DNA from: Schmidtea polychroa
Lineage: Eukaryota
Assembly: GCA_044892525.1 (NCBI GenBank)
Contig: CM097885.1
Span: forward strand, 5,396,001-5,460,000
Length of the DNA: 64,000 nt
Direction: 5' to 3'
In this document: piece after piece, positions 1 through 64,000 of the stretch
Layout: the number at the start of each line of letters is the position of its first letter
Position numbering within the stretch: the stretch's first letter is position 1
Translations under genes and position numbers: made by a program
Notes under the pieces: generated by a model
What the model saw: only the letters and a program-made list of their open reading frames with translations
The model's database searches: none
Told to the model about the DNA's origin: nothing

Positions 1-385
<385 letters not shown>

Positions 386-1243
386 CAAGTCAGTAGTAAC
401 ATATATGAATAAATTGTCATCTAATTTATAAATCCCAAGTGATCAGATTTCCTTATCAAAAATCACAGGATCAATGATCCAAAAGAATGCACTTAGCAAG
501 CCTCTACTATGAAAAATGTAATTTTTCTGCACGCAAAAATCGATCATTCGTAAATTAATTCAAAATTTTCACACGAATCAATCAGAATTTTTACTAGGAA
601 TGTCGAAATTAATTTTCCATCGGCTTCTTGAATGATGGTATGAGTATCGGTCAATGCCTCGAGGAATGGATACCCAGGACATTTCCATCTAACCGTAATC
701 CTCATAGGAATTGTGAATTATAACCTCATTATTGCCCTTCTATTTCTAGGAGATTGAAATCGTGATTGTATCAATTTGCTCGTAATGTTTGTTTCCAGTT
801 CAATGGAATGGGAACTTTTAAAAGCTCGAGGTCGGTAGGAAATTCGACACTGTATATGATGGATACAGCCAGAGTTCATTCAAAAAGACTGAATTAGCCA
901 TGAGAACAATTGTTTGCTTCAGAGTCACAAATGATGCCAGAATATTAAATATAATGTATAAACTCGCTAAAAGAAACGTGTAAGCTAATATTTATATAAA
1001 CAGAACTGATATTAAGTTTCTCAGAGCATGATTATAAATATACAAGGAGAATTATATAGGTCGCGGAGGAGATTATCGTGAATACTAAAAAAGAAATATA
1101 TTTTTTATACTATATAATATTTTATTACTAAGTTTTGCAGTTGTTATATTAATAATAATATTATAATAATAACTATATAATAATAATATAATAATATAAT
1201 ATAATAAAAATAATATAATAATAATAATATAGTAATAATAATA

Positions 1244-1286
<43 letters not shown>

Positions 1287-1302
1287 CATAATAATAATAA
1301 TC

Positions 1303-1369
<67 letters not shown>

Positions 1370-3448
1370 GAAGAAGAAGAAGAAGAATAACATGAACATA
1401 ACATAAAAATTAGAAAAAGCCAATCAAACATCACTTATACAAGATATTTCAAAACGTTTACTGTCATCATTAGGTAGAAACGGAAAAACAAAATCCATAA
1501 ACCAAATAATTCCTTTATTTAAAAAACTAATTTTATTAAAACATAAATTGTATTTTTAAATTTAAACAAACATTTTTATTAAATTTAATAATTTTTGCAT
1601 TCTTAAAAATCATCATTTTGTACGTTAGTTTTCCATGTAACACTTCAAATACAGCAATACAAATATAAGCACATCATGCTTTCCATACATACTGCTCTTT
1701 AATTGTGTTCACTAAGAATTTCCTCCGTTGACAGTGATCAAGAGCTTGAGTACAGAGATGACGAGTAGTCATTTCTATATAGGTGGCATTACACCAATTT
1801 ATATTTCAATTGTTAATCAAGATTCGAATACAACTTAAATAGTATTTGAAATCGACTAATAAACACAAAGTACAAACAGCGGGGTAATAAATCGGAATGA
1901 TTACCATTACTGGAGAAAAGGATTTCGTAACATTTAGTGAATGCAATAAAAATTTTAATTTTTTTGTTTTTCTTTAATCTTCTAAACCACTTTTTTGTAA
2001 TATTTCTTTAGCTTTTGATTCTTTAGGGTGCTGAAAATTTGCATGTGGCCCTCATTTGACTTGGGACAGGTCATATGCTATGTTTCAACCCCAGTTGACC
2101 ACCTCTAAGTACCCTTAGTCGGTTTTTTTGTCTGTCCGGTCAGAAATTTACCATATAAATAATAATTTATTATATGCTTGCTACTTGCAGTTGAAAGTAA
2201 TATAATTTAGTCAAAAGTTTTCAAAGCAGATTTCAAACATGGAGAATTTGAATTTTATTTGATTAGTGAACCAGTTTGCAATTGGAAAAATATTGTTGGG
2301 TTATTGAGTTGGTGATAAATTTAAATGTTACTCTGACTCCAAGCGTGTCTTTATAACTGATTTACAAATAACACTTGACAACAGAAATATATTGATAATC
2401 ACAAATAAACTTTCTCTTTACACTGACAATCAATTCAACACTCTTCTTGGTGACTAAACAATGCTTATTACAACACTCGGTGAAGAATAGCACTTTCGTA
2501 TAACACCGGATTAAAAGATCACAAATTACTGATTGGTTTATCAACTGGGACTTTGATCTGATTGTTTTCTTTGACCTTCTTCACAACTTTATTCAAATAC
2601 TCAAATAACTTCTTTTCGTTTAATTTTCCAACTAATTCTTTTATTCAAATCTTCTCCAACAATTATTCTTCACAATTATTTTCTTTACAATTCTTTTTCA
2701 CAATCGTTTCTCCAATAACCTTTCATCCGACGTTGTCTAATTTTTCTCCAATAATTTTATCTCTCAAATTGTCTGTCCCAAATTGTCACAACCTTTGTTC
2801 CCACTTTTCCAATTTTTGTTCTCTCTCGTGTCCACCAGTTTTCCTTTATATAGTTATTTTATTTGTGGCACTGGCGACAGATTCTGTTTACCATTTTCCT
2901 TTTCCTCTACGTCAGCATTATCTCTGACAGATATCAAGATATTTTTTCATTTTCCTTTTTTTGTTAAGCCGACTTCTCCCAACAATTTCCATATCTTTGA
3001 CAAGCTGTCAAAATACGGCTTTTTCCCTTATTTTGTTTTTCTGGAATTTGAAATTCCACCTTCATTTGTACTTTTTAATTAACAATAACCTTTGTTTTAA
3101 TTTCTTGTTTGTTTCCTTTTATTTGATTTATCTTTCTCATTTTTAATTTCTTTTTACTTCCGTTTTCTATTCTGAGTTCCTATAGATCGTCCCGTTTGTC
3201 ATAGCGATCTTCTCCACAGGTAATTTATTTATTATGTTATTTTCATTTAGGTATCCTCAACAATATTGCCAGTTATTTTTCGATTTAAATTGGAGTGCGT
3301 TTTCGATTTTACAAATTGAAATTTATTTTGAAAGCTTTTCTTATTGTGAATTAAACATGGAATTGAAGCTGTTATAAAATTAATACTGGGACGTAATAAC
3401 ATCATTAAACAAAAAATTAATTTAAATGAATTATTATAATAAATGTAA

Positions 3449-3477
3449 ACTCGGGCGAAGCCGGGTACAACATCTAG
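3449..3477 (+). mobile_element. Probable Helitron 3' end (GC-rich hairpin followed by CTAG|T)
   Basis: ctcgggcgaagccggg GC-rich imperfect hairpin, then tacaacat and CTAG followed by T, the canonical Helitron 3' signature. The 5' end was not identified. Confidence 0.55.
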
Positions 3478-5542
3478 TTTAAAATAAATAAATCGATAAG
3501 ATATCAGTTTATTTATACAATTTGAATGATCTGTATTTGATTTAGAAATTGAATGTTTGACTGTATTTGAGTTTAGATTGATTGTGATGATCGATCCGTT
3601 TTGAAATTTGGAATAATTTTCTTTCGTCTTGTAATTTGTTGTATCGGCATGTTTTTCTAGCTTACTCTTTATAATTAAACAACTAGTCATTTTACATAAT
3701 TTAATAAAAATAATTAATATACAATTTTAAAGATAAGTTTTATTATTTATACATTATATGACGAGAACATATTATGATATTAATTTCAATGCAATATGTT
3801 AATTATTCTTTTGAGCACTATGGCTCTATTCTACAATGATTATTGTAGGCAGCACTTCCATTATTGATTTCTCCAAAATTACTTAACGAATTTAAAAAAT
3901 ACAAAATAAATATAAACCAAAACGACAAAAAAAATGAAATTCGACCGAGGTTCGTCTAATTGAGATTTTATCACCAATCCAACGAAAACTCGTCTCCTCT
4001 AGGAAAAGAGAACTGATGAGTATCAAATTGAGATTTATCCTCCCCAACCGACTATCGACATCGAAATCAAATCTCAAAATCAAAATATCATTGAACAAAT
4101 CATCCAAATTTTGCTAAAATTACGAATAAAATTAATTTCATCCCAATGATTCTCTTTCCGAGAGCCGTTGTATCAAATTTCTGTTTCAAGATTCAATATA
4201 GATAAGCCTAACTAGGCAAACAATTTTTGACAGAAAACTAAAACAAGAACTCCATTTATAGAATGAGCCTGAATTTCCGTCAAGTGAAGATAAATTTGCT
4301 TTGGGAGAGTGTTACGTAACTGATGATGAAAAGCACAGATAGTCATTGGAAATGTCACAGCGGGATAAAGGGAGTCACCTAGATTCCATGAAGTCAGAAA
4401 TAGGATCACATTTATCATCGTAAGTAAAAGATTTCCATGCCGAACCGAATTATCTATTTATTCAGGCGAATATAATATCGTGATTTAATTATATAATTAC
4501 ATCATAAATGCATTGGAAATTACAGATTGGGGTTTTCAATGAATACTGCCAGTCTGTCGTAATCGTCATCATCATCATCATCACAGCCGATGCGAATACC
4601 ACATCAGAATCGGCATGATCGCGTAGGCGACCGCGAGTTGGTGATGTGTAAAATGCTATATATTATACATATATTTATACATAGGAAGATACCCATTCCA
4701 CGATATGTATCTCTGGGATGCAAATCATTGTGCACCAGATGCTATGTCAATATAATCTGCTAATGTTCAATCACGATCTCAAATACTCAATATCAAATAA
4801 TATAAAATTCCAATGGAAAAACAGGAATTTGTCTTACCAGCATATTTTGCACTTTAGAGATTTTGATCGATTTTTCATCAAAATGTACTTTTAATTATAA
4901 AAGGACAGAAATAAATTTCATTATTAAAATCCATTTCGACTATAATTCAATTATATTTGTTGTGAGATGACAATAGATCAATAAAATTCTTAAGGATAAT
5001 CACAAATTGCAGTCAACCAATCATAATTTATTCTGCTACTCATGGCAGTGAGAATTATTGAACTAATATATTTGAGATTAATTTTATTGGTTAATTATTT
5101 TAATGAAATTTAAAATAGAAATTGTTTAGATTTATTAAAAATGCGAGGATTTAATATAATAGAGGGTGAAAGTTTTCGCGGACTTCAATTATAACTTCAA
5201 TAATAACAAATAGCAGAACTCTAATCGTGGTTCATGGGTTTGTATGGTTGTAATTGTAGGAAGAAGAATACCACCGAAGTCATTCAACTGTTCAACATTT
5301 TTTCTTCCAACTTGAGAACAAGCATGTTGATAGTCAAATTAGTACACCAGTGTAGCTACTTACAAACTTCTAGAAAAATCTCACGGGTCAACAATTCGTA
5401 GATATATTTAGCATTTTTTATCCCATTAAATTTTTGTATATTTTTTATTTTAAGTTTTAATGTCTTTCTGAATCCTCTAGACGCTATTGTAAAAATTATA
5501 AAAACTTTTTTCTATTTTCACCACTGATTTCTTTTCAATTGA

Positions 5543-5727
5543 CATCGTATTTATTAAAAAAGCTTGACTATGAATCAATAAATATATTGATGTTTTTTTG
5601 ATATTCACAAATTTTCGGCACTGCCCTTTTCAAGTGATTTTGATCTAAGGCAGTGCCGAAATTCGTGAATATCAAAAACATCGATATATTTACTGATTCA
5701 TAGTCAAGCTGTTTAATAAATACAATG
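5543..5727. mobile_element. Foldback/MITE-like palindromic repeat
   Basis: About 85-bp imperfect inverted arms (catcgtatttattaaaaaagcttgactatgaatca...ttcggcactgcc / ggcagtgccgaa...tgattcatagtcaagctgtttaataaatacaatg). The ttcggcactgcc core recurs near 26385 and 58335. Confidence 0.7.
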
Positions 5728-5903
5728 ACTATTAATATAACAAAAACATGCAGAAAGTCAATTTTAACAATTGCTGTAATTATTATTGCTTTCGGAGGAT
5801 ATCCATTACTGATTAATGGCTGTTTCGTTCTTGATTATTGATTAAAGGTATTGATTTTAATTGTGCTTTTTCAATTTTCGTTTCCAGTTCCTTGTCAATA
5901 ATA

Positions 5904-7242
5904 CAGGGTTTTTCAAAATATTTAATCCTCTTTTCAAAATATTTAATCCACTTTTCAAAATATTTAATCCTCTTTTCAAAATATTTAATCCTCTTTTCAA
6001 AATATTTAATCCTTTCAAAAAATTTAATCTTATTTAATCTTATTTAATTTAATCCTATTTTGAAATATTAAATCATATTTTCGGAATCAATGTGAGGCAA
6101 AAAAAAATTCGTAAATAATCAAGAATATAAGACTATATTTTATTTAATTAAAAATCTTCCTCTCTTAATGCCTTGGCGATAAAAGAAAGCATATGATCAT
6201 AATAAGAAATGCAATTTCTTGCCGATATTTCATCATGGACAGTTCTAATGGAGTCATATAACTCTTCAACAGACATACAATTTCTCGCCTTAATTAGCCC
6301 CTTCCATACTGAAAATAGCTCTTCAATCGGATTTAGTTGGGGACTATAAGGAGGAAGAAAAATTAAAGAATGACCAGATTTTTCAATTAAAGATCTTACT
6401 CCTATAATCTTATGCATAGAGCAATTATCCATTATAAAAATCCTATTCTCTAGCCCATTTATTTCGAATCTTGTGATCAAATTATTAATAAAAGATTGAT
6501 AGTCAATACCATTATACGCATGATCCTGTATTCCGAAGTGAAAAATTCCTTGTCTTGTGATTGCTGCCGATATCGAATAATTTTTAGATCTGATGGATCT
6601 CACGGTTTTTTTTGGAGTTGTCCCAATAAAACTCCTCCCATATGATCTTCTCATGCTGCAATTGACGCCCATCTCATCCAAGAAGACCACGTTATCAATG
6701 CTTAAAAGCATAAACTGTGAGGCATACTCCTTTCTTCTTGCAATATTCGCAGTGTTGTTTCTTGCTTCGGGAATCAAGGAGAGTCTTTTAAAAGTATATG
6801 AAAAATTATCGATAGCTCTAAATATTGATGAAACCGACGCCGAAATATTTAAATCGTGCTCCAGCGCTGTCTTAATATTTTTTAAAGTTATCAAAACATC
6901 CTCACCTATCTTTTCTTTAATTAATGAAATTACAGGAAGGCTCAGTACTTTCTTTCTACCCGCCTTTGATTTTTCCGAATCAATTTTGCTGATGGTTTTG
7001 AATTTTCTCAGAACAGATACCACTGTTTTATACTTGAGCTCTAAATCCTTTGAAATTTGAATTGCTGTCTTTCCCGCTTCATATTTTTGGCAAATTATTC
7101 TTCTAATGTCATTTGAAAGAGTAATATTATTTCTCATTTATGGGTCTTTTTAAAATAAGATTAAATTTTTTGAAAGGATTAAATATTTTGAAAAGAGGAT
7201 TAAATATTTTGAAAAGTGGATTAAATATTTTGAAAAACCCTG
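5904..7242 (-). mobile_element. IS630-Tc1-mariner superfamily DNA transposon, full length (1339 bp)
   Basis: TA target duplication (5902-5903 / 7243-7244). TIR cagggtttttcaaaatatttaatcc / ggattaaatattttgaaaaaccctg. Subterminal 21-bp repeats of the TIR core (about 5 left, 3 right). Encloses an intact transposase ORF. Confidence 0.93.
6148..7137 (-). CDS. IS630/Tc1-like DD34E transposase, 329 aa
   Basis: N-terminal HTH-like region; catalytic motifs VVFLDEMG, IFIMDNCSMH and LPPYSPQLNPIEE, with 34 residues between the second D and the E. Confidence 0.93.
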   Translation of the reverse strand: MRNNITLSNDIRRIICQKYEAGKTAIQISKDLELKYKTVVSVLRKFKTISKIDSEKSKAGRKKVLSLPVISLIKEKIGEDVLITLKNIKTALEHDLNISASVSSIFRAIDNFSYTFKRLSLIPEARNNTANIARRKEYASQFMLLSIDNVVFLDEMGVNCSMRRSYGRSFIGTTPKKTVRSIRSKNYSISAAITRQGIFHFGIQDHAYNGIDYQSFINNLITRFEINGLENRIFIMDNCSMHKIIGVRSLIEKSGHSLIFLPPYSPQLNPIEELFSVWKGLIKARNCMSVEELYDSIRTVHDEISARNCISYYDHMLSFIAKALREEDF

Positions 7243-9181
7243 TAATAACAAAAGAATTAAAATATTTTCCATATCTTCAACTGAACATAAACACCATCTG
7301 CCACATGTTATATGCTATTGAATGTTTACTCAAATTCCGGTGCAAAGTCAGTGCACTTATCAAAGCACATTCTCACCTGACCATTGTTACCATGCAATCG
7401 AGTACCATGAAAAGAATTGAAATTCGAATGAAATCATATCTATATTGAATCTCAAACTTGAATACAGTCGAAATTTTCGTGCAATATTTAAAATGGACAT
7501 ATGTAAATTGATAACACACCGTGAAAATATTGATCAAGTGAAAAAAAGAAAAAAGAAAAAAGAGTAACCGAAATGCTTGAGTAGACCTTGAGATGACTAT
7601 ATAACCTTTAACCTTGATAAGATCAATGACCTTACACTTATTGCTAGAAAAATTCATATTGAAATAGATTAATTTTTGTTTGTTTGATTTACACTTGACT
7701 AATTAAAGATGTGTTAATGGTCACTTGGCGTGCTCACGGTAGTAAAAACCAGCATCACTTTGATGTGATCATTAAAACAAATTAACAAATTACAATAAAC
7801 AATCTAATATTATTATATAATTTCTGAAGTAATGAAGTATTTATATAGTACATTGATTGTCAGATTTAATCACCTATTATCCGTTAGAGAAATAATGCCT
7901 ATTAATACCCTTTGAACAAAAATCGTCTTGTACCTGTTATAAAACTTCAAACAAATGGTATTATTTGTCAAATAAATAATTCTGCATAGATGTAAGTAAT
8001 TAATAATCAGGCGGATCATTATCTGACCCATATGATAGGGTATGAAGGTTCCCTAATATTAACTGTAGGGTGAACCATATCTTCATTTTTCCCCGTGCTA
8101 ATCGCAATTGCTTACAATTGAAGTATTTATTTATCAAGTTACATACGCAACCCCTCTCTTTGTACAGGAGTGGTTAGGATAAAAAACAAGGAAAGGAGGT
8201 AAAGCGATACAAATAAACAATCTTAAGTGATTTCATTATATTTGTTGGGTTTTATACAAAAGCAGAAGATAATGGGAAAATTAAATATTGTATTAGTTAT
8301 TAAGACTACTACCTATACTCCGTCATAATGACCATCCTTTGCTTAGATATTATATTTTATCAATTCAGATACATAATTCTCTCAAAATTTAAGAAAGATT
8401 CCTGAAAGACATCAGTATGCGATATTACATTATTAACATACATACTCACTCATATACTTAGAGAATTTTAGTTTCTTAGTAAAACCATAAAATAAATGTT
8501 AAATAATTAATAAATAGCAAGATTATAAAATTAAGATACCCCATCTTACTTATTACTATTGTTGGGTTATTATTTTTCAATAACTCCTCGTGTTCATATT
8601 TAAACAAAGGAATTGGCGCCCAGAACAGAATAACTTTATTAAACTTCAATCAAAATTACAATTTGTCACTAGATTTGCACCTTTCTCTCTAAATATCTTT
8701 CGCTAAGGTAGACAATCGAAGAAGCAATCATCTTTTCTGGTACGAGAGTTAAACTTTACTTTTAATTACTGGATTTCGTCCATCAATCGCTGATTGCCTT
8801 ATTCGCCAAACTTCTCTCTTGATTCTTTAACCAACTAGTGGCTTGTCTGTTTTTGAGGTCTCTTTTTATATTTTTTCTTAAATGCAAATTATCTACAGAA
8901 TTAGGATTATTTCAATTAATTCTCTCCCGGGAATCTAATTAAATCAATAGATCAATTTAATCACTACAAAATTGCACTATAAATATTTTATTTCCAAATT
9001 GAATTAAATTGAAATCAATAAAATTCTCTAGGCTTAGCACAAATTTTCGGCACAACCTTTATCACGTGTTAGTGTGTGTGATTGTGTGTGCGTGTATTTT
9101 TCGGTTAATTACTATTTTCCACCGCTAAAAATTAAATTATGAATTTTGCCTATAAATTAAAGCAATTAAAGATTAACATAC

Positions 9182-11094
9182 CAGATACCACATTTTGTAC
9201 CATTTTGGATCATTGACAATATGCCGTTTCACCCTGACTTTGGCGAATTGTTGCTCCAACCAGATTACCTAATAAAATTACTATCATCATCGATATTTTA
9301 ATTAGAAATAATTAAATAAATTTTAAATGAAAAATAATTAAAATGTAATTGAAAGATATGTGAGTATCACCTAAATTTCATATTCAGCCTTGTCAATCAC
9401 AGGTTTTGATTCTAACCCTGGAGTGTAATACAACGGTTAGAGCGTTTTTATCCGAAAAGATCAATAAAATGCACTACAAAAGCTGTATGAAGATATGTAT
9501 ATGAAGTTTATTCCTACAGTTCCTGTACGGTCATAAATCTTTGAAATATTTTGCGTTATGCTTATGAAAAAAAAATAGGTAAAGATAATATCTGTCAGAT
9601 AATATCGGAAGACAGTATAAATGGGGAGGGTTAGTAGAAGATCAGTGTAGCGTAAAAATTTTAAAAAATATTTACTACCAAAAAATTTGCAAGAATAACA
9701 TTTTTGACATTGACATAAAAATTACTATTTGAAAATAAATACAGTAATTATGTAGAAAAAGTTACATTCTAAATTTTTTCAGATTAAGGCCTTATAATTA
9801 AGTGAAATGTTTATTAATTGATAAAATATCTAAATCCGCTATGAATGAAAGAAATTATTAAGTAAATGATGCAAGGTAATTTTGTTCTTAATAAATTTTG
9901 TATAAGACAGATATCCCAAACATATTTATTAGGCTTTACAAATACACACATTAAGCACATTAACAAGTCGTTTTGCTATTTGTTGATTGTTAATATGAAT
10001 ATGATACAAGTGTTGTATTAGGGATTATTAACCTAGGCTTCTAGTTTACTTGCTGCCCTCGACTTCCACTCGTGAATTTTGCGCTCTTCTTAGATGAAAT
10101 AAAATAGGTAATAAAATACAATAAATAAGCATTTGATAAGTGGTACAAAGGTTGGTTAACTTAAGGTGGAAACTAAATTAAGCCCCAAGTCAACAGCAAA
10201 CTGCGTGTACATTTATGTAAAAAAGGTTATGCGGTAATGCCTATTTAGAAAATCATAAAGTACGTTATAAACGTAATGAAAACTTACCAAAAAATGATTT
10301 TAAAAAGTTGAATTCAGCAACAATTCGACTATTGTGTTAAGGAGTAGGAGCATTGCCTTGGCTAAGCTAAAGGTCGCCTGAGCCCCTGGTCTTAGTGGGC
10401 CTCTAGGCTTCAACTTAGCCAGCCTAATGAATAATACGGTCATGGATGAAATCTTAAATTATTTATATTTCTTACGGTTTTAAAGAACATATATAAGAAG
10501 TAATTCGAATCCTTTTCATTTAATTAATTAACCGCATTTAATTAATTGAATATAATTTACGAATCATTGACAAATGGTGATTATTAATTCAACAAGATTT
10601 ACTGACGCGTTGACAGTTTTCATAGCCGCCGCAGGCAAGGATATCTACAAAGGATCAGGTACCGAAATTTGACGAGATCATCCTTCAATGAATAAGGCAA
10701 AGAAACCAATAAATCGGCGAATAGACCAAATAAAATTTGACTTATTTACATTTGTCTATTACGAAAATAAGCCCACTAAATTCATTCGCCCCACCAACAG
10801 AAAACAGCCGTTATTCGTTAATTATCTTAATTAATCTTATCGAAAAAAGGGACACTTGATTATGTCAGGATTAGACAAATTGCGACCAAAAGGAATATCC
10901 GTAATTACTCCCAGATTCAGAATTAATATCAAATATCACTGACAACAATTCCTTTTGACAAGGAGTGGTGATTTTTTAATTTATTAGATAATTAATTAAT
11001 ATGAATAATTATTAATTAAAATTGATTAATTGCTTTTTCATTAACATTTTTATTGAATTTAACGGGATTTAATCAGCAAATAATATCATGATCA

Positions 11095-11161
<67 letters not shown>

Positions 11162-14100
11162 TGTGTTGGTATTATTTTGATCCGCTCAAAAGAAATTCAG
11201 ATATAAAATTGTAATTTACTAACTGGTTTTCAAGTCAAAAAGTGCTAGAGTTGGCCAGGTGCAGTGAAGATTATTGATCAATTGAAATAAATAATAAAAG
11301 ACAATTTGTGGCCGAATTCCCAGAAATATTAATAAAACCGGTTATATTATACATAAAATCCATAAAAAATCGAGGAATTTACTCGTATTTTTTTTAATTT
11401 TTTTCCCATTTGAAAACTGATATAATCCGGCTTTGAGGGTAATTTGATAGAATTTGGGAAATGCGATCAGGAAATATTTGGCAATGGGAGATTGGGAATA
11501 TTTATGGGAATTGTTGACATAAATGAGAGGGATAATTTGATGGCTTGTGTAGCACACTATGAAATGCACATTGTGTAACTGTTAATAAATTCCTCATGTG
11601 TCTTGGGGAAATCTTGCCTAACTGAGGATATTTCATTCACGATAAAGAATAAATACTCTACGGTAATAATGTTGAATGCTGCCCTCCACCAGAAATTCCC
11701 CAAAATGAGCCACCTCCAATTTTAGTCATAAATTTTAAATAACATTATTCCCAACTTGTAGCGACGATTTCCCGATAAATCATAAATTTAGGTAAAGATT
11801 TAATTTTAAAAAATTACAGAAAAACAAATTATTTTATTTTTTATATATTATTTTTTGTAATAATTTAAACAAAATATTCAAATGGAAATATTAACGTCAA
11901 TAAGCAATGAAAATCAAATTTCCGTGATAAAAAAATGTTTTATAAAAACTTTCCCGTTAATTTGCATTTGTATAAAATATTGAAAACTGCATAAAAAGTC
12001 ACTAATTATTAAGTCAATCAAAATATTATATCACGATATTTTCTATTTCACAAATTATTATTTTCCATCACGTCATTATTAATATCATTGCTTAATTTTG
12101 TAGGTTTTAATTTAATTGGAAATAATAAAATAATTCCTCATTTTAATCAACATATCATTTTTATTATTTAATTAATTTTCATAATATAATTAAAGTCATA
12201 ATAAAAAATAAATGAAATATTAAAAGAAAATAAAATCAATGAAAAGCGAAAAAAAAATTAGGATTTTATTGATATTTTAATTTTATCTAAAAATCGAATT
12301 TTCTCTATCGAGTGATTCCTAATAGTCATGACAACGGTTAATAAATTTAGAAATCATTTCATTTCAAATGGACATTTCAGTAAATGTATATTGAGTTTAA
12401 TTGATGAATTAGGTTTCAAATAGAAATAAAGTTAAAGCACATCAAAGGTTCAAAGATTTGATTAAGGATTATTTTACTGCATGTACTTTATTATTATAAT
12501 TTTTCTAGACCGCAATATAACCATTTTGAGACAGACAATTATAATTGTTATTATTATTATTATTACCAATGGTAATTTTAGCATTGGTTGCGGCCTTTAA
12601 GAGGGCCTTTAAAGTGGTTAATGTTAAAAATAGAATTGGATTTGATCGATCAAATAGTTGCCAAACAAATTCCACAAATTGAAAGCACTAATGGAATATT
12701 AAATGGGAAATGTGCGAAAATGCCATCTGATTGTAGCGAATATCTCGACGATTTGACGAAGTCAGCAGCGAATCATATCGACAAAATTCATTTGGATTTC
12801 TTAATGAAATTAGAATGAGGCCCAATCTAACACTTGGCCCGATGTTAAATAAACATATATCTATATTATGTAACTGAATTCAAGGGAAAACATTGTTCAT
12901 ATCCAGCTGGGAGAATTATATAACTTTTTTCAAGATTGCTTACACGCCTGAAATTTCTACATTTCCCCCCTGTATTGGATTTGAATTTATTTGTGAAATC
13001 TGAGTAAAATATTTAACAAAATACCAATAAATTTCTTAAAATGGTTTATTTGACACATGCAAACCTTGGGGGGGGGTTGAATTGACAAATTTTATTCACT
13101 TTAATTTTACGCCCTTCCATTGTTTATTCAAATTAATTTTCTTGTTCTAGAACCTTAATGAATTTAACTGTCTAATAATGATATTAATACTTTTCCTTCT
13201 CATTTTCTGGACATTGTATATGGACATTCATAAAAAGATATAAAAATTATTTCAATGTTTTATGTTAAGTCATTGAGAGAAAATAAAGATTTTTCACCAC
13301 AAGGTAACAATAGATCAATAAAATTCTTAAAGGAAACTACAATTTTCGGGCTCTGTCGTTATCATTTCAGATGAATTTTATTGGTTAATTATTTGTATGA
13401 AATTATTTAGATCAGATACTTATACTCATCTATTTCTTACTGGAACTGGTGAGACGCGTCATTCTTGTTTGTATATTAAATATCGAATGTTAATAATAAC
13501 ACATTTATGGACACAATTTGTGTGAACCAAAAATACAATTTAATTACATTTTTAAATGTGATTTATTTAAAGTTATGAAGAGAAAGTGTTGACATTCCTT
13601 TGAAAAATCAAGATAAACATAAAGAGCATTTAATTGGTATTGAAAGTCATCACTAAAAACCGACATAAAAATTGCATATTTTTTACGACCAAAATTTTAA
13701 AAAGCGTCCTTAATTCGAAATATTTTAACCGTTTCACGCCCGTCTACATAAAACTGCAGCGTATGTTATTCGTTATATAAAGAAGTGGAATAAATATAGC
13801 CTTCAGCTGTTGGGCAATGTTTTTCGCGTGGAAATATACAATCGAAGGGGTTAATATTGAAAATATTAAAATATTGCAATTACTTGTTTAAATGACAAGT
13901 ATATCGCCGTAAAGATAATGCTGAAAATATTAAAAAAAATTAATATTTTGTTTATATGTGACAAAAATCCTGTGAAATTGAAAGTAAAAGATTCAGATTG
14001 AGATTGTTTTAAAAATTACTGGTAAAATATAAAAATGACCCTCATGGGAAGTATTAAATATAAATTGTCTAATTCCAACTTTTTTTATATATTAGAAAGG

Positions 14101-15624
14101 TTAATTAATTAATTAAAAAAATTAATTAGAAAATTAATTAAAAAAAAATAATTAGATGACAAGTATATCGCCGTAAAGATAATGCTGAAAATATTAAAAA
14201 AAATTAATATTTTGTTTATATGCGACAAAAATCCTGTGAAATTGAAAGTAAAAGATTCAGATTGAGATTGTTTTAAAAATTACTGGTAAAATATAAAAAT
14301 GACCCTCATGGGAAGTATTAAATATAAATTGTCTAATTCCAACTTTTTTTATATATAAGAAAGGTTAATTAATTAATTAAAAAAATTAATTAGAAAATTA
14401 ATTAAAAAAAAATAATTAGAAAATTAATTAAAAAAAAATAATTAGAAAATTACAACTTAATAAATTTCCCGAATCAGTAAGAAAATTTTTTGAGTATTAT
14501 GATGTAGTCTAACCACAATTATAAAGTTATTTTTTGTAAACGTTTTGGTCTTTTATGAAAAGGTAACCTTACTAACTATACACCAGTTTTGTTTATTTGG
14601 AGGGGTTTATTGAGTTAGCTTCAGAGAGTTCAATGATTTTCATTAAAGTGAATTGCATCAGATCATAGCAGAAAAAGCTGGTGAAAGAGAAGAAAAGAAA
14701 TCCCGAGAGTCACAATGAAAAACAACTGGAAGTTTCAATTATCACGTAAGGAAATACACAAATTTCGTCACGCAATAAAGAGAATGCTACCGAAAATAAT
14801 ATCATTAATGATGAAGGGAAATTATTAATAGTCACCAAGATATTTTCTGGTGAATTTATGACCCTGACATTCCTTAAGTCATCATATTGGAAGAATTCAT
14901 AGATTATGGGGGTCAGCCTAAACCACCTTTCACTTGTATACTTCCCTTCATATAAATCCCCTGCGCAACTCACAGCGATATCATTATTATTTAATGAAAT
15001 ACAAATTCACCACCGGTAAAGAATGTAAATTATATAAATTATTAATCGAAAACAAGAAACTCAATCCCAGCTGAAACGAAAACGAGGCGAGCCCAATAGG
15101 TGACAATCATTTTGTTTACTGACTTATCAATCCCCCTCACACTTAGAAATGAAATAAAAATGAATTCTATATCCTAAATCATGAATTAATATTATTAATT
15201 AATAATTGAAGATCAATAATCCTGATCCAATCAATAAATTGCACATTATCCGATCGATCGTCTAATCGATCCAATGAAATCTCACCAAATACTTACGCTG
15301 GGATCATCGGATAAATTGCTCTGATAATAATTGCTGGGATAAATCGAGCGCTTCGATACTCGTCGGTGCTTGAATGAATAAATCGACGGCATAATCTGAA
15401 GAAAATGAGAAGGAATTAAAAATCTTATTCAATAGCAAGTTGTATATTCAACAGCGAACCTCATTGAGAAATACGAATCCATATTTGGCTGCTAATCTCT
15501 TTGCGTCGACAATCGTTCCGTTGATCTGAACTGCCCAAGTATCTGTGTAATGGCCACGTGATTCTGATTGAGATTCAACGCCGAAACAAAAGAGAGATGA
15601 GAAGAGAATTAGAAAACACTTCAT
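9182..15624 (-). CDS. Furin/PCSK-type proprotein convertase, exons 1-3 (signal peptide and S8 prodomain); later exons not found in the window
   Basis: Manually spliced exons 15624-15460 (MKCFLILFSSLFCFGVESQSESRGHYTDTWAVQINGTIVDAKRLAAKYGFVFLNE), 15395-15297 (IMPSIYSFKHRRVSKRSIYPSNYYQSNLSDDPS) and 9268-9182 (VIWLEQQFAKVRVKRHIVNDPKWYKMWYL). All are GT-AG, phase 0. The WAV motif, WxEQQxxKxRVKR cleavage site and NDPxWxxxWYL are typical of the furin/kexin family. Confidence 0.9.
13892..14420. repeat. Near-identical 264-bp tandem duplication in furin intron 2
   Basis: atgacaagtatatcgccgtaaagataatgctg... starts at 13892 and again at 14156. Confidence 0.9.
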
Positions 15625-16910
15625 TACAATATATTCATATCATAAATTTATTGCGCTAAAATTTTCCAACTGACAACGCCTAATTTGTAATAAAACCTGA
15701 CGTAATTTCATTTAATTATAACGATTTCAACATTTAACCTTAATTAAGGTGTAAATTGATAAATTAAAACGCCGAATACATTTGTTATAAATTAATTTAC
15801 CATTTAAAATTGAAAGAATTTTTTGTAATTTCTATTTAGTATTTTATTAAAAAATATTTTAACTCAATTCCAAATTTTTTAACTAATTTAAATGATTTCA
15901 AAATTCTTTTTTTCGATTGTTGGAAATATTAAATTTAAATTTTTCGTTTTTGAATAATTTTTTTAGAATTAATAATGAAACTTACATTACGGAAATATTT
16001 AGTTTAAATTTAATTTCAAAAAATTTTAATTTAAAAACACAATGTAGTGAGGAAATCATAATATTTGGAAGATTTATTTGGTTTACATAATTATTTTTAT
16101 ATAAATAATCAAACATAGTAATTTTATTCTCGAAGGTCCTTAGGGACAAGTGCCATCATTCGTTGGCCATTTATTTGAGAAAGTATTTCAGGACTTTAAA
16201 AATTACAGTCGGATGGGGAAATTTTTATCTAATTGTATTTTTATATCAAGTAGTAATGATATTTGTGTGGAAAGCCATAAAAGAAAGGGGAGCCGTTGGC
16301 AACACGGAAAATCGGTTTAAAACAAATTTCTCCGAATCCATTTCGCTAGACGAAATTCTCAAATTGGACATAATGTAAAAATACCCCATTTACAGCAGTT
16401 GGATAATTATCAGACTCTTGACAGAGGATTTTATTCACTTTGCACTTTCATCATTGACTATCCCGAGGCATTTCATTGATTTAATTAGAGATTTTAATTC
16501 GAATTTAATTTATGATAAAATATGAAAATTGCAACATTTCAATTTTTCATTTTAAATTTGATGCGTAAATTCTTTTATCTTCGCTTTATAATTGTTTTGC
16601 GGATCCGGATCAGAAATGTTAGATTCAATTTCATGACAAATGATCTAATAAATTAATTATTTTATTTTAATCAATTCACCAGTTTAATACGAAAAATTCT
16701 TTTGAAAGAATAGATTGAAATATAAAACAATAATAACAATTCTTGATTACCATGATAATATTCCTTTCAAATGGAACACTAAAGGGACTACCGGATCTTT
16801 ATTTGAACTTCATACTTGACCAAAATCAAAAATAATATAAAAAGATATAATATATAATTGTTTACAAGGTAAACAGGCGAAATAAAGAAATAATTTATCG
16901 AAATATATAT

Positions 16911-18530
16911 TTATATCATACAGCCGTCCTCAACAACGCTGACAGTTCTGTTCTGGATGTACCACAAATCCTTGCAAACATTTGACATCATCCTTCCATC
17001 GTGAGTAACAACAATAACTCCTCCTTTGAATTTCCTCAAAGCATCTTCTAAAGCTTCAGTTCCATCTTTATCCAAATGACTTGTCGGTTCATCGAAAATC
17101 AAAAAGTTAGGCTTCTGCATGTAAATAGTGGAGAAAGCTACTCTTGACTTTTGTCCCGATGATAAACATCTGACCGGAATGTTCCAATCTTCACTTGTGA
17201 TTCCGAATTTCAACAAATGACTTTGATAAGTTTCGAGTTTGCAGTTGGGAACTCGGATCTGCATAATTTCAATTGCTGATTTATCCAGTTCCAAATGGTC
17301 GACGTAATGCTGGCTGAAGTAGCCGACATTTGTTCGATCATTTAAGAACATGTTTCCATTGGTGGGTTTGAGGATTTTCATGAAGATCTTCAATAGAGTA
17401 GTTTTACCGCAACCGTTGTCTCCGAGGATGCAGATTTTAGAATCGGGTTGAACGCGTAATGTGATGTTTCTAAATATTTCTTTAGCGGGACCAAAACTGA
17501 ATCCCATTTCATTCGTTTCAATTGTAGCGCACTTGATTTTCAAGCAAGCGGGAAATCTCCAGATTTCTCTCGGTTCTAGAATACTTTCATCAATGACGGG
17601 CATCTTTTTTATTTGTTGTCTTTTAGCAGCGACTTCTTTCTTTTTTGTCTTTTCGAACTTTTTTATGTATTCCATCAATTCAGCTTTCTGTGCCTTTTGT
17701 TCTTGGATTTGATTTCTAACTTTATCTCTGTCGAGTTCTTGATTCCTCAACCATTCGTAGTATTTGCAAGCATAATGTACGACAGTTTTATTTTCAATCG
17801 ATAACAAATCCGTTGCAACGTTAGATAAAAAGCCTCCGTCATGAGAAATGAAAAATAAATTTGTCTTCCATTCTTTCAAAAATCCCGACAACCATTTGAT
17901 AGTTCTATCGTCCAACATGTTAGTTGGTTCATCTAAAAGTAAAAGATCTGGTTCAGCCATCAGAACAGTTGCCAAACTAATCTTCATTCTCCAACCACCA
18001 GATAAATTACCAACGTGGTCATTCATCTTTTCAGCAGTAAATCCCATTCCATCTAATATTTTCACGAGTTTTGGTACTTCAACATCTTTGTTCTTCTTGT
18101 TGACAGCTCTGCTTTTCACGTCAGCAAATCTCACCATGAAATCTTCAACTTCATCTTTACCAACAAAGCATTCGACAACTTTAGTTCCATCAGCAAGACA
18201 TTCTTCTTCGACAATTCCGATTGTGTAATCCTTTGGAAAGTCGAATAAGCCCATTTGAATGGCTTTGAATAGGATAGATTTACCGGATCCATTGCTACCA
18301 ATAAGACCATATCTTTTCCCATGTTCAATTGTGATAGTTGAATCTTTGAGCAAAACCTTTTCAAGGATCGTCATGTTCAAATTTTCAAGTGCAAATGATT
18401 TCATTGGTGCGCTTTGATCTTCGGTTTTGTTGACAAAATTATGGGACAATTTGATGCAACTGATCAATTGTTGATCTTGTTCTTCTTCCAATGTTTTCCT
18501 TTCGGATTTTGTAAGAAATTTCGGAGGCAT
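16911..18530 (-). CDS. Intronless ABC-F family ATPase (ABCF3/GCN20-like), 539 aa
   Basis: Two ABC domains without transmembrane segments: GSNGSGKS, LSGGWRMKISLA, LLLLDEPTNMLD, ISHD; and GDNGCGKTT, LSSGQKSRVAF, FDEPTSHLD, VTHD. Confidence 0.92.
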   Translation of the reverse strand: MPPKFLTKSERKTLEEEQDQQLISCIKLSHNFVNKTEDQSAPMKSFALENLNMTILEKVLLKDSTITIEHGKRYGLIGSNGSGKSILFKAIQMGLFDFPKDYTIGIVEEECLADGTKVVECFVGKDEVEDFMVRFADVKSRAVNKKNKDVEVPKLVKILDGMGFTAEKMNDHVGNLSGGWRMKISLATVLMAEPDLLLLDEPTNMLDDRTIKWLSGFLKEWKTNLFFISHDGGFLSNVATDLLSIENKTVVHYACKYYEWLRNQELDRDKVRNQIQEQKAQKAELMEYIKKFEKTKKKEVAAKRQQIKKMPVIDESILEPREIWRFPACLKIKCATIETNEMGFSFGPAKEIFRNITLRVQPDSKICILGDNGCGKTTLLKIFMKILKPTNGNMFLNDRTNVGYFSQHYVDHLELDKSAIEIMQIRVPNCKLETYQSHLLKFGITSEDWNIPVRCLSSGQKSRVAFSTIYMQKPNFLIFDEPTSHLDKDGTEALEDALRKFKGGVIVVTHDGRMMSNVCKDLWYIQNRTVSVVEDGCMI

Positions 18531-18589
18531 TGTTGAGAGGATGTCAAATGTTAAATATGAAATAACAATTAAATATATTCAAACAAATA

Positions 18590-19520
18590 TTTACAAATTT
18601 TCTCATATTTAAAATAATTTATAAAAATAAAATTTAAATTAAATAATATTTATTAATAATTTAATCTCGATTTAGTTTTCTTTTAAAAAAATTAATATTA
18701 TAAATTTAAATATTTTTTCAATTTTTTTTAAAAATATATAATTTAGTAATAATATTAATATTTTTATAATATTATTTATAATTGTGATCAAGAATTATTC
18801 GGGCCAGCATTTCAATAAATTATAATTCCAAATCTTACCTGGTATAAAATTATATTGAAATGTTATATTTATAATAATTTATTTTTAAATTAATTTTAAT
18901 AATTTAAATTTAAAATAATTTTTAAAAAGATTATATATATGCATGTAAAACTGGTTATAAAATTAAAATAATTTAGTAATTGTTTTTTAAGAAAAAAATA
19001 ATTATTTTTTATTATTTTATTTGTTTGTTTAAAAATTGCATCAGAAATTACATAACAATAATTTGATTTAAATATTTATTTTCTTTTTAAAATTTAAAAT
19101 ATTTAATAATAATTTAATCTTGACTTTGTTTCAGAAATTTTCTCATATTTAAAATAATTTATTAAAATTAAAATTAATTAATATTTATTAATGATTTACT
19201 TTCGATTTTGTTTTCTTTTAAAAAATTAATATTATAAATTTAAATTATTTTTTAAATTATTTTAAAAATATATAATTTAATAATAATAGAATAATTATAT
19301 TTTTTATAATTTTATTTTTAATTGTGACCAAGAATTATTCGGGCCAGCATTTCAATAAATTATAATTCCAAATCTTACTTGGTATAAAATTATATTGAAA
19401 TGCTATATTTATAATAATTTTTTTAATTTTTATTAATTTTTGTTTGTTTAAATATTTCATCAGCAATTACATAACAATAATTTTATTTCTTTTTTAAATT
19501 AATTTTAATAATTTAAATTT
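18590..19520. repeat. Diverged tandem duplication (about 540-bp period) upstream of the ABC-F gene
   Basis: attgtga(t/c)caagaattattcgggccagcatttcaataaattataattccaaatcttac occurs at 18781 and 19322. Confidence 0.8.
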
Positions 19521-20199
19521 CAAAAAAATATTTATTAGAAAATTTTAAAAAATATTAATTTATAAGGATAAAATGGTTTTTAAAATATTTATATTTATAA
19601 TATATTATAATATTTATCATAAGATTTCTAATAATATTTATTATAATATTTATAATAAATACATTTCAAAAAAGTGCTCATTACAATTTTTCATCATACT
19701 TATATTGTCATTATTTGGTATTCATTATTACCCCTTTAGGCCACACAGAACACCTCTATTATCATATATTATTTATTGCTTGATTTTGAATTTTTTGTTC
19801 GCCAGAAATCTTTGACCAGATTATTATTTTTGTTTATTTAAATATTTATTTTGATTTTTAATATTTTAAATTTAAAAAATGTTTTGATTTGTCAATTAAC
19901 ATTTTTCAAAACGTTTTTGTGCAACTAGTCCTATATGAAATTTTAATTAAACAAAATTTGCATGTCAACATTTTAAAGTATTTTTATATAATTAAACTTA
20001 GAAAATTTTTCACAATGTAATACAACTTTAATATATATCTTGGAAAATATACTTTAACCGCAATTCTAAATCATTTATTTTAAATTGTCCATCTAATATG
20101 TGTTTTTCATGTTCTTAACTAATCAGAATCAAACATTTCTATTAAAATGTATTTTTTATCAATTAAATTTAATAGAATCACCATTAAAACCTTAAATTT

Positions 20200-22108
20200 T
20201 AAAATATTCTTTCAATCAACATGAAATTCTTAGAAAATATATGAAAAAATTATTTAGTCAAATTCAATATCATTACAGTAATCATCATCAAAATCTATCC
20301 TATCACTTGATTATTGTAAAAATTCTAATTATTAACCTCATTGAAAATTAATTTTTATTTAAAATTAAAAAACAAGTCAATAAAAATACAGCTAATTATC
20401 AAGAAATTAATTAAATTTACCTTAGAAATTACATTAAAACCTTAAATTTTTAAATATTCTTTCAATCAACATGAAATTCATAAAAATTATAGAAATTCAC
20501 AAAAATGATAGAAATTTAATTGAATATTTACTAAATCCATCAACTCTAAAAACACCAAATTTGCCTAAATAAAATTATCAAAACACACCAATACCCTTAC
20601 GACTAGTACCCTTACGACCAGTACCCTTATGACCAGTACCCTTATGACCAGTACCCATAGGGGTCAAAACATCTTGTCGGACAAACTCAAAGTATATATA
20701 ATAAAATGAATTAACTCCATCTAATTTATCATTGAATCATTCAAATTATCACAAATTTTGAAAAAAAATATTATTCTAAAGTGCTAAGCAATTGTAGGAT
20801 AAAAATGAAAAGAGGATTATTTTTTCATAAACTTTGATAAACTAACAATATTATTCTAAAGTGGTACGAATCTTCATTAAAGTGAGGAAATTATTCATTA
20901 CTCTATGATAAATTAATAATTCAAATGGATGAAAATAAGTGGTAGAATTATTCATTAATGGAAGCTATAATTGATTAATTGTCGATCATCGCGTCTGTGT
21001 GTGCTTTTTACTTTCTTTGTTTTTGGGTTGCGTGCGCACACAGACGCGTTAATTGTGAAAATGATTTTGTGAATTGAAGTATGTGTGCGTGTGTATGTGT
21101 GTTATAATGTCAGCGATATGTAACTGGCTTGTATATATTACAATCAATTAACACCTTGATTTGGAACTGATACATACGTTGGAATTTGGTTTTTTGCTGG
21201 ATTCGAATTAGTGTTTTTGTGTTTTTACGGATCGATTTAAGTTTTGAGTGAGTTTGGATCGTTTTGGAATCTTGAGTTTTGGAATTTTTTGAAATTACTG
21301 TACTTTTGCCAAATATATGATTTTAAATCAAGTTTTTCTGAGACTTCTCTAGTGGATTTAATTATATATATGATTTCAAATCAAGTTTTTGAGATTTCGC
21401 CAGTGGATTTAATTATCAAATCAAATGATCATGCTATTCAACGCGACAGGGGCGTTTACATATCTCAGAATGGTAAATGGGTGACGTGCAAGGATGGATT
21501 TATTGAAACACTTGAATCTGATAACTCAATGGCAATTGGAAATACTAAAAACAAAACTGATGGTTCCTTTTTTATGACTCCAAGAGATCCTGATAACTTT
21601 AATTGTGTTTTTGGTCAACTAATATCAAATTTATTTGGTGTATTGCTGCCGCAGGATTTTAGATTCGATTCGATTACATGTTTCAACAGATTTCGACAAG
21701 TGATTGCACAATAACTCAAAATGTTTCGCCAACATCCTCAGAAAGTACAGCACCAAAATCGGCATCTCTACCAAAATCCTCATCCCCGAAAGCTATTCGT
21801 TCGAGAAGTTCCTCTATCATGTTCATTCATTATTTGCCATTTGCAAATGAAAATTGCGGGACAATTAAACAATAATTGCTAAATGAAAATATATTGAGAA
21901 GTGGCATAGATAAGATGCTTATATATTAATTGATTTAATTAAAATTATTTTTCTAAAAATTATCACTTTAATAAAAATATTTTTAAAAGAAATTAATGTG
22001 GGGATGATATAAGTGATAATAATTAGTGGAATATCGGGGGGAATATAAGTGATTAAATAGTGAAATATCAAGAATCGGGGAGAATTTAAGTGAGGAGGAT
22101 ATATAATT
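20200..22108 (+). mobile_element. Older, diverged copy of element-B arm sequence (left flank of Polinton A)
   Basis: Colinear similarity to about 37200-38405: the tacccttacgaccag repeats and tgtcggacaaactcaaagtata, gaatcttcattaaagtgaggaaatta, gagaagtggcatagataag, and gaggatatataatt. It carries an extra segment of about 0.93 kb at 20965-21895. The left boundary is approximate. Confidence 0.8.
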
Positions 22109-22772
22109 AGTAGTGTGGTTATATACCCAACCAAAACAGCCCTCCCAACAAAACATGCCTCCAAATCACTTAAGCTATTAGAAAAACAACCTAAAACTTA
22201 TACTTTTATAGTATTTTAACCCTATATTTTGAAAACAACCACCCTTAATGACTCTAACTGTTTTAATCTTTAAAGCCTCAAACTCAAAAGCCTCAAACTA
22301 AAAACATAAAGAGAATAGAAAAGAAAATGGTATTATGAAAAAGTTAGAAGGCTACTTGAGGATGCCAACTAGCAAGTTGCTAATTGGCTAATTAAAAAAA
22401 ATAAATGAAATCTTAATCTTGATGTCTTGAAGAATAAAAAATTTTATGAAAATAGTAAAACTGCTCTGAGAGGACAGTGGTTTTTTTTTTTTTTTTTTTT
22501 TTTCACTGTCCTCTCAACAGTTTTTTTTTGATCCGGATCATTTTTTTTTATTTCAACCTCTTTCGTTTATCAAATCTCTTCCAATATACAAGCTGGCCAG
22601 ACTCATACATCAGAATCAATTCGATAATAGCAGCACACCTTACTATTCGCTTCTCGCTCACGAAGTCGATTTCATCGGCGTTTTAAGTGTGCTGCTCGAA
22701 AGTACAAATGAATTCGAAAGTGAATCCGAAAGAGGTCCGAAAACAACCGAGAAATAAATGTGCACATTAAAG
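22109..22772 (+). repeat. Left terminal inverted repeat of Polinton A
   Basis: Reverse complement of 55994-56593, apart from an indel of about 60 bp at about 22515-22575 and few substitutions. Confidence 0.92.
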
Positions 22773-22777
22773 GTGCA

Positions 22778-25700
22778 CATGAAAAAGGTCAAATTATAGT
22801 TTTATAAGTTATTTTTATTCAAATGGTACAGATTGAGCCTCCTTGGCTGAGAGGGTTTACGACAAATGTCAATCAGGATTGTTTTGAGATATCCAAATAT
22901 ATATTACAATCATTTGAGGCTTTTTTTATTAAGAGCTGACTATTATTTCCATTTTAATAAAAGATGTATCATTAAGTCATTGCACTGTTTTCTATTTAAC
23001 ACTTATTTTTGACAATGTCTTTTTCAAGTTCATCCTTTGCACACCATTTCCAGTATAGATTCTTTAAGCAAACAGCAGAGAAGGCTCATATATCAAGCTA
23101 AATATACTATATAAACATGTATTATGGGAAATGGCAGAGCAGCAAGGATGAAGTATTACAATTATACACCGATTCTAAACTCTTAGAGACTACAGTAAGG
23201 GGAAAACATATTATAATTAAACGTTGAATTCGGGTTGTATGTTTGTTGTGTGAGTTCTTCTTTCCAACCGTTTATTGGTTCTATTTTGCCTTTGAAAATA
23301 ATGATATCATTAGAATATTTATTTCCTACCTTTTTGTGATGGGGTTGAAAGGAAGGTTGACAGAATGAAAGTAAAAGGTATATTCATGTCTAACTCCTTC
23401 GGTAATAGACTTGATATATAAAATGTGGTATAAAGTGGTATAAAGTACGATATATATGGGGATGTTCGAGGAACATTTCACAGCTGAAATGTGGCGAAAT
23501 TTATAAGAATATAAAAGAAAGAATCTTATATTAAAATAAATATTTTGTTGTTAATTGTGACACAGATCATCGAACAATGTCTAAATCTTCAAACCTCGGG
23601 AAAACTAGCATAGGATGCGATTGCGCATTGGTTGTCCTTGTCTTTGCTCATCCAGATGTATCCGTTCATTCCCCATTTTGAACTCCAGCTGTTTTTCACG
23701 ATCCAATAATTATCCAATACGTTTGTGCCGTATCCTACGACCAATACTGCATGGTCAATAATTTGAGAACAGTTTGGATCGTTATAAACTCCTGATCTAA
23801 TTATTTACATGATTTATCAACTACTTTCTATAAAAGGTTTTACTTATATAACTGAAACTTCCTCGATACACTAATTGCAACCGATATTGGTCCTTCGTTG
23901 GCCACTGCAATCGCTAAACTCTCTTCATTATTATTTATTTTTTTGTATCCATTGACAGAGGTGACCACTTTCGAACGATTGAACATGCAATTGAGTTTCT
24001 ATAAATATAAAATCAAATCAAATAGTAAGATAAATAATTTGATAGACCCCCCCCCTTCCGTCAGACATAAAAATTAATGCTTTTAATGTTAAATTGCTTT
24101 TTTTATCATAAAATGTTGAACATCTCCAATACAATGATAAAGTGAAGGTTACATCATTGCTTACAGAAAGGGGAGGCTCTGAGTCCATTTTGTATTACGA
24201 AACACTAACTAGGTTAAGTCAGCACTTTGAATAAATAATTGGAATATTCTCAGGTTTTCTGATTGTTCTTTTTCTTATATATTATAAACGTTATCATCCG
24301 ACAAAATTAAGTATATAATAATTATGTAATAAAAATAACACTTGATAAAGGCAGCGCTGAAAGTTTGTGTTAAATCGACAACAATATTGATCAACAGTTG
24401 AAATGAGGATAATTGAAATTTCAAATGAAAATAGAAACAGGTCCAGGTGAAGTAAAAATAAATATTCTTTTATATAAGTAAATATTATTTTCAACTTAGG
24501 AAAATTTTATTTCATAAATAGATTAATAAAATTGTTAATTTTTCATTTTACCAAAAATTTGGTCTAGATAATCAGTTTTACAGAAACATCAAGGCCAGCG
24601 ACATATTTAACAGTTTATCACTCTTATGTCAAGATTTCTATGCCACCCTCTTCACAATTCAAAATACATATTGACAATCACAAATGTTGTCATAAGTTAT
24701 TTTAAGAAGAGAATCCAGTATCAGTCTGTTTTATTAAAAAGTGAAAATAATTAAAGTATAGTGGGTTTATTAGTTTAAACCAGCCATGGCCAACCGGTGG
24801 CCCGCGAAGCGTTTTGATGTGGCCCGGACACAATTTTAAACATCAAATCAATAATTGTCTTTTTTAGAATTCATATTCGAATTAAGCATGTTTTTAATTA
24901 AAAAAATTGATTCTATGTTTACTTGAATCGTAAAAACGAGTTATATTTATTTAAATGAATTTATTGTGGCCCGTGATAGTATTTCCTTTCGATTGATTTG
25001 GGTTGGTCACCACTGGTTTAAACTTTAATAACATAATGATTAGAAATGTGACAAATCTATGATGGGGCCTTGTTGGTCTTGTGACAAAACGGCATTGGTA
25101 TAAAAGAGTTTTGGCTTAAAAAATTAGTTAATTTTCGACGAACTGAAAAATGAGGACTCCCTTGGACGACTACAATTCCAACTGTCCGTAAATATTTTCG
25201 GGTCGGTTACTCATCAACGACCATTTAATTTAAATAAAAAAAATATCATAATTTACAAAACAGTAAAAAAAATTAAGTTTTCAGAAACTAGATTGATTCA
25301 CAAAAAGTTATAATAAATTTATTGAATATTACATCCTATGCTACATAACAAAATAAATAAATACAAAAGTTTCTTACTCTTCAATTTTTACAAAAAAAGC
25401 AGAAGAAAAGTGACTAAATATTTGTAAACTATCCTTTTCAAAGGAGGCATTTCCTATGATGGCTAACTTCCTCAAATAGTTCCGTTAAACAAAGTTTTTG
25501 GTTTCGATATTTTTTATCAATTTATTAATCCACACCGATTTTTTACAATAAAATTCTAGCAGAATTTTTAATTTCTTTCGAAAGAACATAAGATATTTTC
25601 GAATTAAATTTTTTTGCAATTTCTATATATTTCTTACATTCTTTCATTTATAACGGATTTAGATATCTTATCATCTATTAATCATTTTGTTTATTTATTA

Positions 25701-26418
25701 ATTATTAATGATTTAAATATTAAAATTACAAATTTATATTAAAACATTTAGAAAACCAATATTAAATATTTCCCAATAGCGCCAGTGGGCAATACAAAAT
25801 GTATTAAAAACTTTCTGAAAGACTTACCCGAATGTTAATGAAAAATGAAATGACTGCTTGCCTATAATAACTCATTTAAACAAAATTATATTTTTCATGA
25901 ACCTTTAATAAAACGAACATTTTACCTACTTTAGCTTTGTAAGGATAATCCTGTTCTGACTCTATTCCTCCAAGTGTCATAATATCAATAAATGCTGTAT
26001 TCATCCAACCTCCGTTACATCCATTATTACTTTCGCTACAATCTATTAACTGCTGTTCTGATAAACTGACCAAACGTCTAGTCTTGCGAAAATATTGACC
26101 TTCCAAAGATCCTGTTGTTGAAAATGCCCAACAGCCTCCACAGGCACCCTAAGGACAAAATTTACATGAAGAATAAATAATAAAATGTAAAATTATGAAA
26201 TTTATTAGTAAATATCCTTTCGCATTAAATATGCAAAAGCTTGAAAACTAATGTTTTAAAATTTGTGTTAAATAAATAGAAATATTGATCAGAAATGAAG
26301 ATGAAGGAAATTGAAAATAAAAATCGATCAATGGTGAAAAGAATTAAATAGCTACTGTAAGTCAATTATATAATACTTGATAAAGGCAGTGCCGAAAATT
26401 TGTATTGAATAGGAAATT

Positions 26419-26456
<38 letters not shown>

Positions 26457-26526
26457 TTTGATCTTTTGTCATAATGAAAATATTAAAACATCGAAAGCAG
26501 ATAAAAACATTAAATATATATATATA
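22778..26526 (-). pseudogene. Inverted partial duplicate of the cathepsin L locus (part of intron 1, exons 2-4, 3' flank) inside the left TIR of Polinton A
   Basis: Near-identical reverse complement of about 58120-61968. Exons at 26148-25930, 23998-23844 and 23796-23589; exon 1 is absent. Confidence 0.93.
24781..25015. mobile_element. hAT-type MITE with 8-bp TSD (copy inside the duplicated cathepsin intron 2)
   Basis: Ends cagccatggccaacc / ggttggtcaccactg; TSD GTTTAAAC at 24773-24780 and 25016-25023; internal tggccc motifs. Confidence 0.8.
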
Positions 26527-26602
26527 ACTAACCTCAGATGTGATTTGAACCGCTATCCATTTGAACCACTGTGGCGGTCTATTCCCACTGCGCCATCAAG
26601 GT
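26527..26602 (-). ncRNA. Candidate tRNA-like Pol III small RNA (copy 1b; terminator lost at the duplication junction)
   Basis: Minus strand reads accttga TGGCGCAGTGG gaatagaccgccacagtggttcaaatggatagc GGTTCAAATC acat ctgaggt tagt: A box and B box with tRNA-like spacing. Confidence 0.5.
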
Positions 26603-26752
26603 TTGAATTTTTGTCATTTTTTAAATTTTTAATTTATAAAAAAATAAAATAAAATAAAATAAATAAAATAAAATATACAAGTACTTTATAAATATAAGAT
26701 ACCCACACTATTTTCAATATTATTTTCAAATTTTTAATATTATTTTATGTTG

Positions 26753-26835
26753 AAAAAAAAACTAACCTCAGAAGTGATTTGAACCGCTAGCATTTTGAAC
26801 CACTGTGTCAGTCTAGCCCACTGCGCTATCAAGGT
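26753..26835 (-). ncRNA. Candidate tRNA-like Pol III small RNA (copy 1a, left)
   Basis: A box TAGCGCAGTGG, B box GGTTCAAATC, terminal pairing accttg/tgaggt and oligo-T terminator; mirror of 55686-55768. Confidence 0.55.
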
Positions 26836-26941
26836 TTGGATTTTTTGTCATTTTTTAAATTTTTATTATAAAAAATGAATAATATAAATCTTAAAAAATA
26901 AAATGAAAACAGGGTATCCAATAAAAAATCTTTTTCTAAAA

Positions 26942-29900
26942 ATGAATTGTAATATTTGTAATAAAGTTTTTTAAAATAAAACTGGATTAATTTCTCATTT
27001 AAAATCGAAAGCTCATTTATTAAAAGAAAATAATCTTAATGATACAAATTCAAAACTTTGTCTTAAATGTAAAGGAAGATTTCTACATTCTGGATATAAT
27101 AAACATTTTGAAAATTGTATCGGGAAAAATAGAGAAATATTTACATGTCCTCATTGTAACTTTTCAACAAAAGTAAATTTCTATTATTTAGAACATATAA
27201 AAGAATGTAAAAATAAAAAACAAAATCCTGACGATGAGGAATGTCATTCAGAAGGAGAACCTGATCATGTTGAAAGAGAAAAATATAACTGGGATGATTT
27301 TAATCATGTAGATGAATTTTAATTAGAAATCAATGGACCTATAACTCCGGGAGAATATATAAATAAAAATAAAAAATATATTAAAAATTCTTTCACTGAA
27401 GCTTTAAAAAATTATAAACCGACAAGGTATAATGTTATAAAATATAAAATTATAATCAAAGCAAAATACTGGCGAGGAGCAGAAGAAAAGACAACACCCT
27501 TAGATGTTGAAATTGGAATACCTTTTAAATATTTATTTTCAATTAAAGGATTTGATAAAACCATCAAAGAAATAATTAAAGCAGCAGAAGCAAAACAAGA
27601 GGAAGTAGAAAATGAATTAGGAGATTCAAACTTAGTATTCAACTCTTTCCAAACTTTAGTGATTGATTATTGGAGAGGATTACCACCCAATCCTAAATCT
27701 TATATTCCTACACCCTTTAAATCTAAAAATGTTATAAATGTACAGAATAATGATAACAAATGTTTCATCTGGTCAATACTTGCACATTTACATCCTCAAG
27801 CAACAAATCCCCAAAGAGTTTCAAAATACAAACAATATGAAAATGAATTAATATTTCCCAAAGGATTCAAACACCCAATGAAACTAGAAGACATTCCAGA
27901 ATTTGAAAAATTAAATAATCTTAAACTTAATATTTATGAACATGTTATAGGGAAAGAAATTATTCCAATTTATATTTCAGATAGTGGAACCAAGGATAAC
28001 GGAGCACAGGACAACGAGATATATCTTTTAATCTTGGAACAAGAAAATAATCAACATTATGTTTTAATAAAAAACTTTCAAGCTTTTACATCTCCAGAGA
28101 ATCCAACTAGTGGAGGAGGAACATGTAAAAGATGTCTTCATTATTCAACAACTAAAAACTCTATGATTAAACATACAAGATTTTGTGAAAAAGATGATCC
28201 AGCTTTAATTAAAATGCCTAATAATCCCAAGATGTATTTTAAAAACTTTTCAAATTTACTACAAACAGTTGGAGTTCTTTATGGTGACTTTGAATCTATA
28301 AACCATAAACAAGATTTGGTTTATCAATATTTAAAAATAATAGAAAAAAATAAACTCATGGATTTATGGAACTCCTCAGGAGAGAAGATGAAACCAGAGA
28401 GGATGAAAGCCTTTCTAAGAAAAAGAAATAAACCTAATAGTGTTAAAAAAACTAAACAATTACCATCTGCTTATAAATTATTATTTAAAAGTAATTATCC
28501 TGAACTCATAGAATCTAGAGAATATTCAATTCTAGGAGGTACCCCTGAAGAAGTCTTGAATCATTTTACTAAAAGTATAAATGATCTAGAACATGAAATA
28601 TTTAAAATATTAAAAACAAAGTATCCTCAAAATATTTCTAATCAACAACAACAAGAATATGAAAATACTTCCAACTGTTGGATGTGTAAACAGAATATTC
28701 TTCCTGATGAAAAAGTTATAGATCATGATCATTTAAAAAAGGAAAATAATTATCGAGGAGCAGCTCATAAAAATTGCAATCTTAATTGCCATACTCCTAA
28801 ATTTATACCTGTTATATTTCATAATCTTTTTGGATATGACATACATCTATTTATTAAACATTTAGCAGCAAATGCTAAAAACTCTTTCAAAGTTATCGGC
28901 TTAACAAAGGAAAAATATAAATCAGTTGAATATGGGAAATTAAAATTTATAGACTCGTTAAACTTTCTTCAAATGTCTCTAGATGGAATAGCTAAAACAA
29001 TGAAACCAGAAGATTTTAAAATCACTCGAGAATTCTTGGAAAAAAATAATATTCCTCTAGAAGAATATCCTACATGTTTAGCAAAAGGAATATATCCTTA
29101 TGACTATGTTGACTCGTTTGAAAGATATAATGAAACAATTCTTCCTAACAAAGAAGATTTCTTTTCAAACTTACTACAATCAGGGATTACAGATCAAGAA
29201 TATTCTCGAGCATTAAAAATGTGGGAATTATTCAAGTGTAAAACTTTAGGAGAATATACCAACATGTATTTATCCTTAGATGTTTATATTCTAGCAGATT
29301 GCTTTGAAGAATTTACAAACTCTTTTGTTCTTAAACCTTATAATTATATAACTGCACCCTCTTTAGCTTGGGATACTATGTTATATACCATTTGGACTTC
29401 AAATATAGAAGAAGCTGATAAAATTATAGATCTTTTAACTAACCTCGATATGTTTAATCTAATTAAAACAAACATTAGAGGAGGAGTCTCTTCAGTAATG
29501 GGGAATAGAGAAATAAAAGCTAGAAATGCAATAACTACTAGCCGAAGACTATCTAAACACCCTGATGATCCATATATGAAAATTAACAATGAGGAATTAA
29601 AAGAATTATTAGAAACAATGAAAAATCCTATATTTATACTTTATATAGATGCAACAGCTTTATATTCAGGAATTATGACTCAATATTTACCAATGAGTGA
29701 TTTCACTGAAATAGAGAACCCAACAGATGACCTTATGAAAGAAATACTTTCAACATCGAAAGATTCTCCAATAGGTTACTTTATAGAATGTGACCTCGAC
29801 TATCCAGATGATATAAAATCAGGAACAAGATATTTTCCTTTAGCTCCCATAAGAAGAAAGATTGATATCAACGAACTTTCTGAATGGCAAATCTCACAAG

Positions 29901-30619
29901 ATAAACCTCCAACAATGAAACTTCTTTGTGATCAAACAGATCGAAGGTTTTATCTTTGTCACTATAGACTCCTCCAATTTTATCTCTCACGAGGAATGAT
30001 ATTAAAAAAAGTTCATAGTGTCATAAGATTTAAACAAGCTCCATTCATGAAAGCTTTTATCGAGGAGAACATTAGGTGTCGAAACATTGCAAAAAGAGAA
30101 GGTAACCTTTTTAAAGATAATAATTATAAAATTTTAAACAATTCAGTATTTGGGAAAACAATGGAGAATGTTGATAAATATACTCATATTGAACTCCTAA
30201 CAAATACTACCAAAGATATTAAGCGTTATAATCGCATGCTAGGAAAGCCTACATTTAAAAACGCACAAGTATTTTCTGAAAATCTTACTGCAGTAGAATT
30301 AAAAAATTATGGGAAAACATATAACAAACCAATATTTATAGGGTTTACAATTTTAGAACTTTCAAAATTACAAATGTATGAAACATATTATAACATCTTA
30401 CAACCTATATACAGAGCAAATATATCAATGCATGCAATGGATACAGATTCAATGTTTTTAACAATAAGAACTCATGATTTACAAAAAGATATGAAAGAAA
30501 ATCCTATACTTTCAAATTTAATAAATTCATCTGGAGAACTATTTTCGTTTAAAGATGAAAAACCTTTTACTCCTATAGAAAATGGAATATTTATTCGTGC
30601 TAAACAATATTCATACGAA
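26942..30619 (+). pseudogene. polB: Protein-primed family B DNA polymerase, 5' part (zinc fingers, exonuclease with EndoVII-like insert, polymerase motifs A-C); disrupted
   Basis: ATG 26942 is in frame with ORF 27659-30628, with in-frame TAA stops at 26972 and 27320. Motifs DFES, FHNLFGYD, YIDATALY, KILNNSVFGK, DTDS, and CWMC...DHDH...RGAAHKNCN. Interrupted by element B after codons Y-E. Confidence 0.93.
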
Positions 30620-30736
30620 AGTAGGTAGATAGTAGCCCACTGCAGCAATGACCCCCCCCCCCCGGGGGGGGGGGGTTCTGCTGCAACTTTTTTTTTGCTG
30701 CAACTTTTTTTTGCTGCAACTTTTGATTACGCAATT

Positions 30737-31690
30737 TTTCAGACTATAGTGAGGGGGTCTCGATGGTCCTGGGATTTTCAATACAAAAAAATTTTTTCAA
30801 TACAAAAACGATGGTCCTGGGATTTTCAATACAAATAAAATTTTTTCAATACAAAAAGGCGGTCTCACTAAAAAAGCATGGAATTTTCAGACTATAGTGA
30901 GGGGGTCTCGATGGTCCTGGGATTTTCAATACAAAAAAAATTTTTCTATACAAAAACGATGGTCCTGGGATTTTCAATACAAAAAAAATTTTCTATACAA
31001 AAATCCGACTACCAATAAAAAAGCAAGGATTATTCACGCTATAGTGAAGGGGTCTCGATGGTCCTGGGATTTTCAATACAAAAAAAATTTTTCTATACAA
31101 AAATCCGACTACCACTAAAAAAGCATAGAATTTTCAGACTATAGTGAGGGGGTCTCGATGGTCCTGGGATTTTCAATACAAAAATCCGACTATCAATAAA
31201 AAAGTCAAGGATTTATCAGACTATAGTGAGGGGGTCTCGATGGTCCTCGGATTTTCAATACAAAAAAAAATTTTTCTATACAAAAACGATGGTCCTGGGA
31301 TTTTCAATACAAAAAAAATTTTTCAATACAAAAACGATGGTCCTGGGATTTTCAATACAAAAATCCGACTATCAATAAAAAAGTCAAGGATTTATCAGAC
31401 TATAGTGAGGGGTTCTCGATGGTCCTGGGATTTTCAATACAAATAAAATTTTTTCAATACAAAAACGATGGTCCTGGGATTTTCAATACAAAAAGCTGGT
31501 CTACACTAAAAAAGCATGGTAATTTAAGGTCTCAGGATATTTTCAATACAAAAAGCTGGTCTACACTAAAAAAGCATGGTAATTTAAGGTCTCAGAATAT
31601 TTTCAATACAAAAATCTGGTCTACACTAAAAAAGCCAAGGATTTTTCAGACTATAGTGAGGTGAGTCTCCTTGGTCCTGAGAAATATGTG
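30737..31690 (+). repeat. Subterminal modular repeats of element B (gactatagtgagggggtctcgatggtcctgggattttcaatacaaaa)
   Basis: The ctatagtga module recurs about 7 times on the left, and the ggtcctgggattttcaatac sub-module more often; only about 3 mirrored copies lie at about 46165-46520. Confidence 0.9.
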
Positions 31691-31714
31691 GTCTACACTA
31701 AAAACGTGGTAAAT

Positions 31715-32360
31715 TTTTCAATTAAAGTAAATAATGGTTCTAAAAAATTAAATTACAGTAAATTATGGCTCAAATTTTTAAATTACAGTAAATTATGGTC
31801 CAAATTTTTAAATTAAAGTAAATTATGGTTCTAAAAATTAAATTAAAGTAAATTATGGCTCAAATTTTTCAATTACAGTAAATAATGGTTCTAAAAATTA
31901 AATTACAGTAAATAATGGTTCTAAAAATTAAATTAAAGTAAATTATGGTTCTAAAATATTAAATTACAGTAAATTATGGTCCAGATTTTTCAATTAAAGT
32001 AAATAATGGTCCTAAAAAATTAAATTACAGTAAATTATGGTCCAAATTTTTCTATTACAGTTAATTATGGTCCTAAAAAATTAAATTAAAGTAAATTATG
32101 GCTCAAATTTTTCAATTACAGTAAATAATAGTTCTAAAAATTGAATTAAAGTAAATTATGGTTCTAAAAATTGAAATTACAGTAAATTATGGTCTAAAAA
32201 TTGAAATTACAGTAAATTATGGTTCTAAAAATTAAATTAAAGTAAATAATGGTTCTAAAAATTGAATTAAAGTAAATTATAGTTCTAAAAATTAAATTAA
32301 AGTAAATTATGGTCCTAAAAAATTAAATTAAAAGTAAATTATGGTCCAAATTTTAAAATT
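31715..32360 (+). repeat. About 30-31-bp tandem minisatellite (aattacagtaaattatggttctaaaaatta); mirrored at about 45485-46160
   Basis: About 20 degenerate tandem units visible. Confidence 0.9.
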
Positions 32361-32714
32361 AAGTAATCAATGGTAAAAAATTTTAAATAAGTAAATTAAA
32401 GTAATAATTTTTAAATTAAGTAATCAATGGTAAAAAATTTTAAATAAGTAAATTAAAGTAAGATTTTAAAAATTTAATTACAAAAAGTTGAAGGTGTTTG
32501 AGAATTGAAATTTTTTAATGAAAATTTTTATGAAATATTTTTCAATGGTAATTTTTTATGGAAATTTTTATGAAATATTTTTCAATGGTAATTTTTAATG
32601 AAAATTTTTATGAAATATTTTTCAATGATAATTTTAGATGGAAATTTTTAAGATAACTTTTAATGAAAATTTTTATGAAATATTTTTCAAAGACAAATTT
32701 TAATAATAATTCAA

Positions 32715-33880
32715 CAACAAACCAACAACTTAGTACCAACAACCAGTAACTTACGAACATGTAGTTACAACCAGATACCTACAACTAGTTACTAACAACT
32801 AGTTACCTGCTACCAAGTACTTACAACTAGATACCACGTACTAACTAACTCTCAAACAACCAGATACTTACAACCAATTACCACCTACCCATTAACTAGC
32901 TACAACCAGCTAACTAGGTACCTGATACCAAGTACTAACAACCAGTTACCAACTACTAAGCACCTACAACCACCTACAAAGTACATATAACCAACCAACT
33001 AGGTACTAGATACCAAGTACTTGCAACCAACATCAACCAGGTACTAAGCATTAATTACCAACTACTAAGTACCTACAACCACCTACCCATTAACTAGCTA
33101 CAACCAGTTAACAGCAACCAACCAACTACCAAGTACTAACAACCAAAAACAAGCAACCAACTAGGTACCAAGCATCATCAACTAGATACCAAGTACCTTC
33201 AACCAACTAGCTACCACCTACCAATTAACTAGCTACAACCAGCTAACTAGGTACTAGATACCAAGTACTAACAACCAGTTACCAACTACTAAGCATTAAT
33301 TACCTACAACTAGTTACTAAAAACTAGTTACCTGATAGCAAGTACTTACAACTAGATACCACGCACTAACTAACTCTCAAACAACCAGATACTTACAACC
33401 AGTTACCAACTACTAACTACCTACAACCACCTACTAAGTACCAACAACCGACAACAACCAAGTACTAAGCATTAATTACCACCTACCAAGTACTAACAAC
33501 CAACAACAACCAGCTAACAACTAACTACCACCTACCAAGTACCTACAACCAACTACCAAGTACCAAGTACTAACAACTAGGTACCAGATACCAAGTACTA
33601 ACAACCACCAACAACCAGATACCTACAACTAGTTACTAACAACCAGTTACCTGCTACTAAGTACCTACAACCAACTAGCTACCACCTACCAAGTACCAAC
33701 AACCACCTACCCATTAACTAGCTACTAAGTACTAACAACTAACTACCACCTACCAAGTACATACAACCAACATCAACCAGGTACTAAGTATTATCAACCA
33801 AGTACTAACAACCAAGTAACTTACCTAGTACTAAGCACTGTCAACTAGATACCAAACACTTACAACCAGATGACCACATG
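32715..33880 (+). repeat. C/A-rich shuffled short-word repeat; G/T-rich mirror at about 43965-45130
   Basis: Recombined words such as accaagtact, aacaacc, ccagatac and aactagtt, with strong strand asymmetry. Confidence 0.85.
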
Positions 33881-34312
33881 AAATTATTGGTTAAATATGA
33901 AAATAAGGGTTATAATTAGTTGTTTAGTAAATTATGGTGTAAAATTAAGTAATAAAGGATAAATAGGCAAATTAAGGATAAGTAAATTAAAGTTAAAAAT
34001 TTTAAATAAGTAAATTAAGGTTCAAAATTTTAAATTAAAGGAAACAATGGTTTAAATTTTATATTAAAGCTAAATGAATAAATTAAAGTAATAATTTTTA
34101 AATAAGTAATGTAATAAGTAAATTAAACTAAGATTTTTAAATTTATTAACAAAAAATAGAAGGTGTTTGAGAATTGAAATTTTTTAATGAAAATTTTTAT
34201 GAAATAATTTTTAGGATAATTTTTAATGAAAATTTTTATGAAATATTTTTTAAGTTAATTTTTAATGGAAATTTTAATGGAATAATAATAATAATAAAAA
34301 TAATAATAATAG

Positions 34313-34343
<31 letters not shown>

Positions 34344-34761
34344 TCAACAGTTACCAACAATCGGTTACTAAATATTTTTAACTAGGTGCTAACAAATACT
34401 TACAACATGATACCACGTACTAACTAACTCTCAAACAACCAGATACTTACAACTAACTACTAAATATTCTTCACTGTATTTTATGAAATGCTTTTTAAAT
34501 TAATTTTTTATCTATCTACAAAAATATATTTAATTACAATCATTAGAAAAACCTTTTCAAATTTAACAAAAATGTTGATTTTCATCAAAAAACCACAACT
34601 CATCACCACGTGAAATTCAAAATAATTTAAATTACAATGAAAGACTAATGAATTCTAATTTACAAAACATTCTTCTTTTAAATGATAACTACTGACTTAT
34701 TATTGCAATGTAAAAATTGCATTCAATAAATACTTATTGTTGATCAGTTTTATTATATATA

Positions 34762-37700
34762 CTCTGAGTTTATCCGACAGGATGTTTTGACCCCCTAAGG
34801 GTACAGGTCGTAAGGGTACTGGTCGCAAGGGTACTGGTCGTAAAGGTACTAGTCGTAGGGGTATTGGTAACACTCAACCACAACCTACCCATTAACTAGC
34901 TACTAAGTACTAACAACCAGTTACCTGATACCAACTACTAACAACCACCATCAAAACCCATCGAGAAATTAACAAATATCAACCTACAACTATATAACAA
35001 CAACCAATAAACAACACTGTACCAACTACCATATACAAGATACCAACAACTTAGTACCAACAATCAACTAACCACACATAAAAATAATAGCAATTAAATA
35101 CAAAATACTCTTCATCACATACACTATTTTCTTATCAAAATCTAAAAAGTCAACCAACTACTTACAACCAACAACTATGTACTAACAAATTGATCTTTAA
35201 AAGCAAATACTCATCACTTGAAAAATTAGATGGAAAATTAATTGAACTCAAGGCATCAATAACTTGATAAAAATTGATTAAATTATTGTAAAAAATTTAA
35301 ATTATTCGAAATAAATATCATAAAAATTTAATTAATGGACAAGAAAAAATTCTAATCATCCAATAAATAAAAAAAAATGCTGATCATTCAAGTTGAATCA
35401 ACTAAGATAATAAATTAATAAGATAAGATCTAGTAGATAATTGATTTAGATTGAATAAATTATTTGAAATAAAATTAATTTTAAGTATTTTTTTTAAAAG
35501 TAATACATGTACTCAAATCTATTTACTAATTCCTCAATATATTCAAAAAATCAGTATGAATTCATTAAAATTATCAAAGTCAGCAATCTACAATAAAAAT
35601 AATTATCATTAAATTCCAAAAGAGACTAGATAACTAATGATAACATCTAACAAACCAGTAAATTCATTTAAATAATTGGTATATTCAAGCGAATTCTCTA
35701 ATAAAATCATCTAAAAAGAATCATTTTCCCTGAAATATATCAATATTTAAAGATTGGTATCTTATCGATAAGTACTTGTTAAAGATCATATATTCACCTC
35801 GAACTAACAAGATTCCTTAAAATCCCTCAAATGACTATATTTCTACCCTTAATTCGTATTATTACAAATATTTCACTAAAATCATCTAAAAAGCATCAAA
35901 TTTCCCTGAAATAACTATATCTTTAAAGATTAGTATTTTATCGATAAATATCCTTAAAAGGTTATATATTTACCTCTGACTAATAAGATTGCTTAAAATC
36001 CCTTTTTATCACGAATATTTCCTTATAAAACATGTAAAATCATTAACCCTAAAGAATTTATAAAATCTAATGACAAAACCGGTTATAATAAAATTTTTGT
36101 TAATCACTGTAAATTTTTGTAAATCACTGTACTCGAAATTTAAAATAAATATAACTGACTAGGTCCCATTGAAAGATTAAATTTATCCATTCAATAAAAT
36201 ATATTTCTTCAAATGATCATTTTACCGATATTCAACCGATTTAATTACTAATTAAAATCAAGATTTCTTCCAATAAAGATCAATTTTATTTAGTTGTCGA
36301 TGTTTTAAATCAATATTTCTCAACTTTTGTCGTTGTCCGTCTAAATAAAGATAAAAATAATTTAAAGTTGATATCAATCCCAATTATCTGTAAAGTTTTC
36401 ATCGTCAAAACCAAGTAAATCGATCATTATCCCTACTTAATAAAACATTGTTCTAAAATAATTTACTATGCATTAATCACAACCTAATAAAACGATATAA
36501 TTATTATTGATTCATAACTGACTAATGTATTGCAATTTCCTTAAAAAACATTGATATTTTACCAACATCACCCTTAAAAAATCATATATTCCCATCGAAA
36601 CCCTTCCCTCATTAAAAGCAACCGACTATATCTCCCTCACAATAATATATTCCCATCTTAACCCATCTCACATTAAATCTAACCGACTATATCCCCTTAA
36701 AAGATCATATTTTCCCCATCTTAACCGACCTCTCATTAAATCTAACCAACAATATCCCATCTTAACCGATCTCTCATTAAATCTAACCGACTATATCCCT
36801 TTAAAAATCGTATATTCCCATCTTAACCCATCCCTCATTAAATTTAATAACCGACAATATCCCATCTTATCCAATCTCTCAGCAAATATTTCTACCCTTT
36901 TAAACATCTAACCGAATATATCCTTCAATTCTACCCACTTGAATCCTCCTTTAATTCAATTCAGTCTTAAAATCTTTAAAGAACTTCAAAAATATGACTT
37001 AATTGTTATAGACACCAAATATTCTTCCATTGAAATAATTTAGTAGCTATGTAGTAAGAGTTCACTAAAAGATCAAAAATCAATATTTTCTACAAATATT
37101 TACCATCAAATACTGGAGATGATATATATTGATTGATCATAATTCTTCATCGATTCAACCAATCATTTTCAAGTAAGTTAACTGGTTTCTTAGCTCATGT
37201 TTTTTAAAGTTCATCAATGAGTAAATATTCTTAGAAAAATATTGAAAACATTATTTAGTCAAATACATTACAAAGTTATCATCAAAAATCACTTAATTAT
37301 TAACCTAATTGTCAATGAAATTAATTTTTATTTAAAAACTATTCAATAAAATACAACTAATTATCAAGAAATTAATTAAATTTATCATAGAACTAACTTT
37401 AAATATTCATTCAATAAACATGAAATTCACAAAAAACGATAAAAATTCACAAAAATAATAGAAATTCACAAAAATAATAGAAATTCACAAAAATAATAGA
37501 AATTCACAAAATTGATAAAAATTCACAAAAAACGATAAAAATTCACAAGAATGATAGAAATTCACAAGAATGATAAAAATCCACAAGAATAATAGAAATT
37601 CACAAGAATGATAGAAATTCATAAAAATGATAGAAATTCATAAAAATGATAGAAATTCACAAAAAAGATAGAAATTTACTTGAATAAAACCATCAACTCT

Positions 37701-37865
37701 AAAAATTATCAATGAATGCCTTATACAAATTTGCCTAAATAATCATTCAAATAAAAACATTAAATACCTTTACAACTAATACCCTTGCGACATGTTGAAT
37801 GTGAGTAGTACCCTTGTGAGCAATACCCATAGGGGGACAGAATATTTTGTCGGATAAACTCAGAG
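34762..37865. mobile_element. TA-flanked non-autonomous TIR element nested in the arm of B (mirror at 39979-43082)
   Basis: 18-bp perfect TIR ctctgagtttatccgaca / tgtcggataaactcagag, flanked by TA on both sides, with subterminal 15-bp repeats (gggtactggtcgtaa). Confidence 0.65.
37420..37680 (+). repeat. 19-bp tandem repeat (aaattcacaaaaataatag); mirror at about 40165-40425
   Basis: About 13 tandem units. Confidence 0.9.
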
Positions 37866-40800
37866 TATATATTAATTAACTCATTTTTCATTGAATTAGT
37901 CAAATTATCATAAATTTCGATAAAAAATCTAAAGTGGTAAGCAATGTAAAGAGAAATATTCTTTAAACTTTGATAAAATTAACAATGAAGGTGGTAAGAA
38001 TCTTCATTAAAGTGAGGAAATTACTCGATGATAAATTCAAATGGGTGAAAATAATTGGTAGAATAATTCATTAATGGAGGTAAATAATGAGAAGTGGCAT
38101 AGATAAGAAGAAGGTTGATAAAAATGTAAATATATTAATTGAATTTATTTAAAATTATTTCATAAAATTCATAAATTTAATAAAAAAAACTTTTAAAACA
38201 AATATTTGTGGGGAATAATTAATCAAAATCGGGGGGATATTAGTGATTAATTAATGGAAAATAGAGAATCGGGGAATATAAGTGAATAATTAATGGAAAT
38301 TCTAGGGAATACAAATGATTAAATAGTGGAAATCGGGGGAATATAGGAGATTAAATAGTGGGATAATGAGAATCGGTGGAATATAAGTGAGAAGGATATG
38401 TAATTTAAACTATTTTATTACATAACAAGCCGTGACTAGTTTATTACATAACAAGCTGTGAATAGTATTTTATTGAAAATTATTGATTAGGTCTTTTTTT
38501 TTTAATTTTTGAATAGGTACTTTAATACCTTAATAATTTAAATGTTTTGATTTACACTAATTAATTTCTAAATCAATTACCATTTTCAATCAATATAAGT
38601 TAATATTCAAATATAAGTCTTCGAAAATATAAATTTTATAAGTAAAGCTTTTTTAAATAAATTTAAATAAGAAATTAATTTATTACCAGTTATATACTTT
38701 AAAACTTTTTTATGTAATAAGACAAAAATTTTGTTGTATAAGTCCTTTAATATTGTAATAATTATTTATTAATAAATTTATTATTCTACACTAAATATTT
38801 CAAAAACAATTATCATATTATTAATTATATTACTCCTTTCAATAAAAATAAGATAAATATTCAAATAAATGACTTATAAAATACAATTAAAATTAAATTC
38901 TTTACACGAAATTTAAAAATATAAATTTTATAAGAAAATGTGAATAAGAAATTGATTTATTAACAGTTATAGACTTCTTAAACTTAATGATGAAATTAGG
39001 TAATAGAAAGTAATTTTTCTTTTTAAAAAGTCCTTTAATATTGTATTCTATTCATTATTAAATTTACTATTTTACACTAAAATATTTTAATTTAGAAAAA
39101 AAAAATCATCATAATATTGAATATAATACTTCAATCAAAATAAGTAAATACTCAAATATATGTCTTATAAAATACAATCAAAATTTAATATTTCACTAAA
39201 TTTTAAGTAAAGTTTTTTAAATTCTCAAATAAATGTTAACACGATATTAATTTATTAATCATTATATACTTTTTAAACTTATTATTGGAATAAAACAATA
39301 GAATGATATTGAAAATATATACAATTTAAAAATACAATAAAAATTAAATTACATACTAGGTAAAATGTTGGTAAAATCCCGTTCACAGCTTGTTATGTAA
39401 TAAACTAGTCACGGCTTGTTATGTAATAAAATAGTTTAAATTACATATCCTTCTCACTTATATTCCACCGATTCTCATTATCCCACTATTTAATCTCCTA
39501 TATTCCCCCGATTTCCACTATTTAATCATTTGTATTCCCTAGAATTTCCATTAATTATTCACTTATATTCCCCGATTCTCTATTTTCCATTAATTAATCA
39601 CTAATATCCCCCCGATTTTGATTAATTATTCCCCACAAATATTTGTTTTAAAAGTTTTTTTTATTAAATTTATGAATTTTATGAAATAATTTTAAATAAA
39701 TTCAATTAATATATTTACATTTTTATCAACCTTCTTCTTATCTATGCCACTTCTCATTATTTACCTCCATTAATGAATTATTCTACCAATTATTTTCACC
39801 CATTTGAATTTATCATCGAGTAATTTCCTCACTTTAATGAAGATTCTTACCACCTTCATTGTTAATTTTATCAAAGTTTAAAGAATATTTCTCTTTACAT
39901 TGCTTACCACTTTAGATTTTTTATCGAAATTTATGATAATTTGACTAATTCAATGAAAAATGAGTTAATTAATATATACTCTGAGTTTATCCGACAAAAT
40001 ATTCTGTCCCCCTATGGGTATTGCTCACAAGGGTACTACTCACATTCAACATGTCGCAAGGGTATTAGTTGTAAAGGTATTTAATGTTTTTATTTGAATG
40101 ATTATTTAGGCAAATTTGTATAAGGCATTCATTGATAATTTTTAGAGTTGATGGTTTTATTCAAGTAAATTTCTATCTTTTTTGTGAATTTCTATCATTT
40201 TTATGAATTTCTATCATTTTTATGAATTTCTATCATTCTTGTGAATTTCTATTATTCTTGTGGATTTTTATCATTCTTGTGAATTTCTATCATTCTTGTG
40301 AATTTTTATCGTTTTTTGTGAATTTTTATCAATTTTGTGAATTTCTATTATTTTTGTGAATTTCTATTATTTTTGTGAATTTCTATTATTTTTGTGAATT
40401 TTTATCGTTTTTTGTGAATTTCATGTTTATTGAATGAATATTTAAAGTTAGTTCTATGATAAATTTAATTAATTTCTTGATAATTAGTTGTATTTTATTG
40501 AATAGTTTTTAAATAAAAATTAATTTCATTGACAATTAGGTTAATAATTAAGTGATTTTTGATGATAACTTTGTAATGTATTTGACTAAATAATGTTTTC
40601 AATATTTTTCTAAGAATATTTACTCATTGATGAACTTTAAAAAACATGAGCTAAGAAACCAGTTAACTTACTTGAAAATGATTGGTTGAATCGATGAAGA
40701 ATTATGATCAATCAATATATATCATCTCCAGTATTTGATGGTAAATATTTGTAGAAAATATTGATTTTTGATCTTTTAGTGAACTCTTACTACATAGCTA

Positions 40801-43500
40801 CTAAATTATTTCAATGGAAGAATATTTGGTGTCTATAACAATTAAGTCATATTTTTGAAGTTCTTTAAAGATTTTAAGACTGAATTGAATTAAAGGAGGA
40901 TTCAAGTGGGTAGAATTGAAGGATATATTCGGTTAGATGTTTAAAAGGGTAGAAATATTTGCTGAGAGATTGGATAAGATGGGATATTGTCGGTTATTAA
41001 ATTTAATGAGGGATGGGTTAAGATGGGAATATACGATTTTTAAAGGGATATAGTCGGTTAGATTTAATGAGAGATCGGTTAAGATGGGATATTGTTGGTT
41101 AGATTTAATGAGAGGTCGGTTAAGATGGGGAAAATATGATCTTTTAAGGGGATATAGTCGGTTAGATTTAATGTGAGATGGGTTAAGATGGGAATATATT
41201 ATTGTGAGGGAGATATAGTCGGTTGCTTTTAATGAGGGAAGGGTTTCGATGGGAATATATGATTTTTTAAGGGTGATGTTGGTAAAATATCAATGTTTTT
41301 TAAGGAAATTGCAATACATTAGTCAGTTATGAATCAATAATAATTATATCGTTTTATTAGGTTGTGATTAATGCATAGTAAATTATTTTAGAACAATGTT
41401 TTATTAAGTAGGGATAATGATCGATTTACTTGGTTTTGACGATGAAAACTTTACAGATAATTGGGATTGATATCAACTTTAAATTATTTTTATCTTTATT
41501 TAGACGGACAACGACAAAAGTTGAGAAATATTGATTTAAAACATCGACAACTAAATAAAATTGATCTTTATTGGAAGAAATCTTGATTTTAATTAGTAAT
41601 TAAATCGGTTGAATATCGGTAAAATGATCATTTGAAGAAATATATTTTATTGAATGGATAAATTTAATCTTTCAATGGGACCTAGTCAGTTATATTTATT
41701 TTAAATTTCGAGTACAGTGATTTACAAAAATTTACAGTGATTAACAAAAATTTTATTATAACCGGTTTTGTCATTAGATTTTATAAATTCTTTAGGGTTA
41801 ATGATTTTACATGTTTTATAAGGAAATATTCGTGATAAAAAGGGATTTTAAGCAATCTTATTAGTCAGAGGTAAATATATAACCTTTTAAGGATATTTAT
41901 CGATAAAATACTAATCTTTAAAGATATAGTTATTTCAGGGAAATTTGATGCTTTTTAGATGATTTTAGTGAAATATTTGTAATAATACGAATTAAGGGTA
42001 GAAATATAGTCATTTGAGGGATTTTAAGGAATCTTGTTAGTTCGAGGTGAATATATGATCTTTAACAAGTACTTATCGATAAGATACCAATCTTTAAATA
42101 TTGATATATTTCAGGGAAAATGATTCTTTTTAGATGATTTTATTAGAGAATTCGCTTGAATATACCAATTATTTAAATGAATTTACTGGTTTGTTAGATG
42201 TTATCATTAGTTATCTAGTCTCTTTTGGAATTTAATGATAATTATTTTTATTGTAGATTGCTGACTTTGATAATTTTAATGAATTCATACTGATTTTTTG
42301 AATATATTGAGGAATTAGTAAATAGATTTGAGTACATGTATTACTTTTAAAAAAAATACTTAAAATTAATTTTATTTCAAATAATTTATTCAATCTAAAT
42401 CAATTATCTACTAGATCTTATCTTATTAATTTATTATCTTAGTTGATTCAACTTGAATGATCAGCATTTTTTTTTATTTATTGGATGATTAGAATTTTTT
42501 CTTGTCCATTAATTAAATTTTTATGATATTTATTTCGAATAATTTAAATTTTTTACAATAATTTAATCAATTTTTATCAAGTTATTGATGCCTTGAGTTC
42601 AATTAATTTTCCATCTAATTTTTCAAGTGATGAGTATTTGCTTTTAAAGATCAATTTGTTAGTACATAGTTGTTGGTTGTAAGTAGTTGGTTGACTTTTT
42701 AGATTTTGATAAGAAAATAGTGTATGTGATGAAGAGTATTTTGTATTTAATTGCTATTATTTTTATGTGTGGTTAGTTGATTGTTGGTACTAAGTTGTTG
42801 GTATCTTGTATATGGTAGTTGGTACAGTGTTGTTTATTGGTTGTTGTTATATAGTTGTAGGTTGATATTTGTTAATTTCTCGATGGGTTTTGATGGTGGT
42901 TGTTAGTAGTTGGTATCAGGTAACTGGTTGTTAGTACTTAGTAGCTAGTTAATGGGTAGGTTGTGGTTGAGTGTTACCAATACCCCTACGACTAGTACCT
43001 TTACGACCAGTACCCTTGCGACCAGTACCCTTACGACCTGTACCCTTAGGGGGTCAAAACATCCTGTCGGATAAACTCAGAGTATATATAATAAAACTGA
43101 TCAACAATAAGTATTTATTGAATGCAATTTTTACATTGCAATAATAAGTCAGTAGTTATCATTTAAAAGAAGAATGTTTTGTAAATTAGAATTCATTAGT
43201 CTTTCATTGTAATTTAAATTATTTTGAATTTCACGTGGTGATGAGTTGTGGTTTTTTGATGAAAATCAACATTTTTGTTAAATTTGAAAAGGTTTTTCTA
43301 ATGATTGTAATTAAATATATTTTTGTAGATAGATAAAAAATTAATTTAAAAAGCATTTCATAAAATACAGTGAAGAATATTTAGTAGTTAGTTGTAAGTA
43401 TCTGGTTGTTTGAGAGTTAGTTAGTACGTGGTATCATGTTGTAAGTATTTGTTAGCACCTAGTTAAAAATATTTAGTAACCGATTGTTGGTAACTGTTGA

Positions 43501-43531
<31 letters not shown>

Positions 43532-46500
43532 CTATTATTATTATTTTTATTATTATTATTATTCCATTAAAATTTCCATTAAAAATTAACTTAAAAAATA
43601 TTTCATAAAAATTTTCATTAAAAATTATCCTAAAAATTATTTCATAAAAATTTTCATTAAAAAATTTCAATTCTCAAACACCTTCTATTTTTTGTTAATA
43701 AATTTAAAAATCTTAGTTTAATTTACTTATTACATTACTTATTTAAAAATTATTACTTTAATTTATTCATTTAGCTTTAATTTAAAATTTAAACCATTGT
43801 TTCCTTTAATTTAAAATTTTGAACCTTAATTTACTTATTTAAAATTTTTAACTTTAATTTACTTATCCTTAATTTGCCTATTTATCCTTTATTACTTAAT
43901 TTTACACCATAATTTACTAAACAACTAATTATAACCCTTATTTTCATATTTAACCAATAATTTCATGTGGTCATCTGGTTGTAAGTGTTTGGTATCTAGT
44001 TGACAGTGCTTAGTACTAGGTAAGTTACTTGGTTGTTAGTACTTGGTTGATAATACTTAGTACCTGGTTGATGTTGGTTGTATGTACTTGGTAGGTGGTA
44101 GTTAGTTGTTAGTACTTAGTAGCTAGTTAATGGGTAGGTGGTTGTTGGTACTTGGTAGGTGGTAGCTAGTTGGTTGTAGGTACTTAGTAGCAGGTAACTG
44201 GTTGTTAGTAACTAGTTGTAGGTATCTGGTTGTTGGTGGTTGTTAGTACTTGGTATCTGGTAGTTGGTTGTAGGTACTTGGTAGGTGGTAGTTAGTTGTT
44301 AGCTGGTTGTTGTTGGTTGTTAGTACTTGGTAGGTGGTAGTTAGTTGTTAGTACTTGGTAGGTGGTAATTAATGCTTAGTACTTGGTTGTTGTCGGTTGT
44401 TGGTACTTAGTAGGTGGTTGTAGGTAGTTAGTAGTTGGTAACTGGTTGTAAGTATCTGGTTGTTTGAGAGTTAGTTAGTGCGTGGTATCTAGTTGTAAGT
44501 ACTTGCTATCAGGTAACTAGTTTTTAGTAACTAGTTGTAGGTAATTAATGCTTAGTAGTTGGTAACTGGTTGTTAGTACTTGGTATCTAGTACCTAGTTA
44601 GCTGGTTGTAGCTAGTTAATTGGTAGGTGGTAGCTAGTTGGTTGAAGGTACTTGGTATCTAGTTGATGATGCTTGGTACCTAGTTGGTTGCTTGTTTTTG
44701 GTTGTTAGTACTTGGTAGTTGGTTGGTTGCTGTTAACTGGTTGTAGCTAGTTAATGGGTAGGTGGTTGTAGGTACTTAGTAGTTGGTAATTAATGCTTAG
44801 TACCTGGTTGATGTTGGTTGCAAGTACTTGGTATCTAGTACCTAGTTGGTTGGTTATATGTACTTTGTAGGTGGTTGTAGGTGCTTAGTAGTTGGTAACT
44901 GGTTGTTAGTACTTGGTATCAGGTACCTAGTTAGCTGGTTGTAGCTAGTTAATGGGTAGGTGGTAATTGGTTGTAAGTATCTGGTTGTTTGAGAGTTAGT
45001 TAGTACGTGGTATCTAGTTGTAAGTACTTGGTAGCAGGTAACTAGTTGTTAGTAACTAGTTGTAGGTATCTGGTTGTAACTACATGTTCGTAAGTTACTG
45101 GTTGTTGGTACTAAGTTGTTGGTTTGTTGTTGAATTATTATTAAAATTTGTCTTTGAAAAATATTTCATAAAAATTTTCATTAAAAGTTATCTTAAAAAT
45201 TTCCATCTAAAATTATCATTGAAAAATATTTCATAAAAATTTTCATTAAAAATTACCATTGAAAAATATTTCATAAAAATTTCCATAAAAAATTACCATT
45301 GAAAAATATTTCATAAAAATTTTCATTAAAAAATTTCAATTCTCAAACACCTTCAACTTTTTGTAATTAAATTTTTAAAATCTTACTTTAATTTACTTAT
45401 TTAAAATTTTTTACCATTGATTACTTAATTTAAAAATTATTACTTTAATTTACTTATTTAAAATTTTTTACCATTGATTACTTAATTTTAAAATTTGGAC
45501 CATAATTTACTTTTAATTTAATTTTTTAGGACCATAATTTACTTTAATTTAATTTTTAGAACCATAATTTACTGTAATTTAATTTTTAGACCATAATTTA
45601 CTGTAATTTCAATTTTTAGACCATAATTTACTGTAATTTCAATTTTTAGAACCATAATTTACTTTAATTCAATTTTTAGAACTATTATTTACTGTAATTG
45701 AAAAATTTGAGCCATAATTTACTTTAATTTAATTTTTTAGGACCATAATTAACTGTAATAGAAAAATTTGGACCATAATTTACTGTAATTTAATTTTTTA
45801 GGACCATTATTTACTTTAATTGAAAAATCTGGACCATAATTTACTGTAATTTAATATTTTAGAACCATAATTTACTTTAATTTAATTTTTAGAACCATTA
45901 TTTACTGTAATTCAATTTTTAGAACCATTATTTACTGTAATTGAAAAATTTGAGCCATAATTTACTTTAATTTAATTTTTAGAACCATAATTTACTTTAA
46001 TTTAAAAATTTGGACCATAATTTACTGTAATTTAAAAATTTGAGCCATAATTTACTGTAATTTAATTTTTTAGAACCATAATTTACTGTAATTTAATTTT
46101 TAGAACCATTATTTACTGTAATTTAATTTTTTAGAACTATTATTTACTTTAATTGAAAAATTTACCACGTTTTTTAGTGTAGACCACATATTTCTCAGGA
46201 CCAAGGAGACTCACCTCACTATAGTCTGAAAAATCCTTGGCTTTTTTAGTGTAGACCAGATTTTTGTTTTGAAAATATCATGAGACCTTAAATTACCATG
46301 CTTTTTTAGTGTAGACCAGCTTTTTGTATTGAAAATATCCTGAGACCTTAAATTACCACGTTTTTTTAATGTAGACCACCTATTTCTCAGGACCAAGGAG
46401 ACTCACCTCACTATAGTCTGAAAAATCTTTGGCTTTTTTAGTGGTAGTCGGATTTTTGTATTGAAAAAAATTTTTTGTATTGAAAATCCCAGGACCATCG

Positions 46501-46660
46501 AGACCCCCTCACTATAGTGTGATAAAAAAAAATTTGGACTAAAATTCCCTGAAAGCAAAAAAATGAGTTGGGAACAATTGCGTAATAAAAATTTGGGAAC
46601 AAACCCCCCTCCCCCCCCCGGGGGGGGGTAATTGTTCCCGTGGGCTACTATCTACTTACT

Positions 46661-47281
46661 TACGAAACATTTAGAAACCCTGAATTTATAACTAGATCAT
46701 TTATATTTAAAACTCCAGAAACAGAAGAAACCATTACACATAGATATCCTATATTTCCTAAAGAAGAAAAACCTGTAAAGGATAACAGATGTAAAGGAAT
46801 ACAGAGAGTGGTTGCAAAGAATCTTTCTCATCAAGATTATATAGATACATTGAATCCAAATCATAAAGATAAAATTGATGAAATACATCAACTTAAAAGT
46901 GAAAACCATGATATTCACTTGATAGAATCTCAAAAAGTATCATTATCAAATTATGATGATAAGAGATTCATCCTAAGTGATTTAAAGACAACTCTACCTA
47001 TTGGAAATAATTTAATCCCTATAATAAAAAATCTAGAAAAGTTGAATAAGTTATATGATACAAAGATTACTGATCTTGATATTTATAATGTTGAAATTAT
47101 TTATCCCGAGAGAGAACCCAAGAGAGAAATCGAGAAGCCTTTATATTCTCAAGTTTTTAATCCTATATGTTTAGAACTTAAATATTTTAATACTGATTCT
47201 GAATATATAAAAGGTCTAAGTGATAAAGAATTTAAAGATCATAAATTAATGATTCATAGGTTGGCTTTCAACCATAACTGA
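46661..47281 (+). pseudogene. polB: pPolB C-terminal part, separated from the 5' part by element B
   Basis: YETFRNPE...KGIQRVVAKNLSHQDYIDTL...KVSLSNYDDKRFI, typical of the Polinton pPolB C-terminus; in frame across the TSD. Confidence 0.92.
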
Positions 47282-47393
47282 AACCAACGATATTTAATTT
47301 TTTAATAATAAAATGTCGACAATTTATTTAAGCAACTATAGCAACCTGATCTACTTTTTTTTAAAAATGCATCCATTTTATATATTTATAATT

Positions 47394-47987
47394 TTAAGAA
47401 TTCTTTAACCATTTCTCTCGTTTAATTTTTTTATTAGTTATAACATTAGCACTTTTCAATCTATTAATATTATTTTTAATATCTTGTATTATTTGATTTG
47501 ATTTCATTATTTCATCATCAGTTAAGATTCCATCTTCCAAAGCTTTTAATTGAAATAAAAATAATTTAGAGATTCCTAATTCTATTGATAAACAAACTTC
47601 ACGATATAAACTTTTCTTTTTAGAAGTATAAGATAGTGAAACTATTTCAGTTAGGAAACCATCAGCTACTGAAATACTTCCAAGTATTACAGGTGCAATT
47701 GTTAAAACTGGTAAAGTTATAGGTAAAATAACTGTTAATATTGCAGATGCAAATCCTAAAGAATAACCTATAACTTTTAAAACTGTATTCCCTTTATTCC
47801 ATCTATTTTTAATTTTTTTATAATGCTTTAATAAATCTTGTAAATGTAAGGTTTCTGATTTAAATTCTTTTACTCTCATAATTTCAAGTTCTGTGGGAGC
47901 TGAAGGTCCCGAAGGTCCCGAAGGTTTGGGGGAATAATATCCTGATGACAATTCTGGGTAAACTTTTTCTTCACTTACTTCTTCCAT
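47394..47987 (-). CDS. Polinton membrane protein (hydrophobic hairpin, KALEDGILTDDE motif) with N-terminal YPEL and PSAP motifs, 197 aa
   Basis: Central hydrophobic stretch VIGYSLGFASAILTVILPITLPVLTIAPVILGSISV; located in the Polinton gene block. Confidence 0.75.
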   Translation of the reverse strand: MEEVSEEKVYPELSSGYYSPKPSGPSGPSAPTELEIMRVKEFKSETLHLQDLLKHYKKIKNRWNKGNTVLKVIGYSLGFASAILTVILPITLPVLTIAPVILGSISVADGFLTEIVSLSYTSKKKSLYREVCLSIELGISKLFLFQLKALEDGILTDDEIMKSNQIIQDIKNNINRLKSANVITNKKIKREKWLKNS

Positions 47988-47995
47988 TTTAATAA

Positions 47996-49006
47996 TTAAA
48001 AAAATAAGATTTTATTCTTCTGAGCACCATCTGGCACCAATACTCGGATATCAAAAGAAACTCTTGTTGAGAGAATATCTTTATACAATTCCATCAATGC
48101 TTTACGAACTTCATCAACATCAACCTTTTTTTCATAAAATATTAAATCTATATAATCCACAAGTGTGCTTTTAAAAATAATATTCTTACTTTTAACTTTA
48201 TGTAGTCCATGTGAATGAGTATTAACATACCAATCTCCGTGTGGTAAATCATAACTAGTCATTATAACATCACCCTTTTCAAGCTTACTATTATAATCAC
48301 ATTTCACAAACCATTTCATTCTTTCATTATTATCATCAAACAAAAAGAAATAAGGATCAATAATTTTTACAACCATAAAAACACCCCATTCTTTACTGTT
48401 TGTTGTTATTAAACTTGGTTCTATAAAATGTTTATATGTATGGGGTAATAATGTTTTATTCTGTTCTAATTCAGCAGCTCTTTTTCTAATACTATGTGTG
48501 GTGTTAATGTGTGTTCCATGAGACTCTAAATTTGAAATTCTTTTATTAAATGATGTAATCATCTCATTTATTTTATTATATATTGTATTAAATTTAGTAT
48601 TCATAATTTGTTTATCTTTAGAATTTAATATAGCAGTATTTAACTTTACAACTTGTTCAGTTAACAGACTTTGTAACTTGTCAAATTTATCATTAAATCG
48701 TTGTTCGATATTATTAAGCTTTGATTCCATTGAATCAATTTTTGTTGTTAATGAACTTTCAATTCTTGTTGTTGTTAAATCAGTATATTTTTTAACACCA
48801 TCTACATATTTCTTATTAACTGCATCAGCTTCATCAGTTGGAAAAGATAATTCTTTTATCTTGTGTCCATTTAAAATTAAATCACCCTTCATTGAATCAC
48901 CTCTTTCATTAATATATTTATTTTCTGTTAAAGTTAATATTTCTTCTGTATTAAACCCTGTTTTTATTGTTCCACCACCTCTATTACATGGAATATAAGA
49001 ACTCAT
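47996..49006 (-). CDS. Putative fiber/adhesin-like virion protein, 336 aa
   Basis: GDSMKGDLILNGHKIKELSFPTDEADAVNKKYVD resembles the neck motif of trimeric fibers and YadA-type adhesins, followed by coiled coil; adjacent to the penton gene. Confidence 0.65.
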   Translation of the reverse strand: MSSYIPCNRGGGTIKTGFNTEEILTLTENKYINERGDSMKGDLILNGHKIKELSFPTDEADAVNKKYVDGVKKYTDLTTTRIESSLTTKIDSMESKLNNIEQRFNDKFDKLQSLLTEQVVKLNTAILNSKDKQIMNTKFNTIYNKINEMITSFNKRISNLESHGTHINTTHSIRKRAAELEQNKTLLPHTYKHFIEPSLITTNSKEWGVFMVVKIIDPYFFLFDDNNERMKWFVKCDYNSKLEKGDVIMTSYDLPHGDWYVNTHSHGLHKVKSKNIIFKSTLVDYIDLIFYEKKVDVDEVRKALMELYKDILSTRVSFDIRVLVPDGAQKNKILFF

Positions 49007-49030
49007 TTATTAATAATTTAAAATGAATCT

Positions 49031-49795
49031 TCAAACCTGTTTCAAATGTAAATACATTGAAATCTCTTCTCCATTAAAATCAATCAATTCTCCTTCTTGA
49101 TTAAGAATTTTAAAATTAATATCCATTATATATTTTTTACATAAAGGTAAATAATTTGGAGGATTCATTCTTTCAACTATTTTATATCCCATAGGAACTG
49201 TGTTTGAGGGAAAGGAATATAAAACATTTGTTTGTTTACCATTATTATAAGAACCTGTTATACAATCGCAATGAATATTTATTGTGTTTGTATTTATTAT
49301 TTTTATAATATGTTCTGATGTTATTATTTTATCTTCTTTTATTGTTATATCCATAGGTTTAAATCCTAAAACTGTGTGAAAGAAACAATTATCTAAAAAA
49401 CTAATTTTTATATTCTTCAAAGTCATTACACATTTTGAAGTTGGTATATCCATTTTAATTTTAATACCTTCATTTGTTTTTTTAGAAAGTATATCATTTA
49501 AATCTTTTATCTCATATGCCCCAGGTTCTATTGTTATAATTTCTGGTTTATGCCCATCACGAGTTTGAATAGTAAATTTATTATTATCTTTAGTTATATT
49601 AAAAATAGTATTATAAGCACAAAACCATAATAGCCCCAATTCATAATTTAAATTTTGATCTAATTTAATTGAATCTTGAAAGTTTATAGTAAACTCTGAT
49701 TCTTTTGAATTTATAGATAAAGTTCTTGAATATTTATCTGACATTATGTTTACCATTTTTTTTAAATTATCTTCCGGAGGGTTGTGAAGCTCCAT
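49031..49795 (-). CDS. Minor capsid protein (penton, single jelly-roll), 254 aa
   Basis: YELGL, IxIxPGxYxIxDLN, INIHCDCITGSY...VLYSF, PxYLP and NQEGELIDFNGE motifs typical of the Polinton minor capsid protein. Confidence 0.85.
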   Translation of the reverse strand: MELHNPPEDNLKKMVNIMSDKYSRTLSINSKESEFTINFQDSIKLDQNLNYELGLLWFCAYNTIFNITKDNNKFTIQTRDGHKPEIITIEPGAYEIKDLNDILSKKTNEGIKIKMDIPTSKCVMTLKNIKISFLDNCFFHTVLGFKPMDITIKEDKIITSEHIIKIINTNTINIHCDCITGSYNNGKQTNVLYSFPSNTVPMGYKIVERMNPPNYLPLCKKYIMDINFKILNQEGELIDFNGEEISMYLHLKQV

Positions 49796-49843
49796 TTCTT
49801 TAGTAGTAAATTGATATAGTAAAAATCCTTATAGTAAAAATCC

Positions 49844-50308
49844 TTATAGTAGAGATTCTAGATCATTATAAATTTCTTGAATTATAGATTCAAAATCCTG
49901 CGTATGCCCCTTTCCCTCTCCCTTATTCAATCTATACAAAACATATAAACTTATAATACCACATATTTTAGTATTCAAAGGTTGAACTTGTAAAGAGTTA
50001 AAAGTATAACCATTTGGGGAATCAATCGGAGAACCCCTCAAGAGATAATCTTCAACTTCTTTAGTAGGTTTAATCCCAAAAGAATCAAAGTAGATAGATT
50101 TCTTATATATACAAACCCAATGAGATCCTTTTTCATTTGAATTTTGATAATTGATTATTATATTCAGGGGACTCTCCAGACTTGATAATTCATCATTCAT
50201 TAATATTTTAATTTTTAAATTTAAATAATTTGCATAATCTTTTAAATCAAAATTTGTTTTTGCATTTATTCCAAATGTTTTTAAAAAATCTAATATTGAA
50301 GGAGTCAT
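49844..50308 (-). CDS. Adenain-like cysteine maturation protease, 154 aa
   Basis: GSHWVC (His), YFDSFG (Asp) and QxQ...CG (Cys) catalytic motifs. Confidence 0.9.
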   Translation of the reverse strand: MTPSILDFLKTFGINAKTNFDLKDYANYLNLKIKILMNDELSSLESPLNIIINYQNSNEKGSHWVCIYKKSIYFDSFGIKPTKEVEDYLLRGSPIDSPNGYTFNSLQVQPLNTKICGIISLYVLYRLNKGEGKGHTQDFESIIQEIYNDLESLL

Positions 50309-50330
50309 TTTGTATTTTAAAACTTCATAT

Positions 50331-51224
50331 TTATAACTTCGTATACTTATTAAATTTATCTTTTGAAATTATTCCTTGTTTTAACAAATCTTTAGAAATC
50401 TTTAAAATATCAGAATCTAAATTATTATGTCCTGCTTTCCTTGCAGCTAATAGTTTTCTTAATTCAATAAAAAGATTGATGGGATTTGGTTTACCACCTT
50501 CACTAATTAATCCCTCTCCCTCTGTAACAACATAACCCTTTTCATTTTTATTTAAATAATTCTTTAAATCTTGAATATATTTTGCTTTAGAACTAGCTCT
50601 TATTAATCTTATTAAATTTAAATATTTTTTAATTTCTTCAACATCATCTGAAGAATATCCACAAAGTAATCTATAAAAATCATCTGTAAATTCAAAGTCT
50701 AAATATTCATTATTATAAACATTTTGTGAATGAATACGTGATTTATTTTCTGAATTTGAATATAAAGTAAAGTTTTGTTTATTAATTGTTATTATTTGAT
50801 ATCCTTCAGTATTAGTATTAAATGTGGGTCTAATTGAAGGAGGTAAATCATCTCTAATTTTAGGATCAACTTTAAGAGGTTTTGTTTTTAAAAACATTTC
50901 TTCTTCTTCCACATTAGAAATTCTTCTGCGTTTTCTTTGATTTCTTTCAGAATGACTTTCAGGATGGTTTTCACTGGATTCTTTTTCTTTATCCTGCCAC
51001 TCTAGTTCTTTTATTTTTTGTTTTTTATCTTCTAACTCTTTAAATTTTGCTTGCTCATTGAAATCTTCCAACTCTTTTATAGCTTTAATTGTTGGCCCCT
51101 GTTGTTGTGTTATTACCTCATTTAATATTATAGATTCAGCATGTTGAGTTGTATCTTTTTTATTATATTTATCTTGTTCTGATTGTAATTTTTTTAAAAG
51201 TGCTAATCTTTCTTCATATACCAT
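50331..51224 (-). CDS. Polinton hypothetical protein, 297 aa (charged N-terminus, NLS-like RKRRR, C-terminal LLAARKAGHN motif)
   Basis: Long ORF with aaaATG start, tightly packed in the gene block; the C-terminal motif resembles one recurrent in Polinton ORFs. Confidence 0.7.
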   Translation of the reverse strand: MVYEERLALLKKLQSEQDKYNKKDTTQHAESIILNEVITQQQGPTIKAIKELEDFNEQAKFKELEDKKQKIKELEWQDKEKESSENHPESHSERNQRKRRRISNVEEEEMFLKTKPLKVDPKIRDDLPPSIRPTFNTNTEGYQIITINKQNFTLYSNSENKSRIHSQNVYNNEYLDFEFTDDFYRLLCGYSSDDVEEIKKYLNLIRLIRASSKAKYIQDLKNYLNKNEKGYVVTEGEGLISEGGKPNPINLFIELRKLLAARKAGHNNLDSDILKISKDLLKQGIISKDKFNKYTKL

Positions 51225-51246
51225 TTTAATGGTATCAAAAATGGTA

Positions 51247-51825
51247 TCATAGTTCGAAGGGCTTCAAGTATAATCCTTTACCATTTTTAGTTTCACAAAG
51301 GCATCCATTCTTTAAAGATTTACATATTTTTTTTAAATCTTCTTTATCTTTTGAAGATAAAGATTCAGATGTAGAAATTTGATTTTTTAAAAAATCATTT
51401 AAACCTCTACCTTTATAAGGATCAAGATAGAGACCTTTGCCCTGAGACTTTTGCCGACTCCCCTCATATGGATTAAGATAGAGACCCTTTCCAACGGACA
51501 CTCCCCCTTTAGCTTGCCCTACCTTCTTCATTGAATCGATTTCAGTTTGTAGTTTTTCTTTTTCTAGGTCTGTCTTTTGAGATTCTTTAGCTTTTTGAAC
51601 TGTAGTTGCAATTCCTCCAGCTATTCCAGCAGCACCTGATAAACCAGCAATGATTGCAGGTATTAAAGCAGCTAATGGAAGAATGCCACCTTCTTTAGCT
51701 TCGTGGAGCTTCGCTCTAACTTGTTCTTTTACATGTTTTCCAATAAAATATTTTTTACCATCAATTACTACTGATTTATTTTTATTTGAATTTATTAATT
51801 CTTGCAAAGATTCTTCAGTTGTCAT
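51247..51825 (-). CDS. Adenovirus pX/mu-like virion core protein, 192 aa
   Basis: GGILPLAALIPAIIAGLSGAAGIAGGIA resembles the adenoviral pX GGILPLLIP segment; three GKGLYLxP repeats. Confidence 0.75.
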   Translation of the reverse strand: MTTEESLQELINSNKNKSVVIDGKKYFIGKHVKEQVRAKLHEAKEGGILPLAALIPAIIAGLSGAAGIAGGIATTVQKAKESQKTDLEKEKLQTEIDSMKKVGQAKGGVSVGKGLYLNPYEGSRQKSQGKGLYLDPYKGRGLNDFLKNQISTSESLSSKDKEDLKKICKSLKNGCLCETKNGKGLYLKPFEL

Positions 51826-51840
51826 TTTATAATAAACAAA

Positions 51841-52647
51841 ATGGATGTACGAAGTCCAATAATTTGGAAACCAATTTTAAATAGACATAAGAGTAAATTT
51901 CATAATAAAGTATTTCCTGATAATTTTAGATTATTAATTGTTGGTTCTTCTGGATGTGGAAAGAATGTACTTGTTTTGAAAATGTTACTTGAAGATGATT
52001 TTTTAGATTATAATAATTTAATCTTTTATTCTACAACCATAAATCAACCAGAATTACAACTTTCGAAATGTGGATTTGAAAATAAATTAACTAAAAAAGC
52101 AATAATTGATATTTTTAAAAATCAACATAGGTGTCCTGAAGAAGTTTTTCAACCTTGTGATATGGTTGATTGGTATAAGGAAAAGATTTTAGAATCAGAT
52201 ATTAGTAATAAAAATGATTATATTTGTGAAGAAGGGCAGGAGGCAATTCAAGTTTTATTCTCTAATAAACCTGAAGATGTTTTACATTGTGATTTACTTC
52301 CTAAAGATAAAAAGAATCTAGTTATATTTGATGATGTTGTTAATATGAAAAATCAAGAGATTCAAAAGAGTTACTTTACACGAGGTCGACATAATAATTG
52401 TAATGTTATTTATATATCTCAAACATATTATGCTTTAGATAAAAATTCAATAAGAAATAATTCCAATTGTTTTATATTTTTTAAATTAGATCGCCGTGAT
52501 AAGAATATGATTTATAATGATTTATTTTCAAATGTTGAACCTGATAAGAATATGTTTGATATGTTTGTTGATAATCATTGGAAAGAAAAATATAATTATA
52601 TTTATTTGGATAGAGAAGAAGCTGAAATATGGAAAAGTTTGTTTTAG
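51841..52647 (+). CDS. A32/FtsK-like genome packaging ATPase
   Basis: Walker A GSSGCGKN, Walker B LVIFDD, RGRH arginine-finger motif and IYISQ; likely ATG at 51841. Confidence 0.9.
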   Translation: MDVRSPIIWKPILNRHKSKFHNKVFPDNFRLLIVGSSGCGKNVLVLKMLLEDDFLDYNNLIFYSTTINQPELQLSKCGFENKLTKKAIIDIFKNQHRCPEEVFQPCDMVDWYKEKILESDISNKNDYICEEGQEAIQVLFSNKPEDVLHCDLLPKDKKNLVIFDDVVNMKNQEIQKSYFTRGRHNNCNVIYISQTYYALDKNSIRNNSNCFIFFKLDRRDKNMIYNDLFSNVEPDKNMFDMFVDNHWKEKYNYIYLDREEAEIWKSLF

Positions 52648-52658
52648 GGCTTGTCGAC

Positions 52659-54049
52659 TTAAAAATCTGTTTTCTGTAGTTCATTATTATAAAATCTACC
52701 TAATATTTTTTCATTATTTAAATCAAAGATGCTATATGTTATTGGAGTTGTATAATGTATTTTATTTATAATAAAAATTTCATTTGTCCATTTTGCTGTG
52801 AATCCTTTTTCAAATTTATTTTTATATTTAAATATTCTTACTCGGTCACCAATTTTAAACTTTGGTTTTTCAATAACATCATTTTCAATATTTACCACTT
52901 TAATGGTTTCAGGCTTCATGGAAGCATTTAAAGGTGTTAATTTTATAGAACTATGTACATCATTATTATATTCATTTACAATCTTTTGTAACAATTCATT
53001 GTTCCATTTTTGTTTTCCAATAGCAGTAAAATATTTCCACATTTTATTTTTTAATGTTCTATTTAATCTTTCAACTACGACTGCTTTTCCTTCGTTTTCT
53101 GTTGAATATAATTTAATATCATTTTCATTTAAAAACTTTGTAAAAACTTTGTTATAAAATTCTGTTCCTTTATCACACCATAAATATTTTGGGATTCTTT
53201 GATTTTCTTCAAATATATTTTCAAATGCTTCTGTAATAGAATATCCTGTTTTATTTTCTAAACATCTTGCAAAAGCAAATCTTGTATATAAATCTATTAC
53301 AGTTAAAATTATTTTATATTTTTCAGGGTCTGATGATTTGGGCATAAAGACTAAATCTGCAGACCATGTTTGATCTTTTTCATGTACTTGAACTTTTAAA
53401 TATTTTTTATTTTTTCTAAATTCATGGTGTAATTCTTTTGCATATTTTATTTCTGATTCTGTTGGGGTTTGTAAACTAGTCTTGGCTGTACTCTCGAGGG
53501 ATCTTTCAATCTCTGCTTGTTCGATAATCTTTTTATAAGCAACATCTTTTGCTTTCCTAGGAAGTCTTGCACCCATGGTGATCGGACTGTGTCCTAAGCC
53601 TATGAAAATCTTACCTTTCATTGCTAATTTAACTAGAGCTCTTTGAATCTTTTCTTGGGTTGATGGATTTTGGATACTATTTAAATCATGTATTAAATTC
53701 ACATCTGCAACATGTCTATCTCTAAGATTTGTTGAATTGTATGCAATGTCATGTTTTAAAGCTGCTTGATCAATTCTATTTATTGGTTCTTCTCCTTGTT
53801 TGGGATTATTATTTTCATCTAATCTAATATCTAGACGTGTTCCTGGTCCAGTATAGTTGTGTTTAAATAAATGTCTTTCACCTGGATATTTTTCTGTAGT
53901 AAAAGGTTTTAATATTGAAGATGTTGTTTTTGAAGATTGCAAATCGCCTCCAGCTCGTGGAATTTAGTTTTAAGATGACTTGCTTTATGATGTCTTGTAA
54001 CTTGACAATTACAACTTTCACATCTCCAATAGGATTTATTTAAAGACAT
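52659..54049 (-). CDS. Retroviral-like DDE integrase with N-terminal parvovirus-type PLA2 domain; upstream zinc-finger segment out of frame
   Basis: HNYTGPGT...DQAALKHDIAY (PLA2); WSADLV, LWCDKGTEF and VVERLNRTLK (D,D,E); C-terminal FKIGDRVRI. ATG at 54049 encodes CESC...HLKTKFH but in a different frame from ORF 53942-52659. Confidence 0.88.
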
Positions 54050-54066
54050 TTTAAAATGTTAAAATA

Positions 54067-55359
54067 TTAAGAATCTCCCCTAACATTTTCAATAATTGAA
54101 ATCTTTCCACCATATAATTTCTTTTCTATTTTCTTTTCTTCTAATATTAATGTATATACTTTAGCTTTAAAATTAGAATCCTTTGTTACATGAAGTGTAA
54201 CATCAACATTATTTATGGCTAGGCGATCATCTTGGTCTGAAACATTTATACAAAATATAGAATATAAATTTTTGAAATCTTCTAAACTTAATTGCGGTTC
54301 AACTTTGAAATCATAACATGTTTCAATATAATTTAGATATGGAAATATGTTTTCATTATTTTCAATATTAAATTCCATTCTATTTATTGGATAATAAGAA
54401 CTATTTAATTGAATTTGGATTGTTTTTAAATTATAATCTCCAATCTTTTGAATAAACAAGTTGTTATTTTTTTGGAAAGATGAATCTGTTTCTTTGAATC
54501 CAATCAAGATATATCTTGGTCGGTATGCTAAATTTGCTACCTTTATAGAATATGTTGAACCCTCTGTCATACTAAATTCACTACAGATTCTATTTAAATA
54601 ATTTACATTTATAGACTTGTTGGAATTTAATCTTTCAAGGAGTTTAATCTCAGAATGTGGGTTTAATGTCCATTCAGGTATATGTAATTCAAGTGTTGAT
54701 AATTTTAATTTAGCTTTTGTATCTACAGCTCCATAGAACAATCTTTTATCACCTTCTACTCTATTACAGATGAATTCTATAAAAACATTATGAAGTATAC
54801 GATTATAGTTTTGAAGGAATCCAAACAAGTGTTTTAATTCAAAATAACCTTCAAATTTTTTAGATTTATAAAGTTCAGCTCTTTTATGGTAACCATGGTT
54901 TACATCTAAACCATCTTTATCTAAATCCCCTTTATTAACATCAGGAATCCAACCTGTTAATTCACCATATTCGTTTTTATAATCACAACCAGTCAAAATA
55001 AAATTTAACATTGTAGAATATACTCCCGGATGCAAAACAGTTTCAATTTCTGATGATCCTAGTTTTAATCTCATGTTGGAGAATAAATTTGGAAAGAAAT
55101 TATTTTCTAGGGTTATATCTTTGTTTGCTTCAATTTCTAATTCTACTTTGTAATATAATTTGGCATTACAAATATCTATTGGGTTTGATGTTTGAAGAGA
55201 TTGAAAAACTATATCACCCCTACGATTTAAGTTTGCAATAGATCCTGAAGTTGGAGAGATTTTAAGTACATCATTTTTCTTGATTTCATGAGTAAATTCT
55301 TTATTATAATCAAGATTTAATTTATTTTTTTCTTGAATTTTAAGATTTATATTATTCAT
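54067..55359 (-). CDS. Major capsid protein (double jelly-roll, hexon-like), 430 aa
   Basis: Size and motifs NFFPNLFSNMRLKLGSSEIE, LKHLFGF, RPRYILIGF, IQLNSSYYP and YSIFCINVS typical of the Polinton major capsid protein. Confidence 0.85.
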   Translation of the reverse strand: MNNINLKIQEKNKLNLDYNKEFTHEIKKNDVLKISPTSGSIANLNRRGDIVFQSLQTSNPIDICNAKLYYKVELEIEANKDITLENNFFPNLFSNMRLKLGSSEIETVLHPGVYSTMLNFILTGCDYKNEYGELTGWIPDVNKGDLDKDGLDVNHGYHKRAELYKSKKFEGYFELKHLFGFLQNYNRILHNVFIEFICNRVEGDKRLFYGAVDTKAKLKLSTLELHIPEWTLNPHSEIKLLERLNSNKSINVNYLNRICSEFSMTEGSTYSIKVANLAYRPRYILIGFKETDSSFQKNNNLFIQKIGDYNLKTIQIQLNSSYYPINRMEFNIENNENIFPYLNYIETCYDFKVEPQLSLEDFKNLYSIFCINVSDQDDRLAINNVDVTLHVTKDSNFKAKVYTLILEEKKIEKKLYGGKISIIENVRGDS

Positions 55360-55443
55360 TTTTATATATAAAAGTTGATAAAAATAAAAGTTGAAAAAAA
55401 AATAAAAATAAAAGGGAATTCAATAAAAAAATAATTTATAAAA

Positions 55444-55692
55444 ATGATTGACTTTATTGAAAGAATGAGAAATGAATTGAATGAAGTTAAACTTAAGAGA
55501 ATGAAAAGAAGAGAAGAAGAACCATTAGAATACATTAAAGAGTTGGTGGTAGAGAATGAAAAGTATCGACATTTTTACATGAATGCAGTAGAAGTAGCTG
55601 AAAAAAGATTAGATAAACTAAAACAATTACAGGAAAGAATAAAAGAACTTGAATCGATTATTTTAAAAAATGACAAAAAATCCAAACCTTGA
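55444..55692 (+). CDS. Small charged coiled-coil protein, 82 aa
   Basis: aaaATG start, divergent from the capsid gene; heptad-like E/K/L pattern; no recognisable family. Confidence 0.55.
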   Translation: MIDFIERMRNELNEVKLKRMKRREEEPLEYIKELVVENEKYRHFYMNAVEVAEKRLDKLKQLQERIKELESIILKNDKKSKP

Positions 55693-55768
55693 TAGCGCAG
55701 TGGGCTAGACTGACACAGTGGTTCAAAATGCTAGCGGTTCAAATCACATCTGAGGTTAGTTTTTTTTT
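55686..55768 (+). ncRNA. Candidate tRNA-like Pol III small RNA (copy 1a, right)
   Basis: accttga TAGCGCAGTGG (A box, 55693-55703) ... GGTTCAAATC (B box, 55736-55745) acat ctgaggt tag, then T9; about 72-nt tRNA-like layout. Confidence 0.55.
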
Positions 55769-55933
55769 CAACATAAAATAATATAAAAAATTTGAAAATA
55801 ATATTGAAAATAGTGTGGGTATCTTATATTTATAAAGTACTTGTATATTTTATTTTATTTATTTTATTTTATTTTATTTTTTTATTAATTAATTATTTTT
55901 TAAACATAAATATGAAAAAAAAAATATTGAAAC

Positions 55934-55997
55934 GGGTGTGGTGGCGAACCGGTAATTATCGCCACCTGTCTTTCGAACACCCCCGGATCGATTCTTT
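55934..55997 (+). ncRNA. Second candidate Pol III / structured small RNA (type 2)
   Basis: A-box-like TGGCGAACCGG and B-box-like GGATCGATTC; stems GGTGGCGA/TCGCCACC and GGGTGT/ACACCC; a GC island in AT-rich context. Confidence 0.45.
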
Positions 55998-56593
55998 AAT
56001 GTGCACATTTATTTCTCGGTTGTTTTCGGACCTCTTTCGGATTCACTTTCGAATTCATTTGTACTTTCGAGCAGCACACTTAAAACGCCGATGAAATCGA
56101 CTTCGTGAGCGAGAAGCGAATAATAAGGTGTGCTGCTATTATCGAATTGATTCTGATGTATGAGTCTGGCCAGCTTGTATATTGGAAGAGAGGACAGTGA
56201 AAAAAAAAAAAAAAAAAAAAACCACTGTCCTCTCAGAGCAGTTTTACTATTTTCATAAAATTTTTTATTCTTCAAGACATCAAGATTAAGATTTCATTTA
56301 TTTTTTTTAATTAGCCAATTAGCAACTTGCTAGTTGGCATCCTCAAGTAGCCTTCTAACTTTTTCATAATACCATTTTCTTTTCTATTCTCTTTATGTTT
56401 TTAGTTTGAGGCTTTTGAGTTTGAGGCTTTAAAGATTAAAACAGTTAGAGTCATTAAGGGTGGTTGTTTTCAAAATATAGGGTTAAAATACTATAAAAGT
56501 ATAAGTTTTAGGTTGTTTTTCTAATAGCTTAAGTGATTTGGAGGCATGTTTTGTTGGGAGGGCTGTTTTGGTTGGGTATATAACCACACTACT
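55994..56593 (-). repeat. Right terminal inverted repeat of Polinton A
   Basis: Reverse complement of 22109-22772; ends ACTACT followed by the TSD ATAATT. Confidence 0.92.
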
Positions 56594-57010
56594 ATAATTT
56601 AAATTATTTTTTAATATATTACTAACAAATAAAAATATTTTAATAACGCGTTATTGATTGACATTTATTATGATAAATTATTAAATCCACATATGTTTAT
56701 TTTATTACATAACAAGCTGTGAATGGTATTTTATAAATTATTTGATGCTTTTAGAAAACATTTTACCAAATATTTATTTGAAAAGTTAGTAAGTATATAT
56801 AATTTTAATTCTATTTTTAGATTGCATATATTTTGAATATTATTCTATTGTTTAATTCCTACAATAATTTTAAAAGTCTATAACTGTTAATAAATTAATT
56901 TCTTATTTACATTATTCGAGAATTTAAAAATTTTACTTATAAAATTTATATTTTTAAATTAAAATATTTAATTGATGATTTAATTTTAATTCTATTTTAT
57001 AAAATTCATA
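56594..57010. mobile_element. Continuation of the older element-B copy (inner arm end and spacer) right of Polinton A
   Basis: ttattacataacaagctgtgaa at about 56702, and the following sequence resembles the reverse complement of about 39150-39400. Confidence 0.72.
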
Positions 57011-57744
57011 TCTAAATCATATATAAATTAGACAATGTTGAAGACCATAGTGTTGATACGCTTGGTTAAAATATAATAATTATTAAAGTGAATCATTTAT
57101 TATATTGGACTAGAGAGCTGATGTAATAAATGGTTCACTTAAGCCATTATCTTTGTAAACTTTCTGATCTCAACTGTGACCTGCAGATGGCGATTAAATT
57201 CAGATTTGGTCTATTGTTATGGCTTACAATTGCAAATTTTCTGAAATATTTTCAAAGATAAAAAGCTCAACAAAATTGAAGCTTGCATAAATTCAAATGA
57301 AATATTCAGTTGTATTTGCATATTTGTCTGGATGTTTTGTCATCAGTTTTGCACTGAATCTCGAGTTGAATGACCAATGGAACCTTTACAAGAAGATTTA
57401 CAACAAAACCTATGAGAGCCCTCTCCATGAGTTGATTCGCAGAGGGATATGGGAAGACAATTTGAAATAAATCCAAAAACACAATCTCGATCATGATCTA
57501 GGATTGTATACTTTTATATTGGGTGTCAATCAGTTTGCAGACTTGACTCATGAAGAATTCAAAATGATTTATCTGTCAGGAAATCTCAAACCAAGTAAAA
57601 CTGGAAACACATATTTGCCACCATTAAATGCAGTCAACTTACCGGCAAGTGTAGATTGGAGAGAAAAAGGCTATGTAAATGGTGTAAAAGATCAAGTAAT
57701 TTTATTATTTATATTAATAATTCTATCAATATTTCAATTTTTCA

Positions 57745-58020
57745 TACGCCATGTTTACAAGTTTGCAGATATTTTTTTCTGTGATTTAACGAATTTGCAA
57801 GTGATGTGATTTCCAGTGTAGCAAGGAAAGTATGCAATAGAGTTAAATCAACAATATTGTATACTTACATGGCGCGAAGAGAAATCTTGGCGTCTCCTGC
57901 ATAGTACTGATGAGAGCCAAAAGCTCGAAACTAGTCTACTATTGGGATATGCACTGGGTATCACAAAGCTTGTAATGTTTATCTTATTTTATTGCTAGAC
58001 ATCCGTAAAAAAATAAGATA
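57745..58020 (+). mobile_element. Penelope-like repeat fragment bearing a hammerhead; degenerate inverted copy at about 62500-62770
   Basis: Shared sequence gcgcgaagagaaatcttggcgtctcctgcatagta...gggtatcacaaagcttgtaatg. Minimal hammerheads are an established hallmark of Penelope-like elements. Confidence 0.6.
57901..57942 (+). ncRNA. Minimal type I hammerhead ribozyme
   Basis: atagta CTGATGA gagc caaaa gctc GAAA ctagTC tactat: stem I atagta/tactat, stem II gagc/gctc, palindromic ACTAGT stem III and a GUC cleavage triplet. Confidence 0.85.
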
Positions 58021-58313
<293 letters not shown>

Positions 58314-59716
58314 AATTTCCTATTCAATACAAATTTTCGGCACTGCCTTTATCAAGTATTATATAATTGACTCACAGTAGCTATTTAATTATTTTCACCA
58401 TTGATCGATTTTTATTTTCAATTTCCTTCATCTTCATTTCTGATCAATATTTCTATTTATTTAACACAAATTTTAAAACATTAGTTTTCAAGCTTTTGCA
58501 TATTTAATGCGAAAGGATATTTACTAATAAATTTCATAATTTTACATTTTATTATTTATTCTTCATGTAAATTTTGTCCTTAGGGTGCCTGTGGAGGCTG
58601 TTGGGCATTTTCAACAACAGGATCTTTGGAAGGTCAATATTTTCGCAAGACTAGACGTTTGGTCAGTTTATCAGAACAGCAGTTAATAGATTGTAGCGAA
58701 AGTAATAATGGATGTAACGGAGGTTGGATGAATACAGCATTTATTGATATTATGACACTTGGAGGAATAGAGTCAGAACAGGATTATCCTTACAAAGCTA
58801 AAGTAGGTAAAATGTTCGTTTTATTAAAGGTTCATGAAAAATATAATTTTGTTTAAATGAGTTATTTTAGGCAAGCAGTCATTTCATTTTTCATTAACAT
58901 TCGGGTAAGTCTTTCAGAAAGTTTTTAATACATTTTGTATTGCCCACTGGCGCTATTGGGAAATATTTAATATTGGTTTTCTAAATGTTTTAATATAAAT
59001 TTGTAATTTTAATATTTAAATCATTAATAATTAATAAATAAACAAAATGATTAATAGATGATAAGATATCTAAATCCGTTATAAATGAAAGAATGTAAGA
59101 AATATATAGAAATTGCAAAAAAATTTAATTCGAAAATATCTTATGTTCTTTCGAAAGAAATTAAAAATTCTGCTAGAATTTTATTGTAAAAAATCGGTGT
59201 GGATTAATAAATTGATAAAAAATATCGAAACCAAAAACTTTGTTTAACGGAACTATTTGAGGAAGTTAGCCATCATAGGAAATGCCTCCTTTGAAAAGGA
59301 TAGTTTACAAATATTTAGTCACTTTTCTTCTGCTTTTTTTGTAAAAATTGAAGAGTAAGAAACTTTTGTATTTATTTATTTTGTTATGTAGCATAGGATG
59401 TAATATTCAATAAATTTATTATAACTTTTTGTGAATCAATCTAGTTTCTGAAAACTTAATTTTTTTTACTGTTTTGTAAATTATGATATTTTTTTTATTT
59501 AAATTAAATGGTCGTTGATGAGTAACCGACCCGAAAATATTTACGGACAGTTGGAATTGTAGTCGTCCAAGGGAGTCCTCATTTTTCAGTTCGTCGAAAA
59601 TTAACTAATTTTTTAAGCCAAAACTCTTTTATACCAATGCCGTTTTGTCACAAGACCAACAAGGCCCCATCATAGATTTGTCACATTTCTAATCATTATG
59701 TTATTAAAGTTTAAAC

Positions 59717-59965
59717 CAGTGGTGACCAACCCAAATCAATCGAAAGGCCAAATTTTCGGAAAAATACTATCACGGGCCACAATAAATTCATTTAAATAAA
59801 TAAAACTCGTTTTTACGATTCAAGTAAACATAGAATCAATTTTTTTAATTAAAAACATGCTTAATTCGAATATGAATTCTAAAAAAGACAATTATTGATT
59901 TGATGTTTAAAATTGTGTCCGGGCCACATCAAAACGCTTCGCGGGCCACCGGTTGGCCATGGCTG
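59717..59965. mobile_element. hAT-type MITE with 8-bp TSD GTTTAAAC in cathepsin intron 2
   Basis: TSD at 59709-59716 and 59966-59973; 14 bp longer than the duplicated copy at 24781-25015. Confidence 0.8.
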
Positions 59966-62899
59966 GTTTAAACTAATAAACCCACTATACTTTAATTATT
60001 TTCACTTTTTAATAAAACAGACTGATACTGGATTCTCTTCTTAAAATAACTTATGACAACATTTGTGATTGTCAATATGTATTTTGAATTGTGAAGAGGG
60101 TGGCATAGAAATCTTGATATAAGAGTGATAAACTGTTAAATATGTCGCTGGCCTTGATGTTTCTGTAAAACTGATTATCTAGACCAAATTTTTGGTAAAA
60201 TGAAAAATTAACAATTTTATTAATCTATTTATGAAATAAAATTTTCCTAAGTTGAAAATAATATTTACTTATATAAAAGAATATTTATTTTTACTTCACC
60301 TGGACCTGTTTCTATTTTCATTTGAAATTTCAATTATCCTCATTTCAACTGTTGATCAATATTGTTGTCGATTTAACACAAACTTTCAGCGCTGCCTTTA
60401 TCAAGTGTTATTTTTATTACATAATTATTATATACTTAATTTTGTCGGATGATAACGTTTATAATATATAAGAAAAAGAACAATCAGAAAACCTGAGAAT
60501 ATTCCAATTATTTATTCAAAGTGCTGACTTAACCTAGTTAGTGTTTCGTAATACAAAATGGACTCAGAGCCTCCCCTTTCTGTAAGCAATGATGTAACCT
60601 TCACTTTATCATTGTATTGGAGATGTTCAACATTTTATGATAAAAAAAGCAATTTAACATTAAAAGCATTAATTTTTATGTCTGACGGAAGGGGGGGGGT
60701 CTATCAAATTATTTATCTTACTATTTGATTTGATTTTATATTTATAGAAACTCAATTGCATGTTCAATCGTTCGAAAGTGGTCACCTCTGTCAATGGATA
60801 CAAAAAAATAAATAATAATGAAGAGAGTTTAGCGATTGCAGTGGCCAACGAAGGACCAATATCGGTTGCAATTAGTGTATCGAGGAAGTTTCAGTTATAT
60901 AAGTAAAACCTTTTATAGAAAGTAGTTGATAAATCATGTAAATAATTAGATCAGGAGTTTATAACGATCCAAACTGTTCTCAAATTATTGACCATGCAGT
61001 ATTGGTCGTAGGATACGGCACAAACGTATTGGATAATTATTGGATCGTGAAAAACAGCTGGAGTTCAAAATGGGGAATGAACGGATACATCTGGATGAGC
61101 AAAGACAAGGACAACCAATGCGCAATCGCATCCTATGCTAGTTTTCCCGAGGTTTGAAGATTTAGACATTGTTCGATGATCTGTGTCACAATTAACAACA
61201 AAATATTTATTTTAATATAAGATTCTTTCTTTTATATTCTTATAAATTTCGCCACATTTCAGCTGTGAAATGTTCCTCGAACATCCCCATATATATCGTA
61301 CTTTATACCACTTTATACCACATTTTATATATCAAGTCTATTACCGAAGGAGTTAGACATGAATATACCTTTTACTTTCATTCTGTCAACCTTCCTTTCA
61401 ACCCCATCACAAAAAGGTAGGAAATAAATATTCTAATGATATCATTATTTTCAAAGGCAAAATAGAACCAATAAACGGTTGGAAAGAAGAACTCACACAA
61501 CAAACATACAACCCAAATTCAACGTTTAATTATAATATGTTTTCCCCTTACTGTAGTCTCTAAGAGTTTAGAATCGGTGTATAATTGTAATACTTCATCC
61601 TTGCTGCTCTGCCATTTCCCATAATACATGTTTATATAGTATATTTAGCTTGATATATGAGCCTTCTCTGCTGTTTGCTTAAAGAATCTATACTGGAAAT
61701 GGTGTGCAAAGGATGAACTTGAAAAAGACATTGTCAAAAATAAGTGTTAAATAGAAAACAGTGCAATGACTTAATGATACATCTTTTATTAAAATGGAAA
61801 TAATAGTCAGCTCTTAATAAAAAAAGCCTCAAATGATTGTAATATATATTTGGATATCTCAAAACAATCCTGATTGACATTTGTCGTAAACCCTCTCAGC
61901 CAAGGAGGCTCAATCTGTACCATTTGAATAAAAATAACTTATAAAACTATAATTTGACCTTTTTCATGGTACATCTTATATGAAAATAACAAAGACCAAA
62001 ACATTTACCAACATTTTATTTAGATGTATTAGGGTTCTGTTCAAGTGGTTAGTAAACTTTTACTTAGGTGGAAATTGAGCATACATAAGTAAATGTACTG
62101 GGTACCGCTGGACCAAGCAACCCCTCTCTCCGACCGGAAATGTTTTAGAATTTTGTAAAAAGTACATTTAAACAATGCCTCATTCAAAGTCAAATTTTTA
62201 GTTTCAATTAGGTAATTTTCGACGAACTGAAAAATGAGGTCTCCCTTGGACGACTACAATTCCAACGGTCCGTAAATATTTTCGGGTCGGTTACTTGTCA
62301 ACGACCATTTAATTTAAATAAAAAAATATCATAAATTACAAAGCAGTAAAAAAAATTAAAAGTTTTCAGAAACTAGATTTCAAGGTAAAATTTAAGGCAT
62401 TTTAAAATCAGGTAACCGCTGGATCAAGGTTATATTATTATATACCTATATAGTGCATCCGTAAACCTTTTGCCTTTTTAACTTGTAATGGAGTAAAATA
62501 TTTTTTACGGATGTCTAACATTAAAATAATATAAACATTACAAGCTTTGTGATACCCAGTGCAAATTTCCAATAGTAGAATAATTTCAAGCTTTTGGCTC
62601 TCATTATTACTATGCAGGAGACGCCAAGATTTCTCTTCGCGCCAGGTAAGTTATTGATGATTCAACTCTATTGCATACTTTCCCTGCTACACTGGAAATC
62701 ACATCACTTGCAAATTAGCTAAATCACAAAAAAAAATATCTGCAAACTTGTAAACATGGCATATGAAAAATCATATTTTACAGATCATAGTTTACAGATT
62801 TTTCTGTGGCCACGCTAATTTGCAAGTGATGTGATTTCAAGTGTACCACGGAATCTCAACCAATAAATCTCAACCACTTTATTAATAATTTGGATAAAT

Positions 62900-63620
62900 T
62901 AATATTTTAAATTGTTTTATCATTATTTAAGATGTTATATGCGGACAATGACAAAACAGTTGTACATCGACTAAAGAAAATTGATCTTTATTGGAAGAAA
63001 TTTATCGGGTGATTTTAATTAGAATTTAAATCGGTTGAATATCGGTAAAATATGATCATTTGAAGAAATATATTTTATTGGATGGATAAATTTAATTTTT
63101 CAATGCAGCTACTCAGTTATATTGTACAGTAATATTTATTTTAAATTTCGAGTTTTAGAATTTTTTTTAATTATTCTTAATTATATTTAATTATAACTGG
63201 TTTTATCATTAATTTTATTGAATGGATAAATTTAATCTTTCAATGGGAACCTAGTCAGTTATAAGGGAATTGCACAGTAATATATATTTAAAATTTTGAG
63301 TGATTTAGAACAAAAATTTAATTATAACTGGTTTTATCAATAGATTTTATTTAGGGTTAATAAGCAAATTAATTTTAGATGATTTTAGTGAAATATTTGT
63401 AATAATAGGAATTAAGGATAGATATATAATTATTTAAAGGGATTTTAAGGAATCTTATTAGTCCGAAGAGAATATATGATCTTTTAAGGATATTTATCGA
63501 TAAAATACTAATCTTTAAAGACAGAGACATTTCAAAGAAATTTGTTGCTTTTTAGATGATTTTATTTGAGAATTCGCTTGGATATAACAAATATTGTCAT
63601 TTAAACGAATTTACTGGTTT
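62900..63620 (+). mobile_element. Diverged fragment of element-B arm sequence
   Basis: Similar to about 41480-42190 (aaattgatctttattggaagaaa, aaatcggttgaatatcggtaaaat, gagaattcgcttg). Confidence 0.75.
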
Positions 63621-63760
63621 ATTAGAAGTAAAAATAATAATAATAGAAATAGTTTGAAAATAATAAAAAACATTAATAATATGACACATTAATAATTGAG
63701 TATGTGACAATGCAACATCAATGCATGTTGAATGCAATTTAAACAAAGACATACTATATT

Positions 63761-63830
63761 CTGATTGGTTGATAAGCACGAGTCGAAGGTATAAAAACCC
63801 TATACCATTTCATTTTAATCATTATTCATG
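63761..63830 (+). promoter_or_regulatory. Possible Pol II promoter (inverted CCAAT and TATA box) before an ATG at 63828
   Basis: ctgATTGGtt at 63761-63770, TATAAAAA at 63790 and ATGATG at 63828. The downstream gene is not identifiable in the window. Confidence 0.35.
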
Positions 63831-64000
63831 ATGACCAAGAAAATTGCAGGGACCGAAAAACCTAAAGAAGAACATGTACAACCGGTTCAAATATTCCACA
63901 ACTACAAAATGTATTTTTTAAAAGAAGTCAATATGAAATTGGTTGCACTGGTCAAACTAATTCCAACTTAATTTCAATTCTTATCCGGCACGCTTTCAAT

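What the first reader, a model, noticed from the sequence alone, without database searches (positions are those of the whole stretch)
20200..57010. Reciprocal nesting: B-family sequence hosts Polinton A, and a younger B copy sits inside A's polymerase gene
Seen: A has exact termini and TSD ATAATT. Rejoining its flanks gives gaggatat-ataatt-taaattatttt, which matches the arm of inner element B at 38391-38416 (gaaggatat-gtaatt-taaactatttt). B-like sequence continues on both sides of A. B in turn is inserted with a 6-bp TSD into A's polB. Inference: two Polinton-integrase substrates have inserted into each other. This could reflect a helper/satellite pair that co-replicates extrachromosomally or targets one another, with the satellite disabling the helper's polymerase.
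Basis: partly seen in the sequence, partly recalled or inferred. Interest (0 to 1): 0.88.

Follow-up and report, generated by a model that had tools for sequence, protein, structure and literature searches.

The report
Two Polinton families nested by chance
A virus-like Polinton transposon sits inside an old relic of a gene-less palindromic Polinton relative and is itself split by a young copy of that relative, but these families fill about a quarter of the genome, so such nesting is expected by chance.

Summary
A is a young Polinton/Maverick at 22109-56593 with TSD ATAATT. B is a 16,041-bp gene-less palindromic element at 30620-46660 with TSD TACGAA, and it splits A's protein-primed polymerase gene. 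Nine of 9 other A copies examined have the empty site. A's flanks are colinear with B's inner arm and loop at about 70-81% identity, and a paralog shows the uninterrupted target with a single ATAATT.

B's termini are not A's. They match a second, distantly related autonomous Polinton lineage (PolB 27-32%, integrase 37% identical to A), which is B's likely helper. The host copy B' is an old relic.

Five of 30 A insertion flanks lie in B-type DNA, against 15 of 80 random genome positions (Fisher p=1.0). Two of 20 B-type insertions lie in A-type DNA, against 6 of 80 random positions (p=0.66). The families cover about 26% of sampled positions. No insertion site is shared between events.

The same scan had already described this palindromic gene-less family elsewhere in the genome.

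Side observations: part of the neighbouring cathepsin-L-like gene is duplicated inside A's arm, and B's termini carry hairpins.

The parts
20158..22108 (.). B' left piece: decayed B-like sequence (inner arm), hosting A. It contains a further nested repeat of about 0.9 kb at 20963-21870.
   Evidence: 70-81% identity to B 37227-38405, colinear. The 21190-21878 part has many copies at 84-92% identity in the genome.
22103..22108 (.). Left copy of A's target-site duplication ATAATT (right copy at 56594-56599).
   Evidence: The empty-site paralog L081 has a single ATAATT.
22109..56593 (+). Polinton/Maverick A: 34,485 bp as found, about 14.7 kb without B and C1.
   Evidence: Identical 20-nt termini. 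TIRs 22108-22515/56594-56188 are 99.8% identical and 22575-22772/56191-55994 are 99.5% identical. Gene set. Seven of 8 other A elements checked at both ends have perfect 6-bp TSDs.
22778..26526 (-). C1: duplicate of most of the neighbouring cathepsin-L-like gene (papain-family exons, no exon 1), lying inside A's left arm and replacing 95 bp of arm sequence.
   Evidence: Zero substitutions against 58116-61968 over 2207+1472 nt. Peptidase_C1 hits with E 1e-28 and 1.5e-23. Only these two copies plus one 82% paralog exist in the genome.
27323..30619 (+). 5' part of A's protein-primed DNA polymerase B gene (1099 codons), cut by B.
   Evidence: PF03175, E 1.2e-12. Aligns with Bc3 PolB.
30614..30619 (.). 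Left copy of B's target-site duplication TACGAA (right copy at 46661-46666).
   Evidence: Empty site in 9 of 9 other A copies examined.
30620..46660 (.). B: gene-less palindromic (foldback-like) non-autonomous Polinton-type element. Layout: terminal 21 nt; hairpin from nt 22 (C12G12 on the left, C9G9 on the right); subterminal tandem arrays of 148-, 60-, 30- and 19-bp units; arms 31490-38472 and 39372-46385; loop 38473-39371.
   Evidence: No ORF of 150 aa or more. No tblastn hit of Polinton proteins.
46667..47281 (+). 3' part of A's pPolB gene, displaced by B.
   Evidence: In frame with the 5' part (coordinates). Residues 11-104 align with Bc3 PolB residues 308-404, E 5e-7.
51799..52647 (+). 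A32-type packaging ATPase of A.
   Evidence: PF04665, E 1e-8.
52659..53963 (-). rve integrase of A, with an N-terminal PLA2-like domain.
   Evidence: PF00665, E 7e-12; PF08398, E 3.7e-9.
54067..55419 (-). Double-jelly-roll major capsid protein of A.
   Evidence: PF21738, E 1e-26.
47394..51876 (-). Six further A ORFs of 174-336 aa with no significant Pfam family.
56594..57002 (.). B' right piece: the inner arm end and loop of the B-like relic.
   Evidence: Best genomic relatives are 81-90% identical.
57297..61968 (+). Host cathepsin-L-like gene and source of C1. Exon 1 (57297-57727) has an in-frame TAA at 57468-57470.
62964..63629 (.). B-like sequence to the right, presumably the other arm of B'.
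   Evidence: 73% identity to B 41541-42201.

Best explanation
This is an ordinary three-layer nest of integrase-mediated insertions in a genome saturated with two Polinton lineages.

Sequence of events (steps 1-3 are shown by sequence):
1. Long ago a B-type palindromic element, or a fragment of one (B'), lay beside a cathepsin-L-like gene and decayed.
2. Recently an autonomous Polinton of family A integrated into B' through its rve integrase, duplicating ATAATT.
3. Also recently, a 16-kb gene-less palindromic B element integrated into A's pPolB gene, duplicating TACGAA and cutting off the last roughly 205 codons.

Inferred: B is the non-autonomous partner of a second autonomous Polinton lineage (Bc3-type), with which it shares its termini and about 2 kb of subterminal repeats. 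That lineage's integrase and polymerase, not A's, are its likely helpers.

Tested by sampling: because A-type and B-type DNA together make up roughly a quarter of the genome, A-in-B and B-in-A events occur at the rate expected from genome fraction. No targeting or partnership is needed to explain them.
For: Structure: exact termini and TSDs. Empty sites in 9 of 9 A paralogs examined and in paralog L081. Colinearity of A's flanks with B.

B's helper: B-type termini are shared at 94-99% over 141 nt with 39 other places. These include the autonomous element Bc3, which encodes an ATPase, an rve integrase with a weak chromodomain hit, a C5 protease, pPolB and a TBP-like domain. A and Bc3 proteins are only 27-37% identical.

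Age: A and B are young. At least 39 other places are about 100% identical to the A segments queried. B's loop is 100% identical elsewhere. B's arms show 33 mismatches in 6219 nt, only 1 of them outside repeat arrays and arm edges. B' is old.

Control, using the same BLAST library for all sets:
- 80 random 300-bp positions gave 6 A-type hits, 15 B-type hits, 1 other and 58 none.
- 30 A-terminus flanks gave 5 B-type, 1 A-like and 24 none. Fisher p=1.0, odds ratio 0.87, 95% CI 0.28-2.6.
- B-type insertion events besides the window's own gave 2 of 20 in A-type DNA, p=0.66.
Against: - Samples are small, so an enrichment of up to about 2.6-fold (A in B) or about 7-fold (B in A) is not excluded.
- Sampled insertions are the copies most similar to the window's. 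Random positions came only from the four largest contigs (699 of 781 Mb).
- The library is just the window plus four B-type elements, so diverged relatives are missed equally in all sets.
- A and B termini share their first 5 bases (AGTAG), so cross-recognition by A's integrase is not formally excluded.
- No B-type terminus of B' lies in the window, so B' is shown to be B-like DNA, not shown to be a once-complete element.
- No read-level check of the assembly was obtained.
Confidence: 0.85

Rival explanations
1. Helper/satellite pair: B is a satellite of A, co-replicates with it or targets it, and disables the helper's polymerase. A in turn targets B.
For: Reciprocal nesting at one locus. Both insertions have 6-bp TSDs and termini starting AGTAG. 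A second B-type element (Bc3) sits in an A-family TIR and another (L039) sits in a diverged A-like polB.
Against: B's termini and subterminal repeats match the Bc3 lineage, not A. B has terminal hairpins and A has none. There is no excess of nesting over random positions. Insertion sites differ in every case. B' is a decayed relic. Only the window's own copy among the 30 B termini fetched has the A-polB junction, and 0 of 9 other A copies examined carry B at this site.
Confidence: 0.05
2. Shared chromatin preference: both families are steered into the same silent compartment, for example by the chromodomain-like tail of the Bc3-type integrase. They would then meet more often than in a uniform genome without recognising each other.
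For: A weak chromodomain hit in the Bc3 integrase (E 3.6e-4, below Pfam's cut-off). Passages in PMC10558129 report that Polintons are over-represented in the B compartment of a planarian genome.
Against: The observed nesting rate equals the plain genome fraction, so no extra co-localisation is needed. Whether that paper's genome is this one was not established.
Confidence: 0.08
3. Assembly artefact: the palindrome, or the nesting, is a chimeric join made by the assembler.
For: Long perfect palindromes and 100%-identical inverted duplicates (C1/C2) are typical products of foldback reads. Three other elements have flanks that are inverted copies of each other instead of TSDs.
Against: Exact 6-bp TSDs and matching empty sites cannot come from misassembly. 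The arm-loop-arm layout recurs in diverged copies that are 82-91% identical to B. The loop gives 1684 first-look candidates and the arm 4060. The artefact reading remains open only for C1.
Confidence: 0.02

Closest known systems
Polinton/Maverick self-synthesising transposons (adintovirus-like elements) of animals
   Same: A has pPolB, an rve integrase, a DJR capsid protein, an A32-type ATPase, long TIRs and a 6-bp TSD. Papers give the 6-bp TSD and long TIRs as typical (PMC3014272 and PMC12220804, passages read).
   Different: Nothing fundamental. No adenoviral-type protease was detected in A by Pfam. The integrase ORF carries a PLA2-like N-terminal domain.
Autonomous/non-autonomous transposon pairs that share only their ends (Ac/Ds1-type, MITE-like)
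   Same: B shares its termini and about 2 kb of subterminal repeats with the autonomous Bc3 lineage. Its interior is unrelated to Bc3 and it has no coding capacity. For the Ds description only the abstract in a search listing was seen (PMC3260210).
   Different: B is 16 kb long, palindromic and high-copy. Its presumed helper is a virus-like Polinton rather than a cut-and-paste transposase.
Foldback (FB) elements of Drosophila and similar long-inverted-repeat transposons (recalled, not read here)
   Same: Long inverted arms built largely of short tandem repeats around a central loop.
   Different: A 6-bp TSD, AG...CT termini and ends shared with a Polinton. This is a resemblance in structure, not membership.
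Nested mobile elements inside Polinton-like viruses and virophages
   Same: A mobile element interrupts an essential gene of an integrated virus-like element (PMC12220804, passages read).
   Different: There the invaders are retrotransposons. Here the invader is itself Polinton-type, and the invaded element sits in a relic of the invader's family.

Membership tests
Polinton/Maverick (element A) | [quoted passage not shown] | tested here: met
   PF03175, E 1.2e-12. The gene is split by B in this copy.
Polinton/Maverick (element A) | Retroviral-type (rve) integrase | tested here: met
   PF00665, E 7e-12.
Polinton/Maverick (element A) | Double-jelly-roll capsid protein and A32-type packaging ATPase | tested here: met
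   PF21738, E 1e-26; PF04665, E 1e-8.
Polinton/Maverick (element A) | Adenovirus-type cysteine protease | tested here: inconclusive
   No Pfam hit at E<=0.01 in A's ORFs. It is present in the Bc3 lineage (PF00770, E 1.4e-5).
Polinton/Maverick (element A) | Terminal inverted repeats and a 6-bp target-site duplication | tested here: met
   Seven of 8 other A elements have perfect 6-bp TSDs.
Non-autonomous Polinton derivative (element B) | Termini shared with an autonomous Polinton | tested here: met
   The 21-nt terminus is identical, the first 141 nt are 99% identical to the Bc3 element's end, and the subterminal repeats are 74-89% identical.
Non-autonomous Polinton derivative (element B) | 6-bp TSD, with empty sites in paralogous targets | tested here: met
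   TACGAA. Empty site in 9 of 9 other A copies examined. Two other B-type elements have TSDs TGTGCA and CATATC (flanks).
Non-autonomous Polinton derivative (element B) | No coding capacity of its own | tested here: met
   No ORF of 150 aa or more. Longest ORF in the right half is 118 aa. No tblastn hit of A or Bc3 proteins.
Non-autonomous Polinton derivative (element B) | Mobilised in trans by the autonomous partner | not testable with these tools
   Inferred from shared ends and from many near-identical copies.
Helper/satellite pair A-B | Satellite carries the helper's cis-acting ends | tested here: not met
   Only the first 5 nt are shared. The patterns do not cross-match at up to 3 mismatches. 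B has a terminal hairpin and A does not.
Helper/satellite pair A-B | Mutual insertion above the expectation from genome fraction | tested here: not met
   5/30 against 15/80 (p=1.0) and 2/20 against 6/80 (p=0.66). Power is low.
Foldback (FB) superfamily | Long inverted arms of tandem repeats around a loop | tested here: met
Foldback (FB) superfamily | 9-bp TSD and a MULE-related transposase partner (recalled definition) | tested here: not met
   The TSD is 6 bp and the partner with the same ends is a Polinton.

The most novel reading that the evidence does not exclude
The gene-less B family may be a self-templating 'foldback Polinton'. Arms of about 8 kb stay nearly identical within each copy: B has 1 substitution in about 4.9 kb of unique arm, and two diverged copies have arms about 97-99% alike by mismatches. 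Between subfamilies the arms differ by 9-18%. This would fit one arm being regenerated from the other (hairpin or snap-back copying, or panhandle repair) during protein-primed replication supplied by the Bc3-type lineage. The covarying terminal hairpins would then be the cis signal. On this reading, hits such as the one in A's polymerase are collateral damage in a genome where three Polinton-type lineages compete for about a quarter of the DNA. An alternative not excluded is that each copy is simply young and inherited near-identical arms from its master.
Probability: 0.2. Interest if true: 0.5.

Novelty: already known. Interest (0 to 1): 0.2.

Why it matters
The value is mainly negative. A striking reciprocal nest that looked like a virus/satellite relationship turns out to be what random insertion predicts when two Polinton lineages occupy about 26% (95% CI 17-37%) of sampled genome positions.

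It also assigns the palindromic gene-less element to its likely true helper, a second Polinton lineage with the same ends.

It leaves two small leads:
- how 8-kb arms are kept near-identical;
- whether the copy of the neighbouring cathepsin-like gene inside A's arm is a real first step of host-gene capture by a Maverick.

Tried and rejected
Short stretches were fetched instead.
- Read-level validation failed.
- Rfam scans of 18000-64000 (E<=0.1) and of one B arm (E<=10) gave no credible family.
- ARAGORN found no tRNA, despite a tRNA-like motif in A's arms.
- tblastn of A and Bc3 ORFs against B and B' gave nothing, so the origin of B's interior stays unknown.
- I first read the 57737-62771 segment as a transposon 'D' with 277-bp TIRs. 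I dropped this when exon 1 of a cathepsin-like host gene was found to start at 57297.
- An apparent enrichment (5 of 30 A flanks in B-type DNA, against my first guess of a 2-5% genome share) vanished once random positions were sampled.
- Kapitonov and Jurka 2006 is not held. What I say about AG...CT termini is recalled.
- Searches for Polinton non-autonomous, nested or palindromic elements and for Polintons in planarians found no description of a palindromic non-autonomous Polinton. Repbase could not be consulted.
Full report
**1. What is in the window**

A self-comparison shows two nested inverted-repeat structures.

The outer one, A, has identical 20-nt termini (AGTAGTGTGGTTATATACCC) at 22109 and, inverted, at 56593. 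They are flanked by the direct repeat ATAATT at 22103-22108 and 56594-56599.

A encodes the following:
- a protein-primed PolB (PF03175);
- an A32-type ATPase;
- an rve integrase;
- a double-jelly-roll capsid protein;
- six further ORFs with no significant Pfam family.

A is therefore a Polinton/Maverick. It is 34,485 bp as found and about 14.7 kb once two inserts are removed. Other A elements in the genome measure 13.8-20 kb between termini.

The inner structure, B, runs 30620-46660 (16,041 bp). Its termini are AGTAGGTAGATAGTAGCCCAC, with one mismatch in the right copy, and it is flanked by TACGAA.

B is almost a perfect palindrome, with arms 31490-38472 and 39372-46385 around an 899-bp loop. 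In the 6219-nt ungapped core the arms differ at 33 positions. Of these, 31 lie in tandem-repeat arrays or at the arm edges, another is close to the array, and only one is an isolated substitution.

The arms are built largely of tandem arrays of 148-, 60-, 30- and 19-bp units and are strongly strand-asymmetric in composition.

B has no ORF of 150 aa or more and no tblastn similarity to the proteins of A or of the related autonomous element.

**2. The two insertions are genuine**

The PolB frame of A is open for 1099 codons up to 30619. It resumes in frame at 46667. The downstream piece aligns with the C-terminal part of a related PolB.

Nine of 9 other A copies whose flanks I fetched (L002-L010) run uninterrupted from window position 30620 to 46661, sharing only the 6-bp site plus one base. 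The other 31 hits were not examined beyond the 600-bp query.

For A, the left flank aligns with B's inner arm right up to the TSD (ATAATT against GTAATT at B 38400-38405). The right flank continues with TAAATTATTTT against TAAACTATTTT. After an indel it runs on into the end of the arm and the loop. Further right, 62964-63629 matches the arm again.

A paralog of this host sequence elsewhere (L081) shows the uninterrupted site with one ATAATT.

**3. What B and B' are**

B-type termini are abundant: the first look gave 2158 candidates, and the 40 scored were 94-100% identical over 141 nt.

Some termini bound gene-less palindromes like B. Bc4a and Bc4c are 82-91% identical to B in the arms.

Others bound an autonomous-type Polinton, Bc3 (G000:C3:5602349-5619763). 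It has an ATPase, an rve integrase with a weak chromodomain hit, a C5 protease, a pPolB and a TBP-like domain. Several of its frames are broken in that copy.

Bc3 shares with B the termini and roughly 2 kb of subterminal repeats, but not the interior. Its PolB is 27-32% and its integrase 37% identical to A's.

Both B termini carry a hairpin starting at nucleotide 22. The outer stems differ between the two ends while the structure is kept. A's terminus has no such hairpin.

I therefore infer that B is the non-autonomous partner of the Bc3 lineage, not of A.

The host sequence B' is only about 70-81% identical to B. It is equally far (70-73%) from Bc4a and Bc4c. Its closest genomic relatives are 81-92% identical, and it contains another nested repeat at 20963-21870. 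No B-type terminus other than B's own is in the window.

B' is thus an old, decayed, probably truncated B-like copy.

A and B are both young. The A segments queried have about 39 other copies at about 100% identity. B's loop and arm have copies at 100% identity elsewhere.

**4. Is the nesting more than chance?**

I took one terminus from each of 30 different A elements among the 40 best hits. The other 10 hits were the window's own two termini and eight partner ends. I compared the 300 bp outside each terminus with a library made of the window plus four B-type elements.

- A flanks: 5 of 30 lie in B-type DNA, 3 in autonomous-type interior and 2 in gene-less arms. One lies in A-like DNA and 24 gave no hit.
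- Random control: 80 random 300-bp positions were drawn with a seeded generator from the four largest contigs (699 of 781 Mb; the small contigs were not sampled) and run against the same library. They gave 15 B-type hits, 6 A-type hits, 1 other and 58 none. Two of the B-type hits are short, 34 and 68 bp.
- Comparison for A in B: Fisher's test gives p=1.0, odds ratio 0.87, 95% CI 0.28-2.6.
- B flanks: the 30 B termini fetched reduce to 23 distinct flanks. By my reading of the coordinates, that is 21 insertion events, 20 besides the window's own.
- B in A: 2 of the 20 lie in A-type DNA. One is the Bc3 element, in an A-family TIR with TSD TGTGCA. The other is L039, in a diverged A-like polB. This compares with 6 of 80 random positions, p=0.66.

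None of the events shares a homologous insertion site.

The two Polinton groups together cover 21 of 80 random positions, or 26% (95% CI 17-37%). With such coverage roughly one A insertion in five should land in B-type DNA. By rough inference, reciprocal nests are then expected several times per genome.

**5. Mechanism**

Shown: two integrase-type insertions with 6-bp TSDs, and truncation of A's PolB by B. The stop falls two codons into B.

Inferred: the order of events was B', then A, then B. B was mobilised by Bc3-type proteins. This A copy can no longer make its own polymerase.

The 30 B termini fetched and the 9 other A copies examined include no second A::B junction. There is thus no sign that the composite spread.

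**6. Known context**

The following come from passages I read, not whole papers:
- rve integrases of Polinton-like elements give 6-bp TSDs, and nested retrotransposons disrupting PLV genes are described (PMC12220804).
- A 6-bp TSD and long TIRs are typical of Polintons (PMC3014272).
- Polintons/Mavericks are a major, piRNA-repressed, B-compartment-enriched class in planarian genomes (PMC8532177, PMC10558129 and a 2026 Dugesia preprint).

Whether this genome belongs to that group was not established. The genome tool only states that the rules for animal or plant genomes apply.

My data agree on the structure and the order of abundance. The 7SL-like fragment that note reports was not recovered here by Rfam.

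**7. Verdict**

The anatomy is real and cleanly resolved, and it is ordinary for this genome. The helper/satellite and mutual-targeting interpretation is not supported. Interest is low.

The residual leads are the maintenance of B's 8-kb arms and the cathepsin-like gene copy inside A's arm.

Noticed in passing
window 22778-26526 (C1) and 57297-61968: 3.75 kb of the neighbouring cathepsin-L-like gene (papain-domain exons, without exon 1) is duplicated in inverted orientation inside A's left arm, replacing 95 bp. It has zero substitutions against the source 32 kb away, differing only by one 14-bp indel and AT-microsatellite length. The genome holds only these two copies plus one 82% paralog. This is either a very recent in-situ capture of host DNA by a Maverick or a misassembly.
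   Followed up: partly
window 57297-57727: Exon 1 of the cathepsin-L-like gene has an in-frame TAA (57468-57470) in the middle of the I29 propeptide domain, so the gene may be a pseudogene.
   Followed up: partly
window 52659-53963 (-): A's integrase ORF starts with a parvovirus-type phospholipase-A2-like domain (PF08398, residues 31-112, E 3.7e-9), ahead of the rve core.
   Followed up: no
window 30641-30686 and 46595-46639: Both B termini carry a hairpin from nucleotide 22. Its core is C12G12 on the left and C9G9 on the right, and the outer stems differ in sequence between the ends (TGCAGCA.../GGGAACAA...) while still pairing. DNA folds give -22 and -17.9 kcal/mol, z -3.5 and -2.3.
   Followed up: partly
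L018/L020 (G000:C4:27761062-27771387), L014/L032 (G000:C4:15834404-15849179), L056/L164 (G000:C1:235351582-235366977): Three elements have flanks that are inverted copies of each other instead of a TSD. In one case at least 1000 bp of flank is 99.9% identical in inverted orientation. The palindrome therefore extends beyond the element, through inverted duplication or an assembly foldback.
   Followed up: no
L047-L048 (Bc4c, G000:C4:15834404-15849179): This B-type copy lacks the 899-bp loop. Its two arms meet directly, giving a loopless palindrome.
   Followed up: no
L041:3000-3512 (-): The autonomous Bc3-type Polinton encodes a TATA-binding-protein-like domain (PF00352, E 5e-16).
   Followed up: no
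window 26527-26625, 26760-26859 and 55662-55761: A's arms contain a tRNA-like module (GGTTCAAATC-type motif), duplicated in the left arm. ARAGORN and Rfam do not call it.
   Followed up: partly
G000:C1:213936112-213944289 (L027, L036, L037): B-type termini recur three times at 4,019-bp spacing with identical flanks, so a B end is embedded in a tandem array.
   Followed up: no
window 16911-18578 (-): An ABC-F-type ATPase ORF (two ABC_tran domains, E 8e-44) lies just left of B', so the nest sits between two host genes.
   Followed up: no

Follow-up and report, generated by a model that had tools for sequence, protein, structure and literature searches.

A truncated, inverted copy of a neighbouring cathepsin L gene in the left end of a Schmidtea polychroa Polinton, and its possible origin by host repair

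A Polinton and the cathepsin L gene beside it

The window analysed here is a 64,000-nucleotide stretch of the Schmidtea polychroa genome (GCA_044892525.1 CM097885.1:5396001-5460000) that contains no N (count 0). It holds a 34.5-kb element, A, which measures ~14.7 kb once a second element, B, and a passenger of host DNA (the cargo) are subtracted. The parts of A are as follows.

22103..22108, no strand: left TSD of A, ATAATT (the same hexamer stands at 56594-56599)
22109-56593: Polinton A, with AGTAGT...ACTACT ends and the 6-bp TSD ATAATT
22109..22772, + strand: outer left TIR, beginning AGTAGT and pairing with 56593-55994
26636..26859, + strand: inner left TIR, 2 substitutions in 224 versus 55885-55662
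27323..30619, + strand: 5' part of the protein-primed PolB (PF03175, E 1.2e-12)
30620..46660, no strand: element B, a palindromic 16,041-bp insertion in PolB with AGTAG/AGTAA ends and the TSD TACGAA
51799..52647, + strand: packaging ATPase (PF04665, E 1e-8)
52659..53963, - strand: retroviral-type integrase (PF00665, E 7.2e-12) with an N-terminal PLA2-like domain (PF08398, E 3.7e-9)
54067..55419, - strand: double jelly-roll major capsid protein (PF21738, E 1.1e-26)
55662..56593, - strand: right TIR, ending ACTACT, in which 55886-55993 has no left counterpart

The proteins were assigned by a Pfam domain scan of A's ORFs that covered four of the Polinton ORFs. Because A encodes PolB, an integrase, a packaging ATPase and a double jelly-roll capsid protein, and carries long TIRs, AG...CT ends and a 6-bp TSD, its sequence identifies it as a Polinton/Maverick, a group described as expanded in Dugesia in the available part of one report (10.64898/2025.12.11.693146). 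A 174-aa ORF (49844-50368) is a by-eye candidate for an adenain-like protease, with no Pfam family and no relevant PDB match. B is gene-less, has Polinton-like ends and differs between its arms by 20 substitutions in 7011; with its PolB split by the 16-kb B, A is predicted to be polymerase-defective. The left and right flanks of A form one continuous B-like sequence in the same orientation, and these collinear flanks, together with the TSD, indicate that A inserted as a unit and that the region was not inverted. When metagenome contigs were searched for other copies of A with a 20-nt TIR pattern, four loci were returned, all of which were rejected as chance matches because their identity to the window spans just 20-24 nt.

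Beyond the right end of A lies a gene of four exons (57297-57695, 58584-58802, 60748-60902 and 60950-61157) that encodes I29 (PF08246) and Peptidase_C1 (PF00112) domains. Its product has a propeptide and the residues Q133, C139, H273 and N293, so that the sequence identifies it as a cathepsin L of papain family C1A (Gln, Cys, His, Asn), with a frame broken at codon 58 by an in-frame TAA at which two relatives (P0001 and P0002) have Tyr. The TAA is either a nonsense allele or a consensus error. One relative (79%) could be aligned to human procathepsin L, and the relatives also include a cathepsin L of Dugesia (51% over the exon 1 part); the gene's own intact allele was absent from the results of two protein searches.

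The inverted copy and its junctions

Part of this gene is present a second time, inverted, within the left TIR of A. The features of the cargo and of its donor are these.

22773..22780, + strand: junction 1, a direct repeat of 22760-22767 (5 non-donor nt, then a donor-shared CAT)
22778..26526, - strand: cargo, copied in inverse orientation from 58116-61968 and differing by 6 substitutions in 3748, a 14-bp deletion and a shorter TA tract
23589..23796, - strand: copy of the coding part of exon 4 (His, Asn, stop), identical to 60950-61157 (Peptidase_C1, E 4.1e-23)
23844..23998, - strand: copy of exon 3, identical to 60748-60902, with borders that agree with a spliced contig of public run X7
24771..25012, no strand: MITE in the copied intron 2 (approximate limits), with the 8-bp TSD GTTTAAAC and a 14-bp deletion relative to the donor
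25930..26148, - strand: copy of exon 2 (catalytic Cys), identical to 58584-58802 (Peptidase_C1, E 2.6e-28)
26515..26526, no strand: junction 2, where six TA repeats overlap the element by 1 nt, from the alignment
26526..26625, - strand: extra left-end tRNA-like unit whose T-run was lost at junction 2, ~90% alike to 26760-26859 and 55662-55761
57297..57695, + strand: donor exon 1 (N-terminus, I29 propeptide, oxyanion Gln), uncopied, with the in-frame TAA at 57468-57470
58116..61968, + strand: donor segment (end of intron 1, exons 2-4, 3' flank), from self-BLAST and alignment

Self-BLAST of the window matched 22778-26456 to 61968-58276 on opposite strands at 99.4% identity, and a global alignment extended to 58116 gave 3742 matches, 6 substitutions and one 14-bp deletion within the MITE. 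The copy is 3749 bp against 3853 bp in the donor, at 99.8% identity over aligned sites; an inner (TA)n tract has 13 repeats in the copy and 58 in the donor, which makes the copy 90 bp shorter there. None of the differences falls in an exon, exons 2, 3 and 4 being identical letter for letter, and ~800 bp of 3' sequence separates the copied exon 4 from junction 1. The donor segment lies 1523-5375 bp past the right end of A and 31.6-35.4 kb from the break. Because introns are kept in the cargo, copying occurred at the DNA level and a retrocopy was rejected; the MITE with its 8-bp TSD is also present in both copy and donor. The reverse direction, with the copy as parent, was rejected, since exon 1 occurs in the donor and contigs support the flank of the donor. 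The collinear arrangement of TSD and flanks led us to reject an inversion with staggered breaks.

At junction 1, the left TIR matches the right one as far as 22772, and 22773-22780 exactly repeats 22760-22767; the repeat closes with CAT, and it is with these three letters that the donor match opens. A 3-nt overlap with a CAT end is expected at 1.7% of random flank positions, although that end was made by the insert itself, so the test is not independent. At junction 2 the copy ends six repeats into a (TA)51 tract. There it meets an extra 100-bp unit, ~90% like the inner unit of the TIR, for which the right TIR has no partner at the corresponding place; junction 2 has removed the T-run that trails the other two tRNA-like units. 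By eye, the extra unit contains A/B-box-like words, and ARAGORN called no tRNA in it. The outer left TIR otherwise differs from 56593-55994 by one substitution in 600, a 63-bp left-only segment and a 1-bp homopolymer gap, and 108 bp of the right TIR are missing from the left. With 108 bp missing and the cargo gained, the event is an insertion with deletion; the element sequence lost at the break was probably at least 108 bp, a lower bound. Capture by the integrase was rejected, as both junctions are internal and lack a TSD.

In the assembly, these results confirm the main structural points of the preliminary description, which had reported ~3.75 kb from ~1.5-5.4 kb beyond A inverted inside its left TIR, DNA-mediated copying with introns and the MITE retained, and the loss of exon 1, which our exon comparison bears out. 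Its account of the junctions, a locally templated repeat with a CAT overlap at one and a (TA)n tract at the other, likewise holds at assembly level, the only level at which the junctions are confirmed.

The copy had also been said to hold all catalytic residues of the protease. Cys, His and Asn are retained, but the Gln of the KDQG motif, the oxyanion-hole residue of papain-family proteases, is the last codon of exon 1 and was lost with it, as were the propeptide, signal peptide and start codon. The codon that precedes the copied exon 2 is an in-frame TAG and the first Met is residue 49 of 193, downstream of the catalytic Cys at residue 6, so there is no translation start ahead of that Cys. 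Upstream of the copied exon 2, one consensus pattern run over the minus strand from 30700 to 26150, a weak test, found no strong splice donor, and Pol III reading through from the cut tRNA-like unit would encounter a T5 run after 23 nt, well short of exon 2 at +382. Judged from these sequence features, an active protease from the copy is unlikely.

Public-run contigs and the origin of the copy

Nineteen public runs were listed as matching, none of them recorded as RNA, and four were examined as assembled contigs (X1, X3, X5 and X7); X7 is RNA by guess, and the other three (3/3) were not so guessed. The contig rows comprise 32 of 29,516 pieces, 15 of 50 joints and 24 of 1,176 loose ends. Contigs of X7 skip intron 3 and, at the border of exon 2, show a loose end resembling exon 1, in agreement with the donor's exon borders. 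Since these spliced contigs carry X5-type alleles as well as the exon-1-like end, they report another allele of the parent gene.

The allele comparison points to a local template. The copy differs from the X5 allele at 37 of 2246 sites (1.65%, in three contig pieces) but from the donor in cis at 0.16% (Fisher p 6e-11), and this roughly tenfold closer match indicates that the template was this haplotype. From that match we infer that A inserted before the copying took place. Divergences, whose comparison had been proposed in the preliminary description, give neither order nor date: copy versus donor (0.16%, CI 0.06-0.35), the TIRs (0.36%, 0.08-1.06) and the arms of B (0.29%, 0.17-0.44) are indistinguishable (p 0.21 and 0.30), and inverted repeats are no clean clock.

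Median depth of the cargo bins was ~2,800-4,300x below that of the TIR bins in X1, X3 and X5, with TIR and non-repeat cargo bins chosen by the analyst and depth being summed contig depth, not copy number; the MITE had very high depth. No look-alike of the cargo was found in an index of other windows (0), among which 31 windows of the same genome were annotated. The cargo thus appears from its sequence and depth to be unamplified and low-copy, the product of a local, recent event. The ratio of edge to shared depth, expected to be 0.81-0.91 if the segment is duplicated and 1.00 if it is single, was 0.65 in X1, 1.19 in X3 and 0.96 in X5, a mixed outcome in which the X3 value leans towards a single copy. 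At position 24628, X5 and X7 have the letter of the copy and X3 that of the donor; X1 has no contig over this position, its next contig beginning at 24629, and a break of this kind is what the presence of both letters would lead one to expect. In X3 and X7, the sequence beyond loose ends at 22769 resembles that of the right TIR. Together, the reads indicate a local, unamplified origin if the copy is real, and do not prove that it is.

Our preferred explanation, at a probability of roughly 0.6, is that the left end of A broke once the element was in place and was mended by host gap-filling repair templated on the neighbouring gene. A would have inserted 703 bp upstream of the cathepsin L gene, and a later break or stalled fork in its left end would have engaged the host repair machinery. 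The broken end may then have slipped back 13 nt and re-copied 8 nt, by polymerase-theta or MMBIR-type repair, and the new CAT end may have primed on the donor, from which a processive polymerase would have copied 3.75 kb until it was stopped by the (TA)51 tract and the copied strand was joined to the other end of the break; synthesis in the opposite direction is equally possible. No integrase step would be necessary, and chromosomal closeness would suffice for the choice of donor. The product would probably be a single-copy, 5'-truncated passenger that yields no active protease.

Several observations accord with such repair: the TSD stands in collinear flanks, 3.75 kb of host DNA lies inverted between two TIR-homologous blocks, the junctions have 1-3 nt overlaps and a flank-templated insert, and the termini and TSD are intact. 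POLQ repair typically leaves short inserts whose template lies a few bases into the flank, according to the accessible part of one source (PMC5068794), and long AT/TA tracts are described as stalling replication forks in the parts seen of two others (PMC11797062, PMC12972899). Gap-filling Pack-TIRs are recognised, in the available text of PMC8277862, by a donor in cis, a single copy, microhomology and a small gap. The junction anatomy and the cis allele match therefore support the template switching or microhomology-mediated repair that had been proposed.

Plain proximity accounts less readily for a donor that is placed immediately past the partner TIR and oriented as pairing between the TIRs would predict. 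The broken inner left end may have invaded the right TIR through the tRNA-like unit that is 90% alike, or the TIRs may have been held together; synthesis would have run outwards, skipped 2.35 kb to the TA tract, copied to 61968 and joined the outer left end, where the templated insert was made. Position and orientation would arise by chance with p 0.011-0.016 under 1/distance weighting and 0.061 under a uniform model, both values post hoc, from two simple null models and for the donors visible within the window, and over its first 30 nt the extra unit matches the right-TIR unit exactly. TIR-TIR pairing, which the preliminary description had made the driver, is nevertheless not required by the junctions, neither of which uses TIR homology on the donor side. 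Continuous TIR-primed synthesis is expected to have copied 55762-58115 (2.35 kb: the rest of the right TIR, the TSD and exon 1), and the absence of this sequence from the copy means that an extra jump is needed. Moreover, 2 of 224 sites still distinguish the inner parts of the two TIRs, and ordinary Pack-TIRs as a rule take their donors from within a few kb in the portion of PMC8277862 available. We regard guidance by the TIRs as a minor but real possibility. It is quite unlikely that the copy arose as an assembly artefact, by the joining of a chimeric read or of a wrongly placed segment of the homologous chromosome into the high-copy TIR, although some contig data lean that way. Neither junction is spanned by any of the 32 pieces (of 29,516) listed for the four runs; X1 and X3 each have a 1415-bp contig that crosses 22778 with no branch and carries on into the flank downstream of the donor; the depth in X3 is single-copy-like; and contigs of X1 and X3 mix the letters of the copy (23231, 26341, 26359) with those of the donor (25865 in both, 24628 in X3). 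Contigs prove presence, not absence, however, and graph assemblers easily prune links into repeats thousands of times deeper. The window is also without N, the templated insert at junction 1 is structured, and the two letters at 24628 (copy in X5 and X7, donor in X3) imply that both versions hold real alleles.

Host repair could also have proceeded without long synthesis, if a piece broken at the TA tract, from the sister chromatid or the homologue, was end-joined into the break. Both junctions are of the end-joining type and the copy ends on one side within a long TA tract, a sequence known to be prone to breakage according to the parts seen of PMC11797062 and PMC12972899. Three near-simultaneous breaks would be required, however, the cis donor is intact, and copying accounts at least equally well for a sequence so close to the cis allele; we consider such a fragment very unlikely, while noting that the window sequence alone does not distinguish it from copying. 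An older capture elsewhere, in a cargo-bearing lineage of A of which one copy later landed beside the parent gene, would recall the nematode Mavericks that carry intron-bearing cargo near the left TIR (10.1101/2022.07.12.499685, available part). It is extremely unlikely given the low cargo depth in X1, X3 and X5, the tenfold better match to the cis allele than to another allele, and the absence of look-alike windows from the index searched.

It would be unlikely, in our estimate, that the locus records the birth of Polinton cargo with its parent adjoining, TIR homology having steered repair to DNA beyond the opposite end. If it did, a Polinton would sample the genes it lands beside and load the left-end slot that nematode Mavericks use. 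With its termini intact, the copy might be movable by helpers in trans, as the gene-less B family apparently is, and the orphan exon-2 acceptor (phase 0) could gain a start codon from the flatworm spliced leader, which ends in AUG in the accessible part of its description (PMC9851317). Mavericks carry intron-bearing host genes between species, and how cargo is loaded is not explained in the part of that study available (10.1101/2022.07.12.499685). Because the parent is 1.5 kb away and the junctions are readable, our case suggests that ordinary host gap-filling repair loads Polinton cargo, as in other DNA transposons, and it opens the loading question to a test: where a genome has very many Polinton copies, donor side and orientation can be counted. 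A single truncated, unamplified passenger in a polymerase-defective element represents the first step only. Hence "capture in progress", as the locus had been characterised, overstates a cargo that is unamplified, has no start before the Cys, lacks the oxyanion Gln and sits in an element with an interrupted PolB. The copy looks real, as a one-off recent repair copy of a truncated host gene and a snapshot of how elements may pick up host DNA; it is a lead for a genome-wide test of cargo loading, not evidence of capture under way.

Comparison with known systems

The available text of Tan et al. 2021 (PMC8277862) describes 370 Pack-TIRs in animals, defined as inserts of 100-5000 bp between parts of one TIR element, with >=90% identity to a parent of 80-120% of their length. 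Among 281 unique Pack-TIRs, 56.9% lie <=15 kb from the parent and 67.6% have microhomology, and the authors ascribe single-copy Pack-TIRs to gap filling independent of transposition. By size, identity and length (3749 versus 3853 bp, 99.8%), the cargo falls within this definition, and at 3.75 kb it is about as large as the largest human Pack-TIR reported there (3,585 bp). It resembles Pack-TIRs further in being host DNA inside a TIR element, copied at the DNA level with introns from a parent in cis, with 1-3 nt of microhomology and a small loss of element sequence. Its contig depth in X1, X3 and X5 is low-copy. Unlike them, it is carried by a Polinton, and Polintons/Mavericks are absent from the main text of PMC8277862; also unlike them, the break lies near a terminus 32-35 kb from the parent, though the parent is 1.5 kb from the other end. 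The preliminary description had proposed a route by which Polintons could acquire host genes, and the general route was already described for animal TIR transposons in the portion of PMC8277862 seen.

In the available part of Widen et al. (10.1101/2022.07.12.499685), nematode Mavericks carry intron-bearing, likely host-derived cargo in the interval from the left TIR to the integrase. Like the wasp and krma cargos, ours is an intron-bearing, host-like region in the 2-5 kb range beside the left TIR, and it too is protease cargo. The elements of that study are mobile and horizontally transferred and hold entire genes as cargo, for which that part of the source names no parent locus or capture mechanism, whereas here the parent adjoins, the gene is truncated, the protease is of the papain family and there is no sign of mobility. 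A complete cargo gene of the wasp/krma type is not found, as exon 1 is absent and a TAG precedes exon 2, nor are several mobile copies, given the low-copy depth and 0 look-alike windows in the index. Insect Polintons with kilobase TE passengers, some without polB, are reported as still mobile in the portion seen of another study (10.1101/2025.02.07.637071), but that cargo (LINE, LTR) inserted itself, while ours is a piece of a host gene with repair-type junctions.

As in POLQ or MMBIR inserts, described in the accessible part of PMC5068794, a short flank-templated insert here is primed and resolved by 1-3 nt of homology; POLQ inserts are mostly <25 bp in that source, and a tract of 3.75 kb needs a processive polymerase or a ready-made fragment. 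The literature searched, parts of it in partial text and most subscription journals lying outside its coverage, contained no Polinton with a captured host piece beside the parent. The mechanism class is thus known, and its example in a Polinton seems to be new. On our best reading, the cargo works like a Pack-TIR in a carrier that is not a cut-and-paste TIR transposon, which places it in a wider class, the repair-mediated capture of host DNA by DNA transposons.

Nesting of the elements and other reading frames

Both flanks of A, the Polinton at 22109-56593, match the centre of element B, which is inserted in the polymerase gene (PolB) of A. These matches (21871-22108 and 56698-57002) are collinear and at 70-80%, and because they lie on both sides of A, the nesting order read from the sequence begins with an older B-like relic that received A and ends with the entry of a young B into A. 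The arms of B differ from each other at 20 of 7011 sites. A further B-like piece lies at 62964-63629.

Element B and ORFs outside A
30620-46660: element B, a gene-less 16-kb palindrome with Polinton-type ends and a 6-bp TSD, within PolB of A
16911-18578, minus strand: intronless ORF of 555 aa for an ABC-F-like ATPase, with two ABC_tran domains
6148-7137, minus strand: intact-looking ORF for a Tc1/IS630-type transposase (DDE_3, E 3.2e-28)

Terminal inverted repeats of A and the inner junction of the copy

The left terminal inverted repeat (TIR) of A contains a 63-bp segment (22512-22574), edged by a short TCTC overlap, that is missing from the right TIR; the pattern looks as if the right TIR had lost it by microhomology-mediated deletion. 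Three tRNA-like units were also found.

tRNA-like units, facing outward, with A/B-box-like words
26526-26625
26760-26859
55662-55761

Junction 2, the inner end of the inverted cathepsin L copy in the left TIR, coincides with the T-run of the unit at 26526-26625, and this putative Pol III unit may therefore mark a fragile spot.

The donor cathepsin L allele and the copy

The donor cathepsin L gene, whose ATG lies 703 bp downstream of A, carries an in-frame stop at codon 58 (57468-57470). One possibility is that insertion of A shut the allele down and that it decayed afterwards; the other is that the stop is an assembly error. Two repeat pairs occur in this region, one composed of inverted copies (91%) in intron 1 (57737-58012) and downstream (62501-62771), the other at 59438-59610 and 62206-62379 (94%).

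The orphan exon-2 acceptor of the copy (26148) is in phase 0. Purely as a prediction, addition of an AUG-ending flatworm spliced leader to this exon would supply a start codon in frame and ahead of the catalytic Cys. The copy and its donor segment (22778-26526 and 58116-61968) form a new, near-identical inverted pair, recombination within which could flip the intervening 31.6 kb; alternatively, the pair could act as a source of cathepsin sequence for the small-RNA pools of transposons.

What the first reader, a model, noticed from the sequence alone, without database searches (positions are those of the whole stretch)
30620..46660. 16-kb non-coding palindromic Polinton satellite or defective genome
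Seen: AG...CT termini sharing AGTA(G/A) with A, a 6-bp TSD, no credible ORF, and about 94% of the length in two inverted arms. The arms keep the same coordinate sum (77844) at the points checked from 34174 to 38462, around a 919-bp spacer. Known: Polinton TIRs are typically hundreds of bp to about 1 kb, with 6-bp TSDs. Inference: B is mobilised in trans by Polinton pPolB and integrase. Its length is close to the roughly 14.7-kb helper and is padded with tandem repeats, as expected if it were selected for a packageable size (a satellite or defective-interfering genome).
Basis: partly seen in the sequence, partly recalled or inferred. Interest (0 to 1): 0.85.

Follow-up and report, generated by a model that had tools for sequence, protein, structure and literature searches.

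The report
Gene-less, virus-sized palindromic Polinton family
This 16-kb mirror-image DNA element without genes is one of hundreds of copies that appear to borrow the copying and insertion enzymes of a virus-like transposon with the same ends, and its virus-like size offers a way to test whether such transposons are packaged into particles.

Summary
Observation confirmed: B (30620-46660) has a 6-bp TSD, two 7.3-7.8-kb inverted arms (94%), a 919-bp spacer and no credible gene. It is no assembly artefact: 575 exact termini occur genome-wide (2,890 with two mismatches), 11 of 14 checked elements have exact, different TSDs, and 8 of 11 fetched copies are similar gene-less palindromes. The helper is not the surrounding Polinton A (5 shared terminal bases) but a second family, H (about 17 kb; pPolB, integrase, ATPase, protease, jelly-roll capsid), sharing the 21-bp terminus and about 2 kb of TIR. 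Arms within a copy differ by 0-0.45% (7 of 8 copies), copies by a median 8.3%, so arms are repeatedly recopied. H itself yields reciprocal palindromes of about unit length (5 structural-half, 10 polymerase-half, mostly from coordinates). Best reading: a non-autonomous Polinton kept palindromic by copy-back during protein-primed replication. Packaging-size selection is plausible (21 of 34 pairs within 75-105% of H; none under 5 kb) but unproven; template exchange at converging forks would also conserve length. An earlier scan note mentioned a gene-less palindromic Polinton relative elsewhere in this genome. Ten literature searches listed no such family.

The parts
30614..30619 (.). Left 6-bp target-site duplication of B (TACGAA)
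30620..38462 (+). Left arm of B (7,843 bp)
30620..32710 (+). Terminal ~2.1 kb homologous to the repeat-rich TIR of autonomous family H (about 75% with gaps; first 21 bases identical)
32282..38462 (+). Zone of near-exact mirror symmetry with 39382-45562 (sum 77844; 27 mismatches)
33501..33581 (.). Patch holding 26 of the 27 arm mismatches, inside a 7-bp-period tandem array
34755..34865 (+). Conserved ~110-bp motif block, first of an inverted pair inside each arm (candidate cis signal or end of a captured element; function unknown)
37763..37872 (-). Second member of the internal inverted motif pair (76% over 111 bp to the first)
38463..39381 (.). 919-bp AT-rich spacer, itself weakly repetitive (~277-bp period); 40 full-length genome matches at 96-100% among 40 scored candidates, the window's own included
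39382..46660 (-). Right arm of B (7,279 bp); outer end of a different terminal subtype and shorter than the left
46661..46666 (.). Right 6-bp target-site duplication of B (TACGAA)
22109..56593 (.). Polinton A, the host element of the insertion (TSD ATAATT); not the cognate helper
27323..30619 (+). 5' part of A's pPolB gene (PF03175), interrupted by B
46667..47281 (+). 3' part of A's pPolB gene beyond B
51841..55359 (.). A's ATPase (PF04665), PLA2-integrase (PF08398, PF00665) and jelly-roll capsid (PF21738) genes
20226..22108 (+). Degenerate B-like arm pieces (70-91%) left of A; with 56787-57002 they suggest that A sits inside an older B-type copy
56787..57002 (-). Degenerate B-like spacer piece (83% over 165 bp) right of A

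Best explanation
B is one copy of a large family (here S) of gene-less, non-autonomous Polinton/Maverick elements. It keeps the ends of autonomous family H, which supplies protein-primed polymerase and integrase in trans. SHOWN: shared 21-bp terminus and ~2-kb TIR with H, 6-bp TSDs at many different sites, no coding capacity, arms almost identical within a copy but ~8% apart between copies, and reciprocal palindromes made from either half of H. INFERRED: during protein-primed, strand-displacement replication of an excised linear copy, one end is recopied from the other (panhandle repair, copy-back, or template exchange where forks from the two ends meet). This turns one half into a whole palindrome and renews the symmetry; strands from different molecules can also pair, giving mixed ends and S/H chimeras. 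The product is then inserted by H integrase. INFERRED, weaker: the 15-17-kb size is kept by inheritance plus this length-conserving copying, with or without capsid-size selection.
For: 294+281 exact termini, control 0; 1,422+1,468 with two mismatches. Exact TSD in 11 of 14 elements. 8 of 11 fetched copies are two-armed gene-less palindromes, 2 one-armed, 1 an S-arm/H-gene chimera. Arm marker: 1,317+1,311 exact hits; 22 convergent against 2 divergent pairs among 80 arm loci in the first 27 Mb. H copy L051/L052: same termini, 1.6-kb TIRs, TSD, ATPase, integrase, protease, pPolB; capsid model pLDDT 90 matches iridovirus, PBCV-1 and mavirus capsids, E down to 1e-15. Within-copy arm divergence 0-0.45% in 7 of 8 copies, between-copy median 8.3% over 163 pairs. 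L053/L054: 6.1-kb arms at 99.9% carrying ATPase-integrase-minor capsid genes, no pPolB. 5 structural-half and 10 polymerase-half inverted pairs, 0 in the opposite orientation; three mapped centres differ. Spacer itself folded back at 2 loci.
Against: No replication intermediate, excised copy or particle was observed; the mechanism is inferred from fossils. B's own two ends are of different subtypes and copy c6 has arms 6.2% apart, so ends are not always homogenised. Copy c9 has mirrored flanks and no TSD, which fits a chromosomal or assembly fold-back at that locus. S copies differ by ~8% while H coding copies differ by 0.1-0.6% over the best gap-poor alignments, so S may predate the present H burst and have used related helpers. 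The polymerase-half palindromes and 4 of 5 structural-half ones are known from coordinates only. Family A shows no such inverted ATPase pair among 143 hits, so the process is not general to all Polintons here.
Confidence: 0.8

Rival explanations
1. Packaging-size selection (adds to the best explanation): S is a natural 'gutless vector'. It must fill an H capsid to spread between cells, so a half-size arm is carried as an inverted dimer and non-coding stuffer is kept.
For: H encodes a jelly-roll capsid, packaging ATPase and adenain-like protease. 21 of 34 terminus pairs lie within 75-105% of 17,085 bp and 0 of 34 are under 5 kb, although copies differ by ~8% and are 44% tandem repeat. The junctions of both half-size copies were found only at their own locus among 40 scored candidates each. 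8 of 10 polymerase-half palindromes are estimated at 16.5-18.2 kb. Helper-dependent adenovirus of half size is packaged as direct and inverted dimers (PMC4189039, passages).
Against: S copies share one ancestral layout, so their lengths are not independent. 6 of 34 pairs are below 75% and 7 above 105% (three of these are ~32 kb, probably nested). The 34 pairs mix S and H elements. No Polinton particle evidence here. Only two short copies were tested.
Confidence: 0.4
2. Length is a by-product of replication geometry: forks start at both ends, meet near the middle and swap templates, giving reciprocal left and right palindromes of about unit length without any selection for size.
For: Both reciprocal classes exist. 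Mapped centres lie near the parent midpoint of 8.5 kb: about 8.2 kb for the polymerase-half copy on C3, inside the RING gene (8.6-9.7 kb) for a structural-half copy. In a palindrome, recopying at homologous positions keeps length exactly.
Against: Only three centres mapped, and pairs with far-off centres could be missed by the marker lists (150 and 131 scored hits). It does not explain why shorter, faster-replicating S deletions have not taken over, as small non-autonomous elements usually do (general knowledge).
Confidence: 0.35
3. Symmetry is made or kept after insertion, by gene conversion or break-induced replication between the arms on the chromosome, as for Foldback-type transposons.
For: c9 has mirrored flanks; B has a mismatch patch and mixed ends that could be conversion tracts from other copies; A's left TIR holds an inverted 3.7-kb copy of neighbouring host DNA, showing local chromosomal rearrangement.
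Against: Intact TSDs on 11 of 14 elements; same spacer family with both arms in step at dozens of sites; whole-half replacement in H with loss of pPolB is easier to explain before integration.
Confidence: 0.12
4. Assembly fold-back artefact.
For: No read spanning the whole of B could be examined; Logan contigs are short.
Against: The flanks are not mirrored but are the two parts of A's pPolB with a TSD; arms differ at 27 sites and at the ends; the family recurs at hundreds of sites; contigs of a second study cover all 30 bins of arm end and spacer, and two of them bridge the arm-spacer junction in related copies (run X5, records 19 and 20).
Confidence: 0.02
5. One reading: Polinton A is the helper.
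For: B lies inside A; both start AGTAG and make 6-bp TSDs; A is a large family (481+461 termini, median pair 15.0 kb).
Against: No TIR homology between B and A at E<=0.001, against ~2 kb with H. A's capsid is only 22% identical to H's.
Confidence: 0.03

Closest known systems
Polinton/Maverick elements (family H here; vertebrate Mavericks of PMC8097293)
   Same: 6-bp TSD, AG/AGT-type ends, TIRs, ~17-kb size (passages); B shares termini and TIR with H.
   Different: B has no gene; its inverted repeats are 7-8 kb against 584 bp (anole, PMC3014272), 744 bp (C. elegans, bioRxiv 2024.01.15.575659) and 1.6 kb (H).
Butterfly polintons with ~2-kb gene-containing TIRs (bioRxiv 2025.02.07.637071, passages)
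   Same: Expanded inverted repeats that duplicate core genes, like the structural-half palindrome L053/L054; polB-less copies stayed mobile.
   Different: Arms here are 6-8 kb and take nearly the whole element; the commonest form is gene-less.
Non-autonomous Polinton families (recalled from Repbase and Kapitonov and Jurka 2006; paper not held)
   Same: Gene-less, mobilised in trans, 6-bp TSD.
   Different: I recall no whole-length palindromes with renewed arms; this could not be checked against Repbase.
Snap-back and copy-back defective viral genomes (PMC13506859, passages)
   Same: One end copied back to give a near-complete palindrome that keeps the replication ends and lacks coding capacity.
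   Different: Described mainly for RNA viruses and as transient; here DNA, integrated, heritable and amplified. B's interior is not helper-derived; the H-half palindromes are the true copy-back analogues.
Helper-dependent (gutless) adenovirus vectors (PMC4189039, passages)
   Same: Ends plus non-coding stuffer; sub-size genomes are packaged as inverted dimers; stable range 75-105% of wild type.
   Different: Engineered, not integrating; packaging is shown there and not here.
Arm replacement in Streptomyces linear chromosomes (PMC5869714, passages)
   Same: One arm of a protein-capped linear replicon is replaced by a copy of the other, enlarging the TIRs.
   Different: Chromosome scale, repair of breaks by recombination at repeats; no mobile gene-less family.
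Foldback-type transposons (Galileo; PMC3573991, abstract start in listing)
   Same: Long, internally repetitive inverted arms with little or no coding middle.
   Different: P-superfamily transposase and other TSD lengths (recalled); far shorter; ends here are Polinton ends.

Membership tests
Polinton/Maverick (autonomous) | 6-bp target-site duplication | tested here: met
   TACGAA; exact in 11 of 14 elements
Polinton/Maverick (autonomous) | Terminal inverted repeats with short AG/AGT-type repeats at the ends | tested here: met
   Ends start AGTAG; not the exact vertebrate (AGT)2 motif of PMC8097293
Polinton/Maverick (autonomous) | Encodes protein-primed PolB | tested here: not met
   No tblastn hit below E=0.11 in B
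Polinton/Maverick (autonomous) | Encodes retroviral-like integrase, ATPase, protease, capsid proteins | tested here: not met
   None in B; all present in H
Non-autonomous Polinton derivative | Shares termini and TIR with an autonomous family in the same genome | tested here: met
   21 of 21 terminal bases and ~2 kb TIR with H
Non-autonomous Polinton derivative | Dispersed copies with different TSDs and no coding capacity | tested here: met
Non-autonomous Polinton derivative | Mobilisation by the autonomous partner's enzymes | not testable with these tools
   Inferred from shared ends only
Snap-back / copy-back defective genome | Near-complete palindrome of one genome end | tested here: met
   94% of B in arms; H-half palindromes
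Snap-back / copy-back defective genome | Sequence derived from the helper genome | tested here: not met
   B interior has no extended match to H or A; met only for the H-half palindromes
Snap-back / copy-back defective genome | Interferes with helper replication | not testable with these tools
   No assay
Satellite nucleic acid of a virus | Little sequence homology with the helper beyond cis signals | tested here: met
   Only the ~2-kb TIR is shared
Satellite nucleic acid of a virus | Encapsidated in helper particles | not testable with these tools
   Size distribution only
Satellite nucleic acid of a virus | Length restricted to a packageable range | tested here: inconclusive
   21 of 34 pairs in 75-105% of H, 6 below, 7 above; copies not independent
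Foldback/Galileo transposons | P- or MULE-type transposase partner and 7-11-bp TSD (recalled) | tested here: not met
   6-bp TSD and Polinton partner

The most novel reading that the evidence does not exclude
S is a natural gutless vector, a true satellite of an animal Polinton virus: a half-size non-coding arm carried as an inverted dimer because only near unit-length DNA is packaged in the helper's capsid. It has out-replicated its helper, inserts preferentially into other Polintons (B and the chimera L033/L034 both break an A-family pPolB), and together with the reciprocal H-half palindromes records copy-back defective genomes of a DNA virus fixed in an animal germ line.
Probability: 0.35. 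Interest if true: 0.88.

Novelty: new variant of a known kind. Interest (0 to 1): 0.72.

Why it matters
Whether animal Polintons form particles and how they replicate are long-standing open questions (PMC8097293 says particles have not been observed; abstract in listing). A gene-less family that stays virus-sized is a natural experiment: if size is held by a capsid, short variants should not amplify and S DNA should be nuclease-protected. The reciprocal palindromes and renewed arms are fossil evidence for two-ended, strand-displacement replication with copy-back. The clade may fill about 3% of this genome (rough: 1,445 elements x 15.7 kb) as long inverted repeats that gene-based Polinton searches miss and that assemblers may discard as artefacts.

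Tried and rejected
A as helper: rejected. Hidden genes in B: none. Structured RNA in B: no Rfam match at E<=1 in the left arm and spacer, 4 chance-level matches in 8 other left halves, no tRNA in the window; so the SRP-like piece of an earlier scan note was not seen in these copies. Simple internal deletion of a long-TIR Polinton: rejected, H TIRs are 1.6 kb and the S interior is foreign to H. Sequencing runs: no RNA holder listed, which says nothing on expression; no contig spans the whole stretch. Homologue search of the H capsid gave 138 relatives with no informative names; Pfam matched 0 of 1 query and 1 of 52 aligned members weakly, so the fold search was needed. A-family inverted ATPase pairs: none of palindrome type among 143 hits. 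The centres of the polymerase-half palindromes and of 4 structural-half ones were not seen in sequence, so their breakpoints rest on coordinates. Look-ups of earlier findings by words and by relatives returned nothing. Two papers wanted for mechanism and precedent were not held. The host species was not established; planarian literature was searched on a guess.
Full report
1. Observation. B runs from 30620 to 46660 (16,041 bp) with TSD TACGAA on both sides. The left arm is 30620-38462, the right arm 39382-46660, together 94.3%, around a 919-bp spacer. The mirror is exact at coordinate sum 77844 from 32282 to 38462 but for 27 mismatches, 26 in one 81-bp patch. The outer ends differ: 20 of the first 21 bases agree, then the two ends follow different subtypes and the right end lacks several hundred bases of repeats. 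Tandem repeats cover 44%. The longest frame is 144 aa, within the range of 30 shuffles; 24 Polinton proteins give no hit better than E=0.11; Rfam and ARAGORN find nothing. B interrupts the pPolB gene of Polinton A (22109-56593, TSD ATAATT), which also carries ATPase, integrase and capsid genes.

2. It is a large family, not an artefact. The terminal 21-mer has 294 forward and 281 reverse exact matches in the 781-Mb genome, control 0, and 1,422 plus 1,468 with two mismatches. The first 100 listed matches form 34 convergent pairs under 40 kb, median 15.7 kb. I fetched 11 of the 33 pairs other than B: the first ones along contig C1, leaving out a 33.4-kb and a 10.7-kb pair, plus one short pair further on. 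Eight are two-armed gene-less palindromes of 12.4-17.2 kb, two are one-armed copies of 8.0 and 9.0 kb, and one joins an S arm to Polinton genes. TSDs are exact and different in 11 of 14 elements checked, 5 of 6 bases in two, and absent in one (c9), whose flanks are themselves mirrored. An arm-interior 22-mer has 2,628 exact hits. In the first 27 Mb its 100 hits collapse to 80 arm loci with 22 convergent and 2 divergent pairs, 20 of the 22 spaced 5.2-7.1 kb; 36 loci are unpaired. Scaled up this is roughly 580 two-armed copies (extrapolation). Of 24 listed runs 19 hold the arm end and spacer. In 3 of 4 runs laid all 30 bins are covered, and two contigs of run X5 bridge the arm-spacer junction in related copies; no contig spans the stretch, and X1 may be the source sample.

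3. The helper is another family. The chimera L033/L034 led to family H. Its ATPase has 150 scored hits at 99-100% and its pPolB 131 at 98-100% (lower bounds); 86 same-strand pairs lie within 40 kb, 81 of them spanning 8.1-12.4 kb. The copy read as L051/L052 is 17,085 bp with a TSD, 1.6-kb TIRs and the same 21 terminal bases as B. It carries ATPase, an integrase in two ORFs with a weak chromodomain match, two putative minor capsid genes, a major capsid gene, an adenain-like protease, a RING ORF and a 1,419-aa pPolB frame (the labels 'minor capsid' and 'PX' are recalled, not from a call). The capsid model (pLDDT 90) matches iridovirus, PBCV-1, mavirus and Sputnik capsids. B matches H over its first ~2.1 kb and A not at all beyond AGTAG. 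B's interior and spacer match neither H nor A, so S is not a plain deletion of its helper.

4. Arms are renewed. In a 2.3-kb interior segment the two arms of a copy differ by 0, 0, 0.05, 0.09, 0.21, 0.32, 0.45 and 6.2% (8 copies; c8 dropped because one anchor was missing, one-armed copies not counted), while arms of different copies differ by a median 8.3% (0.35-11.0%, 163 pairs), and the arms of a copy group together in the tree. A single old palindrome copied without correction would not give this. The spacer itself is folded back at two loci, so new centres arise. The 6.2% case, B's mixed ends and the S/H chimera show exchange between molecules too.

5. H makes palindromes of either half. 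L053/L054 has 6.1-kb arms at 99.9% bearing ATPase, integrase and minor capsid genes, a middle with capsid, protease and part of RING, and no pPolB. Its left terminus was not seen, and coordinates show an extra 10.3-kb tandem duplication there. By coordinates there are 5 convergent ATPase elements (spans 10.5-12.9 kb) and 10 divergent pPolB pairs, 8 estimated at 16.5-18.2 kb and the others at 13.9 and 8.0 kb; the opposite orientations occur 0 times. One pPolB pair has an extra terminus and S-type DNA in its middle (L013), so it is composite. Another lies between two A termini 31.7 kb apart, leaving about 16.7 kb for it. Three centres could be placed and differ; they lie near the parent midpoint. 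Family A shows no such pair among 143 ATPase hits.

6. Mechanism. Established: Polintons are thought to replicate by protein priming from both ends with panhandle intermediates (model of Kapitonov and Jurka, as summarised in a figure legend of bioRxiv 2026.07.28.741278, and in PMC8097293). Inferred: a displaced strand folds back and one end is recopied from the other, or polymerases swap templates where two forks meet; H integrase then inserts the product with a 6-bp TSD. This explains S+S symmetry, both H-half classes and chimeras (confidence 0.8).

7. Size. 21 of 34 pairs fall within 75-105% of 17,085 bp, 6 below, 7 above, none under 5 kb; A-type pairs have a median of 15.0 kb with 25 of 34 at 13.5-15.6 kb. 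The deletion junctions of both one-armed copies occur only at their own locus among 40 scored candidates each, as expected for dead-end deletions. Adenovirus vectors of half size are packaged as direct and inverted dimers (PMC4189039). Against this, S lengths are inherited, the 34 pairs mix S and H, and fork-collision exchange conserves length by itself. I give packaging selection 0.4.

8. Target preference, a lead only. Flanks of 12 of 20 sites (11 of 19 without B) match Polinton proteins or DNA, while the H/S and A clades fill roughly 4% of the genome. The excess holds for a background up to 30% (p=0.01) but not 40%. Some single termini may be internal rearrangements, no matched control was run, and nesting is common among related elements (bioRxiv 2026.07.28.741278).

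9. Literature. Ten full-text searches listed no report of gene-less, whole-length palindromic Polintons or of reciprocal half-genome palindromes; I saw listings and abstract starts for most hits. I read passages only of PMC8532177, PMC6431247, PMC3014272, PMC8097293, PMC13506859, PMC5869714, PMC4189039 and bioRxiv 2025.02.07.637071, 2024.01.15.575659 and 2026.07.28.741278. No supplement was read; those of PMC8097293 and of the preprints, and Repbase entries, may hold long-TIR or non-autonomous cases. The nearest precedent seen is ~2-kb gene-bearing TIRs in butterfly polintons. An earlier scan note (e1-7879908) mentions a gene-less palindromic Polinton relative elsewhere in this genome; its SRP-like piece was not found in B or 8 other arms, so it may be a sister family.

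10. Verdict. Real; a new variant of non-autonomous Polintons that works like a snap-back defective genome or a gutless vector. It is not an autonomous Polinton, and satellite status (packaging) is untested. Interest 0.72.

Noticed in passing
window 20226-22108, 56787-57002, 62964-63629: Degenerate S-like arm and spacer pieces flank A on both sides: three-level nesting of old S copy, A, then B.
   Followed up: partly
window 22778-26526 versus 58116-61968: A's left TIR is split by an inverted 3.7-kb copy (99.4%) of the neighbouring host papain-family protease gene region; capture or local inversion.
   Followed up: partly
window 34755-34865 and 37763-37872: Inverted pair of a conserved motif in each arm; its 22-mer has 6,297 exact genome hits, including divergent pairs 0.9-1.1 kb apart that may mark a sister palindromic family.
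   Followed up: partly
L001-L030 flanks: 12 of 20 insertion sites lie in or beside other Polinton DNA; B and L033/L034 both interrupt an A-family pPolB.
   Followed up: partly
L034 5258-5770; L053 2080-2592: H carries a TBP-like ORF (PF00352, E=5e-16) head to head with the ATPase; truncated in L051.
   Followed up: partly
L034, L051, L053, L054: The H integrase is in two consecutive ORFs in all 4 stretches read, which hints at an intron or programmed frameshift.
   Followed up: no
G000 ATPase-pPolB spans: Two H size classes (about 11.1 and 12.2 kb span); the RING ORF of 1.1 kb seems to mark the longer one.
   Followed up: partly
window 30641-30685 and equivalents in all copies: A poly-C/poly-G hairpin lies 20-65 bases inside each terminus; candidate cis element.
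   Followed up: no
L046/L047 (c9): Flanks are mirrored and identical for the 100 bases seen, no TSD: a larger palindrome or a local assembly fold-back.
   Followed up: partly
G000:C1 about 232.9-234.6 Mb, C191, C247: Tandem arrays of RING ORF homologues (64-82% to the H ORF), many with stops.
   Followed up: no
G000:C1:213933340-213946019: Four H ATPase copies in tandem at about 4.0-kb spacing.
   Followed up: no
window 6148-7137 and 16911-18530: A Tc1/mariner-type transposase ORF and an ABC-F-like ATPase ORF; ordinary.
   Followed up: no

What the first reader, a model, noticed from the sequence alone, without database searches (positions are those of the whole stretch)
55686..55997. Tandem pair of tRNA-like Pol III cassettes at the inner TIR end: possible VA-RNA analogues in a Polinton
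Seen: a cassette of about 72 nt with a consensus A box (TAGCGCAGTGG), B box (GGTTCAAATC), tRNA-like spacing, terminal pairing and T9 terminator, but no normal cloverleaf. About 170 bp further out is a second GC-rich cassette of different sequence, with A/B-box-like motifs and two nested stems. Both point outward and follow a similar A-rich leader ending in aaac. Known: adenoviruses, relatives of Polintons, encode tandem Pol III VA RNAs that counter host antiviral and RNAi pathways. Inference: A encodes analogous small RNAs or TFIIIC-bound insulators. I am not aware of this being described for Polintons.
Basis: partly seen in the sequence, partly recalled or inferred. Interest (0 to 1): 0.8.

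Follow-up and report, generated by a model that had tools for sequence, protein, structure and literature searches.

The report
tRNA-type promoter array in Polinton ends
A virus-like jumping element that is very abundant in an animal genome carries, just inside both ends, a row of broken tRNA-like genes whose promoter signals are preserved, some taken from the host's ribosomal-DNA spacer, which suggests that it uses the host's small-RNA transcription machinery to keep its own genes open or to make small RNAs.

Summary
Cassette A (55686-55768) is a tRNA-length unit with A box, B box and T9; cassette B (55934-56026) has near-consensus boxes, two nested stems and only a T4. Both sit at the inner end of the terminal inverted repeat of a true Polinton (6-bp target duplication) whose family holds at least 2,249 A and 2,600 B copies. 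All 40 A copies fetched lay in Polinton ends, so A is not a free SINE. Against a diverged subfamily A keeps its boxes (median 0 of 20 changes) but not its interior (15 of 32) or its stems: a promoter is kept, not an RNA fold. B shows compensatory stem changes but shakier boxes. Sister elements carry two more units (G, E) taken from the host rDNA spacer. Best reading (0.45): a cis-acting Pol III/TFIIIC module back-to-back with the polymerase and capsid promoters; a VA-like trans-acting RNA is less likely (0.25) and fits B better than A. Transcription is untested. Five literature searches found no such report for Polintons; this scan noted Pol III-type hairpin genes in Polintons of other genomes, and the rDNA-spacer link in this one, before.

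The parts
22109..56593 (.). Polinton/Maverick element, AGTAGT termini, 6-bp target-site duplication ATAATT
   Evidence: pPolB, A32-type ATPase, rve integrase and double-jelly-roll capsid hits
55662..56593 (.). right terminal inverted repeat; its inner edge coincides with the leader of cassette A
   Evidence: inverted repeats I5, I6, I10; self-BLAST
55662..55685 (+). A-rich leader of cassette A (likely TFIIIB site; inferred), kept in the diverged subfamily; also encodes the end of an 82-aa ORF
55686..55768 (+). cassette A: tRNA-register unit, A box 55693-55703, B box 55737-55745, T9 terminator 55760-55768
55934..56026 (+). cassette B: A-box-like 55942-55952, B box 55986-55994, two nested stems, first T4 at 56023-56026
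56070..56137 (+). hairpin C: 10-bp stem; the diverged subfamily has a different stem sequence that still pairs
   Evidence: (z -3.24)
56188..56234 (+). hairpin D: 12-bp stem around an A-run, with an A-T/G-C double change among copies; T4 and T6 runs follow at about 56242-56266
26753..26835 (-). left-TIR copy of cassette A, pointing outward
26530..26602 (-). second, tandem A-type cassette (A') in the left TIR; its T-run is cut off by the adjoining insertion
22778..26526 (.). inverted copy of flank 58116-61968 that interrupts the left TIR and replaces cassette B there
54067..55359 (-). major capsid protein gene, divergent from the right-hand cassettes
   Evidence: PF21738 E 9.4e-27
27878..30628 (+). 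protein-primed DNA polymerase ORF; its broken 5' region reaches back to about 26940, some 100 bp from the left cassette A and divergent from it (start inferred)
   Evidence: PF03175
52659..53621 (-). retroviral-type integrase
   Evidence: PF00665 E 4e-12
51841..52647 (+). A32-type packaging ATPase
   Evidence: PF04665 E 7.6e-09

Best explanation
The TIRs carry an array of decayed tRNA genes that is kept for its type-2 Pol III promoters and acts mainly in cis. Shown: boxes, tRNA-like spacing, leader and T-run of A are kept while its interior and stems change; units point outward and stand back-to-back with the two terminal genes (pPolB left, capsid right); A duplicates in tandem; sister elements added two more units from the host rDNA spacer in the same orientation. 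Inferred: host TFIIIC binds the boxes, TFIIIB (which contains TBP) loads on the A-rich leader, and Pol III makes a short unstructured 72-75 nt RNA ending at the T-run. Inferred: the bound complex, or the act of transcription, keeps the adjoining Pol II promoters free of nucleosomes or blocks silencing from spreading in from the ends, as B-box-bearing inverted repeats and tRNA genes do at fission-yeast heterochromatin borders. In this reading the A RNA is a by-product; B may in addition give a structured RNA.
For: Copies found by leader and tail only, not by the boxes: main family 2,249 (control 4); in the first 100 listed, counted by eye, 96 fit the A box and 99 the B box, while shared variants fall in leader, interior and tail. 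Diverged subfamily, 17 copies found the same way: 16 of 17 fit the A box, 16 of 17 the B box; cells differing from the column majority 3.0% (A box), 1.5% (B box), 12.9% (interior) over 15 distinct copies. Window A against these: median 0 of 11 and 0 of 9 differences in the boxes, 15 of 32 in the interior (Fisher p 1.4e-4 for one such pair). Structure is not kept: acceptor pairs 3-6 of 7 in 71 main-family units, 1 of 7 in 14 of 16 subfamily units, T-stem 2 of 5 in 86 of 87. T-runs of 5 or more in 71 of 71 and 14 of 16. In B the only common variant inside the B box is at its free position, while the flanks vary. 9 of 71 loci have a duplicated A. 28 loci carry a G-E module matching the rDNA spacer with fixed edges (93-96% identity for L017); in rDNA this cluster also points away from the neighbouring transcription unit, about 5.1 kb upstream of 5.8S in 8 of 8 units checked on C115. 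In 5 of 40 loci the capsid start codon lies only about 40 bp from A. PMC3778242 (passages): inverted repeats that recruit TFIIIC flank mating-type heterochromatin. PMC8532177 (passages): planarian Polintons are silenced by nuclear PIWI with H3K9me3; that this host is a planarian is inferred, not tested.
Against: No transcript, ChIP or chromatin data. The subfamily was first seen through box-containing patterns, so lineages that lost the boxes would be missed. Within the subfamily, the excess of shared interior variants is not significant (p 0.068). Leader and box-flanking positions are conserved too, so constraint is not confined to the boxes. Strong terminators are not needed by a pure TFIIIC boundary and point to real transcripts. 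G lacks the last C of the B box in 24 of 24 Polinton copies. B keeps both boxes in only 2 of 9 subfamily copies, and its B box is a palindrome that might be kept as another protein's site. About 830 bp of TIR lie outside the cassettes. Two left ends of other pPolB-bearing elements showed no cassette in 3 kb (their TIRs were not delimited), so the device is not evidently general.
Confidence: 0.45

Rival explanations
1. The cassettes are small-RNA genes whose products act in trans, like adenovirus VA RNAs or foamy-virus LTR cassettes. B would give a structured RNA of about 92 nt, or up to about 330 nt by reading through its T4 across hairpins C and D, serving as decoy or substrate for Dicer, PIWI or dsRNA sensors; A, E and G would give tRNA-sized decoys.
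For: B stems are kept by double changes: L087 has a different inner-stem sequence that still pairs, and the outer stem pairs in most subfamily copies. Hairpin C: 47 of 64 main-family copies fully paired in two versions, 15 with one G-U, 1 with an A-C; the subfamily has another sequence with 10 of 10 pairs in L086. 55933-56268 folds at z -3.73; the outward strand folds better than the other in 4 of 7 copies (z -2.5 to -3.6 against -0.4 to -0.8). B holds a GGGU/ACCC pair, a VA hallmark (PMC7589676, passages). Strong T-runs follow A, E and G. High copy number would give much RNA (inference).
Against: A has no stable or conserved fold. No match to Rfam VA, miRNA or other families at threshold. B's stems are 6-8 bp, far shorter than VA stems, and its GGGU/ACCC pair closes the 5' end rather than a central domain. 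The long fold is weak in three subfamily copies (z -0.7, -1.6, +0.9) and T4 avoidance is not significant in 6 of 7 copies (z -0.55). Double changes in DNA hairpins can arise by template switching, and copies are not independent events. No complementarity above 11 nt to the element's own coding regions.
Confidence: 0.25
2. Neutral hitchhiking: tRNA-like host fragments were copied into the TIR by template switching and spread with a successful element; apparent box conservation reflects recent amplification, TIR exchange between families and the way copies were found.
For: The TIR readily takes up and loses DNA: the window's left TIR swapped B for host flank, G-E is present in only 27-28 of 71 loci, A duplicates and collapses (L067). 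The genome is rich in such units: 68,755 matches to a generic A/B pattern against 838 in the control. Main-family copies are young, about 96-99% alike over the cassette region in the 30 best hits.
Against: Box-versus-interior contrast between subfamilies; all units share one orientation and keep terminators; A and B persist at the same place in an element whose pPolB N-terminus is only about 40% identical (L076); compensatory stem changes.
Confidence: 0.15
3. The module serves replication or integration: hairpins B-D act in the displaced single DNA strand during protein-primed replication, and TFIIIB/TFIIIC bound at both TIRs help bring the ends together or tether integrase, as yeast Ty elements use Pol III factors (recalled).
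For: The units lie in both TIRs in mirror position. Hairpin D is a perfect inverted repeat with no G-U bias (61 of 63 fully paired). The TIR's inner edge coincides with A's leader.
Against: G-E occurs on the capsid side only in the loci examined; the strand bias in folding and the G-U intermediates of hairpin C suit RNA better; the cassettes lie 600-900 bp from the terminus; nothing tested links integrase to Pol III factors.
Confidence: 0.15

Closest known systems
Adenovirus VA RNA I/II (Rfam RF00102 recalled; PMC7589676, passages)
   Same: Tandem, tRNA-type internal A/B promoters and oligo-T terminator in a pPolB-encoding DNA virus lineage; proposed tRNA origin; B holds a complementary GGGU/ACCC pair.
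   Different: VA genes are internal and single-copy and fold into terminal stem, central domain and apical stem; A has no conserved fold, B only short stems; no Rfam match; here the units sit in both TIRs and vary in number (1-4).
Helenus, Ajax and Cassandra TRIMs (PMC10886601, abstract and passages; 10.1101/2023.07.14.548913, abstract)
   Same: A mobile element keeps a tRNA- or 5S-derived sequence in its terminal repeats, conserved around the promoter boxes and unlikely to give a functional tRNA.
   Different: There the Pol III transcript is the template for reverse transcription of a short non-autonomous retroelement. A Polinton needs no RNA intermediate, and these units point outward and stop within about 75-330 nt.
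Foamy virus LTR and BLV Pol III miRNA cassettes (PMC6950176, passages)
   Same: One to several Pol III cassettes with terminators in the terminal repeat of an integrating element, number varying between lineages, some close to the Pol II start.
   Different: Those are 111-128 nt dumbbell or single pre-miRNA hairpins with validated miRNAs; A, E and G are tRNA-shaped remnants without such hairpins.
tRNA-gene and TFIIIC boundary elements, such as the inverted repeats at the fission-yeast mating-type locus (PMC3778242, passages)
   Same: B-box-bearing units in inverted repeats flanking a chromatin domain.
   Different: Those are host chromosomal elements with tested boundary function; here the function is inferred, and the units have full A boxes and terminators.
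tRNA-derived SINE heads
   Same: Decayed cloverleaf with kept A and B boxes and high copy number.
   Different: No SINE body, A-tail or target duplication around A or B; all 40 fetched A copies are inside Polinton ends.

Membership tests
Polinton/Maverick (host element) | pPolB, retroviral-type integrase, packaging ATPase and jelly-roll capsid genes | tested here: met
Polinton/Maverick (host element) | long TIRs with AGT-repeat termini and 6-bp target duplication (feature recalled) | tested here: met
   22109-56593, ATAATT on both sides
Type-2 Pol III transcription unit (cassette A) | A box and B box at tRNA-like spacing, oligo-T terminator | tested here: met
   (box consensus recalled)
Type-2 Pol III transcription unit (cassette B) | A box and B box at tRNA-like spacing, oligo-T terminator | tested here: inconclusive
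   98 and 95 of 100 main-family copies fit a relaxed A box and the B box, but 2 of 9 subfamily copies fit both; only a T4 follows
Type-2 Pol III transcription unit | Pol III/TFIIIC occupancy and a discrete transcript | not testable with these tools
   no reads were laid; no ChIP data
Adenovirus VA RNA | intragenic boxes A and B and U4 terminator | tested here: met
   features from PMC7589676
Adenovirus VA RNA | terminal stem, central domain and apical stem; match to the Rfam model | tested here: not met
   no match; A unstructured, B has short 5' stems
Adenovirus VA RNA | GGGU-ACCC pair in the central domain | tested here: not met
   absent from A; in B the pair exists but closes the 5' domain
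Adenovirus VA RNA | inhibition of PKR, Exportin-5 or Dicer | not testable with these tools
   needs bench assays
Functional tRNA gene | cloverleaf; ARAGORN or Rfam RF00005 score | tested here: not met
   A and B. E reaches 32.4 bits (cut-off 29) but its anticodon stem is broken
Free tRNA-derived SINE | dispersed copies independent of other elements, with tail and target duplication | tested here: not met
   40 of 40 fetched A copies in Polinton ends; a low-copy host master gene is not excluded
TRIMp3 (Cassandra, Helenus, Ajax) | short non-autonomous LTR element with PBS and PPT | tested here: not met
   the carrier is a protein-coding DNA element with inverted repeats
tDNA/TFIIIC boundary element | blocks the spread of heterochromatin in a B-box-dependent way | not testable with these tools
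   needs chromatin or reporter data

The most novel reading that the evidence does not exclude
This Polinton lineage has built a modular Pol III array in its ends by repeated capture of host tRNA-like genes, most recently from the rDNA spacer, and uses it both to hold its polymerase and capsid promoters open and to make, from cassette B, an abundant multi-hairpin RNA of up to about 330 nt that soaks up the host's PIWI or Dicer machinery: a convergent VA RNA in the group thought to have given rise to adenoviruses.
Probability: 0.2. Interest if true: 0.85.

Novelty: new variant of a known kind. Interest (0 to 1): 0.62.

Why it matters
How Polintons are transcribed and how they withstand host silencing is largely open. 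A conserved, expandable array of Pol III promoters in the TIRs gives a concrete, testable device in a family of over a thousand elements, where ChIP and small-RNA signals should be strong. It would extend Pol III promoter capture from retroelements and viruses to a self-synthesising DNA element, offer a model for how VA-type genes can arise from tRNA genes, and it points to a cluster of tRNA-like units in this host's rDNA spacer that I did not find described.

Tried and rejected
Free SINE or tRNA pseudogene family for A: rejected on 40 of 40 loci; these were 40 of the first 100 listed of 1,707 pattern matches, all on the first 23 Mb of C1, not a random draw. Functional tRNA: rejected. A first box-versus-interior test (p 3e-7) was set aside: most loci had been picked by a pattern holding the boxes, the leader search missed copies and counted three twice; replace it. 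The '14 of 17' B-box fit is an alignment artefact (a gap placed in the box in two rows); the listing gives 16 of 17. The box-fit counts are not used, since the search required part of the B box. Hairpin C pairing was out of register; one search is the corrected count. Parent tRNA of A: not identified; outside the boxes A' is no closer to spacer units G, E, F (22, 24, 16 of 53) than to host tRNA-Lys (21 of 53); a pattern for a host tRNA-Cys found nothing (uninformative); a likeness to tRNA-Tyr is recalled only and was not tested. A and B have no match to the rDNA-spacer or satellite stretches held. Relatives of the capsid protein in viral contigs: none, so no cross-species test was made. Sequencing runs: no RNA holder listed, which is no evidence either way; no reads were laid, so expression is open. 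Bacterial promoter/terminator scan: nothing above chance. Avoidance of T4 downstream of B: not significant in 6 of 7 copies. One paper sought by DOI was not held.

Full report
The element. The cassettes lie in a single Polinton at 22109-56593 with AGTAGT termini and the duplication ATAATT on both sides. It encodes pPolB, an A32-type ATPase, an rve integrase and a double-jelly-roll capsid protein. Its right TIR runs 55662-56593. This copy is damaged: the 5' region of pPolB is broken, a 15-kb palindrome is inserted, and the left TIR has lost B to an inverted copy of flank while carrying A twice.

The observation. A is a unit in tRNA register: 53 nt from T8 to C61, consensus boxes, 6 of 7 acceptor pairs, 2 of 5 T-stem pairs, T9. 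It is no tRNA by ARAGORN or Rfam and folds like shuffled sequence. B has a relaxed A box, a B box at the same 53-nt spacing, stems of 6 and 8 bp, and no terminator before a T4 about 30 nt past the box. Two such box pairs in 933 bp are far above chance (0.0024 expected). The box consensus used is recalled.

Not a free SINE. A family pattern matches 1,707 times (control 0). Of the first 100 listed I fetched 40; all 40 have an ORF of the window's element on the inner side, 38 have B behind them by BLAST, and the other two have a TIR end or a cut-off B. Anchors outside the boxes give 2,249 A and 2,600 B, numbers of the same order, as expected for parts of one TIR.

What is conserved. Among the first 100 box-independent A matches, 96 fit the A box and 99 the B box by eye, while shared variants crowd leader, interior and tail. 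A diverged subfamily (capsid 84-100% identical by pieces in L067, pPolB N-terminus about 40% in L076) has A and B at the same place. Its 17 A copies, retrieved by leader and tail, fit the boxes in 16 and 16 cases; the window's A differs from them at a median of 0 of 20 box positions and 15 of 32 interior positions (p 1.4e-4). Within the subfamily the contrast is 3.0% and 1.5% against 12.9% of cells, but shared variants alone do not reach significance (p 0.068), and the subfamily was first noticed through its boxes. Acceptor pairing falls to 1 of 7 in 14 of 16 subfamily units, and T-runs of five or more remain in 71 of 71 main and 14 of 16 subfamily units. For A, promoter, leader and terminator are kept and the fold is not.

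B behaves differently. In the main family 98 and 95 of the first 100 fit the relaxed A box and the B box; the common variant inside the B box is at its free position. In the subfamily only 2 of 9 keep both boxes, though ATCGATCC is in all 9. Its stems are kept by double changes (L087 inner stem; outer stem), and so are hairpins C and D further out. The outward strand of B to D folds at z -3.73 in the window and better than the other strand in 4 of 7 copies, but not in three subfamily copies. B may therefore head a structured RNA of about 92 or up to 330 nt, or the hairpins may work as DNA.

The pair is part of an array. In 71 loci the order is AB 34, GEAB 24, AAB 7, EAB 3, A 1, AABE 1, AABB 1. 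The host copy runs on beyond both edges of the Polinton module, which suggests capture from rDNA into the Polinton (inference). A and B match neither spacer nor satellite stretches held, and their parent genes are unknown.

Mechanism. All units point outward and stand back-to-back with the terminal genes; in 5 of 40 loci the capsid start codon is about 40 bp from A, so a TFIIIB complex on A's leader would overlap that promoter (inference). With kept promoters, lost folds, tandem duplication and a fresh capture in the same orientation, I rate a cis role highest (0.45): Pol III factors keep the terminal promoters open or stop silencing from spreading, as at TFIIIC-bound inverted repeats in fission yeast (PMC3778242, passages), in a host group where Polintons are PIWI targets (PMC8532177, passages). 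Rivals: trans-acting RNA, best for B (0.25); hitchhiking (0.15); replication or integration (0.15). None is tested by transcript data: no RNA holder was listed and no reads were laid.

Known systems and novelty. The unit meets the promoter features of VA RNA but fails its structure, so it is not a member. It works most like the tRNA- and 5S-derived promoters in the LTRs of Helenus and Cassandra (PMC10886601, abstract and passages; 10.1101/2023.07.14.548913, abstract) and resembles foamy-virus LTR cassettes in layout (PMC6950176, passages), but no RNA intermediate explains it here. Searches pairing Polinton, Maverick or adintovirus with Pol III, VA RNA or tRNA-like gave 6, 0, 4 and 0 papers, the listed ones general transposon reviews or a tool paper judged by title and abstract start only; a search on tRNA-like units in rDNA spacers gave 2 unrelated listings; a review of giant transposons has no mention of tRNA (PMC6431247, passages). 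Subscription papers, Repbase entries and supplements were not seen and might describe such TIR features. This scan has three unchecked notes of Pol III-type hairpin genes in Polintons of other genomes; they are leads, not support. Verdict: real, more than chance, a new variant of a known kind; interest 0.62.

Noticed in passing
L073 (G000:C1:11600-13800) and rDNA arrays on C97, C115, C202, C218, C220: The host rDNA spacer holds a cluster of decayed tRNA-like units (F, G, and up to three E) about 5 kb upstream of 5.8S, on the strand opposite to rRNA transcription; copies are 100% alike over the 341 bases searched.
   Followed up: partly
L075 (G000:C1:145500-147300): A satellite of about 1,245 bp period carries an E-like A/B-box unit with a T-run in each repeat, 84% alike to the Polinton G-E module's E part.
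   Followed up: partly
whole genome G000: A generic A-box..B-box pattern matches 68,755 times (control 838); A, B and E-type counts explain under 8,000. The rest (tRNA arrays, satellites or a SINE) was not identified.
   Followed up: no
window 31391-46526: A 15-kb, 97-99% perfect palindrome of tandem repeats is inserted in the Polinton between pPolB and the structural genes.
   Followed up: no
window 22778-26526 against 58116-61968: An inverted 3.7-kb copy of the right flank sits in the left TIR, joined at a (TA)n run on one side and at a short ATGTGCAC repeat on the other; it looks like a template switch or a second element.
   Followed up: no
window 55444-55692: An 82-aa coiled-coil-like ORF with no Pfam match ends with its stop codon inside the first bases of cassette A; present in many but not all sister elements.
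   Followed up: no
window 55970-56110: The motif TTTCG/TTCG recurs about six times downstream of B and is kept in the diverged subfamily; it may be a protein-binding repeat.
   Followed up: no
L067 2830-2900: A shortened E unit (about 18 nt lost between the boxes, both boxes and T8 kept) lies outward of hairpin D in a diverged element, with a collapsed A remnant further in.
   Followed up: partly
L065, L066, L068 (3' end of A): One A variant ends in a 5-bp hairpin with a UACG loop directly before the T-run.
   Followed up: no
L074 (G000:C1:290200-292400): An isolated F unit with about 250 bp of spacer-like flank lies beside a tandem ATGAGTCAT/ATGACCTTGA repeat, outside rDNA.
   Followed up: no
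window 16911-18530, 6148-7137, 57300-57800: Flanking host DNA holds an intronless ABC-F-type ATPase ORF, a Tc1/mariner transposase and exons that read like a cathepsin-L gene (the last recognised from memory).
   Followed up: no
L077-L080: Host tRNA-Lys and tRNA-Arg genes lie in long tandem arrays (periods of 424 and 278 bp) and end in T6-T7.
   Followed up: no
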